From positions 1,536,001 to 1,600,000 of the forward strand of contig CAWKNZ010000002.1 of NCBI GenBank assembly GCA_963851265.1: a DNA stretch of 64,000 nt, given 5' to 3'. This DNA comes from an uncultured Gemmatimonadales bacterium. GTDB taxonomy: Bacteria > Gemmatimonadota > Gemmatimonadetes > Gemmatimonadales > Gemmatimonadaceae. Shown here in pieces: positions 1 through 64,000 of this stretch. Numbering within the stretch: position 1 is the first letter of the stretch; each line of letters starts with the position of its first letter. The translations under genes and the position numbers were made by a program. The notes beneath the pieces were generated by a model. The model was not told the origin of the DNA. It did not search any database and saw only the letters and a program-made list of their open reading frames with translations.

Positions 1-527
1 GGCGCCAGCGCGAGGAACGACCGGTCGTACTCGTCCGCCTCGACGACGAAGCGCTCGTGCCCCCCGAGGCGCAGGTTGCCGCCCCACGCGCCCACGCGCC
101 CGCCCACGACCCCGGTCGGGTCCAGACCGGCTGCCGCGAGTGCTTCGGTGGTCATCACGGTCGTCGTCGTCTTGCCGTGTGTCCCCGCGATGCCGATGGT
201 GAGCCCGCCCGCGACCGCCTCGGCCAGCGCCTCGGCACGACGGATCACCGGGATGCCCGCGTCGCGGGCCGCCGCGAGCTCGGGGTGCGCGCGCGGGACT
301 GCGGAGGTGACCACGACGGCCCGGGCGCCCGCGACGTGCGCCGGATCGTGTCCGGCCGCGACCGCGACGCCGAGCGCGCGCAGGTCGCCCGCGGCTTCGG
401 GGTGGGCGTCACAGCCCGTGACCGTGGCGCCCCGCCGCACGAACAGCTCGGCGAGGGCGCTCATGCCCGCGCCGGCGATGCCGACGAAGTGCACCGGGCG
501 GGGATCGGTCGTGAGGAGCAGCGGCAT
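1..527 (-). CDS. murC: UDP-N-acetylmuramate--L-alanine ligase (5' part; runs off the window)
   Basis: Manual translation from ATG 527: MPLLLTTDPRPVHFVGIAGAGMSALA...GTHGKTTTT...VVEADEYDRSFL, all MurC motifs; follows murG. Not in the ORF track because it is truncated. Confidence 0.95.
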   Translation of the reverse strand, partial: MPLLLTTDPRPVHFVGIAGAGMSALAELFVRRGATVTGCDAHPEAAGDLRALGVAVAAGHDPAHVAGARAVVVTSAVPRAHPELAAARDAGIPVIRRAEALAEAVAGGLTIGIAGTHGKTTTTVMTTEALAAAGLDPTGVVGGRVGAWGGNLRLGGHERFVVEADEYDRSFLALA

Positions 528-619
528 CGGGCGGCGCAATATGCAGGCACCCCCGGAACCCCTCAAGACGCGCGCGACCCGCCGGATCGCAAGTCCACCC
601 GCAGCCCGCCCGGTGTCCG

Positions 620-1765
620 TTACGTGCGCGACCGATCCGCCGAGGCGCGCACCACGTCGACCACGCGGCGAGCAATCCGGGCCGCCGCGTCGGGCCGTCC
701 GCGGGCCGACGCGGCAACCCGCATCGCGGCGGAACGCGCGACGTCACCCCGAAGCGACGCGATGCATTCGGCAAGCCGCGGCGCGCTCAACTCGCGCTGC
801 GGCAGCTGGACCGCCGCACCCGCGTCCGCCAGCGTTCGCGCGTTGCGCGTCTGATGGTCCGCAGCGGCGGTCGGCAGCGGCACGAGCACGCTCGGCAAGC
901 CCCACGCGCACAGTTCAGCGATCGTCATCGCGCCGGCTCGCGTGACGGCGAGATCGGCAGCCTCATACGCGCGAGCCATCGGCGCGAGGTACGGGAGCGC
1001 GCGTACCCGCCCACCGTGCGCTCCGTCGAGCGCGGCGTACGGCTCGAACTGCGTCCGTCCGGTAGCCCAGATCAGCGCCACACCGTCGGGCAGGCCGCCG
1101 CGCACCCACGCCGCGATCGCCTCGTTGACCGCGCGTGCACCCTGACTGCCGCCGAACGCGAGCACGACGTACGCGTCGGACGCGAACCCCCACGCGCGCC
1201 TCGCGTCCGCTGGCGCCGCGCGCCGCACGGGCGGGGGTTCGATGGGATTGCCGAACGCGTGCACGTGCGTACCCCGCCCCGGGGTCAGGCGCGCCGCGGC
1301 CTCCGGGAAGCCGAGGAACACCTCGGCGGCGCGCCGCGCGACAATGCGCGTGGTCGCGCCGGGGAAGCTATCGGCCTCCTGCAGCATTGCTGGCACACCG
1401 TGCACCACGGCATACGCGAGCGCCGCGCCCGCGGCGTACCCGCCCGTTCCGAGCACCGCGCGCGGCCGCTCCCGCGCGAACAGCACGCCCAACGCACGCC
1501 ACGCCGCCAGGCCGCCGGCGGCCGTCCGCCAGTTCTCCCACGGACGCTGCCGGTAGAGCGGGTGGAGGTCGAGCAGCAGATGCCGGAACTCCGTGGTCGG
1601 CAGCACGTCTCGCTCGATCCCGCGCCGCGCGCCCACGAACACGGGCTCGATGTCGCGGTCGAGCGCGACCACCGCGCGCGCGACGGCGAGCCCGGGGTAC
1701 AGGTGCCCGCCCGTGCCGCCGCCGGTCACGACGAGGCGGACCGGACCGGCGCCCGCGCCTAACAT
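620..1765 (-). CDS. murG: Undecaprenyl-PP-MurNAc-pentapeptide GlcNAc transferase
   Basis: GGGTGGH, GTGGY, GGSQGA, RAGAMT and DHQTRNA motifs; dcw context. Confidence 0.96.
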   Translation of the reverse strand: MLGAGAGPVRLVVTGGGTGGHLYPGLAVARAVVALDRDIEPVFVGARRGIERDVLPTTEFRHLLLDLHPLYRQRPWENWRTAAGGLAAWRALGVLFARERPRAVLGTGGYAAGAALAYAVVHGVPAMLQEADSFPGATTRIVARRAAEVFLGFPEAAARLTPGRGTHVHAFGNPIEPPPVRRAAPADARRAWGFASDAYVVLAFGGSQGARAVNEAIAAWVRGGLPDGVALIWATGRTQFEPYAALDGAHGGRVRALPYLAPMARAYEAADLAVTRAGAMTIAELCAWGLPSVLVPLPTAAADHQTRNARTLADAGAAVQLPQRELSAPRLAECIASLRGDVARSAAMRVAASARGRPDAAARIARRVVDVVRASADRSRT

Positions 1766-1781
1766 CCGGCCGCCGCGGTGC

Positions 1782-3068
1782 TCACGCCGCGGGCGTCGGC
1801 CTGGCGAGCGGGTTCGTCGCGCCCTCGCCGACCACGCGCTGCCGCTCGCTCCCGATGTTGACGAGGATCGCGGTCATCAACATCGACAGGATCAGGTTGG
1901 ACCGGCCGTACGAGATGAAGGGCAGCGTCAGCCCCGTCGTCGGCAGCAGTCCGATCACCACGCCGATGTGCAGATACGCCGTGAGCGACGTCATCGTCGT
2001 GAGTCCGACGGCGACGAGCTGCTGGAACCGCGTCGTCGCCTGCCGCGCGATGCGGAACCCGAGCCACGTGTACGCCGAGTACGCGAGCGTCAGGACGACC
2101 AGTCCGACGAACCCCCACTCCTCGCCGACGTTGCTGCCGACGAAGTCCGAGTATGGGAACGGGAGGAACCCGTACTGCTGCCGCCCCTGGGCGTACCCGA
2201 CGCCGAACAGCCCGCCCGACCCGACGGCGAGCAGCGACTGCTTGAGCTGGTAGTTCACCTCCGCACGCGCGTCCCCCGTGCCGAGGAACGCGAAGATCCG
2301 CAGCATCACGTACTGCAGCTTCTCGACCTCGCGCCAGAGGACGGGGACGCTGAGCACGCCGAGCGCGATGAAATGCCCGATGCGCACCCCGCCCGCGAAT
2401 AGGATGATGGCCATGATGAGCACGAACGTCATCGCGATCGACAGGTCCGGTTCGAGCGCGCCCATGACCGCGAGCCCGCCGACGACGACGAGGAACGGGA
2501 ACAGGCCCTTCGTGAGCCGGCGAAGCTGCCCGGTCTCGAGCTTCTTGACGAGCAGCATCGCCGTCCACACGATCACGGCGAGCTTCGCGAACTCCGACGG
2601 CTGAATCGATCCCCCGAGCAGGAACCGGCGCGACCCGTGGATCGGCGGTGCGATGCGGCGCGTGAACGGCAGCACCGTCAGCATCATCGTGACGTACGCC
2701 GCGCCCATGAGCGGCCACGCCCAACGCTTCCAGCGCTCGGCGTCGGTCTTCGCGATGACGGCGAACACCACGGCGCCCGCCGCGATCCCCTGCAGCTGAC
2801 GCCACAGGTAGTGCGCACTCGGCCGTCCCTCCTGCATTGCGACGATCGCACTCGCGCTGTACAGCACGACGAGGCCGAACGCGAGCAGCGTCGCCGTCAC
2901 GAGGACGAGCGCGCGCGCCTCGACGCCCATCTTCCAGCGCTCGCGTACGTCCGCCCGCGGCGCCGGGCGCGCCTCCGCGGCCCCGGGCGTCTCGTCGGCA
3001 CGCTGCGTCGAGCGTCGGTCGTACGCGCCGCTGGTGGCGGGCGCGAGCGGGGTGGCAATGGCGGGCAT
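1782..3068 (-). CDS. ftsW: SEDS peptidoglycan polymerase FtsW
   Basis: Multi-TM protein with SIQPSEFAK, EPDL and LPTTGLTLPFISYG; start placed at ATG 3068 (MPAIAT), just after the murD stop. Confidence 0.93.
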   Translation of the reverse strand: MPAIATPLAPATSGAYDRRSTQRADETPGAAEARPAPRADVRERWKMGVEARALVLVTATLLAFGLVVLYSASAIVAMQEGRPSAHYLWRQLQGIAAGAVVFAVIAKTDAERWKRWAWPLMGAAYVTMMLTVLPFTRRIAPPIHGSRRFLLGGSIQPSEFAKLAVIVWTAMLLVKKLETGQLRRLTKGLFPFLVVVGGLAVMGALEPDLSIAMTFVLIMAIILFAGGVRIGHFIALGVLSVPVLWREVEKLQYVMLRIFAFLGTGDARAEVNYQLKQSLLAVGSGGLFGVGYAQGRQQYGFLPFPYSDFVGSNVGEEWGFVGLVVLTLAYSAYTWLGFRIARQATTRFQQLVAVGLTTMTSLTAYLHIGVVIGLLPTTGLTLPFISYGRSNLILSMLMTAILVNIGSERQRVVGEGATNPLARPTPAA

Positions 3069-3106
3069 CGGAGGGCGGGGTGCGGCGGGGACGGGCGTGC
3101 GGCGGG

Positions 3107-4510
3107 TCAGACCGGCGAGGCGGCGAGCGCGCGGAACGCCGCGCCGCGCGCCTCGTAGTTCGCGAACATGTCGAAGCTGGAACAGGCCGGCGAGAGGAGT
3201 ACGGCGTCGCCGGGCGCCGCGAGTGCGCGCGCACGCGCACACACGGCCTCGAAGTCGTCTCCGTGCAGCTCGACGGGCGCGACGTCGGCGAGGTCGCGCG
3301 CGACGATCGGCGCGGCCTCGCCGTACGCGAGGATCGCGCGCCCGTGGCGCGCGAACGGCTCGGCGAGCGCGGTGTACGGCTCGCCCTTGTGCCGACCACC
3401 CAGGAGCAGCACGTACGGCTGCCGCATCCCCTCGAGCGCGACACGAGTCGAACTCACGTTCGTCGCCTTGGAATCGTTGATCCACGTCACGCCTCCGAAC
3501 GTCCCGACGACCTCCATCCGGTTCGGAAGTGCGCGGAACGTTCGCACGGCGGCCGCGATGCGCGCCCGCGCCTCCGGCGTGCGGTGCGCGAGGTCGGCCA
3601 CACTCACCGCGAGCGCAGCGGCCAGCGCGTTCGCGACGTTGTGATCACCCAGCAGCGCGAACTCGTCGCGGCCGAGCAGCGGCTCACCATCGAGAGAGAG
3701 GACGCCGCGGCCCCGGTCGTAATACGCGGCGGACGACGCGTCCCGCAGCGAGAACCTGAACGTCTCGCCCGCGAAGCCCTCGCCCCGCGGAAACATCCGG
3801 AGGTGCAGTCGCGACACCTCGGCGTCGTCCGCGTTCTCGACCCAGCGCGACTCCGGAGAGGCGTTGGCGTAGATCCGCGCCTTGTCGCCGTAGTATTCGT
3901 CGACCGATGCGTACCGGTCGAGATGGTCCGGCGCGAGGTTGGTCACGACGCCAACCGTCGGCCGTATCCTCGGCGTGTCATGCAGTTGGAAGGACGACAA
4001 CTCGAGCGCGGCCCACGCTGGGGGAACGGCGCGGAGCGCGAGCTCCGCGAGCGGCGTCCCGATGTTCCCGGCGTCGACGGCGTCCAAACCCAACGCCCGG
4101 AGGATGTGGCCGGCGAGCGCGGTCGTGGTGGTCTTGCCGTTGGTCCCGGTGACCGCGATGTAGCGGAGGCCGGGCAGATAGTACAGCGCGACCTCGATCT
4201 CGCCCACGATGGGGACGCCCGCGCCCCGCGCCGCGGCGAGCGCCGCCGCGTCGGGCGGCACGCCGGGACTCGCGACCACGAACGCCGCGCGCGAGATGCG
4301 GGTGAGATCGTGCCCGCCGGTCTGCACGTCGACGCCGAGTGTGCGGAGCGCGTCGGCGGCGACGCGCGTACGCTCGCCCGCGCCGGCGTCGGAGGCGTAT
4401 ACGCGATGGCCGTCGCGCGCGAGTAGTTCGGCGGCGGCGCGCCCGCTCTTCCCGAGACCGATGACTGCGATTTCGCCCGGCGCTCGACCGCGAAACACGA
4501 GACCGTTCAT
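3107..4510 (-). CDS. murD: UDP-MurNAc-L-Ala--D-glutamate ligase
   Basis: GLGKSG, TGTNGKTTT, ELSSFQL, DHLDRY, NDSKATN, LSPACSSFD. Confidence 0.97.
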   Translation of the reverse strand: MNGLVFRGRAPGEIAVIGLGKSGRAAAELLARDGHRVYASDAGAGERTRVAADALRTLGVDVQTGGHDLTRISRAAFVVASPGVPPDAAALAAARGAGVPIVGEIEVALYYLPGLRYIAVTGTNGKTTTTALAGHILRALGLDAVDAGNIGTPLAELALRAVPPAWAALELSSFQLHDTPRIRPTVGVVTNLAPDHLDRYASVDEYYGDKARIYANASPESRWVENADDAEVSRLHLRMFPRGEGFAGETFRFSLRDASSAAYYDRGRGVLSLDGEPLLGRDEFALLGDHNVANALAAALAVSVADLAHRTPEARARIAAAVRTFRALPNRMEVVGTFGGVTWINDSKATNVSSTRVALEGMRQPYVLLLGGRHKGEPYTALAEPFARHGRAILAYGEAAPIVARDLADVAPVELHGDDFEAVCARARALAAPGDAVLLSPACSSFDMFANYEARGAAFRALAASPV

Positions 4511-4529
4511 GCGCGACGCCGCAGCCGCG

Positions 4530-5681
4530 TCAGCGGAGCTTGAGCGTGCTGAGCGCGAGGATCGCGCACAGGATGCCGATGATCCAGAACCGCACGACGA
4601 CCTGCGTCTCGGGCCACCCCTTCAGTTCGAAGTGGTGGTGCAGCGGCGCACGCAGAAAAACGCGGTGCGTCTTGGCGTACTCCAGCCCTTGCTTCCGCTT
4701 GCGGTACTTGAAGACGAACCGCTGGATGATGACGCTCACCATCTCGCCGACGAACACGCCGCCGATCATCAGCAGCAGGAACTCGCTCTTCAACAGAATC
4801 GAGACCGCGCCGAGCGCGCCGCCGAGCGCGAGCGACCCGGTGTCGCCCATGAAGACCTGCGCGGGAAACGTGTTGAACCAGAGGAAGCCGATGCACGCGC
4901 CGAGGATCGCCGCGCAGAACACCGTCAGCTCCCCCGCCCCGCGTACGTAGAAGATGAGCAGGTGCGCGCTCGTGTCGATGCGGCCGAACAGGTATGCGAA
5001 GATGCCCAACGTGCCGGCGGCGATCGCGACGAGACCCGTGGCGAGGCCGTCGAGTCCGTCGGTGATGTTGACCGCGTTGCTCGCGCCGGTCAGCACGAAC
5101 GTCACCCACGGCACGTATAGCCACGCGAGCGCGGCCGTGGCCGGCGCGATCAGCACGTACTTGAAGAACGGCAGCGTCGTCGACGCTCCCGGGAGCGTCG
5201 ACAGCGGGACGAGCCACAGATACAGCGCGAGCGCGACTCCGGCGCTCACCTGCCCGGCGAGCTTGTAGCGCTCGACCAGCCCTTCGTTCTTCAGCCCGAG
5301 CCGCTTCTGTCGCAGCTTGAGGTAGTCGTCGAGGAACCCGATGCCGCCCATCCAGGCGGTCACGAGCGTAACGATGACCATGTACGCGCCGCCCCGGGAG
5401 TTGAACCGGCCCCACAGCATGACGGGCACGAGCGTCGCCGCGAGGATGATCAGGCCCCCCATCGTCGGCGTCGAGCCCTTGCCGGCGTGCGTCACCGGCG
5501 TGCCTTCCCGGACCACCTGGTTCACCGACAGATCGTGCAGGCGCCGGATGATGATCGGGCCGACGACGAACGCCACGAGCAGCGCGGTGACGAACGCACC
5601 CGCCGCCCGGAACGTGATGTAATTGAGCAGGTTGAACACCGTCGCGACGCGCGCGAGCGGCTGGAGCAGGTAGTAGAGCAC
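4530..5681 (-). CDS. mraY: Phospho-N-acetylmuramoyl-pentapeptide transferase
   Basis: TPTMGG, GFLDDY, NAVNITDGLDGL, VFMGDTGS, APLHHHFE. Confidence 0.98.
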   Translation of the reverse strand: MLYYLLQPLARVATVFNLLNYITFRAAGAFVTALLVAFVVGPIIIRRLHDLSVNQVVREGTPVTHAGKGSTPTMGGLIILAATLVPVMLWGRFNSRGGAYMVIVTLVTAWMGGIGFLDDYLKLRQKRLGLKNEGLVERYKLAGQVSAGVALALYLWLVPLSTLPGASTTLPFFKYVLIAPATAALAWLYVPWVTFVLTGASNAVNITDGLDGLATGLVAIAAGTLGIFAYLFGRIDTSAHLLIFYVRGAGELTVFCAAILGACIGFLWFNTFPAQVFMGDTGSLALGGALGAVSILLKSEFLLLMIGGVFVGEMVSVIIQRFVFKYRKRKQGLEYAKTHRVFLRAPLHHHFELKGWPETQVVVRFWIIGILCAILALSTLKLR

Positions 5682-5709
5682 GGCGTCGAGCGGTCGGTCG
5701 TGGGGCGCG

Positions 5710-7134
5710 TCAGGCGCGCGTCGCGCCGGCGGTCGCCCACGCTTCGAGAAAGGGAACGAGCTGCTCGAGCCGCACGCCGCGCGAGCCCTTGAGAAGGATC
5801 ACCGCGTCGGCCGCAAGTCGCGATTCGAGCTGCGGCCAGAGCGCGACCGGATCGGCCGCGGCGATCACGCGCGTGTCGTCGGGAGCCACGCGCGCGAGCG
5901 CGTCCGCGAACTCGCCGACCCCGGCCACCACGTCGACCTCGCGCGCGAGCGCGTAACGCGCGATCTCGTCGTGGAGCGCGACGCCGGACGCGCCGAGTTC
6001 GCGCATCGTGCCGAGCACCGCGACGCGCTGCCTCGGGGTCGCGCCGGCACGCCCCGCCGACGCGAGCAGGTCGAGCGCGGCGCGCGTCGACGGCGGGTTC
6101 GCGTTGTACGCGTCGTTGATCAGCGTCGCCTCGCCGAGCGCCGTCCACGCCGTCCGCATGCTCGGCACCGGCATGGTCGCGAGCCCGCGTGCGGCGTCCG
6201 GGAGCGGCACTTCGAGCGCGCGCGCCGCCGCGACGGCCAACATCGTGTTCCGCAGGTTGTGCGCGCCCCGCAGCGGCGAGCGCAGCTCGACGCCGTCGAC
6301 GACGATCGCGCCCGTCCCGTCATCCGCGAGCGACCACGCGTCGGCGCGAACGTCGCCCGCGTCGAGCCCCGCGGTGATCACGTCGCGCGCGCGCCCGCGG
6401 GCGGCGTGCGCGATCTCGGGCTGGTTCGCCGGGACGATCGCGAGCCGCGCCCCGTCGAACGCGTCGCTCTCCTCGCGGAGCACACCGGCGAGATCGCCCA
6501 GACCTTCGAGGTGCTCCTCGCCAATCGAGGTCATCACGACGACGTCGGGCTCGGCGATCGCGCGCAGCGCGGCGATCTCGCCCGGGGCGTTGGTCCCGAG
6601 TTCGACGACGGCCACGTCGGCGGTGTCGGGAAGCGCGAGGAGCGTGAGCGGCACGCCGACGAGGTTGTTCAGGTTACCCGCCGTCGCGTGCACCGCCCGC
6701 GCGGCGCCCAACGCGGCGCGCAGCAACTCCTTCGTGCTGGTCTTGCCGTTCGAACCCGCGACCCCGACCACGACGCGGCCGGGCCGCGCCCAGGCGCGGC
6801 GGCGGTACCGGGCGAGCGCGCCTAACGCCTCGCGCGTGTCGCGCACGGGGTACACGGGAACCGGCAGCGCAGCCGCGCGCGCGGCGTCGTGCACGACGAG
6901 CGCGCGCGCTCCGCGTGCCACGGCGTCGGCGAGCAAGTCGTGCGCGTCGTAGCGCTCGCCCACGAGCGCGACGAACAGATCGCCGTCCGCGACGGCGCGG
7001 GTGTCGGTCGCGACCGCGCGCAGGGTGCCGTCGCCGCGGGGCGGCGACGCCGTCGCGACGTCGGCGAGCGCCTCGCCAGCGCGGTCCAGCGTCCAGAACG
7101 CGAACGCCTCCGGCGGCGCCGATCCCCCGCTCAC
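5710..7134 (-). CDS. murF: UDP-MurNAc-tripeptide--D-Ala-D-Ala ligase
   Basis: GSNGKTSTKE, GNLNNLVGVP, INDAYNANP, LGTMRELG, LKGSRG. Confidence 0.96.
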   Translation of the reverse strand: MSGGSAPPEAFAFWTLDRAGEALADVATASPPRGDGTLRAVATDTRAVADGDLFVALVGERYDAHDLLADAVARGARALVVHDAARAAALPVPVYPVRDTREALGALARYRRRAWARPGRVVVGVAGSNGKTSTKELLRAALGAARAVHATAGNLNNLVGVPLTLLALPDTADVAVVELGTNAPGEIAALRAIAEPDVVVMTSIGEEHLEGLGDLAGVLREESDAFDGARLAIVPANQPEIAHAARGRARDVITAGLDAGDVRADAWSLADDGTGAIVVDGVELRSPLRGAHNLRNTMLAVAAARALEVPLPDAARGLATMPVPSMRTAWTALGEATLINDAYNANPPSTRAALDLLASAGRAGATPRQRVAVLGTMRELGASGVALHDEIARYALAREVDVVAGVGEFADALARVAPDDTRVIAAADPVALWPQLESRLAADAVILLKGSRGVRLEQLVPFLEAWATAGATRA

Positions 7135-8651
7135 GCAGGCACCGCCGAGAGTTCGCGAACGATCGCGGCCTCGTCGAACGGCAGCGACGTCGTACCGCGA
7201 ATCTGGTAGGTCTCGTGTCCCTTGCCCGCGAGGAGGACGACGTCATCGGGCGCCGCGATCGCGAGCGCGCGCGCGATCGCGGCGCGTCGGTCCTCGATGC
7301 GCTCGTGCGGGCGCGCGAGCCCCGCCGCCACGTCGTCGAGAATCCGCTCCGGGTCCTCGGTGCGCGGGTTGTCGCTGGTGATCACGACCACGTCGGCCCC
7401 GGCCTCGGCGGCGCGCGCCATCTCCGGCCGCTTGCCGCGGTCGCGGTCGCCGCCGGCCCCGAACACGACGATCACGCGGCCGCGCGCGAACGGCCGAACT
7501 GCCGCGAGCGCACGTGCGAGCGAATCGGGCGTGTGCGCGTAGTCCCGCAACACGACCGGCCGCGCGCGCAACAACTCGAGCCGCCCCGGCACCTGCGGCA
7601 GCGTCGTGAGCCGCTCCGCGCACGCAGCCGGGTCCATGCCTAACGTCCACGCCGCCGCCGCCGCGCCGAGCGCGTTCGCGACGTTGTAGTCGCCGACGAG
7701 CGGCACGCACGCCGCGTGCGACGCGCCGGCGGCGCGCAGCGCGAAGCGCGTCGCCGCGCCGTCCGCACGCACCGAAACCGCCGCGACGTCGAGTCCGCGT
7801 GCGGCCGCGCCCGCATCGTCTGCCGCGACGCCCCAGCGCACGAGGAGCGGCGCCGCGGGCAGGGCCGTCCACGCGGGGTCGTCAGCGTTCACCACCGCGG
7901 CGCCACCGGGTGCGATCGCGCCGATCAGGCGCGCCTTCGCGGCGAAGTACGCCTCCATCGAGCCATGGTAGTCGAGGTGGTCACGCGTGAAGTTCGTGAA
8001 CACCGCCGCCGCGAACTGCACCCCGTCCACGCGCCGCTGCTCGAGCGCGTGCGACGAGACCTCCATCGCCACCGCGCGCACGCCCGCGTCGGCCAGCGCG
8101 CGGAGCACCCGCTGCAGCTCGACGGGTCCAGGAGTCGTGAGGCCGGCCCCCCCGCCCAACGCGTCGCCCACCGAGCCGACCAGGACACCGAGGGTGCCGA
8201 CGGACGCCGCGCGCGCGCCCGGCGCGTCCAGCAGATGGCGGAGCATCGCGACCGTGGTCGTCTTCCCGTTGGTCCCGGTCACGCCCACGAGCGTGAGACG
8301 AGACGCGGGTTCGCCGTAGAACGCGGCGGCCGCGATCGCGGCCGCGCGTCGTCCGTCACGCACGACGAGCGTGGGGAGCGTCGTCGCGTCCTCACGCTCG
8401 ACGAGTGCGAGCGCCGCGCCGCCCGCCGCGGCCGACGCGAGGTGGCGGTGGCCGTCGTCCTGCGCCCCCTGGACGGCGATGAACAGGCCACCCGAGATCA
8501 CGCGACGGCTGTCGTCGGCGATCCCGGTAACCACGTCCGGCACCGCGCCCGTCGTCCCCACCAGCACACCGGCGCGCGCGAGCGCGTCCGCGATCACGGC
8601 CGTCCCGACCGGCACGGGCGCGCCGTGACCTTCCACCACGGCTTCGGACAT
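7131..8651 (-). CDS. murE: UDP-MurNAc-dipeptide--meso-diaminopimelate ligase
   Basis: TGTNGKTTT, MEVSSH, DHLDYH, DYAHTPD, DNPR (meso-DAP signature), LAGKGHE; ATG 8651 overlaps the ftsI stop. Confidence 0.96.
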   Translation of the reverse strand: MSEAVVEGHGAPVPVGTAVIADALARAGVLVGTTGAVPDVVTGIADDSRRVISGGLFIAVQGAQDDGHRHLASAAAGGAALALVEREDATTLPTLVVRDGRRAAAIAAAAFYGEPASRLTLVGVTGTNGKTTTVAMLRHLLDAPGARAASVGTLGVLVGSVGDALGGGAGLTTPGPVELQRVLRALADAGVRAVAMEVSSHALEQRRVDGVQFAAAVFTNFTRDHLDYHGSMEAYFAAKARLIGAIAPGGAAVVNADDPAWTALPAAPLLVRWGVAADDAGAAARGLDVAAVSVRADGAATRFALRAAGASHAACVPLVGDYNVANALGAAAAAWTLGMDPAACAERLTTLPQVPGRLELLRARPVVLRDYAHTPDSLARALAAVRPFARGRVIVVFGAGGDRDRGKRPEMARAAEAGADVVVITSDNPRTEDPERILDDVAAGLARPHERIEDRRAAIARALAIAAPDDVVLLAGKGHETYQIRGTTSLPFDEAAIVRELSAVPA

Positions 8652-10771
8652 CAGGGCTGCCGGTAGAGCGTGACCACCGCGCCGGCCGCCGCGAGCGCGC
8701 CGGCCGCGGGGACCGTGCGCAACGCCGCGCGCCCGAGTGTGCGCGCCGCGCCCGGGACCGCGCCCGGCATCCCCGGCGCGACCCGTGCGTCGAAGCCGGC
8801 GCGCTCCAGCGCGAACAGCGCGTCCCGGAGCGGAAGCCCATGTACCGGCGGTACGGTCCGCGGCGGCGCGGCGAATGCGGTCGTGTCGTGCGACGCGACT
8901 CGCGCCGTGCGCGCGGGCAGGTCGAGCACCACGCGGACGGGCGCGGGATCGACCGCCGGCGCGTCGGCGTCGCGCCGCAACTCGGCCGGTACGAGCGTCG
9001 TCGGCGCGGGCGCGGCCGAGTCGCGCACAGCCGTCGCCTTCGCATCCGTCACGGTCCACGGACGCGCCGGCGTCGGGTGAGGGCGGTACGCCTCGCGCGC
9101 GCGCGGCAGCACGTCGGGCGCGAGCGACGCGCGGTCGAGCGCCGCGTCGCGAGCCGCCAGCGCGGCTTCGAGCACGACCTTCGACACAGGCGCCGCCGTC
9201 TTCCCCCCGAAATACACGCCCGCCGGGTTATCGAGCTTCACGACAATCACGAACTGCGGCGACTCGACGGGGAAGATCCCGGCGAACACCGCGTTGTAGT
9301 GGCCGGCCGCGTACCCCACCCCGCGTTCGATGCGTCGCACCGTGCCGCTCTTCCCGCCTAACGCAAAGCTCTTCAGGTCCGCGTCGGTCGCGGTGCCGCT
9401 GTCGACCACGCTCTTGAGCATCGCGCGTACGTCCGCCGCGACCGCGGGCGGCATCACGCGACGCACCACGCGCGGCCGGTGCCGGAACTCGACCGTCCCG
9501 TCCGCGTCGCGCACCTCACGCACGAGCGCCGGCTCGAGCAGTTCGCCGCCGTTCGCGATCGCGCCATACGCCGCGGCGAGCTGCAGGGGCGTCGCGGCGA
9601 TCTCGTAGCCCATTGCGAGCGACGCAGGGGACTGCTTGGTCCACTTGTCCGGCGCGCGCAGGGTCCCCGACGCCTCGGCCGGGTACGGCACGCCGGTCGG
9701 CGTCCCGAAACCGACGTCGCGCAGCGCCTCGTACTGTTCGTGAGGCGTGAGGCGGCTCGAGAACTTCACGATCCCGATGTTGCTCGAAAACCGGATCACG
9801 TCGCGCAACGTCAGCGCGGCCGCCTTGTGGATGTCGTGGATCGTGCGCCCGTTCGTGGTCCACGCGCCGTCCTCGGTGTTCACGACATCGTCGAGCCGGG
9901 CCTTGCCCAACCGTAACAGCGCCGCCGCCATGAACGGCTTCGCCGTCGACCCGGGCTCGAACGGCTCCGCGATCGTCGTCGCCGCGGTCGTGCGCGCGTC
10001 GGCCCGCTGACTCGCGAGCGCGAGCACCTCGCCCGTCTTCGGGTCGAGGACGACGATGTCGCCGCCCGACGCCGACATGCGGGACACCGCGTCGGCGAGC
10101 GCGCGCTCGCAGATGTCCTGCAGCGTCCAGTTGAGCGTGAGCGCGACCGTGCGCCCCGGGCGCGCGGCCACCGACTGCACGCTCGGCGACTCGAAGCGGC
10201 CGCCGCGCGCGTCGCGCAGCAGCAGCGCCGTCCCGCGTTCGCCGCGCAGCACGCTGTCCAGCGCGAGCTCGACGCCGTCGAGGGGCTCCCCCGAGGGATC
10301 CACGCGGCCGACGATCCGCCGCACTCCCTCGGTCGCGTTCGACAGCCGGTCGACGACGGGAACCGGGTGCACTCCGCGCAGCGCGGTGGCCGCGGCAGCG
10401 TCGCTCGGCAGGTAGCGCCCCGGCAACTCGACCCACGCGCGTCCCGTGTCGGCGGCGCGCGCCACCCAGGGCGCGGGAACGCCCGCGGCCGTGAGCGCCC
10501 GGCGCAGCGCGACGCGGTCCTGCACCTCGCGCGGCGCCACCCGCAGCTGCACCAGCTGACGGCTCTCGACGAGCACCCGCCCGCTCGCGTCGGTGACGGC
10601 GCCGCGCGGCGCGGGCAGCGACGCGTCGGCCACCTGCTGCCGCGCCGCGCTCGTCCGCCAGCGCTCGGCCTGGAACAGCTGCACCTGCGCGGCTTTGACG
10701 ACGATCGCGCCGACGAACAGGACGAGCGCGCCGTGGACCACGGCGGGGCGGTCGAATCGCGGAAGTCGCAC
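8651..10771 (-). CDS. ftsI: Class B penicillin-binding protein FtsI/PBP3 with C-terminal PASTA-like region
   Basis: SxxK (GSTAK), SxN (SSN) and KSG motifs; N-terminal TM; start uncertain (GTG 10771 chosen). Confidence 0.92.
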   Translation of the reverse strand: MRLPRFDRPAVVHGALVLFVGAIVVKAAQVQLFQAERWRTSAARQQVADASLPAPRGAVTDASGRVLVESRQLVQLRVAPREVQDRVALRRALTAAGVPAPWVARAADTGRAWVELPGRYLPSDAAAATALRGVHPVPVVDRLSNATEGVRRIVGRVDPSGEPLDGVELALDSVLRGERGTALLLRDARGGRFESPSVQSVAARPGRTVALTLNWTLQDICERALADAVSRMSASGGDIVVLDPKTGEVLALASQRADARTTAATTIAEPFEPGSTAKPFMAAALLRLGKARLDDVVNTEDGAWTTNGRTIHDIHKAAALTLRDVIRFSSNIGIVKFSSRLTPHEQYEALRDVGFGTPTGVPYPAEASGTLRAPDKWTKQSPASLAMGYEIAATPLQLAAAYGAIANGGELLEPALVREVRDADGTVEFRHRPRVVRRVMPPAVAADVRAMLKSVVDSGTATDADLKSFALGGKSGTVRRIERGVGYAAGHYNAVFAGIFPVESPQFVIVVKLDNPAGVYFGGKTAAPVSKVVLEAALAARDAALDRASLAPDVLPRAREAYRPHPTPARPWTVTDAKATAVRDSAAPAPTTLVPAELRRDADAPAVDPAPVRVVLDLPARTARVASHDTTAFAAPPRTVPPVHGLPLRDALFALERAGFDARVAPGMPGAVPGAARTLGRAALRTVPAAGALAAAGAVVTLYRQP

Positions 10772-10793
10772 GGGACGTGAAATGCCTAACTGT

Positions 10794-11147
10794 CTAACGT
10801 GAGCCCGGCGCCGCCGCGCCGCCGCCCGCGCGCGAGACGAGCACGAGCTGCGTGTCGCTGGGCACGCGCATGCCGAGCCGCTCCTCCGCGACGCTGCCCA
10901 CGCGCGCCCGGGCCGCCGCGAGGCGCACGGCGGCGTCGAGCGACGCGCGCTCCGCGGCGAGCTGTCCCTCGCGCGCGACGAGCGTGCGGATCGCGCGCGC
11001 CCGCGCGATTCCGACGCTCCGCCGCCACACGGCCGAGGCGCCGACGACCACGAAGAAGAACAGCGCGAGCGCCACGATGGTGCGCCCCCGCCCGGGCCGC
11101 GGCGCACGCGACGACCCGCGCTCGCGCGCCGGCGCTCGGCGGCTCAC
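10794..11147 (-). CDS. ftsL: Cell division protein FtsL-like
   Basis: Short basic N-terminus, one TM, coiled coil ending AEERLGMRVP; between rsmH and ftsI; GTG overlaps the rsmH TGA. Confidence 0.75.
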   Translation of the reverse strand: MSRRAPARERGSSRAPRPGRGRTIVALALFFFVVVGASAVWRRSVGIARARAIRTLVAREGQLAAERASLDAAVRLAAARARVGSVAEERLGMRVPSDTQLVLVSRAGGGAAAPGSR

Positions 11148-12130
11148 GACGCGCGCTCCCACGCGCGCAGCTTCGCACTGCGCGCGCGCGGGTTGCGCGC
11201 GACCTCGGCCGCGTCCGGGACCGCGGCCTTACGCGTCACGAGCCGTCCGAGCGCCGCATGCCCGCAGTCGCACACCGGATGGCGTGGGGGACACACGCAC
11301 GCGGTGCTCCAGTCGCGGAACGCGTGCTTCACCGCGCGGTCCTCGCCCGAGTGGTAGGCGAGGACCGCCATCCGCCCGCCCGCGTGCAGCAGGTCGCGAA
11401 GCGCAGGCAGCGCACGCGCGAGCGAAGCCGCCTCGTCGTTGACGGCGATCCGCACGGCCTGGAAGAGCCGCGCGAAGTCGGCGGGCCCCGTGCGCGGCCC
11501 GAACGCGCCGCGAATGGCGCCGACGAGGTCGTCGCTCGTGGCCAGCGGCGCGCGCGCGCGTCGGCGGACGATCTCGCGCGCGAGACGCCCGGCACGCGGC
11601 TCGCCGCCGTGCTCGCGAAACATCGTCGCGAGCGTGTGCTCGTCCGCCTCGTTCAGCACCGTGGCCGCGTCGGCGCTCGCCGGCTCGGCCTCGCCGCCCA
11701 TCCGCATGTCGAGCGGCGCGCCCTGCCGAAACGAAAAGCCGCGCTCGGGCATGTCGATCTGGTGGGAGGAAATTCCGAGGTCGAGTAGAACGCCGTCGAG
11801 CGACTCCGTCGCGCCGAGCGACGCGAGCGCGTCCGCCGCGTCGGCGTAGTTCGCACGCGCGGTACGCAGGCGCCCCGATGCGGTCCATTCGTGCAGCCGC
11901 GCGGTCGCGGACGCCAAGGCGTCCGGATCGCGATCGAGCGCCACGACGCGACATCCGGCTTCGAGCAGGGCCAACGTGTGCCCTCCACCGCCGAGCGTGC
12001 CGTCGAGCACCAGCGGACCGGCCGCGGCCGCGGAGCGCGCAACCGATGGCGCGTCGGCCAACAATTGCACGATTTCGGACGCCATGACCGGCGCGTGATA
12101 CGGAGCGTCCCATCGTGCGCCGTCGTCCAT
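11144..12130 (-). CDS. rsmH: 16S rRNA m4C1402 methyltransferase
   Basis: HAPVM, DGTLGGGGH, DLGISSHQID, RGFSF, PLDMRM, FQAVRIAVN, NPRARSAKLR; start ATG 12130 or TTG 12169. Confidence 0.96.
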   Translation of the reverse strand: MDDGARWDAPYHAPVMASEIVQLLADAPSVARSAAAAGPLVLDGTLGGGGHTLALLEAGCRVVALDRDPDALASATARLHEWTASGRLRTARANYADAADALASLGATESLDGVLLDLGISSHQIDMPERGFSFRQGAPLDMRMGGEAEPASADAATVLNEADEHTLATMFREHGGEPRAGRLAREIVRRRARAPLATSDDLVGAIRGAFGPRTGPADFARLFQAVRIAVNDEAASLARALPALRDLLHAGGRMAVLAYHSGEDRAVKHAFRDWSTACVCPPRHPVCDCGHAALGRLVTRKAAVPDAAEVARNPRARSAKLRAWERAS

Positions 12131-12242
12131 CGGGCCGGAGAAGGTACGCCCGCTGCCCCCGTCGAGCAACCACGCGTCGCTTGCCCGAGGCGTCGGACGT
12201 GGGTTGACACGGGTGAACGCGACCGCATCGGTCAGCGAACGA

Positions 12243-12277
12243 CGAACGCCCCCGCCCGTGATGGGCGGGGGCGTTCG
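12243..12277. terminator. GC-rich hairpin, probable terminator of the TPR gene
   Basis: cgaacgcccccgccc-gtgat-gggcgggggcgttcg, a 15-bp perfect inverted repeat ~45 nt downstream of the stop at 12324. Confidence 0.65.
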
Positions 12278-12323
12278 CGCGTGCTACGGCGCGCGACCGC
12301 GCGGTCGACGACCGCCGGTCGAA

Positions 12324-14093
12324 CTACCGACCGCTACGTGCCGACGACGCGCTGCACTTCAGCGCGGCGCCGAGCTGGTCGGGATACGGCGAGTACTGCG
12401 CGAGCGCGGCGAGCGCCTGCTGCGCTCCTTGCGGGTTGACGCGACCGCCGGCCGGGAGGTTCAGCTGCGCGGCAGTGAACGCGGTGCGCGCGCCCGCCAC
12501 CGCCTCACAGCTCCGGTTCTTCTGCGCGTCCTGCAGCAGCTGGCCGCCAAGACCGAGCGAGGCCACACCGAGGAAGAACTGGCCGCGGTCGGTGCGGTTG
12601 GTCTTGTTCGCGAATTCGAGAATCGAGATCGCGCGCTGGTAGTCGGCGACGGACTTCGAAGCGCTCGCCGCCTGGTACGCACTCGCACCGAGGTTGACCG
12701 CAGCATCGCCGATCGTGCTCGCGCTGTCGCCGTTCGCCGCGGCTTGCTGGAGCGCCTTGAAGGCGTCGTCAGGCCGCTTGAGCTGCGTGTAGAGATTCGC
12801 CATCGCCGTGTAGAGCCCCGGCGTCTTCGGATTCGCCTGCGCGGTCCGGTTCAGCAGGTCGAGTGCCTGCTGCGTCTGCCCCGAAGCCGCGAGCGCGTCG
12901 GCGTAGTCGGAGAGCAGGCCACCGTTGTTCGGGTAACGCTTGACCGCCTCGGCGAGTAGCTGCGACGCTACCTGCGGCTGGCTGTCGATGCGCGCACCGA
13001 TCGCGACGCGCGAGTACAGGTCGGCGGTTGCGGACGTCGTGTCCTCCTTCGCCAGCTCCTGGAACGACGTCACCGCGCCCTTGTAGTCCTTCGCCGCGAG
13101 CTGCACGCGCGTCTGGAGCTGCAAGTAGCTGGGGTCGCCCGGGTTGTCGGTGACGAGCTGCTTCACGAGCGGAAGCGCGCTCGCGGCCTGCCCGTTCGCG
13201 GCGTACTCGTTGATGACCTGCTCACGCAGGCGCGTGTTCGTCGGGTCGGCGGCAACGAGGCGCAGCAGCACGTTGGTCGCCGAGTCACGCTGGCCGGCTG
13301 CCTGAAGCCCGGCGTACTGGATTCGCAGCGCCGGGAGGCTGTTCGCGTCCAGCGTGAGGATCTGACGTGCGACGCCCAGCGCGGAATCGTTGTAGGTCTT
13401 GACCCGCGCCGCCTTCGTCGTGTCCTGGTCGCGCTGCGCGACGTAGATGTTCGCCAGGCAGACGCGGGCGAGTGTCGACTTCGGGTACGCCGCGATGCCG
13501 CGCTGGGCGGCGGCTTCGGCCTCGGCGTACTTCTTGTCACGCGCGTTGTTGACGCAGTCGCGCTCCGCCGTGAACGCGCGCTGCGCGGCTTCGAACTCCC
13601 GCGAAATCTGCTGCGCGGCCTGATCGGGCTTGCCGACCTGATACGAGCCGAGCGGCTGCGTGAGCGAGTTGTCGCGGGTGAGCACCATCACCGCGTCGAC
13701 CCTCGTCTGTCCGCCCGCGTTGCTCACCGTTCCGGTGAGGTACTCGTCGGCGCGCAACTGCTGCGCGAGCGCACGCGCATCGTGTGGCGCCAGCGCTTCG
13801 TTAGTCGGGAAGCCCGAGGCCTCGAGATTCGCGTTGACGTCCGCCTTCGGCAGCACGTACAGCTGCTTCAGGTTGAAGTCGTTGATGAGCCGATCGCGGA
13901 CGGCGTCCGCCGCACGCACGCCCGAACTCTTGTCGGCGCTGCGGAACACCGCGACCATCACGCGCGGCGCATTGGCGTCCGGCGTCCCGCGCTGCTGTGC
14001 GCGTCCGGACGCAAGGGGAAGGAGAGCCGCGAGGGCGCCGAGCCCGGCGGCGGTCACTGCGGCTCGACGCGGCATTTTGATGCGACCGTTCAA
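12324..14093 (-). CDS. Secreted/periplasmic tetratricopeptide-repeat protein
   Basis: Signal peptide (…LLPLASGRAQQ), N-terminal alpha/beta domain, then many TPR-like helical repeats; GGAGG 8 nt before TTG 14093. Confidence 0.8.
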   Translation of the reverse strand: MNGRIKMPRRAAVTAAGLGALAALLPLASGRAQQRGTPDANAPRVMVAVFRSADKSSGVRAADAVRDRLINDFNLKQLYVLPKADVNANLEASGFPTNEALAPHDARALAQQLRADEYLTGTVSNAGGQTRVDAVMVLTRDNSLTQPLGSYQVGKPDQAAQQISREFEAAQRAFTAERDCVNNARDKKYAEAEAAAQRGIAAYPKSTLARVCLANIYVAQRDQDTTKAARVKTYNDSALGVARQILTLDANSLPALRIQYAGLQAAGQRDSATNVLLRLVAADPTNTRLREQVINEYAANGQAASALPLVKQLVTDNPGDPSYLQLQTRVQLAAKDYKGAVTSFQELAKEDTTSATADLYSRVAIGARIDSQPQVASQLLAEAVKRYPNNGGLLSDYADALAASGQTQQALDLLNRTAQANPKTPGLYTAMANLYTQLKRPDDAFKALQQAAANGDSASTIGDAAVNLGASAYQAASASKSVADYQRAISILEFANKTNRTDRGQFFLGVASLGLGGQLLQDAQKNRSCEAVAGARTAFTAAQLNLPAGGRVNPQGAQQALAALAQYSPYPDQLGAALKCSASSARSGR

Positions 14094-14259
14094 AGGGGTA
14101 ACCTCCAGAGCGTTAAACATCCGTACCCATCATGCCCCTGCCCCGTTCCGGCGTCTCGCCACCAGATGGCGTGAGCCACAAACGCACGGCGCGGACCGAA
14201 CTCCCCGACGTTTCCAGGCACCCGGCGTGCCGCGCGATCGGCGTGCCGGTCCCGTGATG

Positions 14260-14333
14260 TGGGCGAAGAGGGACTCGAACCCCCGACATCCTGTGTGTAA
14301 GACAGGCGCTCTAACCAACTGAGCTATTCGCCC
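14260..14333 (-). tRNA. tRNA-Val (anticodon TAC), CCA not encoded
   Basis: Cloverleaf GGGCGAA-TA-GCTC AGTTGGTTA GAGC-G-CCTGT CTTACAC ACAGG-ATGTC-GGGGG TTCGAGT CCCTC-TTCGCCC-A. Confidence 0.97.
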
Positions 14334-14396
14334 CGTGTGTCCTTCCGTCGTGTCAGCCGGCCGCGTGCCTCGGCAACCTCGCGCGCGTCGGCAGGG

Positions 14397-14567
14397 TCAG
14401 CGCAGGATCGCGAGGGGCACGAGCACGCAGTAGCCGAGCACGAGCAGGATCGGCGCGATCACGTCGCCACCCCGCGCCAGGTCGGCATAGCCGGCGATCA
14501 ACGCGACCGCCGCGAGCAGCCACCACCGATAGTCCTGGACGCGACGTGCGCGGTTGGTTTCGGTCAT
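14397..14567 (-). CDS. 56-aa two-TM membrane protein (DUF3098-like)
   Basis: MTETNRARRVQDYRWWLLAAVALIAGYADLARGGDVIAPILLVLGYCVLVPLAILR; GC3-rich codons; directly behind a consensus promoter; below the ORF-track length cutoff. Confidence 0.75.
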   Translation of the reverse strand: MTETNRARRVQDYRWWLLAAVALIAGYADLARGGDVIAPILLVLGYCVLVPLAILR

Positions 14568-14575
14568 GGGTCGTC

Positions 14576-14604
14576 ACGTTAGATGCCGTGGGAGAGACTG
14601 TCAA
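14576..14604 (-). promoter_or_regulatory. Sigma70-type promoter
   Basis: TTGACA (14604-14599), 17-nt spacer, TAACGT (14581-14576); 8 nt upstream of ATG 14567. Confidence 0.75.
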
Positions 14605-14653
14605 CGCGGCGGACCGTCCTCGCACGGCATTGCGCGTGCCGCGGCGACTCCCG

Positions 14654-15601
14654 TTACGGCGCGTCCAAAAATGCCGCGAGCGGATCCGCCGCCGCCTCGG
14701 CCGCTTTCGCCGCAGCGCGAGCGTCGTCCGCCGCGTCGGCCGCCCGCATCGCCGCGAGGCGAGCCTGGTCCCGCCGACGCCGCGCCAACCAGAATGGTGC
14801 GAACAGCACGAGGCTGACGGCCGTGACGAGCGACACGTTGGCGCCAACGGCGAGGGCGCCGTACCGCCGACGCGTCCGCGCGCGCCACGCGGCTTCGAAC
14901 TGCGTCGCGGTCATCCCGTACGCCGCGCGTACCGCCGCGTCGAATCGCCCCGTGGTTCGCCAGGCCGAGAATAGCCCGGCCAGCCCCCGCGCCGGGTCGA
15001 GCGCGGCGAGGTCCGCCACGGCGCGGTACGACAACGCGTAGGCATCCTGCGCGACGGCGCTTCCCTCCTCGAACAGCGCGTCGAGCGAATCGAGCGCCGG
15101 CACCCCTCGCGTGAGCAACGCGACGTTCGCCGCGAGCACCTCGTCGCGGCCCCATTCACCCGCCGCATAGCCGGCATAGCCCTCGTCGAACCAGCGCGGT
15201 GGCAGGTCGTCGAGCGCCTCGTGCAGCGCCACGTGTGCGAGCTCGTGGCGGAAGACGGCGCTCGGGTCGCCGGCGTCGGAGCCGGCACGCCGGCCCTGCA
15301 TGAGCACGCGACCGGTCGCCGGGAAGGCAAGTGCGCTCCCCCAATCGGGCGCGCTGGGCCCGCCCCACGCGCGGAAGTGCGCCGCGTCAGGAGCGATGAC
15401 GAGCACCACGTGCCGTACGGGACGCGGCAACCCCGGGAACGTGTCGTGCGCGACCGCGTCGGCGAGCAACGCCCGAGCGAGCGGCAGATCACCGGGAAAC
15501 GCGACGGCCGTGAACCGGCCGCGATCGACGCGAACGGCTCCCGAGAGTTCCGCGCTCGCCGCAGCCACGACGGGTTGCGCATGCAGGTTCGTCGCGAGCA
15601 C
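14654..15601 (-). CDS. Peptidase MA-like (gluzincin) zinc metalloprotease with C-terminal TM
   Basis: FRHELAHVALH followed by PRWFDEGYA; C-terminal hydrophobic helix and basic tail; start uncertain (~15601-15640). Confidence 0.8.
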   Translation of the reverse strand: MLATNLHAQPVVAAASAELSGAVRVDRGRFTAVAFPGDLPLARALLADAVAHDTFPGLPRPVRHVVLVIAPDAAHFRAWGGPSAPDWGSALAFPATGRVLMQGRRAGSDAGDPSAVFRHELAHVALHEALDDLPPRWFDEGYAGYAAGEWGRDEVLAANVALLTRGVPALDSLDALFEEGSAVAQDAYALSYRAVADLAALDPARGLAGLFSAWRTTGRFDAAVRAAYGMTATQFEAAWRARTRRRYGALAVGANVSLVTAVSLVLFAPFWLARRRRDQARLAAMRAADAADDARAAAKAAEAAADPLAAFLDAP

Positions 15602-15641
15602 GACACCCGCGAGGGCCGCCGCCCAGTGCGCAGCGATCGTG

Positions 15642-16547
15642 CTACGCGCCCGCCGCGACGGCGGCCTCGCTCGCGTCCAGCCGCTCGCGACAGCGCGCGG
15701 CCCAGGGACTGAACGTGCCCGAGGCGCCGATCCGCCACTCGACGCATGCCGCCTCGCGCGCGCCGGCGCGCCAAAGCGTGCACCCCAGCTCGTAGCGCGC
15801 CTCGACGAGGTTCGGCCCGAGCGCCAGCGCGCGGCGAAGAAATGCCGCCGAGTCGTCGTACATCTCGCGCCGTTGGTAGGCCACACCGAGATAGAACGTC
15901 GCGTACAGCGTCGCGCGACGGTCGTCGCCGTCGCGCACGACGCGCGAGAGGTGTTCGATCGCCTCGCCCACGATCTGCTTCGTGAGACACACGCGCCCGA
16001 CCGCCACCCGCGCGAGCGACGCGGCGGCGCCGCGCGCGTTGGCGACGAGGACGCGCTGCGCCGCCAGGAGCGCGTCGTCGGCGGCGCCGCGCGCGGCGCG
16101 CGCCCAAGCCACGAGGGCCACCGCCTCGAGCTCGTCGGGAGCGAGTGCGAGCGCGCGATCGAACGCCGCTTCGGCCGTCGCGAAATCTGCCGCGGCGAAC
16201 GCACTCCAGCCTTTCGCGAGGAACGTCGACGCGCCGAGGTGATCGCTGCGCGCGGACGTCGGCGCCGTCGCGATGGCGGCACCCCGTACGGCGACGGACG
16301 GCGAGGCGGCCGCGACATCGGGCAGCCGCTTCCACAGCTCCGGCAGCGCGCGCGCCGCGTCCGCGACCGCCTGCCACGCGTGTGCCTCGGCGTCCGCCAT
16401 GCGGATGAGCGCGACGATCTCGGCGCGCAGCTCCGCCCGCGCACTCGTGTCGAGGTCGCCATGCACGGCGTGCGCGGTCAGTCGTTCGCGCAACGCCTCG
16501 CACCGCCTGGCCGCGTCGCCACGGAGCCCGTCCGTCGAGTCGCTCAT
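15642..16547 (-). CDS. TPR protein with N-terminal coiled coil
   Basis: TPR repeats (YLGVAYQRREMYDDSAAFLRRALALGPNLVEARYELG); ATG overlaps the cheR stop (ATGA). Confidence 0.8.
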   Translation of the reverse strand: MSDSTDGLRGDAARRCEALRERLTAHAVHGDLDTSARAELRAEIVALIRMADAEAHAWQAVADAARALPELWKRLPDVAAASPSVAVRGAAIATAPTSARSDHLGASTFLAKGWSAFAAADFATAEAAFDRALALAPDELEAVALVAWARAARGAADDALLAAQRVLVANARGAAASLARVAVGRVCLTKQIVGEAIEHLSRVVRDGDDRRATLYATFYLGVAYQRREMYDDSAAFLRRALALGPNLVEARYELGCTLWRAGAREAACVEWRIGASGTFSPWAARCRERLDASEAAVAAGA

Positions 16548-17413
16548 ACGCGTCGGAAGATCCGCTCGCGATAGTCGACCGGCGTGTACTGCGCGCGCAC
16601 GCGGCCCAGCAGCGTCTCGACCTTGCCGAGGAACAGCGCCCCGCCGGGCGCGAGCACGTCGTGGAACCGCGCGAACAACTGCTCCTGCGAATCGCGGTCG
16701 AAGTAGATCACGACGTTGCGACAGATGATCAGGTCCCACGGCCCCGGTGGCGCGGTCCCGCGAAGCAGGTCGTGGTGCGCGAACCGCGTGATCGCGCGCA
16801 GTTCGGGGCGCACCGCGGCTGGCGAGCCCGGCGCGAAGTAGCGGTCGCGCAACGCGGGTGGCACCTCGTCGAATGCGGCGGGCCCATACACGCCTTCGCT
16901 CGCCGTCGCGAGACTCGCCCGGTCGACATCCGTCCCGACCACCTCGGCGCGGGCCGCCGCAAGTTCACCGTGCGCGGCAAACTCCGCATGCAACAGCGCC
17001 GCGACCGAGTACGCCTCCTCGCCCGTCGCGGTGCCCGCGCTCCACACCCGCACCGGTCGACCCGAGCCCGCGATCCGGGGGCGCACGACGCGTTCGAGCA
17101 GCACCTGCCACGCGTCCCAGTTCCGGAACAGCTTGGTGACGTTGATCGTGAGCGCGTCGATCAGGCGGTCGTACTCCGGCGTGTCGTCGTCGAGAACCCG
17201 CGCGTAGTCCGCGAACGTGTGCACGCCCACCGCGCGCATCCGCACCGCGATACGCCGGCGGAGACACCGCTGCTTGTAGCTGCTGCACTGAAACAAACGG
17301 TCGCGCTCGACCTTCCCGAGGAGCGCGTCAAAACCGGCCGGATCGTCGAGCGTGTCGTCGGGCGGAGCGAAGCGACCGGCGGGCGAGGAAAACTCGGACA
17401 CGCGCGGGGTCAC
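16544..17413 (-). CDS. cheR: CheR-type protein-glutamate methyltransferase
   Basis: TINVTKLFRN, VWSAGTATGEEAYS, GTDVD, DLIICRNVVIYFD, LFLGKVE. Confidence 0.92.
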   Translation of the reverse strand: MTPRVSEFSSPAGRFAPPDDTLDDPAGFDALLGKVERDRLFQCSSYKQRCLRRRIAVRMRAVGVHTFADYARVLDDDTPEYDRLIDALTINVTKLFRNWDAWQVLLERVVRPRIAGSGRPVRVWSAGTATGEEAYSVAALLHAEFAAHGELAAARAEVVGTDVDRASLATASEGVYGPAAFDEVPPALRDRYFAPGSPAAVRPELRAITRFAHHDLLRGTAPPGPWDLIICRNVVIYFDRDSQEQLFARFHDVLAPGGALFLGKVETLLGRVRAQYTPVDYRERIFRRV

Positions 17414-19080
17414 GAGACGGACGGCACGTCGGCGCCGGATCGGCCGAGCGCCTCCAGGTTGGCGCGCGCGGTCGGGTGGTCGGGTCGCAAGTTACACGCG
17501 CGCTGCCACGCGTGGCGCGCGGCGTCCCGGTCGCCGGCCCGCAGCGCCAGCGTTCCGAGGCGCGCCCAGGCCGTCGAGGAACCGTCGGGTGCGAGGCGCG
17601 TCGCTGCCGCGTACGCGTTCCGTGCGCGGTCGAACTGCCCGGCGCGGTAGAGCAGGTCGCCCAGGAGCCGTTGCGCGGGCGCGAGATCGGGCCGTTCGGC
17701 GAGTGCCTGCATCACGCCGCCCAACGGCTCGCCCGCGCCGCGCCCCTCAACGCGCGCGCCCGCGCCACCCGCGCGCAGCGCCGCGTCGTTGGCGAGAAGC
17801 GCCGCCGCGCGTGGGTGCGCGGCCACACCCTCCCGGGCGAGCGCGGACGCGCCGTCGATGTCTCGCACGCCAAGCGCCGCGAGCACGGCGTAGTGGTACC
17901 ACACCGCGGCCGGCTGCGGCCAGTGCGCGCGCGCTCGGTCCAGGAGGTGCCGTGCGGCGACCCAGTCGCGTCGGTCGAGCGCGAGTGCACCGCGTGCGGT
18001 GAGGTGTCGCGGGTCGTCACCGAGCCCGAGTCTCGCGGCGCGCGCGTATGCCTCGTGGGCGAGTTCGAACTGTCCAAGTCGGTGAAGTGTGACCCCGAAC
18101 GCATGCACCGTCGCGGCGCTCGCACCCGGAGTTGCCGCAGCTTCGCCGAGCACGGCCGCGGCCTCGTCGACACGCCCGGCCCGCAACGCCGCCGCGCCGA
18201 GATGCGCGCGGGCTGTCGCGTCCGTGGGCCGCAGTTCGAGCACGCGCCGCAACTCTCGGAGCGCCTCGTCGAGCAGGCCCGCCCGCGCGAACGCGATGCC
18301 AAGGTTGAGGTGCTCGTCGGCCCGCGCCCCCGCAAGTCGCAGCGGCGCGACGCTGGCGTCCGTCGCGACGCGCCGCGCACGCCCGTCGCGGACGAGCGCA
18401 TAGATCGCGCGTGAGACGGCGTACGTCGAGAGCCCGCTCGCGTCGGCCACGCTCTGCACGTCGCGCTGGCCATCGAGCAGCGCGGTGACGCGCCCGATCT
18501 CGTCGGCGGCTACGTCAACGGCGGGGGACGCGGACCAACGCTCGCCACGTGGAACCGTCGCGAACACGCTGCCCACGCCGGGCACCTCGGTCGCGATCAG
18601 CACGCCCTCGTCGGCGCGGCGCGCGGATTCCAAGAGGAGCGATCCGACATCGAGTTGGACGGCCAGTTCGGCGGCAAACGGCGGTACGTCCGAATCGAAG
18701 CTGAACGTACCTCGCGTCCAGCCCAGCAACTCGTACGCGGCCTCGGCAGACTGCGTACGCAAGAGCGCGAGCAGGGCCGCGTGCGGGACGGCACCGCGAC
18801 GGACGAGCAGCAGCCCCAAGGGGCTGTCGGGTTCGGCGGCCTGGGCGACGAGCGCGGCACGCAATTCCGAATCGGGGAGTAGTCCGGCGCGGACGAGCGC
18901 GCCGCCGAGCGGATCGCGACGGTGGGCGAGCGCCGCGTGCGCGACCGCGCCGTCGACGAAGCTGAGCGTGCCGAGCTCGCCGTCGCGCGCGACGCTGAGC
19001 CGGCCCGTCCGCCGGCCTAACGCGAGCAGTTGCACGACGTCGGGGAGCGCCGCCTCGGCGAGATTCCCGCGGAGCGCCAT
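17410..19080 (-). CDS. DUF4388 (PATAN-like) domain + winged helix + TPR protein
   Basis: N-terminus MALRGNLAEAALPDVVQLLALGRRTGRL…WTRGTFSF…LLLESARRADE is typical of DUF4388; C-terminal TPRs. Confidence 0.82.
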   Translation of the reverse strand: MALRGNLAEAALPDVVQLLALGRRTGRLSVARDGELGTLSFVDGAVAHAALAHRRDPLGGALVRAGLLPDSELRAALVAQAAEPDSPLGLLLVRRGAVPHAALLALLRTQSAEAAYELLGWTRGTFSFDSDVPPFAAELAVQLDVGSLLLESARRADEGVLIATEVPGVGSVFATVPRGERWSASPAVDVAADEIGRVTALLDGQRDVQSVADASGLSTYAVSRAIYALVRDGRARRVATDASVAPLRLAGARADEHLNLGIAFARAGLLDEALRELRRVLELRPTDATARAHLGAAALRAGRVDEAAAVLGEAAATPGASAATVHAFGVTLHRLGQFELAHEAYARAARLGLGDDPRHLTARGALALDRRDWVAARHLLDRARAHWPQPAAVWYHYAVLAALGVRDIDGASALAREGVAAHPRAAALLANDAALRAGGAGARVEGRGAGEPLGGVMQALAERPDLAPAQRLLGDLLYRAGQFDRARNAYAAATRLAPDGSSTAWARLGTLALRAGDRDAARHAWQRACNLRPDHPTARANLEALGRSGADVPSVS

Positions 19081-19096
19081 CAGTCGCGCGCCGCGC

Positions 19097-19540
19097 TCAC
19101 GCGAGCTCGCCCGCGAGCAGGTCGCCCGCCTCGGGCCACTGCAACACCCAGTGTTCACCGTCCGGGTACGCGGTCGTCGCAGCCGCCGCACGCGCGCGGC
19201 GGGCGGCGACGAGTGCCGCGGCCTCGCGCACCCGCGCGGGATCGCGGAACTCGCGCGCGGCGGCAAGGCCCGGGTCGACGGCGAGCGCCTCGGCTTCGAG
19301 CGCCGCAAGCTGACGGACGGCGCGCTCGAACGTCGCGAGCAGCGCGTCGACGTCAGGCGCGACGTCGAGCGCGACGGCACGTTCGAGGAGCGACGCGTCG
19401 ACGCCGCGGGCACGCCAGTCCGCTGCGGCCGCACTCACTCGCGCCCGCCACGGCGGTATGGCGTCGTCGAGCGCCGACGCGACGTCCGCAACGAGACTCG
19501 CGAAAGCGTCCGCGCCGACGTCTGTCCTGGCGGTGCTCAC
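19097..19540 (-). CDS. Hypothetical helical protein (147 aa)
   Basis: GTG overlaps the upstream TGA; fills the gap in the operon; ends DGEHWVLQWPEAGDLLAGELA. Confidence 0.65.
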   Translation of the reverse strand: MSTARTDVGADAFASLVADVASALDDAIPPWRARVSAAAADWRARGVDASLLERAVALDVAPDVDALLATFERAVRQLAALEAEALAVDPGLAAAREFRDPARVREAAALVAARRARAAAATTAYPDGEHWVLQWPEAGDLLAGELA

Positions 19541-20190
19541 GGCTTCGGCCCCGTCGTCTCCGGCGTCTCGCACGCGCACACGATTCCGAGTCGACGCAGC
19601 GTCTCGATCGAGTCGCGTACGCGCGGCTCGTCGCGCCGGACGGCGCGCGCTATCGCTCCCGTGTCGCGCGTTCCGTCGACCGCGGCCAGGACGGCGAGAT
19701 CGAAGGCAGTGAGGCTCGCTCCCTCGCTGTCGTCGTTCGGCACGTCGGTCGCCAGCCGCGGAACGTCGCACTGCTCACCCACGGCCGCACGAACGCGCTC
19801 GTCGCGCCGGCGCGCGGCGTCGACCAGGATGGCCGAGACGCGCACGCCCTCGAATCTGCCCACGGCCGCGTGACTGTTGCCGGCGTCTCCCGCGCCCGCG
19901 GCGTGAAACGCCCAACGTCCGGCCCCGACCGCGAGTAGCCCGGCGAACGCCTCGGCCAGGTCTTCCGGAGCGGCCGACGTGTGCGCGCCGTAGGCCGCGG
20001 ACACGACGCGGCCGTCGCGCAATCGCACGCGGCCGCCCCCGAGCGGCCCGCCGTCGACCACGAGCACGCCAGTTCGCGCGCCGAGTTCGAGCAACTGCAG
20101 GACGTCGGCGAGCGCGAAACCACTCAGTTCGCCTGCCAGCAGCGGGGTTGCAGTGTCACGCGACGCGAAAGTCGCCACGGGAGCGGTCAC
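19537..20190 (-). CDS. DUF4388 domain protein with C-terminal winged-helix-like region
   Basis: LAGELSGFALADVLQLLELGARTGVL…GRWAF…ILVDAARRRDE…VLAAVDGTRD; GTGA coupling at both ends. Confidence 0.8.
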   Translation of the reverse strand: MTAPVATFASRDTATPLLAGELSGFALADVLQLLELGARTGVLVVDGGPLGGGRVRLRDGRVVSAAYGAHTSAAPEDLAEAFAGLLAVGAGRWAFHAAGAGDAGNSHAAVGRFEGVRVSAILVDAARRRDERVRAAVGEQCDVPRLATDVPNDDSEGASLTAFDLAVLAAVDGTRDTGAIARAVRRDEPRVRDSIETLRRLGIVCACETPETTGPKP

Positions 20191-22967
20191 CGCCCGGCTC
20201 GGGGTGGCGCGTTGCCCACCCGCGTGTTCGCGGCGGGTAGTCCGGCGTCCGACGCGTGCCGAGCGCCGTCCGCCGTCGCCCGACGACGGAGTCCCGCGCG
20301 GGCCCGCGCCGCGCCGGCCCCGACGGGCGCGACGCCGAGCGCGCGGCGCCACGCGTCGCGCGCGCCCGGAACGTCGCCGGACGCGGCAGCGCAGTCGCCG
20401 TACACCGCCAGCGCGAGCGGATGCTCGGCGTCGATCGCGAGCGCCTGCAATGCACTCGCCCGGGCGTCGTCGAGCCGGTCCGCGTCGACGTACGCGGCCG
20501 CGATCGTGGCGAGCGCGTCAACGTCACCGGCATCCTGGTCGACGACGCGCGCGAGGTGGGCGCGGGCTGCGGGCAGCTCGCCCTTCGCGATCGCCACCTC
20601 GGCGCGGGCGCGCCAGAGGTCGGGGAGGTCTGGCGTGCGTTCGGCGAGCGTTTGCAGGATCGCGTCGGCGGCGTCCGCCTGGCCGGCGCGCTCGAGCGCC
20701 CGCGCCAGCGCGATGGCCGGACGCGGCAAGGCAGGGACGGCGCGCGACGCCTCGGCCCATGCCTCGGCCGCGGCGTCCCAGGCGCCTAACGCTTCCCATG
20801 CGCACGCGACGTCGGCCCAGTACGCCGCGGGATCGCCGGCCGCGATGTGCTCGCGCCGCGCGTCCGCGCAGCGGGACAGCGCGGCCGCGGAGTCGTCGAC
20901 GGCGCCGCGGTCCGCCGCGGCACGCGCCAGGATCGCGGCGAAGCCCGGAACCGCCGGCCACCGACGACCCGCCGCCTGCGCGCGCTCGCACACCTCGCCC
21001 AGGCGCCCCAGACGGTACAGCGCGCGTAGCACGTGGACTTCCGGCTCCGACTCGGCCGGCGCTACCGCCGCCGCGGCGCGATAGCGCTCGAGCGCGAGCG
21101 CGACGTGCCCGCTCCCCGCGAGCGCGTGGCCCGCGCGCAACAACCCGTCGACACGCGGCGCGCCGCGCGCCATCGCCGCGTCGGCCGCCGCGAGGGCTCG
21201 TTCGTACTCGCCCGACGCGAGCCGCGCGTCGACGTGCGCGTAATCGCGCGCGAATTCCATACGCGTCGCGTCCTGGTCACGCGCGGTCTCGCGCGAGGAC
21301 TCGGCGACGGCGACGCGTACGGCCGAGCCGTCACTCGGCAGGAGCAGCGGCGGATCGACGACGAGCAGGAGACGCGGCGTGGGGAAGCGGACGACGGGGC
21401 TCAGCGCGGCCGCCCGCGCCAGTTCCGCACGCGCCGCGGCCGCGTCGCCGCACGCGCCGGCAGCGAATGCGAGCCCGTACCGGGCCGCCGCGTCGTGCGG
21501 AACGAGTGCGCACGCGCGTTCGTACGCGGCGCGAGCTGCCGCGTGTTCACCGACGAGCGCCAGGGCGCGACCGTGCGCCGCGTGAGCCCCGGGGTCGGTC
21601 GGGGCGAGGCGGACGCCCGCCGCGCCCGCGCTCACCGCCGGTGCGGCGGCACCGGCGTCCGCCAGCAGCAACGCGAGATCGGCGGCGACTGCGGCGCGCA
21701 CGCCGTGCTCGAGCCCGCGGCCCTCGGCCGCCGCGTCGAGCAGGGTCGCGCGCGCGGTCGGGAAGTCCCCCCGGCGCCACGCGACGAGCGCACGGACGAT
21801 CGTCGCCGCGCACCGCGCGAGCGGCGGTGCGCCGCTGTGCGCGACCCCGCGCGCGAGCGTATCGGCTGCGGTCGCGTCGCCGACGAGAAGGCGAGCAGCC
21901 GCGAGCGCGACGGTTTCAGCATCGGCCGGGACGCCCGCGCGCCGCGCGGATTCATACGCGTCGGTGAGCACCCGCTCGGCCGCGACGATGTCGCCACGCG
22001 CGAGATGCACGATGCCCGTCGCGTGCGCGATCGTGGCGCGTTCCCGGTCGCTCGGCGCGGTTCCGGTTTCCGCGGCCCGCGCCACCGCGTACCCGTCCAA
22101 CGTCGCGAGCGCCTCGTCGTAATAGCCCTTGTGCCGGAGCGCGGTCGCGACCGCGATGGCGTGCGCCGCTGAATCCGGCGCGGCGACGGCGTCGTGATCC
22201 ATCGGTCGCTCCGCCGCCGAAGCCACGCTGGAACTCGCGTCGGAGCCGACCAACACCACGCCCGGGTCCAAGCGGGTCAGTACAGGATCCAGCGCCGACG
22301 CGCGGGACCGACTCGCCGCCGCTGCTTCGTCGGCCCCGAGTTCGCCGAGCACGAAGCTTCGCAGCAACTCGGCCTCGGCGTCGTCGGGTGTGACGGCGCG
22401 GACGCGTTCGACGGCCGCGAGCGCGCCCGCGGCATCGCCACGCTGGTACGCGGCACGCGCCTCGAGGAGGTCGAGCATCGCGAACAGCGCGACGTCGCCG
22501 GCGCGTGCGTGAGCGCCCGCACCGGCCCGCGCCCGCGCGACCGCGGTGAGCGCCTCTTCCGGCTGTCCGGTGTCGAGTGCCCAACGCGCGCGCTCGACCG
22601 ACGGCGCGATACCGCCGGCGTCCGCGGCGTCCCACCGCGCGAGCGCACCCGCGGCGGCGGCGAGCTCTCCGCGTGCGGCGTGGTGACGGACGAGTGCGCG
22701 CCACGCGTCCACGTCGGTCGCGTCGGCGCGCACCCGGGCGCGCAGGATCGCGACCTTGGCCTCCGCGGCTTCCGCGGGCAGCGCGCGCAAGTTCCGCCGC
22801 GCGACCGTCATCCCGGCATCGAGCGCGACCGCGCGGCCGAACGCGCGTTCCGCCTCGGCGCTGCATCCCCCACGCTGGAGGACGACGCCGAGGTTGTTCT
22901 GCGCCACGGCGTCGGCTGCGTCGGTGAGCGCGACGAGGCGCGACGCGGCGGCTTCGCCGATGCGCAC
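20187..22967 (-). CDS. Large Ala-rich TPR protein (926 aa)
   Basis: AQNNLGVVL…AVALDAGMTVARRNL and many degenerate TPR repeats throughout. Confidence 0.75.
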   Translation of the reverse strand: MRIGEAAASRLVALTDAADAVAQNNLGVVLQRGGCSAEAERAFGRAVALDAGMTVARRNLRALPAEAAEAKVAILRARVRADATDVDAWRALVRHHAARGELAAAAGALARWDAADAGGIAPSVERARWALDTGQPEEALTAVARARAGAGAHARAGDVALFAMLDLLEARAAYQRGDAAGALAAVERVRAVTPDDAEAELLRSFVLGELGADEAAAASRSRASALDPVLTRLDPGVVLVGSDASSSVASAAERPMDHDAVAAPDSAAHAIAVATALRHKGYYDEALATLDGYAVARAAETGTAPSDRERATIAHATGIVHLARGDIVAAERVLTDAYESARRAGVPADAETVALAAARLLVGDATAADTLARGVAHSGAPPLARCAATIVRALVAWRRGDFPTARATLLDAAAEGRGLEHGVRAAVAADLALLLADAGAAAPAVSAGAAGVRLAPTDPGAHAAHGRALALVGEHAAARAAYERACALVPHDAAARYGLAFAAGACGDAAAARAELARAAALSPVVRFPTPRLLLVVDPPLLLPSDGSAVRVAVAESSRETARDQDATRMEFARDYAHVDARLASGEYERALAAADAAMARGAPRVDGLLRAGHALAGSGHVALALERYRAAAAVAPAESEPEVHVLRALYRLGRLGEVCERAQAAGRRWPAVPGFAAILARAAADRGAVDDSAAALSRCADARREHIAAGDPAAYWADVACAWEALGAWDAAAEAWAEASRAVPALPRPAIALARALERAGQADAADAILQTLAERTPDLPDLWRARAEVAIAKGELPAARAHLARVVDQDAGDVDALATIAAAYVDADRLDDARASALQALAIDAEHPLALAVYGDCAAASGDVPGARDAWRRALGVAPVGAGAARARAGLRRRATADGARHASDAGLPAANTRVGNAPPRAGR

Positions 22968-22998
22968 GGGACGTGGGACGCGGGGGCCGCGTGGCGCG

Positions 22999-23661
22999 CT
23001 AGACGACGCGCGCGGCCTGCAGGATCAGCTGCAGCGACGCGGGATCGGGCAGGAGCAGGAAGAACCCGCGCAGCCGGTCGGCGACGTCCTGCACGACGAA
23101 CTCGGTCTCGACGACGAACACGTACTCCGCCGTCGTGGTGAGGCGAAGGAATTCCGGCGTCAGCACCGCGGCGAGCTGGTCGATGGCAAGCGTCGGCGGC
23201 GACGGCATCACGACGATGCTCATGAAATCACTGAGCGCGTTGAGGTACGCGCCGCTCAGGATGTTCCCTGCCTCCTTCAGCGCGGACCGCTCCATCTCGC
23301 CGAGCGCGACCGACGCGCCCAGGGGCCGACGGAGCATGCGTTCCGCGAGCCGAAGCACGGTCGGCTTCGGCAACACGAGGAGCGTGCGGCCGGTCAGGTC
23401 GCCCATCACGTCCATGAGCACGGCCGCGACGAGCTCGCTCCCGGGCGCGAGTTGTGGCGCGATCTCGGGCAACGGCGCGACGTGCACAGTCGGCACGCTG
23501 ATCATGATCGGGCTGCCGGTCATCTGCGACAGCGCGGTCGCGGCGTGGCCGGCGCCGATGTTCGCGACTTCGCGCAGCGCGTCGCGCTGCACGGCGTTCA
23601 GCGTGCGCGGGTCGTCGGCGCGGAAGCTGCTGCCGGTCGGAGCGGTGGGTGCGAAGGGCAC
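22999..23661 (-). CDS. cheC: CheC-family CheY-P phosphatase
   Basis: DALREVANIGAGHAATALSQM and SALKEAGNILSGAYLNAL (two ExxN motifs), C-terminal FFLLPD-like strand. Confidence 0.92.
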   Translation of the reverse strand: MPFAPTAPTGSSFRADDPRTLNAVQRDALREVANIGAGHAATALSQMTGSPIMISVPTVHVAPLPEIAPQLAPGSELVAAVLMDVMGDLTGRTLLVLPKPTVLRLAERMLRRPLGASVALGEMERSALKEAGNILSGAYLNALSDFMSIVVMPSPPTLAIDQLAAVLTPEFLRLTTTAEYVFVVETEFVVQDVADRLRGFFLLLPDPASLQLILQAARVV

Positions 23662-25331
23662 GAACGAGGGGGCGTGTCGTCGAAGGCGGGAATCGCGGCG
23701 CGCGCCGCGACTGCGGGGACGTCCAGTACCAAGACGACTTCCCCGCCTTCAAGTATCGTCGCGCCCGCGGCGATCCGCGGAGCGCCGCGCGGCGTCACGA
23801 CGGGCTTGAGTACGCAGTCTCGGGCGCCGATCAACTCGTCCACGCGGACGGCGAACGGCGGCGCATCCGGACCGGGCGAAAGCAGCACGACCTCGGCGCC
23901 GTGCTCGGCAACATGCCCGCGCGCCGAGCAGCCCAGCACCGCGCCGAGCGATGGCGAGCCCTCGTCGCCGGCGCCGCCGTCGCGCGTACCGCGGACGTGC
24001 GCGAGCGGGATCGCGTACGCCGCCGCACCGGCACGGACGACGAGCGCGGGTACGACCGCCCACGAAAGGGGCATGTGCAGCGTGAAGGACGTACCCACCC
24101 CCGCTGTGGTGTGCAGGGTGAGCGCACCGCCTAACGCCCGCACGCGCGCGAGCGCGGCGTCGACGCCGACGCCGCGCCCTGACACTCGGCCGACCTCGCG
24201 CGCGGTCGACAGGCCCGGCATCGCGAGACACGCGAGGAGCGTGGCGTCGTCGACCGTTCCGGCGTCGCCGCCGACGTCGAGGGACGGAGGTAGTCCGCGG
24301 GCGCGCGCGCGTGCGAGCACCGCGGCGCGATCGACGCCGCGGCCGTCATCCTCGACGCGGACGACGAGCGAGTTGCCGTCGCGCGTCACGCGGACGGCGA
24401 CGCGCCCGTCCGCCAGCTTGCCACGCCGTGCGCGCTCGTCGGGCGGCTCGATGCCGTGGTCGACGGCGTTGCGCAGGAGGTGCGTGAGCGGTTCGGCGAG
24501 CGCGTCGATCACGGCGCGGTCGGCCACGACGTCGCCGCCGCTGGTCTCGAGCGTGACACGCTTCCCGGTGGCGCGCGCCGCCTGGCGGACGATTCGAGGC
24601 AGTTCCGCGAGCAGTTCGGCGAGGGCGACCAGGCGGGACGTTCGCACTTCCTCGACGAGTGCGCCCGACACGCGCCCCAGATCGGCAACCGCGCGAGCGA
24701 GCGGCGCGTCGCCCGTGTGCGCCGCCGCGCGTGCGAGGCGGTCGCGCACGTTCGTCAGCTCGCCCGCGAGTTCGAGTAGTCGGTCGAGCGTTTCGGCGTC
24801 GACTCGCACCGTGCGCGTCACGGCGGGCGCTGCCGCGCCGGCGGGGTCGGAGGGGTCGGCCGCCGACTCGACGCGGTTCGTGGGCGACGATCCCGTACCG
24901 GCAGACCTGGCCGCGGCCGCCGCCGACACTCGGTCGAGGCATGCGCGAACGTGTGGCGCCACCTCGGGGCTTTCGGTGGATGCACCGGGCGCGAGTGACG
25001 CCTCGACCGCGTCGTCGAGCGCGTCGATGGCCGCTGGCAGGTGCGGGAAGGCCGCGATGCGCCCGGCGCGCGGGGCGTCGCGCAGGCGGCCGAGCGCGTC
25101 TTCGAGCGCGTGGGCGATGGACTCGACCGCCGAGAAGCCCATCGCGGCGGACATGCCCTTGATCGTGTGCACGCTCCGGAACAGCACGTCGATCTCGTCG
25201 GCCGCCGCATCAGCGTGCATGAGGCGGACGGCGTCGCGAGCGGCGCGGAGCTGCTCGCCGGCCTCACGCGCGAAGAGCGCGGTGTACTTCGCGCTCGACA
25301 GGCCGGGCGCGAGGCCCGCGCCGTCGCTCAG
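23598..25331 (-). CDS. cheA: CheA-like histidine kinase (Hpt, dimerisation, HATPase and reduced CheW domains; no P2)
   Basis: LFRSVHTIKGMSA, TVRVDAETLDRLLELAGEL, HLLRNAVDHGIE, EDDGRG, SGRGVG; start uncertain (no canonical start codon before the Hpt helix). Confidence 0.88.
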   Translation of the reverse strand: MSDGAGLAPGLSSAKYTALFAREAGEQLRAARDAVRLMHADAAADEIDVLFRSVHTIKGMSAAMGFSAVESIAHALEDALGRLRDAPRAGRIAAFPHLPAAIDALDDAVEASLAPGASTESPEVAPHVRACLDRVSAAAAARSAGTGSSPTNRVESAADPSDPAGAAAPAVTRTVRVDAETLDRLLELAGELTNVRDRLARAAAHTGDAPLARAVADLGRVSGALVEEVRTSRLVALAELLAELPRIVRQAARATGKRVTLETSGGDVVADRAVIDALAEPLTHLLRNAVDHGIEPPDERARRGKLADGRVAVRVTRDGNSLVVRVEDDGRGVDRAAVLARARARGLPPSLDVGGDAGTVDDATLLACLAMPGLSTAREVGRVSGRGVGVDAALARVRALGGALTLHTTAGVGTSFTLHMPLSWAVVPALVVRAGAAAYAIPLAHVRGTRDGGAGDEGSPSLGAVLGCSARGHVAEHGAEVVLLSPGPDAPPFAVRVDELIGARDCVLKPVVTPRGAPRIAAGATILEGGEVVLVLDVPAVAARAAIPAFDDTPPRSCPSHPPLRPAAASAPTTRAR

Positions 25332-25693
25332 GTCAGGGCCCGCTCGGCCGCTTCGATGACGCGGCCCGGTTGGAACGGCTTCACGACGAAATCGCGCGCG
25401 CCGGCCTGAATCGCCTCGACGACGAGCGCCTGCTGACCCATCGCGCTGCACATCACCACACGCGCGGCCGGGTCGTGCGCGCGGATGGCCCGGACCGCAT
25501 CGACGCCGCCCATGTCGGGCATCACGATGTCCATGGTGACGAGGTCGGGGCGCAGCTCCTGATAGCGCGAGACGGCTTCCGCGCCGGTGCTCGCCTCGCC
25601 CACGACTTCGTAGCCGGCCTGTTGCAGGATGTCGCTGACCATCGCGCGCATGAACAGCGCGTCGTCGCAAACCAGAACCGTGTGCGCCATCAT
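25328..25693 (-). CDS. cheY: CheY-type single-domain response regulator
   Basis: VLVCDDALFMR, TMDIVMP, CSAMGQ, VKPF; ATG overlaps the cheW stop. Confidence 0.92.
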   Translation of the reverse strand: MMAHTVLVCDDALFMRAMVSDILQQAGYEVVGEASTGAEAVSRYQELRPDLVTMDIVMPDMGGVDAVRAIRAHDPAARVVMCSAMGQQALVVEAIQAGARDFVVKPFQPGRVIEAAERALT

Positions 25694-26175
25694 CGTCCTC
25701 CCTCGGACTCGTCGACCACGTCGCGGATGAGTGCCGCCGCGTCGAGGAGGGGCAGCACCGGGCCGTCGGCGGCGTCGGGCCGCGAGGCATCGTGGAGACG
25801 CACGGCGCCGGCGACCGGCAACACGCGTCCCGACCACACGCGGAGTGGGGCCGTGTTGGACGCATCGTCCGCCCCGAGCGCCGCCGTGATGCGGAGCGGC
25901 GCGCCACCCGCGAGAGCGAGCGTGAGCGGGCCCGCCACCAGCAGGACGACCGCGCGAGGGCCGCCCGCGTGGGGTGCGAGGTCGAGCACGGGGACGATCT
26001 GGCCTCGCACGGCCGCGATGCCCGGGACGTCGGCCGGTGCGCCCGGATACTCCGTGACGCGGTCGATGCGCGCCACCTCACGGACGTTCGCAGCGGGTAC
26101 CGCGATCTGGGTCGTCGCGTCAGCACCGCGTGCGACGGCGAGGACGAGCACGTCGAACGCGGCGTCGGCCGTCAT
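25690..26175 (-). CDS. cheW: CheW-like coupling protein (divergent)
   Basis: VREVARIDRVTEYPGAPADVPGIAAVRGQIVPVLDL…LPLLDAAAL. Confidence 0.75.
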   Translation of the reverse strand: MTADAAFDVLVLAVARGADATTQIAVPAANVREVARIDRVTEYPGAPADVPGIAAVRGQIVPVLDLAPHAGGPRAVVLLVAGPLTLALAGGAPLRITAALGADDASNTAPLRVWSGRVLPVAGAVRLHDASRPDAADGPVLPLLDAAALIRDVVDESEGGR

Positions 26176-26193
26176 CCGGCGGACCGCGCCGGC

Positions 26194-27169
26194 TCAGTCG
26201 TCGGCGTAGAAGCCAAAGTGGTCGAGTGGGTCCGCGAGGTCCGCGAGCCCGGGGTCGTGCACGAGCGCGCCGAGTGCGCGGCGGAGGTCGTCCGGCGGTG
26301 GCGCGCGGAAGAGCATCTCGCGCCCGTCCGCCGGGTGGCGAAAGCGGAGTTCGGCCGCGTGCAGGAAATGCCGGCGCGGCGGCAGAGAGACGAGGCGCCG
26401 TCCGCCGCCGCCGCCGTACAGGTCGTCGCCGAGTACCGGGTGGCCGATGCTCGCGAGGTGGACGCGGATCTGGTGCGTGCGTCCCGTGTGCAGGCGCGCA
26501 CGGAGGAGATCGCCCGCGTCGCCCCGGGCGAGGCGTGTGAAGTCGGTGCGCGCCGACTTCCCGCCGGCGACGACCGCCATGCGTTGCCGGTTCCGCGGAT
26601 CACGCGCGACGGGCTTCTCGACCGTGAACCGCTCGGTGCTGACGTGGCCCCAACATGCCGCCGCGTACCGGCGTGACACCTGGCGCGCGGCGATCGCCGC
26701 CGAAAGGATGCGGTGCGCGCGCTCGTTTTTCGCGACCGACGAGAAGTCCAGACGTGTCCTTGTCGATACGATGCACCAGACCGGGCCGGTCGTCGTCGCC
26801 GCCCGCATCGCGCGACTGGCCACGGCCGACCAGCGCGTTCACGAGCGTGCCGGTCCAGTTGCCCGGCGCGGGGTGCACGACCATCCCGGCGGGTTTGTCG
26901 ATCACGACGAGGTCGTCGTCCTCGTAAACGATCGAGAGCGGGATGTCCTCGCCGATGACCTCGCGGCCGACCGGCGGCGGAACGTCGACCGCCACGATCT
27001 CGCCCGCGCGCAGGCGCCAGCTCGCCTTCTCGCGCCGGCCGTCGACGGCCACGTGTGCGTTCGCGACGAGCGTCGCGGCCTGCGTGCGCGACACGGCAAG
27101 TCGTCGGGCGACGAAGAGGTCGAGGCGCTCGCCGGCTTCCTCATCGGTCACGGCGAGGCGGTCGGTCAC
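26194..27169 (-). pseudogene. rluD: RluD-type pseudouridine synthase split by a 1-nt frameshift (true lesion or sequencing error)
   Basis: S4 domain, DKPAGMVVHP and HRIDKDTSGLL in one frame; VAKN…LHTGRTHQIRVH…GDDLY…LHA in another; extra base at ~26736-26737. Confidence 0.85.
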
Positions 27170-27193
27170 GGGCGCTCGAGCACGCGCGGGGCG

Positions 27194-27769
27194 TCAGCGT
27201 GGCGCAACTTCGGCCGGTTCGACGGTCGCGTCGGCGTCGGGCGCGCCCTGCATGCGGGACTCGAATCGCCAGAGCAGCAGCACGAGCAGAATCGCGCCGA
27301 CGCTCACGGCCGAATCGGCCACGTTGAACGTCCAGAAGCGGACGTCTCCGGCACCGACGTCAATGAAGTCGACGACGCCCGCGGGCGACCGGAACCGGTC
27401 GATGAGGTTGCCGAGCGCTCCACCCATCACCGCCGCGATCGCGATGCGCAGGGCGTGTTCGGAGATCGGCAGACTGCGGTAGAGGCGGACGAGGAACCCG
27501 AGGATGAGGACCGTGAGCGCCGGAAAGGCCCACCACGACGCGGGCCCCAGGTGCATCCCGAACGCGGCGCCCGGGTTGAACGTGAGGGTGAACCGGACTG
27601 CGTCTCCGACGACGTTTCGCGGAACGTGCGGCGTCAGACTCGCGACCGCGAGGTGCTTGGTGAACTGGTCGGCGGCGACGATCGCGACGATCAGCGCGCC
27701 GGCGAGCGCGACGCTGAACGGTCGCGCGGATTCGCGCCCGGGCGTCGGCACGTGCTCAGCGGCGCTCAC
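27194..27769 (-). CDS. lspA: Lipoprotein signal peptidase II (copy 1)
   Basis: DQFTK, NPGAAFG, GALGNLIDR, VVDFID, FNVAD. Confidence 0.92.
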   Translation of the reverse strand: MSAAEHVPTPGRESARPFSVALAGALIVAIVAADQFTKHLAVASLTPHVPRNVVGDAVRFTLTFNPGAAFGMHLGPASWWAFPALTVLILGFLVRLYRSLPISEHALRIAIAAVMGGALGNLIDRFRSPAGVVDFIDVGAGDVRFWTFNVADSAVSVGAILLVLLLWRFESRMQGAPDADATVEPAEVAPR

Positions 27770-28350
27770 GCGAGCCCCGCCGGCGTGCGGCCTAACGGCA
27801 TTTCGGCGCGCGAGGTGCGGCGGTCGTCGGCTCCCCACAGGACGCGGCAGAGCATGACCACGCCCAGCGTGACCGCGACGTCCGCGACGTTGAAGGTCGG
27901 CCACCGGTGCTGGCCGACCCCGACGTCGAGGAAGTCGACGACGCCGTCTTCCGAGATCACGCGCGTGAGCGCGTTTCCGAGCGCGCCCGCGGCGAGCAAC
28001 GCGAGCGCGACCACGCGGGAGTTCGCACGGTCCGGCGTCGCGCGGTACAACCGCCAGACGACGCGCAGCACGACGACCGTGAGCACCAGGAAAATCGCGC
28101 GCGACCACGGTCCGAGGTGGAGCCCGAACGCCGCGCCCGGGTTGTAGACGAGCGTCAGCCGCAGCCACTCGCCGGCGACCGCGTGCGGGAAGCCTGCCGG
28201 CGAGAGGGCGTAGGCGGCGATCGCCTTCGTCAGCAGGTCCACGAGCACGACGAGCACGACGACGGGCCAGAAGACCACGCCGTTCGTGTTCGCCGCGTCC
28301 GCGCGCGCCGACGCCGGACCGGCCGGCAGGTCAGCCGCCCTTCTTGCCAT
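27766..28350 (-). CDS. lspA: Lipoprotein signal peptidase II (copy 2, divergent)
   Basis: DLLTK, NPGAAFG, GALGNALTR, VVDFLD, FNVAD. Confidence 0.88.
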   Translation of the reverse strand: MARRAADLPAGPASARADAANTNGVVFWPVVVLVVLVDLLTKAIAAYALSPAGFPHAVAGEWLRLTLVYNPGAAFGLHLGPWSRAIFLVLTVVVLRVVWRLYRATPDRANSRVVALALLAAGALGNALTRVISEDGVVDFLDVGVGQHRWPTFNVADVAVTLGVVMLCRVLWGADDRRTSRAEMPLGRTPAGLA

Positions 28351-28789
28351 CTTCCTCGCGCTGCTTGCAGTCGATGCAGAAGCGCGCGTGCGGCAGCGCG
28401 TCGAGGCGCTCGAACGCGATGTTGCGGCCGCACGAATGGCAGCGGCCGAACGTTTCGGGTGACCGGTACAGGCGCCGGAGCGCCTCGTCGAGGTGCCACA
28501 AGAACCGGCCCTCCTGGCTCGCGAAGAGGAACGCCTTCTCACGCTCCATCGCGTCCGTGCCCTGGTCGGCCATGTGGAACGTGTAGGAGCTGAGCTCCCC
28601 GGCCGACTCCTGCTGGCTCGCGCCGAACGTCTCGCCGTGGTGGCCGAGCTCTTTCAGCACGCGCTTGCGCTCTTCGAGCAAGCGCTTCTCGAAGTACGCG
28701 ACGTCCTTGGTCTCGAGCGGCGTGAAGGTCGCGGGCGACTCCTGGTCGCCCGCAGCCGTCGGCGCCGCCGTCGGGCCCGAATTGGCCAT
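28331..28789 (-). CDS. TraR/DksA C4 zinc-finger protein
   Basis: HMADQGTDAMERE coiled-coil tip; CHSC…ERLDALPHARFCIDC. Confidence 0.9.
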   Translation of the reverse strand: MANSGPTAAPTAAGDQESPATFTPLETKDVAYFEKRLLEERKRVLKELGHHGETFGASQQESAGELSSYTFHMADQGTDAMEREKAFLFASQEGRFLWHLDEALRRLYRSPETFGRCHSCGRNIAFERLDALPHARFCIDCKQREEDGKKGG

Positions 28790-28794
28790 GCTGT

Positions 28795-31700
28795 TCAGTC
28801 CTCGCTGGGGGTCTTGCGGAGACTCACGTACACGGCCGCGCCGTCGACGTCCAGAGTCCGCGAAACCGCGGAAGTTAGCGGGTCCGAGCTGACGTCGTCG
28901 CCGCCGACGTCGAGCGCGGTGGCGAGTACCTCGCCCGCCACGTACGTGGCGTGTCCGCGAACGGCGGCCTCGACTTCCGCGTTCCCCGAAACCCGAAGCG
29001 CGATCCGGTCGCTGACCTCGAGGCCGATCTCCTTCCGCAACCGTTGCACGCGACTGACCACCTCGCGCGCGACGCCTTCGGCGCGCAGCTCGGGTGACAC
29101 GGTAACGTCGAGCGCCGCGACGTACCCGCCCTCCTCCTGCACGGCGTACGCACCCGCCGTCCGTCGGAGGATCGTGAGGTCGCCGGGTTCGAGCGGGTGA
29201 TCGACGCCGTCGACGGCGATCGAAACCGACTCGCCGCGCTCGAACGCGTGGAGGGTGTCCGGCCCGAGCGCGGCGACCGCCTGTGCCGCGAGCGGCGTCG
29301 ACTTGCCGAAGCGCTTCCCGAGCGCGCGAAAGTTGGCCTTCGCTTCGAGCGTCACCAGCGCGTCGCCGCTCGTCGCCCACTGGACGGCCTTCACGTTCAG
29401 TTCGGCGGCCAGCAGCGGGGCGAGCGCGTGCAGCGCCTCGACCGCACGCGATTCGTGCAGCGGTGCTACCGCGACCAGCGCGCCGAGCGGCTGACGGACA
29501 CCGATGCCGACCTCCGTCCGCGCCGCGCGGCCGAGGTTCACGATTCGGCGAATCGCGTCCATCGCCACGGCGAGCGCGTGCGCGGCGCCCGCATCGTGAG
29601 CCGTCGCGGGCGGGTCGGGACGGACGTAATCGGCGAGGTGGACGCTCGCGCCGGTATCCAGGCCGCCGGTGAGTGCGCGGTGCAACCAGTCGGCGACGAA
29701 CGGCGCGAACGGCGCGAGGAGGCGCGCGGTCACGAGCAGCACTTCGTGCAGCGTCGCGAAGGCGGCGCGCTGGTCGTCGGTCGTGACGTCGTAGAAGCGG
29801 GCCCGCGAGAGGCGCAGGTACCACTTGCTGACGTCCGCGTCGAAGAATTCGACGACGCGGCGCGCCGCCGCCGTCGGGTCGAGCGCGTCGAGCAGCGCGT
29901 CGGCCTCGCGCTCGACGTCGGCGAGGCGGCCGAGCACCCAGCGGTCGAGCGCGGGGCGGTCGGCCGCGCGCGGGTCGGCTTCGGATGGCGTCCAGCCAAA
30001 GTTCGCGTACAGCGCGAAGAACGCGTAAACGTTCTTGAGCGTGATCAGGAAATTGCCCGCGGTCTGACGGATTTGTGCCTCGTCGAACGCGAGCGGCTTC
30101 CAGACCTCGCTGGAGCTGACCAGGAACAGCCGCGCCGCATCTGCCCCGTGCCGCTCCATCACGGCCCACGGGTCGACCGTGTTGCCGCGACTCTTGGACA
30201 TCTTCTGCCCGTCGGCGTCGTTGACGAGGCCGTTGACGATGACCGCGCGGTACGGCGCGGGCGCCGTGCCGGCGTTGTTCGGCAGCGCGTCGCCGAGCCC
30301 GGTCGCGATCGCGAGCAGCGAGTAGAACCACCCGCGCGTCTGGTCCTGCCCTTCGGCGATGAAGTCGGCCGGAAACTGTCGCGCGACGACCTCTTGGTTC
30401 TCGAACGGGTAGTGCCACTGCGCGAACGGCATCGAACCCGAGTCGAACCACGCGTCGACCACCTGCGACACGCGGCGCATGGTCCCGCGGCCGCTCGGGG
30501 CCGGCCACGTGTACTCGTCGATGAACGGCTTGTGTGGATCGAACTCGCCGGGGAGTGCGCGGCCGACCTTCTCGGCCAACTCGGCGAACGAACCGACTAC
30601 CTCCACCTCGTTCGGGTCGGCGTCGTTGACCCAGATCGGGAGCGGCGTGCCCCAGTACCGGTCCCGCGAGACCGCCCAATCGATGTTGCCTTCCAGCCAC
30701 TGGCCGAAGCGACCGGTGCCGACGCTCTCGGGGTGCCAGTCGACCTCGGCGTTGCGCGCGAGCATCGCGTCCTTGTACGCGGTCGTGCGGACGAACCACG
30801 ACGAGCGGGCGTAGTACAGGAGCGGCGTGCCGCAGCGCCAGCAGTGCGGGTAGCTGTGCAGGAAAGCCGACGCCTTCCAGAGCACGTCGCGGCGGCGCAA
30901 TTCCTCGATGATCGCCGCGTCGGCGCGCTTGACGAAGGTGCCGCCGACCACCGGGATGCCCGCGTCGAACTCGCCGCGGGCGTTCACCGGCTGCACGAAA
31001 GCGAGCGCGTGCCGCTGCCCCGCCCCGTAGTCGTCGGCGCCGAACGCGGGCGCCATGTGCACCACGCCCGAGCCGTCGTCGGCCGAGACGAACTCCTCGG
31101 CGACGATGACCTCGTGCGCGCCGGCGCCGGGCGCGCCGTCCGCCGGGTAGGCGACCCAGTCGAGCGGCCGGCGGTACCGCCGGCCGGCGAGCTCGCTCCC
31201 GCGCAGCCGGGCGACGACGTCCCAGCGGTCCGCCCAGTCGGCGCCTAACACGCCCGCGGCACGCGCCTCGGCGAGCAGGATCGTCCACCCGTCGTCGGCC
31301 GCCGCGTCGCGCCCGCGCTTCCGCAGCTCCACGTACTCGAGCGCCGGGTTGACGGCGAGCGCCGTGTTGGAAACGAGCGTCCAGGGCGTGGTCGTCCAGA
31401 CCAGGATGCGCCTGCGGCCAGCCGGCGCAGCGCCGTCCGCCGGGACGAGGTCGAGCGCGACGTACACGCTCGGGTCCTCGACGTCCTTGTAGCCCTGGGC
31501 GACCTCGTGACTCGAAAGCGTCGTCTCGCAGCGCGGGCAGTACGGCAGGACCTTGTGCCCCTGCAGGAGCAGGCCGCGCCGGTGCAGCGTCGCGAGCGCC
31601 CACCAGACGCTCTCGACGTAGTCGTTGGTGTACGTGACGTACGGGCGGTCGTAGTCGAGCCAGTACGCCATGCGGGCGGACAGCTGCTCCCACTCGCCGC

Positions 31701-32127
31701 GGTAGCGGAACACGCTCTCGCGGCAGAGTCGGTTGAACTCCGCCACGCCGACGCGCTCGATGTCCTGCTTGCCGCTGATGCCTAACGCCTTCTCGATCTC
31801 GATCTCGACGGGGAGGCCGTGGGTGTCCCACCCGGCCTTGCGGGGCACGTCGTACCCGCGCATCGCGCGGTGGCGGCAGACGAGGTCCTTGACCGTGCGG
31901 GCGAACACGTGGTGGATGCCGGGGCGCCCATTGGCGGTCGGCGGACCCTCGTAGAAGACGAACGGCGGCCCGCCCGCCCGGGACGCCCGCGCCCGCTCGA
32001 ACAAGTGCTCGGCCCGCCAGCGCTCGAGCATGCCCTCCTCGAGCTCGCGCTGCGGGCGGTCGGGAGCGAGCGTCGGATAGGCGACGAACTCGCCCGCGGC
32101 GGGCGCGTCGACGTCGGCCGTGCTCAC
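28795..32127 (-). CDS. ileS: Isoleucine--tRNA ligase, type 2
   Basis: EGPPTANGRPGIHH, GWDTHGLP, WTTTPWTL, DWAVSRDRYWGTP, EGQDQTRGWF, KMSKS; long C-terminus without the IleRS1 zinc finger. Confidence 0.97.
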   Translation of the reverse strand: MSTADVDAPAAGEFVAYPTLAPDRPQRELEEGMLERWRAEHLFERARASRAGGPPFVFYEGPPTANGRPGIHHVFARTVKDLVCRHRAMRGYDVPRKAGWDTHGLPVEIEIEKALGISGKQDIERVGVAEFNRLCRESVFRYRGEWEQLSARMAYWLDYDRPYVTYTNDYVESVWWALATLHRRGLLLQGHKVLPYCPRCETTLSSHEVAQGYKDVEDPSVYVALDLVPADGAAPAGRRRILVWTTTPWTLVSNTALAVNPALEYVELRKRGRDAAADDGWTILLAEARAAGVLGADWADRWDVVARLRGSELAGRRYRRPLDWVAYPADGAPGAGAHEVIVAEEFVSADDGSGVVHMAPAFGADDYGAGQRHALAFVQPVNARGEFDAGIPVVGGTFVKRADAAIIEELRRRDVLWKASAFLHSYPHCWRCGTPLLYYARSSWFVRTTAYKDAMLARNAEVDWHPESVGTGRFGQWLEGNIDWAVSRDRYWGTPLPIWVNDADPNEVEVVGSFAELAEKVGRALPGEFDPHKPFIDEYTWPAPSGRGTMRRVSQVVDAWFDSGSMPFAQWHYPFENQEVVARQFPADFIAEGQDQTRGWFYSLLAIATGLGDALPNNAGTAPAPYRAVIVNGLVNDADGQKMSKSRGNTVDPWAVMERHGADAARLFLVSSSEVWKPLAFDEAQIRQTAGNFLITLKNVYAFFALYANFGWTPSEADPRAADRPALDRWVLGRLADVEREADALLDALDPTAAARRVVEFFDADVSKWYLRLSRARFYDVTTDDQRAAFATLHEVLLVTARLLAPFAPFVADWLHRALTGGLDTGASVHLADYVRPDPPATAHDAGAAHALAVAMDAIRRIVNLGRAARTEVGIGVRQPLGALVAVAPLHESRAVEALHALAPLLAAELNVKAVQWATSGDALVTLEAKANFRALGKRFGKSTPLAAQAVAALGPDTLHAFERGESVSIAVDGVDHPLEPGDLTILRRTAGAYAVQEEGGYVAALDVTVSPELRAEGVAREVVSRVQRLRKEIGLEVSDRIALRVSGNAEVEAAVRGHATYVAGEVLATALDVGGDDVSSDPLTSAVSRTLDVDGAAVYVSLRKTPSED

Positions 32128-32735
32128 GCCGCGGCCTCGGCGTGCTCCGCGGTGACCGACACGGCGCCGTCGGTCAGCGCGGCGCGCGCGCGCACCGGCG
32201 GCAGGGTCCGCTGCTCGGCGACCGAGAGCTCGGCGAGCTGACGCTCGGCCAGCAGGCGAAGCTGCGCGAGGTACGTGCGGTGCACCCGGTCGAGGGATTC
32301 GGCTTCCTCTTCCAGACGGCGCAGCTCGCCGCGACGCTCCTCGGTGTGCCGGTGCGCCTCACCGCGCGCCGCCTCGACCATGCGCGCCGCCTCCTCGCGG
32401 GCCGCGCGAACGACGCGCTCGGCCTCGGTCTGGGCTTCGCGCTTGAGCAGTTCGGCCTCGCGCTCGGCCGCCTCGCGCGTCTCGGCGCGGAGCTGCTGCG
32501 CGGCGATGAGGGCCTCGCTCATGGCGCGGTCGCGGTCGCGGAAGGCGCGCAGCTGTTCGTGGAAGTTGCGCGCCTTCTGCTCCAGCTCCTGCGTCACGCG
32601 CGTGAGGCGCTCGAGCTCGGCCGCGACCTGCTCCTTGAACTGGTCCACGAGCGCGCGGTCGTAGCCGCGCATCGCGCGGCCGAACTCGTAGCGCCGCACG
32701 TCGAGCGGCGTCAGGCGGAAGGTGTCGTCGGCCAT
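32124..32735 (-). CDS. divIVA: DivIVA domain protein
   Basis: LTPLDVRRYEFGRAMRGYD N-terminal motif followed by a long coiled coil. Confidence 0.88.
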   Translation of the reverse strand: MADDTFRLTPLDVRRYEFGRAMRGYDRALVDQFKEQVAAELERLTRVTQELEQKARNFHEQLRAFRDRDRAMSEALIAAQQLRAETREAAEREAELLKREAQTEAERVVRAAREEAARMVEAARGEAHRHTEERRGELRRLEEEAESLDRVHRTYLAQLRLLAERQLAELSVAEQRTLPPVRARAALTDGAVSVTAEHAEAAA

Positions 32736-32791
32736 GAGGGGAGCAAGCGGGAGCGGTGGGCGCCCGCGGGGGCGCCCGTACACGGATCGTG

Positions 32792-33511
32792 TTAGGCGCG
32801 GACGCCGAAGAGCGCGCTGCCGAGCCGGACGAGCGTCGCGCCCTCCTCAACGGCGATTTCGTAGTCGCCGCTCATGCCCATCGACAGCTCGGCCGCGGGG
32901 TGGCCGGCCTCGACGAGGACGGCGCGCGCTGCACGCGCGCCTGCGAAGATCGTCCGCAGCGCGCGCTCGTCGGCGTCGAGGGGGGCGATCGTCATCACGC
33001 CGCGCACCACCACCCCGGGAAGGGTGGTGAGACGCTCGGCTTCTGGGCGTACGAGATCGGCATCGTAGCCGCCCTTCGACGCCTCGCCGCTGACGTTCAG
33101 TTGCAGCAGGACGTCGACGGGTCGGTGCCGCGCCACGCCGTGCTCATGCAGCGCGTCGGCGAGGCGAGCGCTGTCGCACGAGTGGATGAGCGAGAAGCCG
33201 TCGACCTGACGCACCTTGTTGCGCTGCAGGTGGCCGATGAGGTGCCACCGGACCGGCACCCCCACTGCGGTCATCTTTCCGACGGCTTCCTGGACCCGGT
33301 TCTCGCCGACGTCGTGCACGCCCGCTGCCCACGCGTCACTCACCACCTCGGCCGGGTGCGTCTTCGTGACGGCGACGAGGGTGACGTGTTGCGAGTGGCC
33401 CCCGCGCTGGACCGCAGCCGCGATGCGCGCCCTGGCCTCCGCCACGCGCTCGGCCACCGGCGACGCGGCGGGCGAGCTGTGTGGAGCTAGATGCATGTGG
33501 GGCAACGACAT
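32792..33511 (-). CDS. yggS: PLP homeostasis protein YggS
   Basis: VAVTKT, GENRVQE, WHLIGHLQRNK, LSMGMSGDY, VRLGSALFG. Confidence 0.95.
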   Translation of the reverse strand: MSLPHMHLAPHSSPAASPVAERVAEARARIAAAVQRGGHSQHVTLVAVTKTHPAEVVSDAWAAGVHDVGENRVQEAVGKMTAVGVPVRWHLIGHLQRNKVRQVDGFSLIHSCDSARLADALHEHGVARHRPVDVLLQLNVSGEASKGGYDADLVRPEAERLTTLPGVVVRGVMTIAPLDADERALRTIFAGARAARAVLVEAGHPAAELSMGMSGDYEIAVEEGATLVRLGSALFGVRA

Positions 33512-33521
33512 GCGCGGTAAG

Positions 33522-35705
33522 CTACCTCGCCTCGCAGGGGCCCTCAAGGGAACGCGGCCGCGGCGTCGCCCGAAGTGCAGGCGCCACCGGTCCGCCGCTG
33601 GACGCTGCGAGGACGGCCGCGGGACACGCGAGTTGGCGATACGCCCACGCGACGACACCGTCGCCCGTGCTGTCGCGGAGCCAGGCGGCGTCGATACGCG
33701 GCACGCGCGCCGCCGCTGCCGCGAGCGCGCGACGATCCCCGAGCGCCGCACCGGCCGCGGACGAGAGCGGCGGCGCGATCACAATGACCCCGGCGTCGCC
33801 GCGTCCGGCGGTCCGATCGGGTACCCACTCGACGGTGAGGCCGCGGAGCTGCCATGTGCCCCGGCCGTCCGCGATCGCGGCACGCGTCGCGTCGTCGGTC
33901 GCGAGCGTCACGGCGACGGGGCGACCGGCTCGCGCGGCGCGTGCCGCGACGGCCGCGACGGTCGCCGTCGAACCGAGCCAGACATCGACGGCGTGCCGAT
34001 CGAGGAGCCCACCCCGCCGGGCGAGTTCGGCCCTGTACCAACGCGCCGGAAGGAGCGAGACGGTCACCGTCGTCACGTCGCGCCGCAAACCGAGCGCCGT
34101 CTGCGCCTGCCAGAGTGGATACGTGTCGTTATCCGCGTTGACGAACACCACGGCGCGCGCCGGCGCGTTCTCGAGCAGCGCGCGCGCGTACGCGCCCGCG
34201 GCGTACGCTGCGGGAAGGCGGGTTCGGGTCGCCGCCGACCAGTTGAGCGCGAGCGGCAGCGACGCGAGGCCGACGCCGATCGCACCTGCGGGGGCGCGCG
34301 ACGGCGCGCGCGTCGACCGCGTTAGGCGGCGCGCCGAGGCGACCGCACCGATGCCCGCCCACACGCCCCACGCCCACCAGGCGAGCACGAAGAAGTAGTC
34401 GCGCTCGCGCGCCTCGTGCGGGGCGCTATCGGGGAGCACGCCCGCGCCGAAGCTCGGGCCGGCCTTCAGGTTGAGGTAGCACGCCACGCCTATGCTACCC
34501 GCGACGAGCACGAGGAGCAGCGCGACCCACGACCGGCGATCGCGGCCCCGGTGCCACGCCGAGCCATGGGCGCCGAGGAGAACGAACGCGATCGTGATCG
34601 GCGTTCGCGTCCAGCTCGGCGCCACGTCGGGCGCGACGCCGAGCGCGACCTGCCAGTCGGCCCACTCGCCGAGGTTGGCGAGCTGGAGCCACCACGGGGC
34701 CTGACGGGGCCAGAGGGGCGCGACGGCGTACTGCCGACGCGCGACCGCCGACACGAGACGCGCCCACGTCGATGGGTCGCCCTGATTGAGCCACGGATCG
34801 TGCGCGGCGCGGACCAGGAGGATGAGCGTGGCGGAAACGGCCACGGCACTCGCGAGCGCGATCGCGCCCGCGTCGATCGCGGCGGCCGGTCGGGCGGCGT
34901 CCGCGCCGGGCGTGGCGCCACGTCGTGCGCGTCGCGCGTGTACCGCGCAGGCGATCAGCCCCGCGCCGCCAAGCGCGACGAGGGAGCCGCGTCCCGTTCC
35001 GACTCCGGCGACGGACACCGCCGCGGCCGCGAGTGACGCGGCGCGCGTGCGCGCAAACCCGCGCGATACGCCTAACGTCGCGCGCTCGTCGCTCGCGGCG
35101 GCCGGCACCGACGCGAGCCATGCGGCCGCGGGGGACACGACGAGCGCGCTCAGGTGCAGCGGAACCGCGAGTGCGAGCGCGTACGCCGTTGCCGCTGTCG
35201 CGCGAGCACCCTGTTCGGCCCCGCCGCGCGTACCCAAACGCCTGCCCGCGTGCTCCGCCGCGACCAGGGCAGCGCAGGCGAGCGCGAGCGACGCGGCGTA
35301 GACCTCGGCCTCGGTCGCGTTCGCCCACACCGTGGTCATCGTCCCGGCGCAGATCGCGGCGGCGACTCCACAGCCACGGTCGCGCGTCCACCGCGCCACG
35401 AGCCACGCGGTGCACCCGCCGGCCGCGGCGGTGCACGCGGCCGAGAACAGGTTGCCGGCGAGCGCCTCGCGCGCGCCGAGCAGGCCCGCGCCCAGCACCC
35501 ACACCCGGCCGATCGCCACGAAGAGCGGCGTTCCCGGGGGGTGCGGGATCCCGAACGTGGCGAACGCTGCGAGGAACTCTCCCGCATCCCAGAACGTCAC
35601 GTCGGGCGCGGCGGTCGCCGAGTACACGACGGCGAGGACGAGTGTCGCGAGCACCGCGGCGGCCCGCGGCGAGCCGTCCCGCGCGGTCGACCCGCGCGCG
35701 GTCAA
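33522..35705 (-). CDS. DUF2723 (TMEM260-like, GT-C fold) multi-pass membrane protein
   Basis: PDVTFWDAGEF…GIPHPPGTPLF, ATEAEVY, EARERDYFF, DNDTYPLW; TTG start overlaps the cdaA stop. Confidence 0.82.
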   Translation of the reverse strand: MTARGSTARDGSPRAAAVLATLVLAVVYSATAAPDVTFWDAGEFLAAFATFGIPHPPGTPLFVAIGRVWVLGAGLLGAREALAGNLFSAACTAAAGGCTAWLVARWTRDRGCGVAAAICAGTMTTVWANATEAEVYAASLALACAALVAAEHAGRRLGTRGGAEQGARATAATAYALALAVPLHLSALVVSPAAAWLASVPAAASDERATLGVSRGFARTRAASLAAAAVSVAGVGTGRGSLVALGGAGLIACAVHARRARRGATPGADAARPAAAIDAGAIALASAVAVSATLILLVRAAHDPWLNQGDPSTWARLVSAVARRQYAVAPLWPRQAPWWLQLANLGEWADWQVALGVAPDVAPSWTRTPITIAFVLLGAHGSAWHRGRDRRSWVALLLVLVAGSIGVACYLNLKAGPSFGAGVLPDSAPHEARERDYFFVLAWWAWGVWAGIGAVASARRLTRSTRAPSRAPAGAIGVGLASLPLALNWSAATRTRLPAAYAAGAYARALLENAPARAVVFVNADNDTYPLWQAQTALGLRRDVTTVTVSLLPARWYRAELARRGGLLDRHAVDVWLGSTATVAAVAARAARAGRPVAVTLATDDATRAAIADGRGTWQLRGLTVEWVPDRTAGRGDAGVIVIAPPLSSAAGAALGDRRALAAAAARVPRIDAAWLRDSTGDGVVAWAYRQLACPAAVLAASSGGPVAPALRATPRPRSLEGPCEAR

Positions 35706-36511
35706 CCGGCGAGCGGGATGGTGGCGTACTCGGACGTGCGCCCGCCGCGCCCGCGCAGGAGGTCGCGCAGCTCTGCCGGCTGGAGCGCGCGTCGGAGGCG
35801 CCCGTCCACGGCGAGCGACACGGTCCCAGTCTCCTCACTGACGACCACGACGAGGGCGTCGCTCTCCTCGCTCAGGCCGAGCGCGGCGCGGTGCCGGGTG
35901 CCTAACGACCGGTCGTCGACGCGCGCCTGCGAGAGCGGCAGAATGCACCCCGCACCGACGATCGTGTCGCCGCGCACGACGACGGCGCCGTCGTGCAGCG
36001 GCGAGTACGGCGTGAAAATCGTCGCCAGCAGGTCGCCAGAGACCTTCGCGTTGAGCAGCGTTCCCGTCTCGAGCACGTCGCCGAGCGAGACCTCGCGTTC
36101 GAGCGCCACGATGGCGCCGGTGCTCGACCGGCTCAGGCGCTCGACCGCGTCGCCGATCTCGTCGACGACTTCGTCCTCTTCGAGTGCGCGGACGAGGCGC
36201 GTGGTTCGCGGTTGCGTCAGGTGCAGCACCGTCGCCCGGAGCTCCGGCTGGAACGCGACGAGCGCGACGAACGGCAGATACCGGACCGCGGCCGCGAGGA
36301 GCGTTCCGAGCAGCGTGAGTTCGAGCGCCCACGCGACGCCGTACGCGACGGCGAGGACGAGCAACGCGACCACGAGTTGAACGGCGCGCGCGCCGCGGAC
36401 GACGCGCAGCATGCGGTACGCGACCCACCCGACCACTCCGACGTCGAGCACGTCGCGCCAGCCGACGTGGAAGGCGTCGCCGAGCGCGCGGGAGAGGTCG
36501 GGGGTCGGCAT
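35702..36511 (-). CDS. cdaA: Diadenylate cyclase CdaA/DacA
   Basis: Three N-terminal TMs, FQPELR, GAIVALER, PLHDGA, LGTRHRAALG. Confidence 0.92.
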   Translation of the reverse strand: MPTPDLSRALGDAFHVGWRDVLDVGVVGWVAYRMLRVVRGARAVQLVVALLVLAVAYGVAWALELTLLGTLLAAAVRYLPFVALVAFQPELRATVLHLTQPRTTRLVRALEEDEVVDEIGDAVERLSRSSTGAIVALEREVSLGDVLETGTLLNAKVSGDLLATIFTPYSPLHDGAVVVRGDTIVGAGCILPLSQARVDDRSLGTRHRAALGLSEESDALVVVVSEETGTVSLAVDGRLRRALQPAELRDLLRGRGGRTSEYATIPLAG

Positions 36512-36580
36512 GCGCCGAAGCTAGTCCCCTGGCGCGGACGGATGGACCCCCGCGCCCCCGCGCCCCTCGCCTCGGTCCCG

Positions 36581-37474
36581 CTACCGCCGGCGGAGGATTG
36601 CCCAGGCGACGTCGAGGGCCTCCCGGTGCGCGCGGACGTCGTGCACCCGGAACAGGCCGGCGCCACGGGCCAGCGCCGCGACGTGCGCGCCGACGGTGGC
36701 CGCCACGCGAGCGGCGGGGTCGGCGACGCCGCTCAGCTCCCCGACGAACCGCTTACGCGATGCGCCGACGAGCAAGGGGCGGCCGAGGGCGGCAATCACG
36801 GGCAGTCCCGCGAGCACCGCCACCGAGGCGTCCGTGCGTTTGGCGAACCCGACTCCCGGGTCGAGCACGACGGCTTCGGCCGCGATCCCCGCCGCGCCTG
36901 CGCGCGCGAGCGCGTCGCGCAACTCGGCCCGGACCTCGTCGAGCACGTCGTCGTAGGTCGCATGCGCGTACGTCGCCATGTCGGCCACGCGCCCGCGCGA
37001 GTGCATGAGGATCACGCCGGCACCGGCCGCCGCGCACACTCCGGCGAGCGCCGGATCGAGGCGCAGCCCCGCCACGTCGTTCACGACGTCGGCGCCGGCG
37101 TCGAGCGCGGCGCGCGCGACCTCGGCCTTCACCGTATCCACCGAGATCGCGATCGCTGGATGCGCGCGGCGGATGGCCTCGATCACCGGGACTACCCGCG
37201 CGCGCTCGTCGCCGGCGTCAACGCCGCCACCGTTGTGCGGACGCGTCGACTCGCCGCCGACGTCGATCGCGTCCGCGCCCTCCGCGACGAGCGCGTCGGC
37301 GTGTGCCAACGCGCGACCGAGGTCGTCATAGCGACCGCCATCGCTGAAGCTGTCCGGCGTGACGTTGAGCACGCCGAAGATGAACGGCCGGTCGAGTACG
37401 AGCGAGCGGCCGCGGATCCGCCACGTGGGCGCGTCCGCGGCGGCTGGTTGGTGACCGGCCGGCGTCGCGGTCAC
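36581..37474 (-). CDS. folP: Dihydropteroate synthase
   Basis: GVLNVTPDSFSDGG, DVGGESTRP, DPGVGFAK, GASRKRF, RVHDV. Confidence 0.96.
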   Translation of the reverse strand: MTATPAGHQPAAADAPTWRIRGRSLVLDRPFIFGVLNVTPDSFSDGGRYDDLGRALAHADALVAEGADAIDVGGESTRPHNGGGVDAGDERARVVPVIEAIRRAHPAIAISVDTVKAEVARAALDAGADVVNDVAGLRLDPALAGVCAAAGAGVILMHSRGRVADMATYAHATYDDVLDEVRAELRDALARAGAAGIAAEAVVLDPGVGFAKRTDASVAVLAGLPVIAALGRPLLVGASRKRFVGELSGVADPAARVAATVGAHVAALARGAGLFRVHDVRAHREALDVAWAILRRR

Positions 37475-37480
37475 CGCAGA

Positions 37481-39133
37481 CTAGTGCGCGTCGACGGCCA
37501 CGACGGGGCCCTTGGGGCGGCGCAGCAACAGCACCGCGGGTGCCACGACGACGAACGTGAGCAGCAACAGCAGCCATGCGTCGTTGAAGCTGAGAATCGA
37601 CGCCTGCGCCTGCGCCTGGCCGTCGAGCACCTTGAGCGCGGCCTGACGGGCCTCGTTCATCGAGGCGCCGCGTGCCATGAACGCGCCCATGGTCTGCTGC
37701 ACCCGCGTGTCGGTAAGCACCTGCCCGGTGACGAGGTGGCTCACCACGTCGCTGCGGTGCTGGTCGGTGTGGGTCGTGATGTAGTTCGCGAGGATCGCGA
37801 TGCCGAACGACCCACCGAGCTGGCGCGCTAGGTTGATGAGACCGGCCGCCTGCTGCGCCTCACTCGGCTTGAGCGCCGCGTACGCGACGTTGTTGATGGG
37901 CGTGAAGAGCATCCCCATCCCCGCCCCGCGGATCATCAGCGCGGTGCGCACGTCGGGCTCGCCGGCGGCCGTCGTGAGGTGGCCCATCTTCCACATCGAC
38001 ACCATGAAGAGCGCCATCCCGATCGCGATCAGGAGGCGCGCGTCGACCAGCGGCTTGGGACCGTTGAGCAGCCGCCCGCAGATGAGCGCGGTCACCGCCG
38101 TCGCGAGACCGCCGGGGAGCATCGCCAGCCCCGTCTCGGTGGGCGAAAAGTGCAGCAGACTCTGCGTGAACAGCGGGAAGATGAACGTGCCGCCGTACAG
38201 GCCGAAGCCGAGCGCGACGAACAGGAAGATGCTCGCGGCGAGCTGACGGTTCTTCAGCACGCGGAAGTTGACAACCGGATGCTTGTTGCGCGGCGTGAGC
38301 TCCCACCACAGCATCGCGATGAGCGCGACCACCGCCGTCGCGGTCAGGCGGACGATCCACTGGTCGCTAAACCAGTCCTTCGTGTTTCCCTCCTCAAGGA
38401 CGTACTGCAACGAGCCGAGCCCGAGCGTCAGCAATCCGATGCCCGCCCAATCGACGGGCACCCCGGTTTTCCGCATCCCCGGTGGATCGATCAGGAACGT
38501 ACTCACCAGGAACGTCGACAGGATCCCGATCGGCACGTTGATGAAGAAGCACCAGTTCCACGTGTAATTGTCGGTGATCCACCCGCCGAGCGTCGGGCCT
38601 AACGTCGGCGCGACGATGATGCCGAGCAGGAAGATGGCCTGCACGAGGCCCTGCTGCTCCGCCGGGAAGATCTGCCGGATCGTAGCCTGCGCGGTCGACA
38701 GGAGGGCCGCGCCGCCGGCGCCCTGCACGATGCGCCACAGCACGAGCTCGCCGAGCGAGTGCGAGTTGCCGCACAGCCACGACGAGATGATGAACAGGAT
38801 GATGGAAAACGTGAGGTAGCGCCGGCGCCCGAACCGTTCCGTGAAGAACGCGGTCATGGGCAGGAAGATCACGTTCGACAGGATGTAGCCTGTGGAGACC
38901 CAGCTGATCTCTTCCTGGGTCGCGCCCAGATTGCCGGCCATCTGCGGCAGCGCGACGTTGATGATCGTGGTGTCGAGGACCTCCATGATGGCCGCGGTGA
39001 TGAGGCCGAACAGGATGATCCACTTGTACTGGTTTTGCTCTGCCGCAAACGCCGCGGCCGCGCGGGCCGCTGCGGATGAGGCGGCGTTCGCGGCAGGCGG
39101 CCGCTGAACGGCCTCTCTGACGGTGGTTGCCAT
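37481..39133 (-). CDS. DHA2 (EmrB/QacA) MFS efflux permease
   Basis: MEVLDTTIINVALP, WVSTGY, APTLGPTLGGWIT, FFINVPIG, RQLGGSFGIA. Confidence 0.93.
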   Translation of the reverse strand: MATTVREAVQRPPAANAASSAAARAAAAFAAEQNQYKWIILFGLITAAIMEVLDTTIINVALPQMAGNLGATQEEISWVSTGYILSNVIFLPMTAFFTERFGRRRYLTFSIILFIISSWLCGNSHSLGELVLWRIVQGAGGAALLSTAQATIRQIFPAEQQGLVQAIFLLGIIVAPTLGPTLGGWITDNYTWNWCFFINVPIGILSTFLVSTFLIDPPGMRKTGVPVDWAGIGLLTLGLGSLQYVLEEGNTKDWFSDQWIVRLTATAVVALIAMLWWELTPRNKHPVVNFRVLKNRQLAASIFLFVALGFGLYGGTFIFPLFTQSLLHFSPTETGLAMLPGGLATAVTALICGRLLNGPKPLVDARLLIAIGMALFMVSMWKMGHLTTAAGEPDVRTALMIRGAGMGMLFTPINNVAYAALKPSEAQQAAGLINLARQLGGSFGIAILANYITTHTDQHRSDVVSHLVTGQVLTDTRVQQTMGAFMARGASMNEARQAALKVLDGQAQAQASILSFNDAWLLLLLTFVVVAPAVLLLRRPKGPVVAVDAH

Positions 39134-39179
39134 GCGCGAGTACGAGAAAACGGGTGGTGGCCGGCCGGTGACTACGACG

Positions 39180-39214
39180 CACGAACGGGCGCCGATGTCG
39201 GGCGCCCGTTCGTG
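39180..39214. terminator. Hairpin downstream of ftsH
   Basis: cacgaacgggcgcc-N7-ggcgcccgttcgtg, a 14-bp perfect inverted repeat 25 nt after the ftsH stop. Confidence 0.65.
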
Positions 39215-39238
39215 ACGTGCTGTGGTCCGACCCTGCGG

Positions 39239-41230
<1,992 letters not shown>

Positions 41231-41390
41231 GAACCTCTCACTTCCTGCGGACTGACCCGCGGTGTGCGCGCCGACCAGACACGTCCGCGACGGCGCGGGC
41301 GGCGGTGGCGTGCGATACTCGTGACGTGTGACTACAAAGTCGTGCGACTGCGGGACGAGCGACGATCCGACGTACGATTCCCCACAGAAC

Positions 41391-41407
41391 AGCAACTGCC
41401 TCGCCAG
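41391..41407 (-). promoter_or_regulatory. Putative sigma54 -24/-12 promoter upstream of ftsH
   Basis: CTGGCGAGGCAGTTGCT: TGGC…TTGCT with exact GG-N10-GC spacing, in the hpt-ftsH intergenic region. Confidence 0.45.
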
Positions 41408-41458
41408 CGCATTTGCGGTTCGTGCATCGGCCGCCCGCGCCGTCGGGCGACGGGCACC

Positions 41459-42067
41459 CTACGACGCGAGACTGGCCACGTACGGCACGTGCCGAAAGTG
41501 CTCCGCGTGGTCGAGGCCGTAGCCGACGAGAAACTCTTCGGGCGCGTCGAAGCCGACGAACCGAACCGGGTGCTCGAGATGCGACGCGATGCGCTTGTGG
41601 AGCAGCGCGCAGATCTCCAACGACCGCGGACTCCGCTGCCCGAGCAGCGCGACGAGCTTCTGGAGCGTACGCCCCGAATCGACGATGTCCTCTACCAGTA
41701 GAATGTGTTTACCCTCGAGCGAGGTTTCCGGGTCGTACACCAGCCGCACGTTTCCGCTCGACACCGTCGCGTCGCCGTAGCTCGACGCGACGATGAAGTC
41801 GACCTGCAACGGCCGGACGACCTGCCGCACGAGGTCGCTCAGGAAGATGAAGCTCCCCTTGAGCAGCCCGAGGACGAGCAACTCGCCGTCCGGGTACGTG
41901 CCGGTGATCTCCCGCCCGAGCGCCGCGACGCGTGCGGCGATTTCCTGCTCGGTATACACCACGCGCCGCAATTTGCGCCCGGCGAGACGCGGGTCGCGAG
42001 CGGGATCGCCGCCCGGCGCGGAGGGCGCGTCGCGCGCGGGCCAGAAGGTCGAGGCGGGATCGGTCAC
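41459..42067 (-). CDS. hpt: Hypoxanthine phosphoribosyltransferase
   Basis: GLLKGSFIF, LLVEDIVDSGRT, FLVGYGLD; tilS-hpt-ftsH synteny. Confidence 0.95.
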   Translation of the reverse strand: MTDPASTFWPARDAPSAPGGDPARDPRLAGRKLRRVVYTEQEIAARVAALGREITGTYPDGELLVLGLLKGSFIFLSDLVRQVVRPLQVDFIVASSYGDATVSSGNVRLVYDPETSLEGKHILLVEDIVDSGRTLQKLVALLGQRSPRSLEICALLHKRIASHLEHPVRFVGFDAPEEFLVGYGLDHAEHFRHVPYVASLAS

Positions 42068-42101
42068 GGCGGAAGGTGGAAGGCGGGCGGAAGTCAAGCG
42101 G

Positions 42102-43124
42102 TTATGCGTAATCGGACGACACCGGACCCGCCACACCAACCGCCCGGCCGACGGTGAAGTGCCAGCCGCGCCGGCCCGGGTCGCGCGAGTACTCGAGGTC
42201 GAGGGCGCCGCGCGCGATCGGGATGCGGCACCGCTGCACGGTGCCGTCACGCACGCGGGCGACCGCGGCCCGCGTGTACGCCACGAGCCGCGCCACCGCT
42301 CGGCGGTCGAGCCGCACGCCGGCGCGCGCCGCACGCGCCGGCCAGAACACGGCGAGCGACTCCGGGTCGCACGCCGCGAGTGCGGCGACGGGGAGCTTCG
42401 CGGGAAGTCGCTCGCTCCACGCGTCCACGCCGGCACGCCACCGTGCGGCGTCGGCCGCGACCGCGACGAGGCGCGCGGCGGCCTGCGGGCGCACGCGGGT
42501 CACCGCCGGGAGCAGGTCGGCGCGCAGGCGCGCGCGCAGATGTCGCCGGTCGCCGTTCGATGGATCGACGTCCCATCCGATCGCGTGCGCGGCCGCGTAC
42601 GCCGCGACGTCGGCGCGCCCGACCGCGAGGAGCGGACGCACGATGGCGAGCGACGGATCGGGCGCCCGCATCGCCGCGAGCCCACGCGCGCCCGCGGCGC
42701 GTAGCGCGCGGATCACCACGGTCTCGACCTGGTCGTCGCGCGTGTGGGCGGTGGCGATCGCCACCGCCCCGACCGCGGCCGCGGTCGACCACAGAAAGTG
42801 CCACCGGGCCTCTCGCCACTCCGCTTCGGTGCGCCCGGCGCGCGCCGCCTCGCCCGCGATCACCTCGACGCCGAGCGCGCGCGCCGTCTCGCACACGCGA
42901 GCGACGGCCGCCGAGGCGTGCGGACCCGTTCCGTGGTCGAAGGTCGCGACGGCGCGCACCGCCGCGCGCGACTCGAGCATCGCCGCGTGAAGGAGCACCA
43001 TGCTGTCGCGGCCACCCGATACGGCGAGGAGCGCCCCGCACGGAGTCGTGTCGGACCCGATGCCCCGATCGTCCGCCGCGAACGGACGCAGCGCGTCGGC
43101 GACCGCGCCGGCTACCGGCGTCAT
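42102..43124 (-). CDS. tilS: tRNA(Ile)-lysidine synthetase (short C-terminus)
   Basis: AVSGGRDS, DHG, TAHTRDDQVET, RPLL, DPSN. Confidence 0.9.
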   Translation of the reverse strand: MTPVAGAVADALRPFAADDRGIGSDTTPCGALLAVSGGRDSMVLLHAAMLESRAAVRAVATFDHGTGPHASAAVARVCETARALGVEVIAGEAARAGRTEAEWREARWHFLWSTAAAVGAVAIATAHTRDDQVETVVIRALRAAGARGLAAMRAPDPSLAIVRPLLAVGRADVAAYAAAHAIGWDVDPSNGDRRHLRARLRADLLPAVTRVRPQAAARLVAVAADAARWRAGVDAWSERLPAKLPVAALAACDPESLAVFWPARAARAGVRLDRRAVARLVAYTRAAVARVRDGTVQRCRIPIARGALDLEYSRDPGRRGWHFTVGRAVGVAGPVSSDYA

Positions 43125-43264
43125 GCCGCGCAACGCACGGCGTCCGCCGGGCACGCGCCGGCCCGCGTCGTGCGCCTGGACGCGACCGTCGCGTGTGTCA
43201 TCGCTACCTGAGCCCCCCGGCGCTCGCTACGTTTCCGCCGCTCGCACACCCTCGGGAGAACGTC

Positions 43265-43456
43265 TTGGAACACAACAACTACTTCGGTACGGCGTGGGCC
43301 GCGTTGGGGATGACGGCCTACTACCTCGCGCTGGTCTGGATCAACACCCTGCTCGGGTTGTTCCTGACGCCCCTCTTCCTGATCCCGATGACGTGGCTGC
43401 AGGACCGGATGGCCGCCCGTCGCCAGCCCGTGCGCGAGCCGCAGCCCGTTCGCTAG
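43265..43456 (+). CDS. 63-aa small membrane protein
   Basis: GGGAG SD before TTG; MEHNNYFGTAWAALGMTAYYLALVWINTLLGLFLTPLFLIPMTWLQDRMAARRQPVREPQPVR; strong GC3 bias. Confidence 0.7.
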   Translation: MEHNNYFGTAWAALGMTAYYLALVWINTLLGLFLTPLFLIPMTWLQDRMAARRQPVREPQPVR

Positions 43457-43466
43457 GCGCGCGGTT

Positions 43467-43499
43467 GCCGGGCCCCGCACGCGGCGTGCGGGGCCCGGC
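43467..43499. terminator. Bidirectional terminator-like hairpin
   Basis: gccgggccccgcacgc-g-gcgtgcggggcccggc, a 16-bp inverted repeat between convergent genes. Confidence 0.65.
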
Positions 43500-43514
43500 G
43501 TGCGTTCGCGCCGG

Positions 43515-44882
43515 TCAGTCGCGCGCACCGCGCGCTACCGCCGTTGCAGGCACTGCCGCGAACGCGCCGATCTCGTCGGGTGGGAGGTAAACGCTGCCCC
43601 CGACGCCGCTGCCGCGGCCGACGAGGTCGGCGCTCTCGCCTTGGTACGCGCTCTCGCCGTGCTCCGAGATGTCGACGCCGTCGATCTCGTCGGGCACGCT
43701 CACCCGGAGCGGCGAGACCGCGCGGACGAGCGCGAGGATGCCCACCGTCAGCGTCCCGGCCCAGGCGACCGTGGCAAGAACGGCGATGGCCTGCACGACG
43801 AGCTGGTGCGGGTTGCCGGCGAGCAGCCCGTCGGCGCCGCTCGGATTCACGGCCTTCGTCGCGAACACGCCCGTCAGCAGCGCGCCGACGATGCCGCCGA
43901 TACCGTGGCAGGCGAACACGTCGAGCGAATCGTCGACGCGCGTGCGCGCCCGCAGATGGAGCGCGCCGAAGCTCGCCGCGGCGGCGAGCACCCCGATGAT
44001 GATCGCGCTGGCCGGCGTGACGTACCCCGCCGCGGGGGTGATCGCGACGAGGCCGACCACCGCGCCCGTCGCGGCGCCAACGGCCGACGGCCGTCCGCCC
44101 TTGAACGTCTCCAGGGCCAACCACGCGAGGAGCGCCGCCGAGGCCGCGACGTGCGTCGTCATCGCCGCGTTCGACGCGATGCCGTCGGCCGCGAGCGCCG
44201 AGCCCGCGTTGAAGCCGAACCAGCCGAACCACAGGAGCCCCGCGCCGAGGAGCACGAACGGCACGTTGTGCGGAACGGGTGGCCGACTCTCGATCGCGCG
44301 GCGTCGGCCCAACGTGAGCGCCGCGACGAGCGCCGCCGCGCCCGCGGAAATGTGGACGACCGTCCCACCGGCGAAGTCAAGCGCGCCGAGCTGCTTGAGC
44401 CAGCCTCCGTCGCCCCACACCCAGTGCGCGAGCGGATCGTAGACGAACGTGGACCAGAGGAGTGCGAACATCAGGTACGCGGCGAACCGCATGCGCTCGA
44501 CGACGGCACCGGAGATGAGCGCGAAGGTGATGCCCGCGAACATCGCCTGGTATGCCGCGTAGAGCACGTGCGGCACGCCCGCGGCGTACGTGGTGTTGAC
44601 CGTCGCCCCGACGCCGGTCAGGAAGCGCCAGTCGAGTCCACCGATCCAGCGTGACCCGGGCGCGAACGCGAGCGAGTACCCCACGACCACCCACTGCACG
44701 GTGACGAGCGCGAGCGACGCGATGCTCATGAGCATCGTGTTCAGCGCGCTCTTCCCGCGTACGAGGCCACCGTAGAAGAACGCGAGCCCGGGTACCATGA
44801 CCATCACGAGCGCCGTCGAGACCAACACCCACGCGGTGTCGCCCGCACTGACGGTCGCGGGAGAGGGAGGCGCCTGGATCAC
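43515..44882 (-). CDS. amtB: Ammonium transporter
   Basis: PGLAFFYGG, DFAGGTVVH, LWFGWFGFNAGS, DDSLDVFACHG (twin His); GTG overlaps the glnK stop. Confidence 0.95.
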   Translation of the reverse strand: MIQAPPSPATVSAGDTAWVLVSTALVMVMVPGLAFFYGGLVRGKSALNTMLMSIASLALVTVQWVVVGYSLAFAPGSRWIGGLDWRFLTGVGATVNTTYAAGVPHVLYAAYQAMFAGITFALISGAVVERMRFAAYLMFALLWSTFVYDPLAHWVWGDGGWLKQLGALDFAGGTVVHISAGAAALVAALTLGRRRAIESRPPVPHNVPFVLLGAGLLWFGWFGFNAGSALAADGIASNAAMTTHVAASAALLAWLALETFKGGRPSAVGAATGAVVGLVAITPAAGYVTPASAIIIGVLAAAASFGALHLRARTRVDDSLDVFACHGIGGIVGALLTGVFATKAVNPSGADGLLAGNPHQLVVQAIAVLATVAWAGTLTVGILALVRAVSPLRVSVPDEIDGVDISEHGESAYQGESADLVGRGSGVGGSVYLPPDEIGAFAAVPATAVARGARD

Positions 44883-45292
44883 GAACGGCCCTCCGTCACG
44901 CCCGCGGTCGCCAGGTCGCGCTCGCGGCGCTGCACGGCGCTCGCCGTCACCGGCGTGAGTGCCGCGACGTCGCGCTCCCCGGTCCGGATGCGGATCACCT
45001 GCTCGAGCGGCTGGACGAAGATCTTGCCGTCGCCGACCTCGCCCGTCCGCGCGGCGGCGAGAATCGCCTGGATGCACGGCTCGACGAACGGCTCGGAGCA
45101 CGCCATCTCGAGGCGCACCTTGTCGTGGAACTCGAGCACGACGGTCTCGGCGCGGTAGCGCTGGACGACTTCGCGCTCGCCGCCGTGCCCGGCGACCCGC
45201 GAGATGGTCACGCCGGTGACCCCGACGCGGAAGAGTGCCGCCTTGACGTCGGGGAGGCGCTCCGGGCGGATGATCGCAGTGATGAGCTTCAC
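44879..45292 (-). CDS. glnK: PII nitrogen regulatory protein
   Basis: MKLITAIIRP…ARTGEVGDGKIFV…VIRIRTGE; directly upstream of amt. Confidence 0.92.
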   Translation of the reverse strand: MKLITAIIRPERLPDVKAALFRVGVTGVTISRVAGHGGEREVVQRYRAETVVLEFHDKVRLEMACSEPFVEPCIQAILAAARTGEVGDGKIFVQPLEQVIRIRTGERDVAALTPVTASAVQRRERDLATAGVTEGRS

Positions 45293-45369
45293 GGGCTGGG
45301 CGGGTGGCGGGGGACCGATCGCACGACGCTACCTTCGAGGCCTTACTGGAACTCTCACCCGTCTGGCCG

Positions 45370-48300
45370 GTGCGTCAATCCACCCCGCCGTTCGCGCGCG
45401 CCGCGCGCACGGTGTTTGGTACGATCTTTAGCGTCTCGACCGTCGCCGCCGGCGCAGTGGCACTGAACGCCGTCACCTCGCGGCAGGCGCTGGCGCAACG
45501 CTACACGCGCCCCGACGCCCGATGGGTGACCTTCGAGACGCCGCACTTCCGCTTCCATGCACCGGAGGACCTGGCCGGGTGGACGCGTGCGGTGGCTGAG
45601 CGAATGGAGGCGGTACGCGGGGCGGAGCTTCGGACCGTCGGGTACGTCCCGACCGCGAGGACCGACGTGGTCGTCGACGATCCGTTGAACGCGGCCAACG
45701 GGTCGGCGTACCCGTTCCTCGATGCGCCAGCCGTGTTTCTGTGGCCGGTCCCGCCCGACCCGCGCTCGTACATCGGGAACACGCGAAGCTGGGGCGAACT
45801 GCTCGCCGTGCACGAGTTCGCGCACATCGCGCACCTCACCCGCCCCTCGCGCAACGCGCGGCAACGGCTCCTCCGCGCGTTGCTCCCCGGACGCATCGGC
45901 CCGATCTCCACGCGGACGACGCGGTGGGTGTGGGAGGGCTACGCGACGTACGTCGAGGGCGTGGTGACCGGGTCCGGGCGTCCGCACGCGCCGCTGCGTG
46001 CGGCCGTGTTGCGGCGTTGGGCCCTGGACGGGGCGCTGCCGTCGTACGCCGGAATGAGCGGCGCGGGCGGGTACCTCGGCGGAAGCTTCGCCTACGTCAT
46101 GGGCTCGGCCTACCTCGAATGGCTCGGCGCGACGCGCGGCGATTCTTCGGTGACCGACGTGTGGCGTCGGCTCTCGGCGCGGGTGAACCGGTCGTTCGAT
46201 GCCGCGTTCACAGGCGTGTACGGCGACGGCCCGGCGACGCTGTATAACCGGTTCGTCGCGCAGGTCACCGTCGCCGCCGCCGCGGACCGGGCGCGGCTCG
46301 ACTCGGCCGGTCGCGTCGAGGGGGCGCTCGTGCAACGACTCAGTCGCTCGACCGGTGACCCCGCGGTCAGTCCGGACGGACGGCGGATCGCGATCGAGCT
46401 CGCGAACCCGGACGGGCCTTCGCGGGTCGTCGTGTGGCGCGCGGGCGCGGATGCCGCTCGCGACACCGCCGCCGACTCGGCGTACGCGCGCGCCCAGCGG
46501 CGCATCCTGCAGCGCGACCCCGAGGACGTCCCGGCCATCCGCGCATACCCGTTCCCCCGCACGCCCGTCGCGACGCTGCTCGCGGTCGACGGACGATCGC
46601 ACCACGACCCGCGCTGGTTCGCCGACGGCCGCCGTGTGCTCCTGTGGCGGTCAGAGCCGACGGGCGAAGACGTGGTTCGTCCGGACCTGTTCGTGTGGGA
46701 TACCCGTACCGGCGCACTGCGGCGCGTCACTCGCGGCGCGTCGGTGCGCGACGCCGACCCGTCTCCCGACGGACGGAGCGCGGCCGCGGTGCGGTGCGCC
46801 GCCGGACGGTGCGATCTCGTGCGTGTGGACCTCGCCTCGGGCGAGGTCCGCACGATCGTCGCGGGCACGTTCACGCGCACGTGGACGCGGCCGCGCTGGT
46901 CGCCCGACGGGCGGTATCTCGTGAGCCCCGTGCAGGACGGCGGCCGGTGGCGCCTGGCGCTCGTCAACGTGGCCGACCCGGCGGCTCCGGCGGGCGCGTA
47001 CACGTTCGCCACCCCCGACGACGGGGCCGAACGGTACGATGCGGTGTTCACCGCTGACGGCGGGTCACTCGTCTACACGTCGGAACGCGGCGGCGTGCCC
47101 AACGTGACGCGCCTCGCGCTCGAGGGGCACGCGGGCGCCGCCGCGGCGGAGCGCCCGTTGACGCGCGTGACGGGCGCGGCTTTCGCGGCGGCACCGAGCG
47201 CGGCAGAGCACGCCGTGTACTTCCTCGACCTCACGCCGCACGGCCTCGACCTGCGGCGCGTGGTGCCCGACAGCACTCCGGTGCGCGGCGACGTCGTGGA
47301 CCTCACGCCGCCGGCGACGCTACTGCCGCGCTCGCCGGCAGCCGCGGTGCAGGCGACGGTCGCATCGCGCCCGCCGGTTCCCGTCGACACCTTCGCCGTG
47401 ACCGCGGTGCGGCAGCACGCGTACGGCGCCGGGCCGCGGCACTACGCGGGGCTGCCGTTCGGCAGTGCCACCCCCGACGGGTTCGCGGTGGGACTGCAGC
47501 TGGCGAGCCTCGATCCCGTGGGCCGCGTCACGTGGCTGCTGCAAGGGCTGGCGAGTGATCCGCGCCCGTGGCATGGCGCGTCGCTCCGGGCGGCCTGGCG
47601 TGGACTGCCGGCCACCATCACGGGCGAAGTGTTCACCGCGTCGCAGTCGCTCGACGACCGGACGCGGCTCGCGGGTCGCGCGCCCGAGGATCCGGCCATC
47701 GCGCGGCGGACGCGGTACACCGCCGCGGCACTCTTTGCCGCGGGCGAACGGTGGCTCATCGCGGCGCCGGGCGGCGGCCGCGCGCCCGACGTTCGGCTCA
47801 CCGGTCGTTTGGGCGTCGTCGCCGGCCGCGCGCGGCAGGACAGCGCTGCGCCGGCGACCGACGACGACGGCCGCCGTCTCGCGCTCGCGGAGGCGGGCGT
47901 GCGCGTCGGCGGCGAGCGCGGCGACCACGGGCTGTACGGGCTCGTTGGCGGGCAGCTCGCGGCGGGGCGCACCGCCGGCGCGGACTGGCGGCGCGGCACC
48001 GTGAACGCGGCCGTCGGGGCGTACGGGGCGCGGTACGGATTGCGGCTCGATGGCACCTACGCTGCGGCCGGTGCCGCCGCCCCGGCGTACGAGCGGCCCG
48101 CGGTCGGCGGTGCCGCGCCCGGGCTGTTCGATCCGGGCGTGCTCTCGCAACGGCTCGTCTTCCCCGCCCTCCCGACCGCGTACCGCGCCGGCCGCGCCGC
48201 CGCGGTCACGCGCCTCGCGGTCACGGGGACGACGCTCGCGCCCTACGTCGCGGCCCTTACGGCTGGCGATAGGCTCGGTGCCTGGACGCGGGTGGCCGGC

Positions 48301-48441
48301 GTCGAGGCGCGGACCGCGACACCGTTCTTCCCGTTCGCGCGGGCGCCGCAGTCGCGGCTGGTCGCGGGCGTCGCCGAGATCTTCGACGGCCCGCTGCGCG
48401 ACCACACGCGCGGTTACGTCAGCGCCGCGTTCACGCCGTGA
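45370..48441 (+). CDS. Secreted multidomain protein: gluzincin-like (HEFAH) + TolB-like/PD40 beta-propeller + C-terminal beta-barrel-like region
   Basis: Signal peptide ending ALAQ; HEFAH…WVWEGYA; PAVSPDG, PRWFADG, PSPDG and PRWSPDG repeats; beta-strand-rich C-terminus; start uncertain (45304-45412). Confidence 0.75.
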
Positions 48442-50108
48442 CCGCGGAGCGGGTCGCCGTGCGGCGGCTCCGGGTCGGAGGCGTCGCCCGGAACCGCGGC
48501 CTCCGCCCCGTCCAGGAGCGCGTACGCGCCTAACGTGAGGAACTCCTCGAACCGCTCGCTCAACACCAGGCGGTCGAGGAGGGAGGCGGCGTCGCGCAGG
48601 CGGTGGACCGTGCCCGCGCGTTCGGCCTCCAGCGCGTCGAGCTGGCCGGCGCGGACGGTCCGATAGTGGTCGGCGGTGATCGACGTCCCCTCGGCCGTGG
48701 TCACCCCGCGGTGAACCCACTGCCAGAGCTGCGCGCGCGAGATCTCCGCCGTGGCCGCGTCCTCCATCAGGTTGTGGATCGCGACCGCGCCCGCGCCGCG
48801 GAGCCACGCTTCGAGGTACTGGAGCGCGACGTCGACGTTCAGGCGCACCCCGGCGTCGGTGACCGTCCCGCCCGGGACGTGCAGGTCGGCGATGGCGTGC
48901 GCGTCGCGGACGACGTCGTCGCGCAGGCGCTCCTTCTGGTTCGCGCGGTCGCCGAGCTGCGCGGCGAAGACGTCCATCGCGACCGGCACGAGGTCGGGGT
49001 GCGCGACCCACGTCCCGTCGAACCCGTCGCCCGCCTCGCGCAGCTTGTCCTCGCGCACGCGCGCTACGGCCGCCTCGGTCACGGCAGCGTCCCGCCGGTT
49101 GGGGATGAACGCCGCCATCCCGCCGATCGCGTGCGCGCCGCGGCGGTGGCAGGTCTGGACGAGCAACTCGGTGTACGCGCGCATGAACGGCACCGTCATC
49201 GTGACCTGGGAGCGGTCGGGGAGCACGGGCGCGCCGGGGAGCACGCCGAGCTTCTTGATGGCCGAGAAGATGTAGTCCCAGCGGCCCGCGTTGAGCCCCG
49301 ACGCGTGGTCGCGCAGCTCGTAGAGGATCTCGTCCATCGCGAACGCGGCAAGGATGGTCTCGACGAGCACCGTGGCGCGCACGCTCCCGTGCGGGATGCC
49401 TAACGCCTGCTGCGCGTACACGAACGCGTCGTTCCACAGCCGCGCTTCGTCGCGCGCCTCTAGCTTCGGGATATAGAAGTACGGCCCCGTCCCGCGCGCG
49501 AGCGCCTCCGCGGCGTTGTGGTACATGTGGAGCCCGAAGTCGAACAGCGACCCCGAGACCGGTCGCCCGTCGACGAGCACGTGCGACTCGTCGAGGTGCC
49601 AGCCGCGCGGGCGCACGAGCAGCGTCGCGGTCGCGTCGCGCAGCGCGTAGCGCTTGCCGCCCTGCTCCATCTCGAGCGTACGGCGGACGGCGTCCATGAG
49701 GTTGCCCTGCCCGTCGACGACGTTGCGCCACGTCGGGCTGTTCGCGTCCTCGAGGTCCGCCATGAAGCAGTCCGCGCCCGAGTTGAGCGCGTTGATCATC
49801 ATCTTGCGGTCGACCGGGCCGGTGATCTCGACGCGGCGCCGTTCGAGGTCGGGCGGGGTGGACGCGACGCGCCAGTCGCCGGCGCGCACGCCGGCGCCGT
49901 CCGCGCCGAACTCCAGCGGTTCGCCGGCGGCGAGCCGCGCCTGCCGCTCCCGCCGCGCGTCCAACAGCTCGCGGCGCCGCGCGCCGAACCTGCGATCGAG
50001 GTCCGCCACGAAGGCGAGCGCCTCGGGCGTGAGCACGCGATCAGCGTCGGCGGGCAACTCGCCCGACGCCGGCGGACGGATTTCGACTCCCGAGGGAAGC
50101 GCGGACAT
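48414..50108 (-). CDS. aceB: Malate synthase A
   Basis: [56 protein letters not shown]. Confidence 0.96.
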
Positions 50109-50197
50109 GCAGAGCTCGGCTGAAGACGGGGCATGACGACGGGGCGGTCGCGCCGTCGCACCGTAGGGAATTGCCGCAGGGGAACTAACTTGCGCGC

Positions 50198-50791
50198 ATG
50201 GCTCTCACCACCCCGACGACGCACGTGCATCCCGCGCCGGTCCCGGCGTCCGACCCCGCCGCACTGCGGGCGCGGTTCGCCGCGGCGCCGACGCTTGAGA
50301 CGTTCCTTCCGACTGCGGTCAAGAACGCCGACCTGTGGCGCACGTCGGCTCGCCTCGCCAAGGTGTCCGACGACCTCGTCGCGCGCGTCGCCGCGCTCGG
50401 CACGCGATTTCACCTGCTGGTGCTCTCGGAGGACTGGTGCGGCGACGCGGTCAACTCGGTGCCGTACGTCGCACGCCTGGCCGAACTGGCGCCGAACCTG
50501 GAGCTGCGCGTGCTCGCGCGCGACGAGAACCTCGACCTGATGGACGACCACCTCACCGGAACCGCTCGCTCGATCCCCGTCGTCCTCGTCTATGACGAGG
50601 GCTGGGCGGAGCGCGGGTGGTGGGGACCGCGCCCGAGCGAACTGCAGGCGTGGGTGATGGGTCCGGGTCAGGCGCTCGAGAAGGATGATCGGTACCGGGA
50701 GGTCCGCACGTGGTACGCGCGCGACCGCGGCGGAAGCACTCTCGCCGAGGTCGTCGCGCTGCTCGAGGCCGCGGCGGCGAGGCCAGTGTAG
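50198..50791 (+). CDS. Thioredoxin-fold protein (WCGD motif, Thioredoxin_9-like)
   Basis: [25 protein letters not shown]. Confidence 0.85.
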
Positions 50792-50946
50792 GGCGTCGCA
50801 CGTCGGTTGGAGGTCCGTCCGGCGGGGACCGCGATCGGAGGACGCGCCTGAGCCCCGTGTCGGTAGCGGTAACGTTGCAGATCGCGGCGCAAGGTGCGGA
50901 GCGGCGTCCGAAGCTGAGGCCGGAACCGGGACGGAACTGCGGCACC

Positions 50947-50971
50947 GGAACCCGCGCACGCCCCCGGCGTA
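50947..50971 (+). promoter_or_regulatory. Putative ECF-sigma promoter upstream of the second ftsH
   Basis: GGAAC-N16-CGTA. Confidence 0.4.
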
Positions 50972-51093
50972 CGACGAACGTTGGATCTGCCACGGGACGG
51001 CCAGCGTTCGGGCGTGACAGCCCCGAGCGGTGCGTCGTCTCGCGGGGGATCGCGTCGAAGTCCGGCGACGCCGAACGTGTCCCGCCCCGCCTC

Positions 51094-53055
51094 ATGCCCT
51101 CTGCCTCGTCCTTCTCCTCGTCAGACCCGGCCGACGCTTCGTCGGGGGCTGATGCTCGCGTCATAACGCCGTCGTCGATCCGGGAGTCGGGGCGCGAGCG
51201 CCGGAACTGGCGCACGCGCGTTCGACTCGACCTGCTCACGCGCAGTGGCGGGCCCGTCCGGTACGGTCTCCTCGCGCTCCTGATCGCGATGGTCGTCGCG
51301 GCGGTGGCGAGCTGGCGCGCGGTGCGCGTCTCGGGGCTGGCTCCCGCGGCCGTCGCGTACTCCGAGCTCGCGGCGCTGATCCAGGCACGGCAGATCGGCG
51401 ACGTGATGGTCGACGCGGCGGGGACGCACGTCGTCGCGCAGTTGCGGGTGCCTGGGGTGGTCCACTTCCACGTCGCCAACGTCGTCACGGCCGCGGTGCC
51501 GGCGCACGCGCTGACCGTCGACGTTCTCGACCGGTGGGCGGCGAGCGGGGCGCGGGTGCGCGTCGCCGACGCGGACCCGATGACGGGCGAGCAGATGGTG
51601 CAGGTCGGCGGACTGTTGCTGCTCATGGGCGTGATCGGGTTCACGCTGCTGCGCCAACGCGGCGGCGCCGCGGCGCGGCGGTTCACGGCCACGCCAACCA
51701 CGCGTCAGCTCACGCTGGACGACGTCGGCGGGGCGCAGGAGGCGCGTGCCGACGTGCGCGACGTGGTCGCCTATCTCAAGGCGCCGGGTCGATTCCGGGC
51801 GATGGGCGCGAAGTGTCCCAAGGGGCTGCTCCTCGTGGGTCCGCCCGGCACGGGCAAGACTCTTCTCGCCCGCGCGATCGCCGGCGAGGCGGGCGTCCCC
51901 GTGATCCAGGCGGCCGGGTCGGATTTCAACGAGATGTACGTGGGTGTCGGCGCCAAGCGGGTGCGGCAGCTCGCGAAGCAGGCCCGCGAGCAGGCGCCGT
52001 GCATCGTGTTCATCGACGAATTCGATTCGTTGGGCGGCCGCCGCGGTCGACCCAACCGATCGGGCGAGGAGGAGGTCACGCTCAACCAGCTGCTCGTCGA
52101 GATGGACGGGATGGCCGGAAGCGAGGGCGTCGTCTGGATGGCCGCGACCAACCGCGAAGACATGCTCGACCCGGCAGTGCGCCGCCCCGGACGGTTCGAC
52201 CGCGTGGTCGAGGTCGCGCTGCCGAGCGCGTCGGACCGCCTCGAGATTCTCAAGATCCACGCGCGCACCGCGAAGCTCGCGCCAGACGTCGACCTGACGC
52301 GCCTCGCCCAGCTCACGGTCGGCCACTCGGGGGCGGAGCTCGCGAACTTGCTCAACGAGGCGGCGATCGTGGCGGTTCAAGACGACGCGACCCTGATCAC
52401 CGCGGCGCACATCGAGCAAGCGCGCGACAAGATCCTGCTCGGCCGCGTGCGCGCCGGCGTCGTCGTCCGTGACGACGAGCGGCGGATGATCGCGCTGCAC
52501 GAGGCGGGGCACGCGGTGGTCGGGCTGATTGCCTGCCCGCAGGACCGGCTGCACAAGGTGACGATCGAGCCGCGCGGGCGGACCATGGGCGCCGCGCACT
52601 TCGCGCCCGATTCCGATCGCCACCTGCACACCCGCCGGTACCTGCTCGGCGTGCTCGCCAAGACGCTCGGCGGTCGCGCGGCCGAGCTCGTGTTCGCCGG
52701 ACCCGAAGAGATTACGTCTGGCGCCGGCGGCGACCTCGTGCAGGCAACGAGCGTCGCGCGACGCATGGTCGCGGACTTCGGGATGAGCGACGAGGTCGGG
52801 CTGGTGAGCGCCGACGCCGCCGCGAACGGCGGCGCCCCGTCGTCGCAGCTGCTCGGACAGATCGACAGCGCGACGCGAGCGTTGATTCGCGCGCAGGCCG
52901 ACCGCGCCGAGGCGCTCGTCCGCGAGCACCGCGCCGCCGTCGAGGCCGTCGCCGATGCGCTCGTCGCGCGAGACGTCCTGAGCGCGGACGACGTGATCGC
53001 GATCGCTGCGGCGCACGGCGTGGTCGTCGCCCAGCAGCCGCTCGTCGCGGCGTAG
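51094..53055 (+). CDS. ftsH: Second FtsH-family AAA+ zinc metalloprotease
   Basis: Two TMs, [41 protein letters not shown]; start uncertain. Confidence 0.9.
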   Translation: MPSASSFSSSDPADASSGADARVITPSSIRESGRERRNWRTRVRLDLLTRSGGPVRYGLLALLIAMVVAAVASWRAVRVSGLAPAAVAYSELAALIQARQIGDVMVDAAGTHVVAQLRVPGVVHFHVANVVTAAVPAHALTVDVLDRWAASGARVRVADADPMTGEQMVQVGGLLLLMGVIGFTLLRQRGGAAARRFTATPTTRQLTLDDVGGAQEARADVRDVVAYLKAPGRFRAMGAKCPKGLLLVGPPGTGKTLLARAIAGEAGVPVIQAAGSDFNEMYVGVGAKRVRQLAKQAREQAPCIVFIDEFDSLGGRRGRPNRSGEEEVTLNQLLVEMDGMAGSEGVVWMAATNREDMLDPAVRRPGRFDRVVEVALPSASDRLEILKIHARTAKLAPDVDLTRLAQLTVGHSGAELANLLNEAAIVAVQDDATLITAAHIEQARDKILLGRVRAGVVVRDDERRMIALHEAGHAVVGLIACPQDRLHKVTIEPRGRTMGAAHFAPDSDRHLHTRRYLLGVLAKTLGGRAAELVFAGPEEITSGAGGDLVQATSVARRMVADFGMSDEVGLVSADAAANGGAPSSQLLGQIDSATRALIRAQADRAEALVREHRAAVEAVADALVARDVLSADDVIAIAAAHGVVVAQQPLVAA

Positions 53056-53109
53056 CGTTCCGCGCGTGCGATGCGGCGGCCTACGCGGCCGTCGCCCGAT
53101 TCGTGAACG

Positions 53110-54501
53110 TCAGCGCCAGAACGGGATCCGGACTGGCGCGGTGTCGCCCGGCGCCGGAGCGCGCCGGGCGGGGTGGACGCCGATCACGTGCTCGCCGCTG
53201 GCGAGGTTCGCCGCGGGAATCAGCATCAAGAACCCGCGACGTTCCGTGCGCGGGTTGGTGAAGAACCGGAACCGGCCGCCCGCGGGTCGGCCGTCGAGCG
53301 TGACCGCGTGGAGTCGCGCGACGCAGGCCAGGATCGCGTCGTCACCGGCCGCTACTCCCGGCGCGTCGTCGTCGTTTTCGGGCGGCCGAAGCGTCGGACA
53401 GACGCGGCGCAGGGCCACGTTGTGGGAGGCGGGCCGATACGGGACGAACAGCCGAACGTACGGGTCGACGATGACGTCGCTCTGGATGCTCGGCAGGGTG
53501 GGCGACGCGTCTGCGGCGCGCATCGAGTCGTACAGGTCGGCCGTGACCACCCCCGGGCGACGTCCGTCGGCGAAGTACGTGTAGTTGAAACGCGCGGGCG
53601 GCGCACCGGGGTCTGCCATCGCCGCGAAGGCCGCCGCGTATGCACCGATGATCCCGACCGACAGCGCCGCGTACGCGACGCGCCGGTTGAGGTTGCTGGT
53701 GAGCACGGCGCCGAGCGAACGCACGCCGTCGGGCGTTAGCGCACCCGCAGCGCGGAGCACCATGCGCACGAAGCGCTCGGGCCGTCCGCCCGGTGCGAGG
53801 TGCGCGCCGCGGCGGATGTCCGTGATCGCCGCCCCGAGCACCGCGATCAACGCGCTGGCGGTGAGGACGCCGAACACGATGAGCGCCGCCTTTACCGGGA
53901 GTGCGACCGAGAGCAAGCCCATGACGACGACGATCGCGGCGAGCAGTCCGAAGCTGGACGCCACCGCGGCCGCCAGGAAGAACCCGGTCGCGAACACCAG
54001 GCTCGCGGCGTCGTTCGCTCGCCCGATAAACGAGGGTAGGGGGCGGACGCGAGGGCGCATGATCTCGGTCTGGATGCGACCGTATTCGCGCTGCTTGTCC
54101 CATCGGACGCCGTGCGGAAACACGGCGTTCACGCCGACGAGCGCCACCCAGTAGCCACGAAGCGCGAGCGCGACCGTGAAGCAGATGATGAGCGCATAGA
54201 GCGCGGCGAGCACCGCCTGCGCCAAGGTTCGCCCGGCGACCGCAGCGGCGAGCGACAGGTGCGGCTCCCAGTGGTGCCAGATGCCCTGCAACCACGGCGG
54301 GATCTGGAACAGCCCGACGAGGACGATCCCCGTGACGAGCAGTTCGAGCTCCCACGCCGGGCTCACGACCTGCGCGTCGACGCTGACAAGCCTCACCTCG
54401 GTCGGCTCGGGCGGCGCCTCGGCGACGGTGTCGGGCGGTTCTCCCGCACCGCGCGGCGGCGCGTACCCGGCGGCGCCGCCTGGGCGCGGCGGCGCGCTCA
54501 C
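53110..54501 (-). CDS. Hypothetical multi-pass membrane protein
   Basis: GTG overlaps the peptidase TGA; SPAWELELLVTG, RGYWVALVG; about 6 TMs and a soluble C-terminal domain. Confidence 0.75.
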   Translation of the reverse strand: MSAPPRPGGAAGYAPPRGAGEPPDTVAEAPPEPTEVRLVSVDAQVVSPAWELELLVTGIVLVGLFQIPPWLQGIWHHWEPHLSLAAAVAGRTLAQAVLAALYALIICFTVALALRGYWVALVGVNAVFPHGVRWDKQREYGRIQTEIMRPRVRPLPSFIGRANDAASLVFATGFFLAAAVASSFGLLAAIVVVMGLLSVALPVKAALIVFGVLTASALIAVLGAAITDIRRGAHLAPGGRPERFVRMVLRAAGALTPDGVRSLGAVLTSNLNRRVAYAALSVGIIGAYAAAFAAMADPGAPPARFNYTYFADGRRPGVVTADLYDSMRAADASPTLPSIQSDVIVDPYVRLFVPYRPASHNVALRRVCPTLRPPENDDDAPGVAAGDDAILACVARLHAVTLDGRPAGGRFRFFTNPRTERRGFLMLIPAANLASGEHVIGVHPARRAPAPGDTAPVRIPFWR

Positions 54502-56819
54502 CGCACGGGTGCAGTCGACGCCGTGCGCGCCGACGCGCCGCCCGCGAGCCAGTAGCCGAACCACTGCCGTAGACGGCCCAACCGATCGGCGAGCAGCCAC
54601 GGCTCGCCGCTGCGCGACAACTCGTGCGTACTGCGTGGGTAGCGGACGAACTCGGCCGGTACACCGCGCTTGCGCAGCGACTCGAACCACATCTCCGCGT
54701 TGCCCATCGGCGTGCGGAAGTCGTCCTCGCTCTGCACCAGCAGGGTCGGCGTGCGTACGCGCGCGACGTGGCGCACCGGCGAGAGCGAGTCGTACATCGC
54801 CTGGTTGTCCCACGGCTTGCCGTAGAATTCGAATTCGGTGAGCCCCTGAGCGTCGCTCGCGCCGTACCAGTAGGTCCAGTCGCTGATCATCCGGTCGACC
54901 TGCGCCGCGCGGAAGCGATTCGTCTTCGTCGTGATCCAGGCAGTCATGAAGCCGCCGTACGAGCCGCCGGTGACGCCCATACGCGTGCTGTCGACGTCGG
55001 GCCGCCGCGCGGCCAGGTCGACGGCGTTCATCAGGTCCTGATAGTCCTCCGCACCCCACCGGCCGCGCGTTGCGTACGTGAAGTCGCCGCCGTAGCCGGT
55101 CGACCCGCGCGGGTTGATGTACAGCACCATCATCCCCGCCCCGGCCAGGTTCTGGAACTCGTCGAACCAGTTCTCGCCGTAGTTGGAATGCGGGCCGCCG
55201 TGGATATAAAGCACGAGCGGGTAGCGGCGGGTGCTGTCGTATTCGAACGGCTTCATGATCCAGCCTTCGATCGGCAGCCCGCCCACGCTCGCGAAGGTGA
55301 ACCGCTCGGCGTCGCTGAACGCCACCTCGCGTCGGAGCGCGTCGTTGAAGTTCGTGAGGCGTCGTTCGCCGGTCCCGTCGGCGTTCGCCGCGAAGAGTTC
55401 GGTGGGCGTCGTCGGCCCGGTCGCGACGTAGGCGACGACGTGCGCGGCGGTGTCGACGGTGAGGCCGCTCAGTCTGCGACGTCCGCCGATCACTTCGCGG
55501 ACCCCGCCGCCGCCGGAGCCGACCCGGTAGAGCGCCGTGCGGCCACCCACCTGCGCGCTCATCAGGAGCAGGCGGTCCGACGCCCACGCGAACTGCTCGG
55601 GCTCGTAGCGGAACTCGCCTAACAGATCGCGGACGCGCCCGCTCGCCACGTCGACCGTCGCGAGCCGCGCGGACTTCGTCCGGCCGGGGTGCCAGACGAA
55701 CGCGACCGTCCGTCCGTCGGGCGACCATGCGAGTTGCGCCTCGCTGCCCGGGAGCGCGGCGAGCTTTCGCGGCTCGGCGCTGCCGTCAACCGGAACGACG
55801 TAGATGTCGACGTCATCGCGGTCGACGTCGTCGCGGGCGCGATCGTAGGGCAGGCGCGCGAGCGAGTCGCGCGTGGCCTGTACGAGCGAGTCGCTGCGGA
55901 GTGCGGAATCCCCCACGAACGCGATGAGGCGCCCATCGGGAGAGAGCGCGGCATCGCGATGCGCGTAGGCCGTCGTCGTCAGGACACGCCGCGCGGTGTC
56001 GCCAGGGCTCCACGCATACAGTTGCGCCGGGTGCGCGCGCGGCGATCCCGCCGGGTTGGGGACGAATCCGCGGTCGTTGCTCTTGTACGGGATTTCGTCG
56101 AAGTGACGCCCGTCGAAGCGGCGCGCGTCGATGGGTTGCGTCACCGCGCCGAACGGGGGCCGAGAGACAGCCTGCCGAGCGGCGGCGTTGGCTGGCGTCC
56201 GGCCGGCAGTCCCGGCGCGTGCGGCACCGCGCCCGGTCGAGTCGGTCGGCGGGAGCTCGGCGCGCGCCGTGTCGGAGGTCGGGCGCGTGCTGTCCGACCA
56301 CACGGCGAGGCGGCCGTCGCGCGACCAACTCGCGCCCGCGGGCGGTGCCGACGCAACGCGAATCGGCGCCCCGCCGGCGCTGTCGGGCGAGACCGCGTAC
56401 GTCGCGGCCACGCCGCGCCGTGGCGCGACGCTCACGTACAGGGTTCCGTTCGGGGAGAAACGCGGCGCGGTGACGTCGACGGAGTCTCCGAACCGCAGCC
56501 GCGTCGGCGTACCCGCGCCCGCCGGAACGAGCCAGACTTCGGAGCGGCGCCGGTTCTCCGCCTGGACGACGCGGGTAACGACGACCGCGACGCGCGCTCC
56601 GTCGGGCGACGCCGCCGGAGCAGCGAGCGTCGCGATCTCGTAGGTGTCCGTCGGGCGGAACGCGCGGCGTGCGAGCGACCGGAGCGAGTCGGGCGCGGCC
56701 GACGCGACACGCGGCGCGGGCGCCTGCGCGCGGACCGCGGGCGCATACGCGCCGACCGCGGCGACGGTCAGGACGGTCGCGCGAACGACACGCGAGGGGT
56801 GTGAGAAGGACGGGCGCAT
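54498..56819 (-). CDS. Secreted S9 family (prolyl oligopeptidase/acylaminoacyl) peptidase
   Basis: Signal peptide, propeller repeats (SPDG), IHGGP, GGSYGG, EDDFR, THELSRSG. Confidence 0.93.
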   Translation of the reverse strand: MRPSFSHPSRVVRATVLTVAAVGAYAPAVRAQAPAPRVASAAPDSLRSLARRAFRPTDTYEIATLAAPAASPDGARVAVVVTRVVQAENRRRSEVWLVPAGAGTPTRLRFGDSVDVTAPRFSPNGTLYVSVAPRRGVAATYAVSPDSAGGAPIRVASAPPAGASWSRDGRLAVWSDSTRPTSDTARAELPPTDSTGRGAARAGTAGRTPANAAARQAVSRPPFGAVTQPIDARRFDGRHFDEIPYKSNDRGFVPNPAGSPRAHPAQLYAWSPGDTARRVLTTTAYAHRDAALSPDGRLIAFVGDSALRSDSLVQATRDSLARLPYDRARDDVDRDDVDIYVVPVDGSAEPRKLAALPGSEAQLAWSPDGRTVAFVWHPGRTKSARLATVDVASGRVRDLLGEFRYEPEQFAWASDRLLLMSAQVGGRTALYRVGSGGGGVREVIGGRRRLSGLTVDTAAHVVAYVATGPTTPTELFAANADGTGERRLTNFNDALRREVAFSDAERFTFASVGGLPIEGWIMKPFEYDSTRRYPLVLYIHGGPHSNYGENWFDEFQNLAGAGMMVLYINPRGSTGYGGDFTYATRGRWGAEDYQDLMNAVDLAARRPDVDSTRMGVTGGSYGGFMTAWITTKTNRFRAAQVDRMISDWTYWYGASDAQGLTEFEFYGKPWDNQAMYDSLSPVRHVARVRTPTLLVQSEDDFRTPMGNAEMWFESLRKRGVPAEFVRYPRSTHELSRSGEPWLLADRLGRLRQWFGYWLAGGASARTASTAPVR

Positions 56820-56892
56820 CGAAAATATTGCCGAGGACGGTGTCGACGAATCGACGTGCGGAACCATCTGCAGGATAGACCCGGCGCGGGCT

Positions 56893-56919
56893 GGAACCGC
56901 CACCCCGAACGTGTGTATT
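56893..56919 (+). promoter_or_regulatory. Putative ECF-type promoter for the structured RNA
   Basis: GGAAC-N16-TGTA(TT), same spacing as the element at 50947. Confidence 0.35.
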
Positions 56920-56993
56920 TTGCGTTGTCGCCGCGCCCTGACGTGGCGACGGTCAACGCCCCATGTACCACCCGAATCCGAGGAGGTGATCCA

Positions 56994-57038
56994 TTGTCTA
57001 CTGCCTGTAGTTTCACCCGGATCGCCCGAGTCGCGTAA
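56994..57038 (+). CDS. Putative 14-aa peptide MSTACSFTRIARVA
   Basis: TTG directly after the extended SD; TAA stop sits in a hairpin loop. Confidence 0.4.
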   Translation: MSTACSFTRIARVA

Positions 57039-57117
57039 CGACTCAGGCAACCGCCGGCGGTCCGGGTGGACAGGCCGGAGTGAGGCATCGGAGTTCTTGA
57101 CTCCGGTGCCTCACGAG

Positions 57118-57157
57118 GAAAGGGCTCTCGGCTTGGCGGCCGAGGGCCCTTTTCGTT
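57118..57157 (+). terminator. Rho-independent terminator
   Basis: gaaagggctctcggc-ttggcg-gccgagggcccttttcgtt. Confidence 0.8.
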
Positions 57158-57356
57158 CCCAGGTGCCGTTCATCGCCACCGTTCGACCGGCGGAGCGACG
57201 CCGCTACGCTCCGGCGCGCACCTCATGATCGTACGTGAGGCACGACTTCCGCCACTTATGCGCAGCCGGTAGCATTGCACCGCGAGCGCTCGCGTCGGCG
57301 CGCTCGGCACGTTCCTTCCCTGCGCCGCGCGTCCGCGCAACTCCCGGCTCCCTCGG

Positions 57357-59165
57357 TTGCTCCTCGGCTCGCGCGCGAACGTGCTTCGTCCGGCGGCCGC
57401 CTGGCGCCTGTGCCTCCCGGCGTTCGTCGCCGTGTCGGCCGGTCGCGCCGCCGCGCAGGGCCGTGCGCCGACCGGAGCCGCGGCCAACGCGGAGTCCGGG
57501 CCCGCGTCGCCCGCTCGCGACGCGGCGAACTCCGTATGTCGGCGGATCGAGAGTCGCACGAACTTGGCCGAACTCTCGGGACGTACGATCAGCTCGATCG
57601 ACGTCACGACCGGCGGACCGCGGTCCTCGCGGCTGCCGTGGCTCGCCCGACTGAGCAGTCGTGCGCACGTGCGAACGCAGCAGACGACGCTCCGCCGGTT
57701 CATCCTCGTCGCACCCACCGACACCGTCGACACCCTGCGCGTCGCGGAGTCGTTACGACGCCTTCGGCGCCTGAGCTACCTCGACGACGTGCTGCTCGTC
57801 GGCTCGGATTGCGGGGCGAGCACGCCGGTGGCCCTCACGCTCGTCGCGCGCGACGCGATGTCGTTCAGGCCGGACGTGCGGTTCAATTCCGCGACGCCGG
57901 TCAACGGGGCGACCGGAACCGCGACGGCGTCACCGAGCAGCTACAGCGTCGGGTTCAGCGAACGGAACCTCCTCGGTACGGGACGCGACGTTCGGGCGGC
58001 CGCCGTCGGCGCCGAACGCCGGAATGGCTTCGTGCTCGCGGCCGGCGACCCCACGGTGTTGGGGTCGCTCTATGGCGTTCGCGCCCGGTTGGCGCGCAAT
58101 CCGCTCGAGAACGCAACAGCGTTCAGCGTCCGCCCGCCTGACCGCGAGCTCGCCGAAGAGTGGCGCGGCGAGTTCTTCGTCGCCAGCACACGGCGCGCGG
58201 GTGCGGCCGCGCGCGGCGCGAGCTTCGCACGGGCGGGCGGACAGGGGCTGCTCGCTCGGCGAATCACGACGGACAACGGAATCGGCGCGGCGACGTTTCT
58301 GGTCGCCGGCGCGGAAGCGGAGCGGACGCGGCTACTCGCCGGACCCAACGCCATTCTCGGCGGCCCATCGAGCGTGCGGCGCGACTTCGCCGGCATCGAC
58401 GTAGGCGCCGGGCGCTATGCCGAGCAGTACCGCGCGGTGTCGTGGCTCCTGCCCGATGCGCGCGTGGTCGACGTGCCACGCGGAATCGAAGGCGAGTTGA
58501 TCGTCGGGCTCGGGCGTGATCGGGCACTCGGCAGGTCGACGTCGCACATGGACCTGTGGTCGGGCCGCATGTGGCTGCCGAGCGCGGGAACACTCGCGGT
58601 CGCCGACGTGTGGGGGAGCGGCTACGTGCACCCCGGCGCGACGGTGATGGGGTCGGCGGTGTCCGGCGGGTCGGCGCGCGCCTCGCTGGCCGGCGTCGCG
58701 CGTCAGCGCGGCGGGTATTTCTACACGCGCATCGCCGCGGAGCGCTTGCTCGCACCGGATCCGGACCAGCAGGCGTTGCTCGGGTTCGATCCGACGGTAC
58801 GCATGGTGCCGACGCGCACGCGGCTCGCGAACACCGCTGTCGCCGCGCTCGTCGAGCGCGACTGGCGCGTCGTCAGCCGCCTCGCGCGCATCAACGTCGA
58901 TCTCGCCGGGTTTGGCGCGGCTTCGTACCGCACGTCGGAACGCATGCCGAGTCGCGACGGCAACGACGACGTGAACGATTTCTCGACCGCGGTGGGCGCC
59001 GGCATCCATGCGGTGCCCAACGCCCTGGGCCGTCCGGCGCTTCGACTCGACTTCGTCATCCCTGTCACGCACGCCGTCGGAGGACGGTCGAATCCCTACC
59101 TCGCCGCGTCGGTCACACCGTGGATCCTGTTCGACCGCTACCGCGACGGCAGGCGCGGCCGGTGA
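57357..59165 (+). CDS. Putative outer-membrane beta-barrel protein with POTRA-like N-terminus
   Basis: Signal peptide; HVRTQQTTLRRFIL…AESLRRLRRLSYL (POTRA-like), SERNLLGTG, alternating beta-strands; start uncertain. Confidence 0.65.
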   Translation: MLLGSRANVLRPAAAWRLCLPAFVAVSAGRAAAQGRAPTGAAANAESGPASPARDAANSVCRRIESRTNLAELSGRTISSIDVTTGGPRSSRLPWLARLSSRAHVRTQQTTLRRFILVAPTDTVDTLRVAESLRRLRRLSYLDDVLLVGSDCGASTPVALTLVARDAMSFRPDVRFNSATPVNGATGTATASPSSYSVGFSERNLLGTGRDVRAAAVGAERRNGFVLAAGDPTVLGSLYGVRARLARNPLENATAFSVRPPDRELAEEWRGEFFVASTRRAGAAARGASFARAGGQGLLARRITTDNGIGAATFLVAGAEAERTRLLAGPNAILGGPSSVRRDFAGIDVGAGRYAEQYRAVSWLLPDARVVDVPRGIEGELIVGLGRDRALGRSTSHMDLWSGRMWLPSAGTLAVADVWGSGYVHPGATVMGSAVSGGSARASLAGVARQRGGYFYTRIAAERLLAPDPDQQALLGFDPTVRMVPTRTRLANTAVAALVERDWRVVSRLARINVDLAGFGAASYRTSERMPSRDGNDDVNDFSTAVGAGIHAVPNALGRPALRLDFVIPVTHAVGGRSNPYLAASVTPWILFDRYRDGRRGR

Positions 59166-59219
59166 GCCGCCCGGCGCGGCGATGAACGGAACCCGCCCGC
59201 CGGAGTAGCAGCTTCGATC

Positions 59220-60029
59220 ATGATGCGTGCAATACTGAGATCCGCGGGCGGACTCGCACTGGCGAGTCTGCTCGGCGGCTGTTTCCTCATCACGGCGCTC
59301 AGGCCGGGTGCGAAGGCCCCGTTCCACCCGCCGGATCCCGCGCTCCAGCGCGCACCGCTCTACTTCTATCCGGCGCGCGACACGACCCAGCCGCCGCACG
59401 CCGTGGTGTTCTTCTTCGGCAACGACGTCGGATTCTGGGCGGCGCATCAGCGCCTCGCGGAGCTGCTGAGTCGCGACGGATATTCGGTGATCGGCTTCGA
59501 CGTGAAGCGCGAGCTCGACCACCTGCCCGACGGGCCGACGCGCGAGGCGGTCTACCTCGCGCGCGTCGATTCGCTGCTGTCGCACGGACGCGCGGCACTC
59601 GGAGCGAGCGATCGCCCGCTCGTCATCGCCGGACACTCGATCGGCGCGGAGATCGCCCTCTGGACGGCCGCGCACCTGCGCGCGCCGGCTCTGGTGCCCG
59701 GGCTCGTCGGGGTCGTCGCGATGAGCCCGGGACAGCGCGGGCACCTGCGCACGGGGCTCTCCGACCTGCGGGGCGAGGAGCCGCACGAGCGTGGAAGCTT
59801 CGCGATCGATTCGCAGGTCGCGCTCCTGTCGCCGCGCATCCGCGTCGCGCTCGTGCGCGGCGAACTCGACGGATTTCGCTACGCCGACTCCGGACTCGTC
59901 GCGGCCGGGGCGAAGTTCTTTCTCGTGCCCAAGCAGCACCATTCGCTGAAGGGCATCACCGCGGCAGGGCCGGTCGTGCGCGCCGCGCTGCAGTACGCGA
60001 CGCATCGGGACACGGTGGCGACCCGATGA
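59220..60029 (+). CDS. AcvB/VirJ-like alpha/beta hydrolase, possible lipoprotein
   Basis: LLGGC lipobox-like sequence; FFGNDVGFW, GHSIG nucleophile elbow, C-terminal HH. Confidence 0.6.
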   Translation: MMRAILRSAGGLALASLLGGCFLITALRPGAKAPFHPPDPALQRAPLYFYPARDTTQPPHAVVFFFGNDVGFWAAHQRLAELLSRDGYSVIGFDVKRELDHLPDGPTREAVYLARVDSLLSHGRAALGASDRPLVIAGHSIGAEIALWTAAHLRAPALVPGLVGVVAMSPGQRGHLRTGLSDLRGEEPHERGSFAIDSQVALLSPRIRVALVRGELDGFRYADSGLVAAGAKFFLVPKQHHSLKGITAAGPVVRAALQYATHRDTVATR

Positions 60030-61693
60030 CCGCGCGTTGGATTGCCGCATTGCCCGTGGTGGTCGGTGCGCTCGTCGCGACGCGGGGCGGCGTGGCGTCG
60101 CGCGAGCGCGTCGAAGCGCCCGGGGCCGCACCGCCGACGTCGGGCTGCACGGTCACCCTGATCGACTCGGCGGCCCAGCCGGGCAAGACGGACGCGCCGC
60201 CGCCGGTGGCGCGCGAGTTCCGCGCCGCGTGGGTCTCGCCGGTCGAAGGCGGCGAGTGGCCGTCGCGCACGGGGATGTCGGACGTGGAGCAGCAGCAGCA
60301 GCTGGAGCAGTTGCTCGACCGCGCGGCGGCGATCGGGCTCAACGCCGTGGTGCTGCACGTACGACCCGCGGCCGACGCGCTCTACCCGACCGCGCGCGCG
60401 CCGTGGTCCAGCTACCTCGTCGGGAACGGAGGCGCGCCCGGGTACGATCCGCTCGCGTTCGCGGTACGCGAGGCGCACCGGCGCGGGCTGCAATTGCACG
60501 TGTGGTTCAACCCGTTCCGCGCCGCGCCGCCCGACCAACACGAGGCGCGGGGCGCACGGCAGATCGCCGCGCAGCACCCGGAATGGCTCGTGCGCTACGG
60601 CTCGCAGCGGTGGATCGATCCGGGGTTCCCCGACGCGCGCAGGGACGTGCTCGAGTCGCTGTTCGAGGTCGTCGACAAGTACGACATCGACGCACTGCAC
60701 CTCGACGACTATTTCTATCCCTACCGCGAAGAAGCCACCGTCACGCACCGCGTTCGCGTCGGTCGCCGCGTTCGACGCGTGACCACGACGGAAACGATCG
60801 CGTTCGACGACTCGCGTTCGTGGGCTCGCTACGGTCACGGGGACGACCGCGCGTCGTGGCGGCGGGACAACGTCTCGGAGTTCGTGCAACAGCTGTACGC
60901 CGGCGTCAAAGCGCGCAAGCCGTGGGTCCTCGTCGGCATCAGCCCGTTCGGGATCTGGCGCCCCGGCTCGCCGGCGGGCGTGAGCGGGCTCGACTCGTAC
61001 GCCGAGATCTACGCGGACTCGCGGCGCTGGCTGCGAGAGGGGTGGTTGGACTACCTGGCGCCGCAGCTGTACTGGGCGAGCGACGGCGAACAGGCGCGGT
61101 TCCGAAAGCTCGACGCGTGGTGGCGTGGTGAGAACCCGCACCAGCGGCACGTGTGGCCGGGGCTCCTCACCATGCGCGTCGCGGAGGGGCACAATCGGTG
61201 GCCGGCCGGCGAGATCGCGCACGAGATCGAACTGCTGCGCGCCGCGCGGCAGCCGACGGGGGAATCGCAGGGGCACGTGCACTTCCGCCTCAAGTCGCTG
61301 CTGGCCGACGCGATCGGCGCGCTGGGCGACCGGCTCGCCGGAACGCTCTACGCCGATCGCGCGCTCCCTCCGGCGAGTCCGTGGCTCGGGGCGGCCGCGC
61401 CCGCCGCCCCGCGTTTCGTGGGGTGCGCGGGCCCGACCGGGCCCGACGATCCGCGCGTGCTGACCGTGGCGGCGGGCGACACGACACGCGTGCGGTGGTG
61501 GCTCGCGCGGTGGCGCGACGCGCACGGCGCGTGGACGACGCAGGTGCTCCCCGGCGACACGCCGGCGGTGTCGGCACGGTTCGGGTCGGGTGACGACGCC
61601 GACGAGGTCGCGGTGGCCGCCGTGAGCTCGACGGGCGTGGTCGGTCCGTCCGTCGTGCTGCGGCCGGCGCACGCGGTCGCCGGGCTGCCGTGA
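60026..61693 (+). CDS. Glycoside hydrolase GHL10/DUF187 (YddW/DigH-like)
   Basis: REFRAAWV, GYDPLAF, LHVWFNPFR, WIDPG, LHLDDYFYPY, GISPFGIW, DYLAPQLYW. Confidence 0.9.
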   Translation: MTARWIAALPVVVGALVATRGGVASRERVEAPGAAPPTSGCTVTLIDSAAQPGKTDAPPPVAREFRAAWVSPVEGGEWPSRTGMSDVEQQQQLEQLLDRAAAIGLNAVVLHVRPAADALYPTARAPWSSYLVGNGGAPGYDPLAFAVREAHRRGLQLHVWFNPFRAAPPDQHEARGARQIAAQHPEWLVRYGSQRWIDPGFPDARRDVLESLFEVVDKYDIDALHLDDYFYPYREEATVTHRVRVGRRVRRVTTTETIAFDDSRSWARYGHGDDRASWRRDNVSEFVQQLYAGVKARKPWVLVGISPFGIWRPGSPAGVSGLDSYAEIYADSRRWLREGWLDYLAPQLYWASDGEQARFRKLDAWWRGENPHQRHVWPGLLTMRVAEGHNRWPAGEIAHEIELLRAARQPTGESQGHVHFRLKSLLADAIGALGDRLAGTLYADRALPPASPWLGAAAPAAPRFVGCAGPTGPDDPRVLTVAAGDTTRVRWWLARWRDAHGAWTTQVLPGDTPAVSARFGSGDDADEVAVAAVSSTGVVGPSVVLRPAHAVAGLP

Positions 61694-61736
61694 GGCGGCC
61701 GACCGCGGATCGCCCGACCGCACCTCGTCGCGGATC

Positions 61737-62692
61737 CTAACGACCGGCGGCCCGCGCCTCGCGTTCGAAGAACTCGACGATCCGTTCGGACGCGTTCACG
61801 CCCGGAGCCGGCCGCGGCGCGAAGATGAACGGCCGGCGTCCGCCCGGCCATGCGTGCGCCTGTGCCGCGACGACGAGTTCGCGCACGTCGCGGCCGGGGG
61901 GACACGCCGTGGCGCGGATCTCGATTACCGCGGCCGAGCTGTCGCGCTCGGCGGCCGACGCGCAGCCATTGCGGCGACTCCAGTACCGCAGCGCGCCCGC
62001 GAACGAGACCGCGAACGCGTTGCGATTGCGCCGCTGGTTGTCACGGTGATCGGCGCGCAGCTCTCCGTCTTCGGCACCGCGGACGAGCATCACCGGGAGT
62101 GCGGCGCGACCCTGACACACGGTGTCGGGCATCGCGCCGGCGACGTCCGCGACGCCCGCGACGAACGCATCGGGTTGGCAGGCGAGTCGGAGCGCGAGCA
62201 TGCCACCGTTGGAGAAGCCCGTCGCGTACACCCGCCCGCGCTCCGAGACGCCGAGCGCGACGAGCGAGTCGGCGACCGCGCGCGCGAAGCCCACGTCGTC
62301 CACCTCGTTGTCGGGGGCGGCGCCGCAGCACGTGATTGCGTTCCACGCGAGGTCGAAGTACCGGATGCCGCCCGTGCCGTTGAGGTAGGCGACGGCCCAC
62401 CCGTGCCGGTCCGCAACGGCGTCGAGCCCGGTCGTGTGCTCCATGATGTTCGCGTTCGCCTGGTAGCCGTGGAACGCGAGGAGCAGCGGGACCACGCGTC
62501 GCGGGCCGGGCGGCAGGTGCAGCAGGTACGACCGCTCGCGCCCGGCGGCGCGCATCGTGTGAAACGTGGTCTCGCCCGGGCGTGCGACGGCGAGCGGGCG
62601 GGCGCCCAGAATCGGGGCGCACGCCGCTGCGGCCGCGACGAGTCCGCCTAACAGGATGCGGAGCGCCGCCGCGCGCCGCGCGCCGGGGTCAC
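61737..62692 (-). CDS. PHB-depolymerase/LpqP-family esterase (probable 1-nt frameshift near the 5' end)
   Basis: RSYLLHLP, AFHG, WNAITCCG, VDDVGF, TGFSNGG, HAWPGG; signal peptide lies upstream of the track's ATG 62555. Confidence 0.8.
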
Positions 62693-64000
62693 GCGCCGTA
62701 GGGCACCCACACGTTCTTCACCTGCGTCGCCTCCCGCAGGTACGCGCGCCCCTCGCCCAAAGCGACGTCATACCAATCCACCGCCTCCCACGCCGTCCAC
62801 GTGCGCTTGAGGTTGCCCGTCGAGGCGCGCTCGACCGCCGTGGCGCCCGCGTGCGTGCCCCGATACCAGAGTGCGTCGACGTCGTCGTGTTCGGCGAGGA
62901 CGAGCGCGAGCGGGTCGCGCGGCCCGGTGACGATGTTTATCACGCCGTCCGGGACGTCGCTCGTGTCGAGAACGCCGTACAGGTCCGTCGCGGCGAGCGG
63001 CGCGCGCTCCGACGGAACGGTCACGACCGCGTTGCCCATCGCGACGAGCGGCGCGACCAGCGAGACGAACCCGAGCAGCGGCGCCTCGTCGGGGCACGCG
63101 ACGCCAACCACGCCGATCGGTTCGTGCAGCGCGAGCGCGACCGCGCGGACGGGCACGTCGTGCACCGCCCCGTCGTACTTGTCGGCCCACGCCGCGTACG
63201 TGAACAGCCGCCGTACCGACGCGTCGACCTCGACCGCCCCGTCCGCGGCGCCGGACATGCGGTCGAGGCGCCGCGCGAACTCGTCGGCGCGGGCCGAAAG
63301 GTTTTCCGCGACGTAGTAGAGGATCTGCGCGCGCGCGTGGCCGCTGGTGCGCGCCCACGCCTCGGCGGCCTTGTGTGCCGCCTCGACGGCGTTGCGTACG
63401 TCCTTGCGGCTGCCCTCGCCCACCTCGCCGAGCGTGATCCCGTCGGGCGCCAGAACCCGTCGCGTGTACCCGGAATCCGGGCGCGCCTGGCGGCCGCCGA
63501 CGTAGAGCTTCGCCGTGCGGTCGATCGCCGGCAGCCCGTCGACGACCCGCAGTGTGCCGGCCGGGTTGGGCGGCGAGGGTTCGTGGGCGGCCGGCTGCTC
63601 TCCGACCATCATGGCGGGTCGCGTGACGCGTTGCGGCGCGAGGTACTCGTACATCCCCTCACGTCCGCCCTCGCGCCCGAACCCGCTCTCGCGGTAGCCG
63701 CCGAAGCCCGCGCTCGCATCGAACTGGTTGGTCGTGTTGACCCACACCACTCCGGCCTTGATGCGCGGCGCGACGTCGAGGGCGAGGTTGATGTTCTCGC
63801 TCCACACGCTCGCGGCGAGGCCGAACGGCGTGTTGTTCGCGAGCGCGACGGCCTCGGACGGCGTGCGGAACGGCATCGCGACCGCCACCGGCCCGAAGAT
63901 CTCCGTCTGCGCCACCGTGGACGAGGGCGCGACGTTGGTCAGCAGTGTCGGCGGATAGAACCACCCGCGTTGTCGTTCCTCGACGCTGGCCCAGGACGGC
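62689..64000 (-). CDS. Aldehyde dehydrogenase family protein, extended two-domain type (3' part)
   Basis: EIFGPV, ANNTPFGLAASVW, FGGYRESGFGREGG, then a second ALDH-like domain; the frame stays open to the window edge. Confidence 0.92.
   Translation of the reverse strand, partial: PSWASVEERQRGWFYPPTLLTNVAPSSTVAQTEIFGPVAVAMPFRTPSEAVALANNTPFGLAASVWSENINLALDVAPRIKAGVVWVNTTNQFDASAGFGGYRESGFGREGGREGMYEYLAPQRVTRPAMMVGEQPAAHEPSPPNPAGTLRVVDGLPAIDRTAKLYVGGRQARPDSGYTRRVLAPDGITLGEVGEGSRKDVRNAVEAAHKAAEAWARTSGHARAQILYYVAENLSARADEFARRLDRMSGAADGAVEVDASVRRLFTYAAWADKYDGAVHDVPVRAVALALHEPIGVVGVACPDEAPLLGFVSLVAPLVAMGNAVVTVPSERAPLAATDLYGVLDTSDVPDGVINIVTGPRDPLALVLAEHDDVDALWYRGTHAGATAVERASTGNLKRTWTAWEAVDWYDVALGEGRAYLREATQVKNVWVPYGA

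What the first reader, a model, noticed from the sequence alone, without database searches (positions are those of the whole stretch)
1757..62652. Over-represented, strand-polarised heptamer GTTAGGC that forces rare TTA codons
Seen (manual count, may be incomplete): GCCTAAC occurs on the + strand at 1757, 6820, 7638, 9356, 10784, 19015, 20784, 24129, 27790, 31243, 31780, 35070, 35900, 38597, 48528, 49398, 55617 and 62646 (18 copies), against only 2 in the other orientation (32791, 34321). Base composition alone (~73% GC assumed) predicts about 3 per strand. All 18 read as nnG-TTA-GGC (Leu-Gly) in the frame of the local minus-strand ORF (murG, murF, murE, ftsI, cheA, lspA, ileS, cdaA, aceB and others), although TTA is otherwise very rare here. 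I found none in the ~10 kb of plus-strand genes, where 3-4 would be expected if gene orientation alone explained it. Inference: a lineage-specific DNA signal written into synonymous codons, such as a Chi-like, KOPS/AIMS-like, uptake, methylation or nucleoid-protein site. A bldA-like TTA control is less likely because the flanking bases are fixed.
Basis: partly seen in the sequence, partly recalled or inferred. Interest (0 to 1): 0.75.

Follow-up and report, generated by a model that had tools for sequence, protein, structure and literature searches.

The report
Genome-wide DNA word, not strand-polar
This soil bacterium and about a third of its family have written the eight-letter DNA word CGTTAGGC into genes, stop codons and spacers far more often than chance and against their own codon habits, much like the DNA-uptake "self tags" of Neisseria and Haemophilus, and its one-sided look in this window only reflects the direction of the local genes.

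Summary
The counts are exact: GCCTAAC lies 18 times on + and 2 times on - (shuffles give 2.1). The word is really YGTTAGGC. It has 1762 heptamer copies in the 4.6-Mb genome and is the top 8-mer under a third-order Markov null.

It is a DNA-level word, not a codon pair. All four stop-free frames are enriched 8-41x over a codon-aware null. Short spacers carry twice the genome density, and the flanking C is kept in every class.

The polarity is not intrinsic. + and - genes carry equal sense densities, no segment shows a replication-linked bias, and noncoding copies split 285:286. Per compatible peptide the antisense frame is used as often as the TTA frame (15.3% against 10.0%).

The word is rich in 27 of 91 family genomes. 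Richness is unrelated to IntI, RecC/AddAB, ComP, ComEC or PilQ.

My best reading, at 0.42, is an uptake-sequence-like self tag kept up by biased DNA exchange, with an unknown reader. The word equals the attC core of this order's integrons, which is unexplained.

This scan had already reported the same word from other windows of this genome.

The parts
1757..1763 (-). GTTAGGC overlapping the murG start: ATG-TTA-GGC
6820..6826 (-). GCG-TTA-GGC in murF
7638..7644 (-). ACG-TTA-GGC in murE
9356..9362 (-). GCG-TTA-GGC in ftsI (transpeptidase)
10784..10790 (-). CAG-TTA-GGC in ftsI (A, not Y, before the heptamer)
19015..19021 (-). GCG-TTA-GGC in a DUF4388-TPR gene
20784..20790 (-). GCG-TTA-GGC in a TPR gene
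24129..24135 (-). GCG-TTA-GGC in cheA
27790..27796 (-). CCG-TTA-GGC near the 3' end of the upstream of two tandem lspA genes (ORF 27766-28542). In the overlapping ORF 27194-28168 it would read GTT-AGG-C.
31243..31249 (-). GTG-TTA-GGC in ileS. Orthologous codons are CTC or CTG in the word-poor relatives.
31780..31786 (-). GCG-TTA-GGC in ileS. The orthologous site is CAG-CTC-GGC in 6 of the 13 word-poor relatives aligned.
32791..32797 (+). Opposite copy. On the minus strand it reads GCC-TAA-C and gives the TAA stop of ORF 32792-33751 (Ala_racemase_N family).
34321..34327 (+). Opposite copy, antisense inside the TMEM260-like gene: CGC-CTA-ACG
35070..35076 (-). ACG-TTA-GGC in the TMEM260-like gene
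35900..35906 (-). TCG-TTA-GGC in cdaA
38597..38603 (-). ACG-TTA-GGC in an MFS transporter gene
48528..48534 (-). ACG-TTA-GGC in malate synthase
49398..49404 (-). GCG-TTA-GGC in malate synthase
55617..55623 (-). CTG-TTA-GGC in a peptidase S9 gene (ORF 54498-57050)
62646..62652 (-). Noncoding copy (CTGTTAGGCGG) in the spacer between the aldehyde dehydrogenase gene (ends at 62689) and the esterase gene (starts at 62555)

Best explanation
YGTTAGGC is a short word read on double-stranded DNA in either orientation. It is neither a polar signal nor a translation signal. It spreads through the genome by a sequence-biased process that pushes near-matches to the exact word, against selection on codons and, at some sites, on amino acids. 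The process I think most likely is biased DNA exchange. A DNA-import machine, or some other transfer machine, prefers fragments that carry the word, and homologous recombination then fixes such fragments. This is how the uptake sequences of Neisseriaceae and Pasteurellaceae are thought to accumulate. Shown here: the DNA-level nature of the word, the lack of intrinsic polarity, the multi-base substitutions that create it, and its patchy spread in the family. Inferred only: the exchange bias itself and the existence of a reader protein. In this window the 18:2 asymmetry arises because almost all genes run on the minus strand, and the cheapest way to write the word in a gene is nnG-TTA-GGC over the common dipeptide Leu-Gly.
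For: 1. Size of the excess. There are 1762 heptamer and 1396 octamer copies in 4.6 Mb. In a 400-kb sample there are 129 copies against 6.6 expected under a third-order Markov null (z 47.7, rank 1), and the next words are shifts of the same word.
2. DNA level. I resampled synonymous codons in 1980 of 2998 self-called genes (those with high margin and at least 600 nt, with the first 150 nt and the stop dropped). Observed against null: sense G-TTA-GGC 747 vs 25.7; sense GTT-AGG-C 33 vs 0.8; antisense G-CCT-AAC 156 vs 16.8; antisense GC-CTA-AC 56 vs 7.0. C precedes the heptamer in 79-85% of copies among in-frame, antisense and unclassified copies alike.
3. Noncoding DNA. There are 121 copies in 153 kb of 10-350-bp spacers, or 0.79/kb against a genome mean of 0.38/kb, with 12.7 expected from composition. 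Convergent spacers are densest (34 in 20.6 kb). In tandem spacers 40 copies point with and 31 against transcription.
4. Stop codons. 76 of 275 TAA stops are GCC-TAA-C and 58 of 483 TAG stops are GT-TAG-GC.
5. No intrinsic polarity.
6. Directional change. Both ileS sites of the window are CTC or CTG in word-poor relatives. One needed four base changes and a Gln-to-Ala replacement. TTG-GGC intermediates occur at the same codons, and genome-wide TTG-GGC shares the upstream G (92.4%).
7. Same word and same Y at -1 in G012, at 62-64% GC and one copy per 0.7-0.8 kb.
8. The density range (one per 0.8-6 kb) and the higher frequency of one orientation in reading frames match published uptake sequences. 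PMC2817400 (outline and abstract read) lists 1471, 765 and 1892 copies. PMC2346458 (abstract read) reports the orientation bias.
9. Import genes are present: ComEC in 21 of 21 relatives, DprA in G000, and PilQ-like secretins in 90 of 91.
10. Family spread. The word is rich in 27 of 91 genomes, and two species of one genus can differ 3896 vs 66. That fits a gained or lost reader better than weak selection at each site.
Against: No uptake experiment exists. No reader was found. The Neisseria receptor family ComP_DUS gave only weak pilin-helix matches in 11 of 91 genomes. One was above the cut-off, in a word-poor genome, and only 2 were in the 27 rich genomes. ComEC, DprA and PilQ-like genes are equally present in poor genomes, so they are permissive only. 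Inverted pairs that would form terminator hairpins, common for the Neisseria DUS (recalled), are few: 6 pairs within 40 nt. Spacing is Poisson-like (CV 1.07), not more even than random. Exact one-off variants are scarce except TGTTAGGC and GTTGGGC. The word-poor relative G006 has no other hyper-abundant word, so no 'dialects' were seen (only 400 kb sampled). The exact identity with the integron attC core is not predicted by this reading.
Confidence: 0.42

Rival explanations
1. A selected chromosomal binding site: the word is bound by a nucleoid, repair or nuclease-attenuating protein (a Chi-like 'self' mark in the broad sense) and is kept by selection on the host chromosome, not by transfer bias.
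For: The word is exact, dispersed and Poisson-like in spacing. Close pairs are fewer than expected, 26 against 66 within 100 nt. The word is shared by many genera.
Against: Weak selection per site is unlikely to force the rarest Leu codon and amino-acid replacements at thousands of sites, up to one per 0.8 kb. No RecC was found in 0 of 21 genomes. An AddAB-type nuclease domain was found in only 2 of 7 rich and 5 of 14 poor genomes. There is no replication-linked orientation.
Confidence: 0.2
2. A sequence-specific repair or conversion bias: an enzyme that acts at near-cognate sites (in the manner of very-short-patch repair, or a nickase with biased repair) writes the word without any DNA exchange.
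For: The exact core is sharply preferred. TTA followed by GGA, GGG or GGT occurs 7 times each, against 781 for GGC. The patchy, fast-changing distribution fits a mobile enzyme.
Against: No single one-off neighbour is selectively depleted in the way a one-base patch repair would predict, and TGTTAGGC is enriched, not depleted. Sites arise by up to four substitutions. No candidate enzyme was tested.
Confidence: 0.13
3. An integron-linked word: the copies are R-box-like sites read by the integron integrase or a related tyrosine recombinase, or derive from attC cores.
For: The word is letter for letter the R' core (CGTTAGGC) and R'' core (GCCTAAC) of attC sites. In a 30-kb stretch of G015:C95, 19 of 29 GTTAGGC copies have an RYYYAAC partner 81-98 nt upstream, with conserved inner repeats. 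G000 has attC-like units at C10:194558-194655 and C10:202950-203047. The general core consensus GTTRRRY/RYYYAAC is in print (search listing only). The Y at -1 mirrors the two attC arms: C before R', and A after R''.
Against: Near-full IntI (E at most 1e-100) occurs in 14 of 27 rich and 34 of 64 other genomes. 9 of the 27 rich genomes, among them G080 with 4115 copies and G050 with 3249, have no match at E 1e-40. G000's own intI is split by a serine-recombinase gene. Only 2 paired attC-like units were seen among 1762 copies in G000. Word-poor genomes carry arrays with the same core.
Confidence: 0.12
4. A replication-polar signal such as KOPS, AIMS or classical Chi, whose orientation follows the leading strand.
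For: The window shows 18:2. Long one-sided runs exist wherever genes are co-oriented.
Against: The odds ratio of sense to antisense copies in + against - genes was tested in 18 of 20 segments, and none was significant (lowest p 0.061). Unclassified copies split 285:286. Sense density is 0.244/kb in + genes and 0.273/kb in - genes. The contig that carries dnaA has 36 and 46 copies on its two strands. Caveat: the assembly has 12 contigs and no replication GC skew, so the origin and terminus could not be placed.
Confidence: 0.03
5. A translation-level or codon-pair effect (TTA-GGC pairing, or bldA-like control through the single tRNA-Leu(UAA)).
For: In the gene set, 747 of 992 genic copies are in the TTA frame. 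There is one tRNA-Leu(UAA) gene.
Against: Antisense frames and spacers are enriched too, and with the same flank. The base before TTA is fixed. Per opportunity, the antisense Pro-Asn frame is used more often than the TTA frame.
Confidence: 0.02

Closest known systems
DNA uptake sequences: DUS of Neisseriaceae and USS of Pasteurellaceae
   Same: One exact short word in hundreds to thousands of copies, in both orientations, in genes and spacers. One orientation is favoured in reading frames, encoded peptides are shifted, and the word is shared by related species (PMC2817400 abstract and outline; PMC2346458 abstract).
   Different: A different phylum (named Gemmatimonadota only in earlier scan notes). 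A search for 'Gemmatimon' together with 'uptake sequence' found 0 papers. The word forces rare codons in every frame, whereas USS frames follow preferred codons (PMC2817400 abstract). No ComP-type receptor was found. There are few inverted pairs. The word is present in only 27 of 91 family genomes, and no dialect was seen in G006. Uptake bias is untested.
Integron attC/attI core site (GTTRRRY / RYYYAAC)
   Same: Identical letters, including the flanking C, as in the attC sites of cassette arrays in this order and in G000 itself.
   Different: The genome-wide copies are single, lie inside ordinary genes, and lack the partner core and inner repeats. Their abundance is unrelated to IntI.
Chi sites (RecBCD/AddAB) and KOPS (FtsK)
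   Same: Over-represented non-palindromic octamers dispersed over the chromosome.
   Different: No leading-strand orientation. RecC was not found in 21 genomes, and the AddAB-type nuclease was missing from 5 of 7 rich genomes. The excess is far larger, and it goes against codon usage.

Membership tests
DNA uptake sequences (DUS/USS) | One exact short word, hundreds to thousands of copies, far above expectation | tested here: met
   1762 heptamer and 1396 octamer copies; 129 against 6.6 expected in 400 kb, rank 1
DNA uptake sequences (DUS/USS) | Found in both orientations, in several reading frames and in noncoding DNA | tested here: met
   All four stop-free frames are 8-41x over a codon-aware null; spacers carry 0.79/kb
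DNA uptake sequences (DUS/USS) | One orientation commoner in reading frames (PMC2346458 abstract) | tested here: met
   780 sense against 212 antisense copies, explained by peptide opportunity
DNA uptake sequences (DUS/USS) | Frequent inverted pairs acting as terminators (Neisseria; recalled) | tested here: not met
   Only 6 inverted pairs within 40 nt among 1762 copies, although convergent spacers are densest
DNA uptake sequences (DUS/USS) | Cells preferentially take up DNA that carries the word | not testable with these tools
   Needs uptake or transformation assays
DNA uptake sequences (DUS/USS) | A dedicated receptor (ComP minor pilin in Neisseria) | tested here: not met
   PF16732: weak matches in 11 of 91 genomes, one above the cut-off in a poor genome, 2 of 27 rich
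DNA uptake sequences (DUS/USS) | DNA import machinery present | tested here: met
   ComEC in 21 of 21, DprA in G000, PilQ-like in 90 of 91. All are equally present in poor genomes, so permissive only
Chi (RecBCD/AddAB) | A RecBCD or AddAB enzyme to read it | tested here: not met
   PF04257 found in 0 of 21; PF12705 found in 2 of 7 rich and 5 of 14 poor
Chi / KOPS / AIMS | Orientation follows the replication direction | tested here: not met
   None of the 18 segment odds ratios tested (20 segments) was significant; noncoding copies split 285:286. Replichores could not be placed
Integron attC site | Core letters GTTRRRY / RYYYAAC | tested here: met
   The word is GTTAGGC / GCCTAAC
Integron attC site | Paired inverted cores 50-150 bp apart with inner repeats | tested here: not met
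   Only 2 such paired units in G000 (C10), against 19 of 29 copies in the G015 array
Integron attC site | Dependence on an integron integrase | tested here: not met
   IntI near-full in 14 of 27 rich against 34 of 64 others
bldA-like TTA control | The rare TTA codon itself is the signal, whatever its context | tested here: not met
   772 of 1109 TTA codons have fixed flanks; the same word occurs antisense and in spacers

The most novel reading that the evidence does not exclude
Integron gene cassettes, which carry the core in both arms of each attC, would then be favoured cargo, and the thousands of chromosomal copies would be the by-product of that preference through molecular drive. This would be the first uptake-type self tag outside Proteobacteria and a direct link between transformation and integron cassette traffic.
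Probability: 0.1. Interest if true: 0.9.

Novelty: new variant of a known kind. Interest (0 to 1): 0.68.

Why it matters
Sequence-specific DNA uptake tags are known from only two proteobacterial families. A 2025 preprint (10.1101/2025.10.24.684340; abstract start seen in the listing) defines DNA uptake enhancing sequences as the DUS of Neisseriaceae and the USS of Pasteurellaceae. Here is a word of the same statistical kind in a common soil family. It is strong enough to override codon usage in a 73% GC genome and to replace amino acids. It is switched on in some species and off in close relatives, which gives a natural experiment for finding what reads such words and how fast they build up and decay. 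Its identity with the integron recombination core raises the testable idea that DNA exchange and cassette capture are coupled. For this finding in particular, the apparent strand polarity is shown to be ordinary, so the Chi/KOPS line of thought can be dropped.

Tried and rejected
- **Maximal-order Markov ranking of 7-mers**. It hid the word because its sub-words are the word itself. A third-order model worked.
- **Median of same-composition 8-mers as a null**. It is dominated by coding words and is of little use beyond the neighbour table.
- **First gene caller based on GC3**. It made strand errors, for example spurious + ORFs at 15300-16574 and 26447-28147, which Pfam exposed. A codon-table caller was better but still imperfect, so counts use high-margin genes only.
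- **Placing the origin.** dnaA lies on contig C1. I found no DnaA-box clusters and no parS-like sites with the recalled consensus words, and no replication GC skew.
- **Origin-exclusion idea.** A 45-kb word-free stretch around gidA-parAB suggested it. I rejected it because the orthologous regions of G001, G004 and G012 carry the word.
- **Phyletic association** with IntI, RecC, the AddAB-type nuclease, ComEC, ComP_DUS and PilQ: none found.
- **A second hyper-abundant word ('dialect')** in word-poor G006: none found.
- **Literature search on the bare word.** It returned primer listings only.
- **Careful IleS tree.** It did not finish, so I used the quick tree.
Full report
**Observation.** GCCTAAC lies 18 times on the + strand and twice on the - strand (32791, 34321). 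Dinucleotide-preserving shuffles give a mean of 2.14 and a maximum of 8, in a window of 70-76% GC. The window is G000:C2:1536001-1600000 of a 4.6-Mb, 12-contig assembly.

Pfam scans of the local ORFs and a frame check show that 17 of the 18 minus-oriented copies read nnG-TTA-GGC in supported minus-strand genes. One of them overlaps the murG start as ATG-TTA-GGC. Another lies in the upstream of two tandem lspA genes. The copy at 62646 is in a spacer.

The two opposite copies also belong to minus-strand genes. One supplies a TAA stop (GCC-TAA-C) and the other reads CGC-CTA-ACG.

The plus-strand ORFs cover about 10.3 kb and hold no copy, where 3.4 are expected (P = 0.033). That is a weak, post hoc deviation.

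**The word and its excess.** Genome-wide there are 1762 heptamer copies, 877 and 885 on the two strands. C precedes the heptamer in 79% and T in 14% of copies, and G follows in 54%. The core is therefore YGTTAGGC, with 1396 exact CGTTAGGC copies.

In a 400-kb sample CGTTAGGC is the top 8-mer under a third-order Markov null (129 against 6.6, z 47.7), and the runners-up are its own shifts.

In my gene of 1109 TTA codons are G-TTA-GGC, and TTA is followed by GGC 781 times against 7 each for GGA, GGG and GGT. One tRNA-Leu(UAA) gene exists, so TTA is readable.

**DNA level, not codon pair.** I resampled synonymous codons while keeping the protein sequences. The gene set was 1980 of 2998 self-called genes, those with high margin and at least 600 nt, with the first 150 nt and the stop dropped. 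The null is conservative because its codon table contains the word's own TTA codons.

| Frame | Observed | Null |
|---|---|---|
| Sense G-TTA-GGC | 747 | 25.7 |
| Sense GTT-AGG-C | 33 | 0.8 |
| Antisense G-CCT-AAC | 156 | 16.8 |
| Antisense GC-CTA-AC | 56 | 7.0 |

The other two frames contain a stop. The preference for C at -1 holds at 79-85% in in-frame, antisense and unclassified copies.

TTA-GGC is preceded by a G-ending codon in 99.3% and a CG-ending codon in 77.8% of cases, against 58.0% and 25.3% for CTC-GGC. So a dicodon null cannot absorb the signal.

Spacers of 10-350 bp between called genes hold 121 copies in 153 kb. That is twice the genome density and about ten times the composition estimate of 12.7. 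Convergent spacers are the densest.

76 of 275 TAA stops and 58 of 483 TAG stops are built from the word.

**Polarity.** This is the new claim of the finding, and it does not hold as a property of the word.
- Third-position GC skew has a transcription component only; its gene-strand-corrected mean wanders around zero.
- I classified every copy by local codon periodicity. Of 1762 copies, 571 were left unclassified. I then compared sense and antisense copies in + and - genes over 20 contig segments. The odds ratio could be tested in 18 segments and none differed significantly from 1 (lowest p 0.061).
- The unclassified copies split 285 to 286 between the strands.
- With an independent gene caller, sense density is 0.244/kb in + genes and 0.273/kb in - genes, and antisense density is 0.071 and 0.078/kb.
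- The contig that carries dnaA has 36 and 46 copies on its two strands.
- In tandem spacers 40 copies point with and 31 against transcription.

The 3.7:1 sense excess inside genes is a matter of opportunity.

| Peptide context | Reading | Written with the word |
|---|---|---|
| X-Leu-Gly | sense | 747 of 7457 (10.0%) |
| X-Pro-Asn | antisense | 156 of 1020 (15.3%) |
| [SRGC]-Leu-Thr | antisense | 56 of 1340 (4.2%) |
| Val-Arg-[LPHQR] | sense, two rare codons | 33 of 2458 (1.3%) |

The window looks polar because its genes are almost all on the minus strand. One limit remains: the origin and terminus could not be placed in this draft assembly.

**How sites arise.** I aligned ileS from 20 of 21 relatives; G009's two fragments were left out. 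The window's site at 31780 is GCG-TTA-GGC in all five genomes of the genus and in G012. It is CAG-CTC-GGC in 6 of the 13 word-poor genomes aligned and also in word-rich G008. That is four base changes and a Gln-to-Ala replacement. The site at 31243 is GTG-TTA-GGC in four genomes, GTG-TTG-GGC in two congeners, GTA-TTA-GGC in G008, and GTG-CTC or GTG-CTG in four of the word-poor genomes of the same family. G012 adds three antisense copies and one GTT-AGG-C copy at codons that differ in all the others. Genome-wide, TTG-GGC shares the upstream G in 92.4% of cases, as expected for intermediates or decayed copies.

**Distribution.** Among 21 relatives the octamer is abundant in all five genomes of the genus (727-2415 copies), in G008 (605) and in G012 (6360). 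The other 14 hold 3-65 copies. On a quick IleS tree (the careful search did not finish) the rich genomes are not one clade: G008 pairs with poor G006.

In an even sample of 91 family genomes from 64 genera, I counted the table by hand. In 27 genomes the word exceeds twice its reversed control, 7 are intermediate, and 57 hold less than half the control. Congeners can differ sharply (G051 3896 against G099 66). G012 has the same Y at -1 at 62-64% GC. A 400-kb sample of poor G006 holds no comparably extreme word; its top z is about 11. G011 and G038 are unpublished genomes. They are word-poor rows in these tables and no conclusion rests on them.

**Candidate readers.** None of the genes tested co-varies with richness in the word.
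- **RecC** was not found in any of 21 genomes.
- **An AddAB-type nuclease domain** was found in 2 of 7 rich and 5 of 14 poor genomes.
- **ComEC** is in 21 of 21.
- **DprA** is in G000.
- **ComEA:** the model matched G000 only below its cut-off.
- **PilQ-like secretins** are in 90 of 91.
- **ComP_DUS** gave weak matches in 11 of 91 genomes, 2 of them rich.

**Integron link.** A lead from earlier scan notes held up when tested. In word-poor G015 most copies sit in one 24-kb island. There, 19 of 29 GTTAGGC copies have an RYYYAAC partner 81-98 nt upstream and conserved inner inverted repeats. This is an integron cassette array whose attC R'' and R' cores are GCCTAAC and CGTTAGGC. G000 has two such paired units on C10, and a third R' end at C6:1015 matches one of them.

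Near-full IntI occurs in 14 of 27 rich and 34 of 64 other genomes. 9 rich genomes have no match at E 1e-40. G000's own intI is split by a large serine-recombinase gene. A chance identity of a 7-mer is about 1 in 10,000, so the coincidence remains unexplained.

**Verdict.** The word is real and extreme, and it is read at the DNA level. It is not polar and it is not a codon-pair effect. Several features fit best a molecular drive of the uptake-sequence type:
- its density;
- its strand symmetry per opportunity;
- its presence in spacers and stop codons;
- its creation by multi-base and amino-acid changes;
- its on/off pattern among close relatives.

No uptake data exist, no reader was found, and several DUS/USS hallmarks are missing. 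I therefore put this reading at about 0.42, ahead of a selected chromosomal binding site (0.20), a repair or conversion bias (0.13) and an integron-linked recombinase word (0.12).

A search for 'Gemmatimon' with 'uptake sequence' found no paper. PMC8618304 (one passage read) lists Gemmatimonadota among the phyla with integrons. The same word had already been reported by this scan from six other windows of this genome, with the same leading interpretation. What this report adds is the polarity test, the per-opportunity frame analysis, and the family-wide lack of association with IntI, ComP, RecC/AddAB, ComEC and PilQ.

Noticed in passing
G000:C1:182876-227962 (outside the window): A 45-kb stretch with no copy of the word. 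About 6e-5 gaps of this size are expected. GC is normal (0.738) and the genes are ordinary core genes, including mnmG (gidA), parA, parB and mnmE. The orthologous regions of G001, G004 and G012 do carry the word.
   Followed up: partly
G000:C6:2951-7469 (L052): The integron integrase gene is split. Its N-terminal part and its last ~55 residues lie 2 kb apart on the minus strand, with a large serine recombinase gene (Resolvase, Recombinase and Zn_ribbon_recom domains) between them on the plus strand. A BrnT-family ORF and small ORFs with attC-like ends lie beside it.
   Followed up: partly
G000:C10:194558-194655 and 202950-203047: Two attC-like units (GCCTAACG, about 90 nt with inner inverted repeats, then CGTTAGGC) far from the intI remnant. 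They may be a cassette cluster without an integrase.
   Followed up: no
window 27194-28542, minus strand: Two tandem signal peptidase II (lspA) genes in overlapping ORFs downstream of ileS. Both match Peptidase_A8 over nearly the full model.
   Followed up: partly
window 39239-41395 (-) and 50710-53055 (+): Two FtsH-type AAA/M41 protease genes within 10 kb on opposite strands.
   Followed up: no
G015:C95:1-24000 (L027, L028): An integron cassette array of about 25-30 cassettes with two alternating attC subtypes. No integrase match was reported on this contig: the two partial IntI matches of G015 lie on C80 and C93.
   Followed up: partly
whole genome G000: TAA makes up 275 of 2407 stops in high-margin genes of a 73% GC genome, and 28% of those TAA stops are supplied by the word (GCC-TAA-C).
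   Followed up: yes
G000:C2:1000000-1250000: A strongly co-oriented plus-strand gene region holds several of the longest word-free gaps (12-22 kb) and about 11 copies per 50 kb, against a mean of 19. This may be avoidance in highly expressed genes.
   Followed up: no
family sample: In word-poor genomes the octamer is 10-25 times rarer than its reversed control (for example 6 against 107). The rich state therefore starts from a strongly disfavoured word.
   Followed up: no

Follow-up and report, generated by a model that had tools for sequence, protein, structure and literature searches.

Two mini-mRNAs of Alphaproteobacteria are the closest described systems. rreB, from Bradyrhizobiaceae, has a length of 165 nt, 17 of them complementary to 16S rRNA, and a 14-codon frame that opens with GTG (PMC5711450); rreR is its counterpart in Rhodobacterales (Hahn 2016, RNA Biol, PMC5711450). 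rreB co-sediments with 30S subunits, is weakly translated and persists longer when its start codon is changed to a stop codon, the half-life rising from 10 to 37 min (PMC5711450). Strong ribosome binding needs an upstream GAA, and a B. japonicum derivative that begins at AGGAGG, with 14 complementary nt, is found mainly outside the ribosome pellet (PMC5711450). The RNA is far scarcer than ribosomes, and 20-fold overexpression leaves growth unaffected, its authors regarding ribosome sequestering as no major function; a soluble 60-nt fragment is released from the ORF region (PMC5711450). The RreB and RreR peptides – unstructured and mutually unrelated – are conserved at clade level, and an ATG start was noted for the rre-type mRNA of Azospirillum (PMC5711450). 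A further RNA of relevance, CC2171, is a Caulobacter sRNA that, according to an excerpt of a preprint, is detected by Northern blot in Methylorubrum (bioRxiv 10.1101/2022.01.24.477521).

We analysed a 64,000-nt stretch of DNA from an uncultured Gemmatimonadales bacterium (the window, whose numbering is used throughout). Judged from sequence comparison, the unit at 56893-57157 is a real free-standing gene for a predicted folded RNA of about 230 nt, and is a relative of the alphaproteobacterial rreB/rreR mini-mRNAs and of the Rfam family CC2171. Direct support comes from its sequence, its conservation, selection for a short frame, covariation in a long stem and independence from neighbouring genes. 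An initial annotation had described a self-contained structured unit with a short frame, a description for which conservation, promoter, covariation and the terminator-like hairpin all argue; when the sequence was re-read every feature was present where it had been placed. The features are as follows.

56893..56921 (+): promoter-like element GGAAC(C)-N16-TGTA(TTTT), kept by 4 of 4 congeners
56927..56950 (+): 5' hairpin, the core of the hairpin initially drawn at 56922-56959; -15.7 kcal/mol
56980..56993 (+): extended Shine-Dalgarno site; 13 Watson-Crick pairs and one G-U with the 16S 3' tail
56985-56992 (+): segment 1 of the predicted switch, GGTGATCC, the 3' part of the extended site
56994..57038 (+): 14-codon ORF with TTG start, TCT as codon 2 and a TAA stop in a hairpin loop
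57003..57075 (+): long stem burying the ORF; -47.9 kcal/mol; covariation
57019..57026 (+): segment 2, in-frame 16S-tail mimic GGATCGCC, complementary to segments 1 and 3
57028-57044 (+): stop-codon hairpin, inside the long stem
57056-57063 (+): segment 3, GGCGGTCC, inside the long stem
57080..57114 (+): extra 15-16-bp hairpin with no U tail; -28.3 kcal/mol
57118..57157 (+): terminator-like hairpin, preceded by an A-tract and followed by a short U-tract; -28.6 kcal/mol
54498..56819 (-): divergent neighbour, S9 prolyl-oligopeptidase family with PD40 repeats (Pfam); context only
57357..59165 (+): downstream neighbour, Omp85-like by look-alikes only; context only

Within the promoter-like element GGAAC occupies 56893-56897 and is followed, after 16 nt, by TGTA at 56914-56917. 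The arms of the 5' hairpin are preserved among the congeners and its loop is variable, while the extra hairpin at 57080-57114 has no counterpart in the four congeners and no second copy in the genome. The extended site, AGGAGGTGATCCA (56981-56993), ends at the base directly before the start codon; the ORF runs from TTG at 56994 to TAA at 57036-57038, with MSTACSFTRIARVA as its predicted peptide.

Both 16S genes of the source genome end in ...GGCTGGATCACCTCCTTA, and it is for this reason that 56981-56993 can form 13 Watson-Crick pairs with the tail, to which 56980 adds a G-U pair, at a computed energy of about -26 kcal/mol. The 13-nt complementarity previously assigned by reference to a typical bacterial 16S end is thus confirmed against the genome's own genes. 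Copies of the 13-mer in the 4.6 Mb genome number three, against 0.1 expected: two are antisense to the 16S genes and the third is the one described here. Another 13-nt complement, in shifted register, lies at C7:265021, apparently within a coding frame; length alone is therefore no proof, and conservation is the real evidence. Extended helices that reach toward the start codon are structurally possible, to judge from an excerpt of PMC13009471. The suggestion that the RNA binds the 30S subunit is in our judgement likely, given the complementarity and the likeness to rreB. An rRNA fragment was ruled out, the 16S match stopping after 13 nt, as was a repeat or mobile element, there being no second copy in the genome and a single copy in relatives.

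The likeness to rreB is close at the start of the frame. The rreB sequence, as given by a primer in the supplement, is CAACGAAAGGAGGTGATCCAGTGTCTTAT, compared with CGAATCCGAGGAGGTGATCCATTGTCTACT here: the two are identical from AGGAGG to TCT except for G or T at the first base of the start codon. Common to both are AGGAGG-TGATCCA directly before a non-ATG start, TCT as codon 2 and a frame of 14 codons, rre frames having 14 or 18. As in rre, the complement runs from AGGAGG through a 7-nt spacer to the start codon; both appear to be stand-alone small structured RNAs with a terminal hairpin and a site predicted to be masked internally, and in neither is gene context conserved across lineages (the rre fold being taken from the text of the paper). 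For the unit, a promoter of its own, a conserved fold and a terminator are features read from sequence. The differences are equally clear. Whereas rre complements extend over 16-17 nt, at least 16 of them perfect, that of the unit comprises 13 Watson-Crick pairs, or 14 with the G-U, and lacks the upstream GAA; among its relatives the Watson-Crick complement is 12-15 nt long in 122 of 123, scored against the tail of the source genome. The start is TTG, so that the first base of a GTG does not contribute. The peptide is unrelated, only MS being common by eye to it and to rreB-like MSYSKRCHLAGIAR or the rreR-like 18-mers. The leader is longer and carries a 5' hairpin, the promoter is of GGAAC type where that of rreB is RpoD-like, and the unit belongs to another phylum and is known from sequence alone. 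By the 16-17-nt hallmark the unit is thus not a member of rre; its sequence identifies it as a homologous variant. Since the 14-nt rreB derivative is mostly unbound, binding by the unit may be weaker unless a switch frees the site.

A scan of Rfam returned no family above its cut-off at the locus and no tRNA or tmRNA there; elsewhere in the window a tRNA-Val(TAC) gene lies at 14259-14333 (-). Below cut-off, RF01867 (CC2171) matches the locus at 25.9 bits (E 0.003; cut-off 75). This model aligns over its full length, with AGGAGGUGAUCCA-x-UGUCU and the 3' hairpin matched and the inner stems misfitting. It gives weak matches of 21-36 bits at 13 of 20 Gemmatimonadota loci tested, exceeds its cut-off in none of 21 genomes, and scores rreB-like loci beside a tRNA at 47-49 bits, again below 75. 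Because CC2171 weakly matches both unit-type and rreB-like loci, it seems to form a single superfamily with rre. RF02471 (Ms_IGR-5) was rejected: it has no match at the locus and none at or above its 45-bit cut-off in the 21 genomes, its best score being 20.9 bits at an unrelated place in one of them. The unit had been called undescribed, and this needs revision, for the design was published as rreB/rreR and CC2171 weakly matches; what stands is that titles and the starts of abstracts, with few subscription journals covered, yielded neither a report of the unit in Gemmatimonadota nor a follow-up on rreB, and that a literature search on the extended-site motif yielded 16S primer papers only. 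We therefore appear to be dealing with a published kind of gene (rreB, 2016) in a phylum for which our literature search found no report.

The unit recurs in related genomes by three routes. BLAST against 101 genomes gave 30 loci, 29 of them with GAGGTGATCC followed by TTG or GTG and the thirtieth with a single change in the motif that retains pairing; the pattern AGGAGGTGATCCVDTGYC occurs once each in 118 of 401 genomes of the phylum (reversed control, none); and a covariance model matches 30 of 61 nearer genomes. By either pattern (401 genomes) or covariance model (61), no copy shows up in half or more of the relatives. Ninety of the 118 pattern matches, together with BLAST and Rfam loci and with duplicates removed, make up 118 distinct elements, to which five more – three named Gemmatimonad records and two assigned by sequence alone – were added to give 123 relatives. 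Locus L044 comes from an unpublished genome (G129); unpublished genomes G011, G037, G038 and G241 enter the tallies only. Since the site, the start and most of codon 2 are built into the pattern, they do not count as evidence in the pattern-derived set. One genome, G023, has two equal-scoring copies in opposite orientation on a single contig (C168:6220-6359 and 10462-10601); it is the only one with two in the covariance-model search, and the pair may reflect an assembly duplication. The same 13-nt site also stands before short frames in viral contigs (L269, L305, L311, L331, L291, L332, L364 and L278), where the frames are rich in cysteine (MPCGTICPG...) or in lysine (MPYHKGKKK...); in 59 of 83 distinct viral matches the frame stays open for at least 30 codons.

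For the 265 nt the computed folding energy is -148.3 kcal/mol (z -8.39), a stability reached by none of 200 shuffles, although 21 of 300 random genome windows, which are richer in G+C, fold as stably as the unit. All the stems initially named are present in both the MFE and centroid folds. The promoter, which may alternatively be read as GGAACC-17-TATTTT, would place the start of transcription at about 56924-56926. GGAAC-type promoters precede 12-18 of 122 relatives and 0-1 control stretches; sigma-70-like promoters precede 56 of 122, mostly 31-36 nt before the site (controls 0/121 and 2/120), and at the locus itself a simple scan called no sigma-70 promoter. A genome search with the relatives' promoter matrix placed nine of its 16 best matches in intergenic DNA, where 12% would be expected. 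From these sequences the GGAAC class appears real. The ten genes behind GGAAC-N16/17-(G/T)GTA sites – S41 peptidase, Fpg, DXP synthase, a TPR protein, a solute-binding protein and five without a family – form no general-stress pattern, and the stress induction initially suggested finds no support in them or in the many relatives with sigma-70-like promoters. Nineteen sigma-70 domains were found in the source genome, and a sigma-70-family gene that may encode the cognate sigma factor begins 343 nt after one GGAAC-type site (G000:C2:663794).

A feature missed by the initial annotation is the presence, in frame within the ORF, of a mimic of the 16S tail that would be able to mask the site. Segment 2 is a near copy of the tail and can pair either with segment 1 or with segment 3. 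In folds of the growing transcript the helix of segments 1 and 2 is dominant from 57030 to 57060, and that of segments 2 and 3 replaces it from 57066. The segment-2 motif, as defined after seeing the data, is present in 117 of 123 relatives as against 45 of 479 background stretches; it recurs in all eight further loci found later by the covariance model. For the 14-codon class, 23 sequences out of 23 share the 1-2 helix as consensus fold, and all 12 changed cells of segment 2 still pair with segment 1 by way of wobble, the columns in which no wobble is available being invariant. Segment 1 is itself invariant, and for this reason the 1-2 helix has no two-sided change. The 2-3 helix is 81% paired. 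Covariation was found in the long stem, where two-sided changes occur in 7 of 17 pairs and 87% of cells are paired, compared with 30-44% in slid controls; the covariation score of this stem, which was picked by hand on a plain alignment, is reached by none of 500 shuffles, and its own arms outpair swapped arms (0/10,000 permutations, relatedness not corrected).

Folding thus predicts both masking and switching of the site, to differing extents across the family. Of 114 elements, 86 would mask the site in the nascent RNA and only 37 would complete the switch; all 17 full-length folds of the 11-codon class keep the mask. In the source element the computed cost of opening the site falls from 12.2 kcal/mol in the nascent RNA to 6.8 in the full-length one; for the entire 30S footprint it is about 15 kcal/mol in both. 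The mature RNA is thus modelled as exposing the docking site while the frame stays buried. The exact segment-2 motif occurs in only 20 of 96 alphaproteobacterial-type loci, as against 38 of 283 background stretches. Members of the 19-22-codon class (for example L011, L073 and L093) carry GCCC upstream in 72 of 76 cases and GGGC(A/G)A in the ORF in 73 of 76; these co-occur in 70 of 76, would form a pseudoknot with the masking helix, and are both missing in the 11-codon class. The pairing shows no covariation within the 19-22-codon class (permutation 0.315) and is absent from the source element.

The explanation that we prefer, with slightly better than even confidence, is that the unit is a stand-alone ribosome-docking mini-mRNA of the rre type in which the RNA, and not the peptide, is under selection. 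During transcription segment 2 would, by computation, fold back onto the extended site and hide it; after 57066 segment 3 would take segment 2 into the long stem, leaving the site largely free and the ORF buried, and the long stem of this predicted capture step has the support of covariation. A 30S subunit would then dock through 13-14 pairs over nearly the whole free 16S tail, as suggested by the complementarity and by rreB. Given the behaviour of rreB reporters, the weak TTG, the over-long helix and the stem would make initiation and escape rare, and the RNA would mostly sit on 30S subunits or initiation complexes. Rare translation may unzip the stem, free segment 2 to re-mask the site and mark the RNA for decay, the last step being proposed because the half-life of rreB depends on its start codon. 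Docking, weak translation and translation-linked decay are all drawn by analogy with rreB. Such an RNA would hold or probe idle small subunits, its lifetime being governed by spare initiation capacity.

A key issue is whether the peptide, rather than the RNA, is what selection preserves. The frame ends after 11-25 codons in all 123 relatives, whereas the other two frames do so in 47 and 17, and among the 118 elements all three stops are used (TGA 45, TAG 39, TAA 34); together these indicate selection for a short translated frame. Starts are TTG in 104 and GTG in 14 of the 118, and the ORFs of relatives fall into classes of 11, 14, 19-22 and 24-25 codons. It is thus conceivable that the unit is a small-peptide gene of low expression, in which site, TTG and stems serve as brakes, as in type I toxin mRNAs, and whose product is a short basic peptide or a nascent chain acting in the exit tunnel. 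We regard this as unlikely, although it is the alternative with the most in its favour: relatives retain both the frame and its length classes, certain motifs reappear within classes (ARIAGSR, W/RASDR), peptide conservation at clade level is reported for rre (PMC5711450), and pN/pS is 0.63 in close pairs of the 14-codon class (0.78 in the class as a whole) and 0.52 in the 11-codon class, values that are biased upward because RNA stems restrain synonymous sites. However, the 20-21-codon classes have pN/pS values of 0.92-1.0, the residues that recur are specified by segment 2 and the stems, and RreB and RreR are themselves unstructured and unrelated to each other (PMC5711450). In favour of the peptide reading there is also precedent, in H. 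pylori aapA3, for masking of a Shine-Dalgarno site during transcription by ORF-internal hairpins, as described in an excerpt of PMC6733600. The parallel with aapA3-type toxin mRNAs, so far as that excerpt goes, is one of mechanism only: in both the site would be hidden co-transcriptionally by a complement in the ORF and later refolded, but the unit has a far stronger site, no antisense partner was seen and, in place of a hydrophobic toxin of 18-60 residues forming a helix, it encodes 14 polar and basic residues.

The peptide, moreover, changes where the architecture does not. In three relatives of the 14-codon class (L014, L020 and L027) a one-base shift of segment 2 has altered the peptide, yet the stop is still at codon 15. 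In four congeners the flanking genes are shared (65-75% identical), as are promoter, leader and site, but the body at the same locus is unrelated and has 21-22 codons. These congeners (L002-L005) have one terminal hairpin behind that body, compared with two behind the 14-codon body of the source genome, which is most like that of another genus (L008). The body at the source locus appears to have been exchanged or rebuilt behind an unchanged start region. On this evidence the peptide looks secondary, and it looks to be the RNA that is selected; of the earlier suggestion of a small-peptide gene, the retention of a short translated frame holds, while the peptide itself drifts and is replaced within the genus.

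An RNA acting in trans is a second possibility, and a decidedly unlikely one. Segment 2, or a processed fragment containing it, would pair with strong Shine-Dalgarno sites elsewhere once translation or cleavage had opened the long stem. Segment 2 is indeed the best-kept part of the body, and rreB releases a soluble 60-nt fragment from its ORF region (PMC5711450); but pairing with the unit's own site accounts in full for the variation in segment 2, the probability that segment 2 is paired in the full RNA is near 1, and even AGGAGGTGATC is present at only 12 sites in the genome, most of which read as coding sequence.

We advance equally tentatively, and hold to be just as improbable, a broader idea in which rre and CC2171 RNAs are old cross-phylum 'caps' that store idle 30S subunits and sense returning initiation capacity. 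The mature fold would complement the whole 16S tail and shield it from 3' exonucleolytic attack, and the in-frame 16S mimic would be the release strand, freed only by translation of the mini-ORF; if true, this would make the RNA a counterpart of hibernation factors. Its narrower form – an abundant RNA that, in slowly growing cells, keeps 3' exonucleases away from the 16S 3' end of idle subunits – seems to us highly unlikely. An SD oligonucleotide protects 30S subunits against RNase R, according to an excerpt of PMC10901742, but rreB is much scarcer than ribosomes (PMC5711450), no association was seen between the unit and loss of HPF, and none of 61 genomes yielded a match to CSD2, a domain of canonical RNase R/II. 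Replacement of HPF was rejected as an idea in its own right: among 95 family members there is no association, HPF being present in 9 of 16 with the element versus 51 of 79 without. Across the phylum PF02482 matches 342 of 401 genomes, and in this family the matches are weak. In the source genome (G000, 94% complete) no HPF/RaiA (PF02482) match was found, and there is a single RNB nuclease.

The 3' end and the neighbouring genes bear on a last alternative. The hairpin at 57118-57157, initially described as an intrinsic terminator, is stable in the folds but was not called as a terminator by a simple scan, and the best 3' hairpins of relatives are trailed by at least four T in only 35 of 120. 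Its probability is 0.999 with a modelled ribosome at codon 1, 4, 8, 11 or 14, and forbidding it costs about 33 kcal/mol with no alternative pairing. The S9 peptidase assigned upstream is supported by Pfam; the barrel gene downstream has no Pfam match, and is Omp85-like only by its look-alikes in the Atlas, which score 0.98 and carry Omp85 in 18-35% of cluster members. The taxa of these look-alikes, like the named records that bear a unit of this kind, point to Gemmatimonadota as the phylum of the source genome. In a survey covering 73 of the 108 flanking frames, 11 of 37 loci have a convergent gene as their Pfam-identified downstream neighbour, the remaining neighbours belonging to varied, unrelated families, and the unit is found in either orientation between kdtA-like and Rce1-like genes. 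That the unit is a leader-peptide attenuator or read-through control of the downstream Omp85-like operon, as had been proposed – it lies on the same strand 200 nt upstream of the gene, an order kept in 4 of 4 congeners – can be very nearly discounted, because there is no antiterminator, the terminator being indifferent to the ribosome, and because the downstream genes vary, with no conserved operon link and no control codons.

Our preferred reading, that of an rre-type mini-mRNA selected as RNA, bears on how the family may work. The swapping of a whole coding body within a genus, behind an unchanged promoter and site, points to the mechanics of RNA and ribosome, the parts retained being a weak start, a short frame and a 16S-tail mimic. 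The three defined segments are ready targets for mutation. Should its role be to store or probe idle 30S subunits, the RNA would add a new layer to translation control; if not, units of this type would still make up a gene family that lacks annotation in a phylum common in soil.
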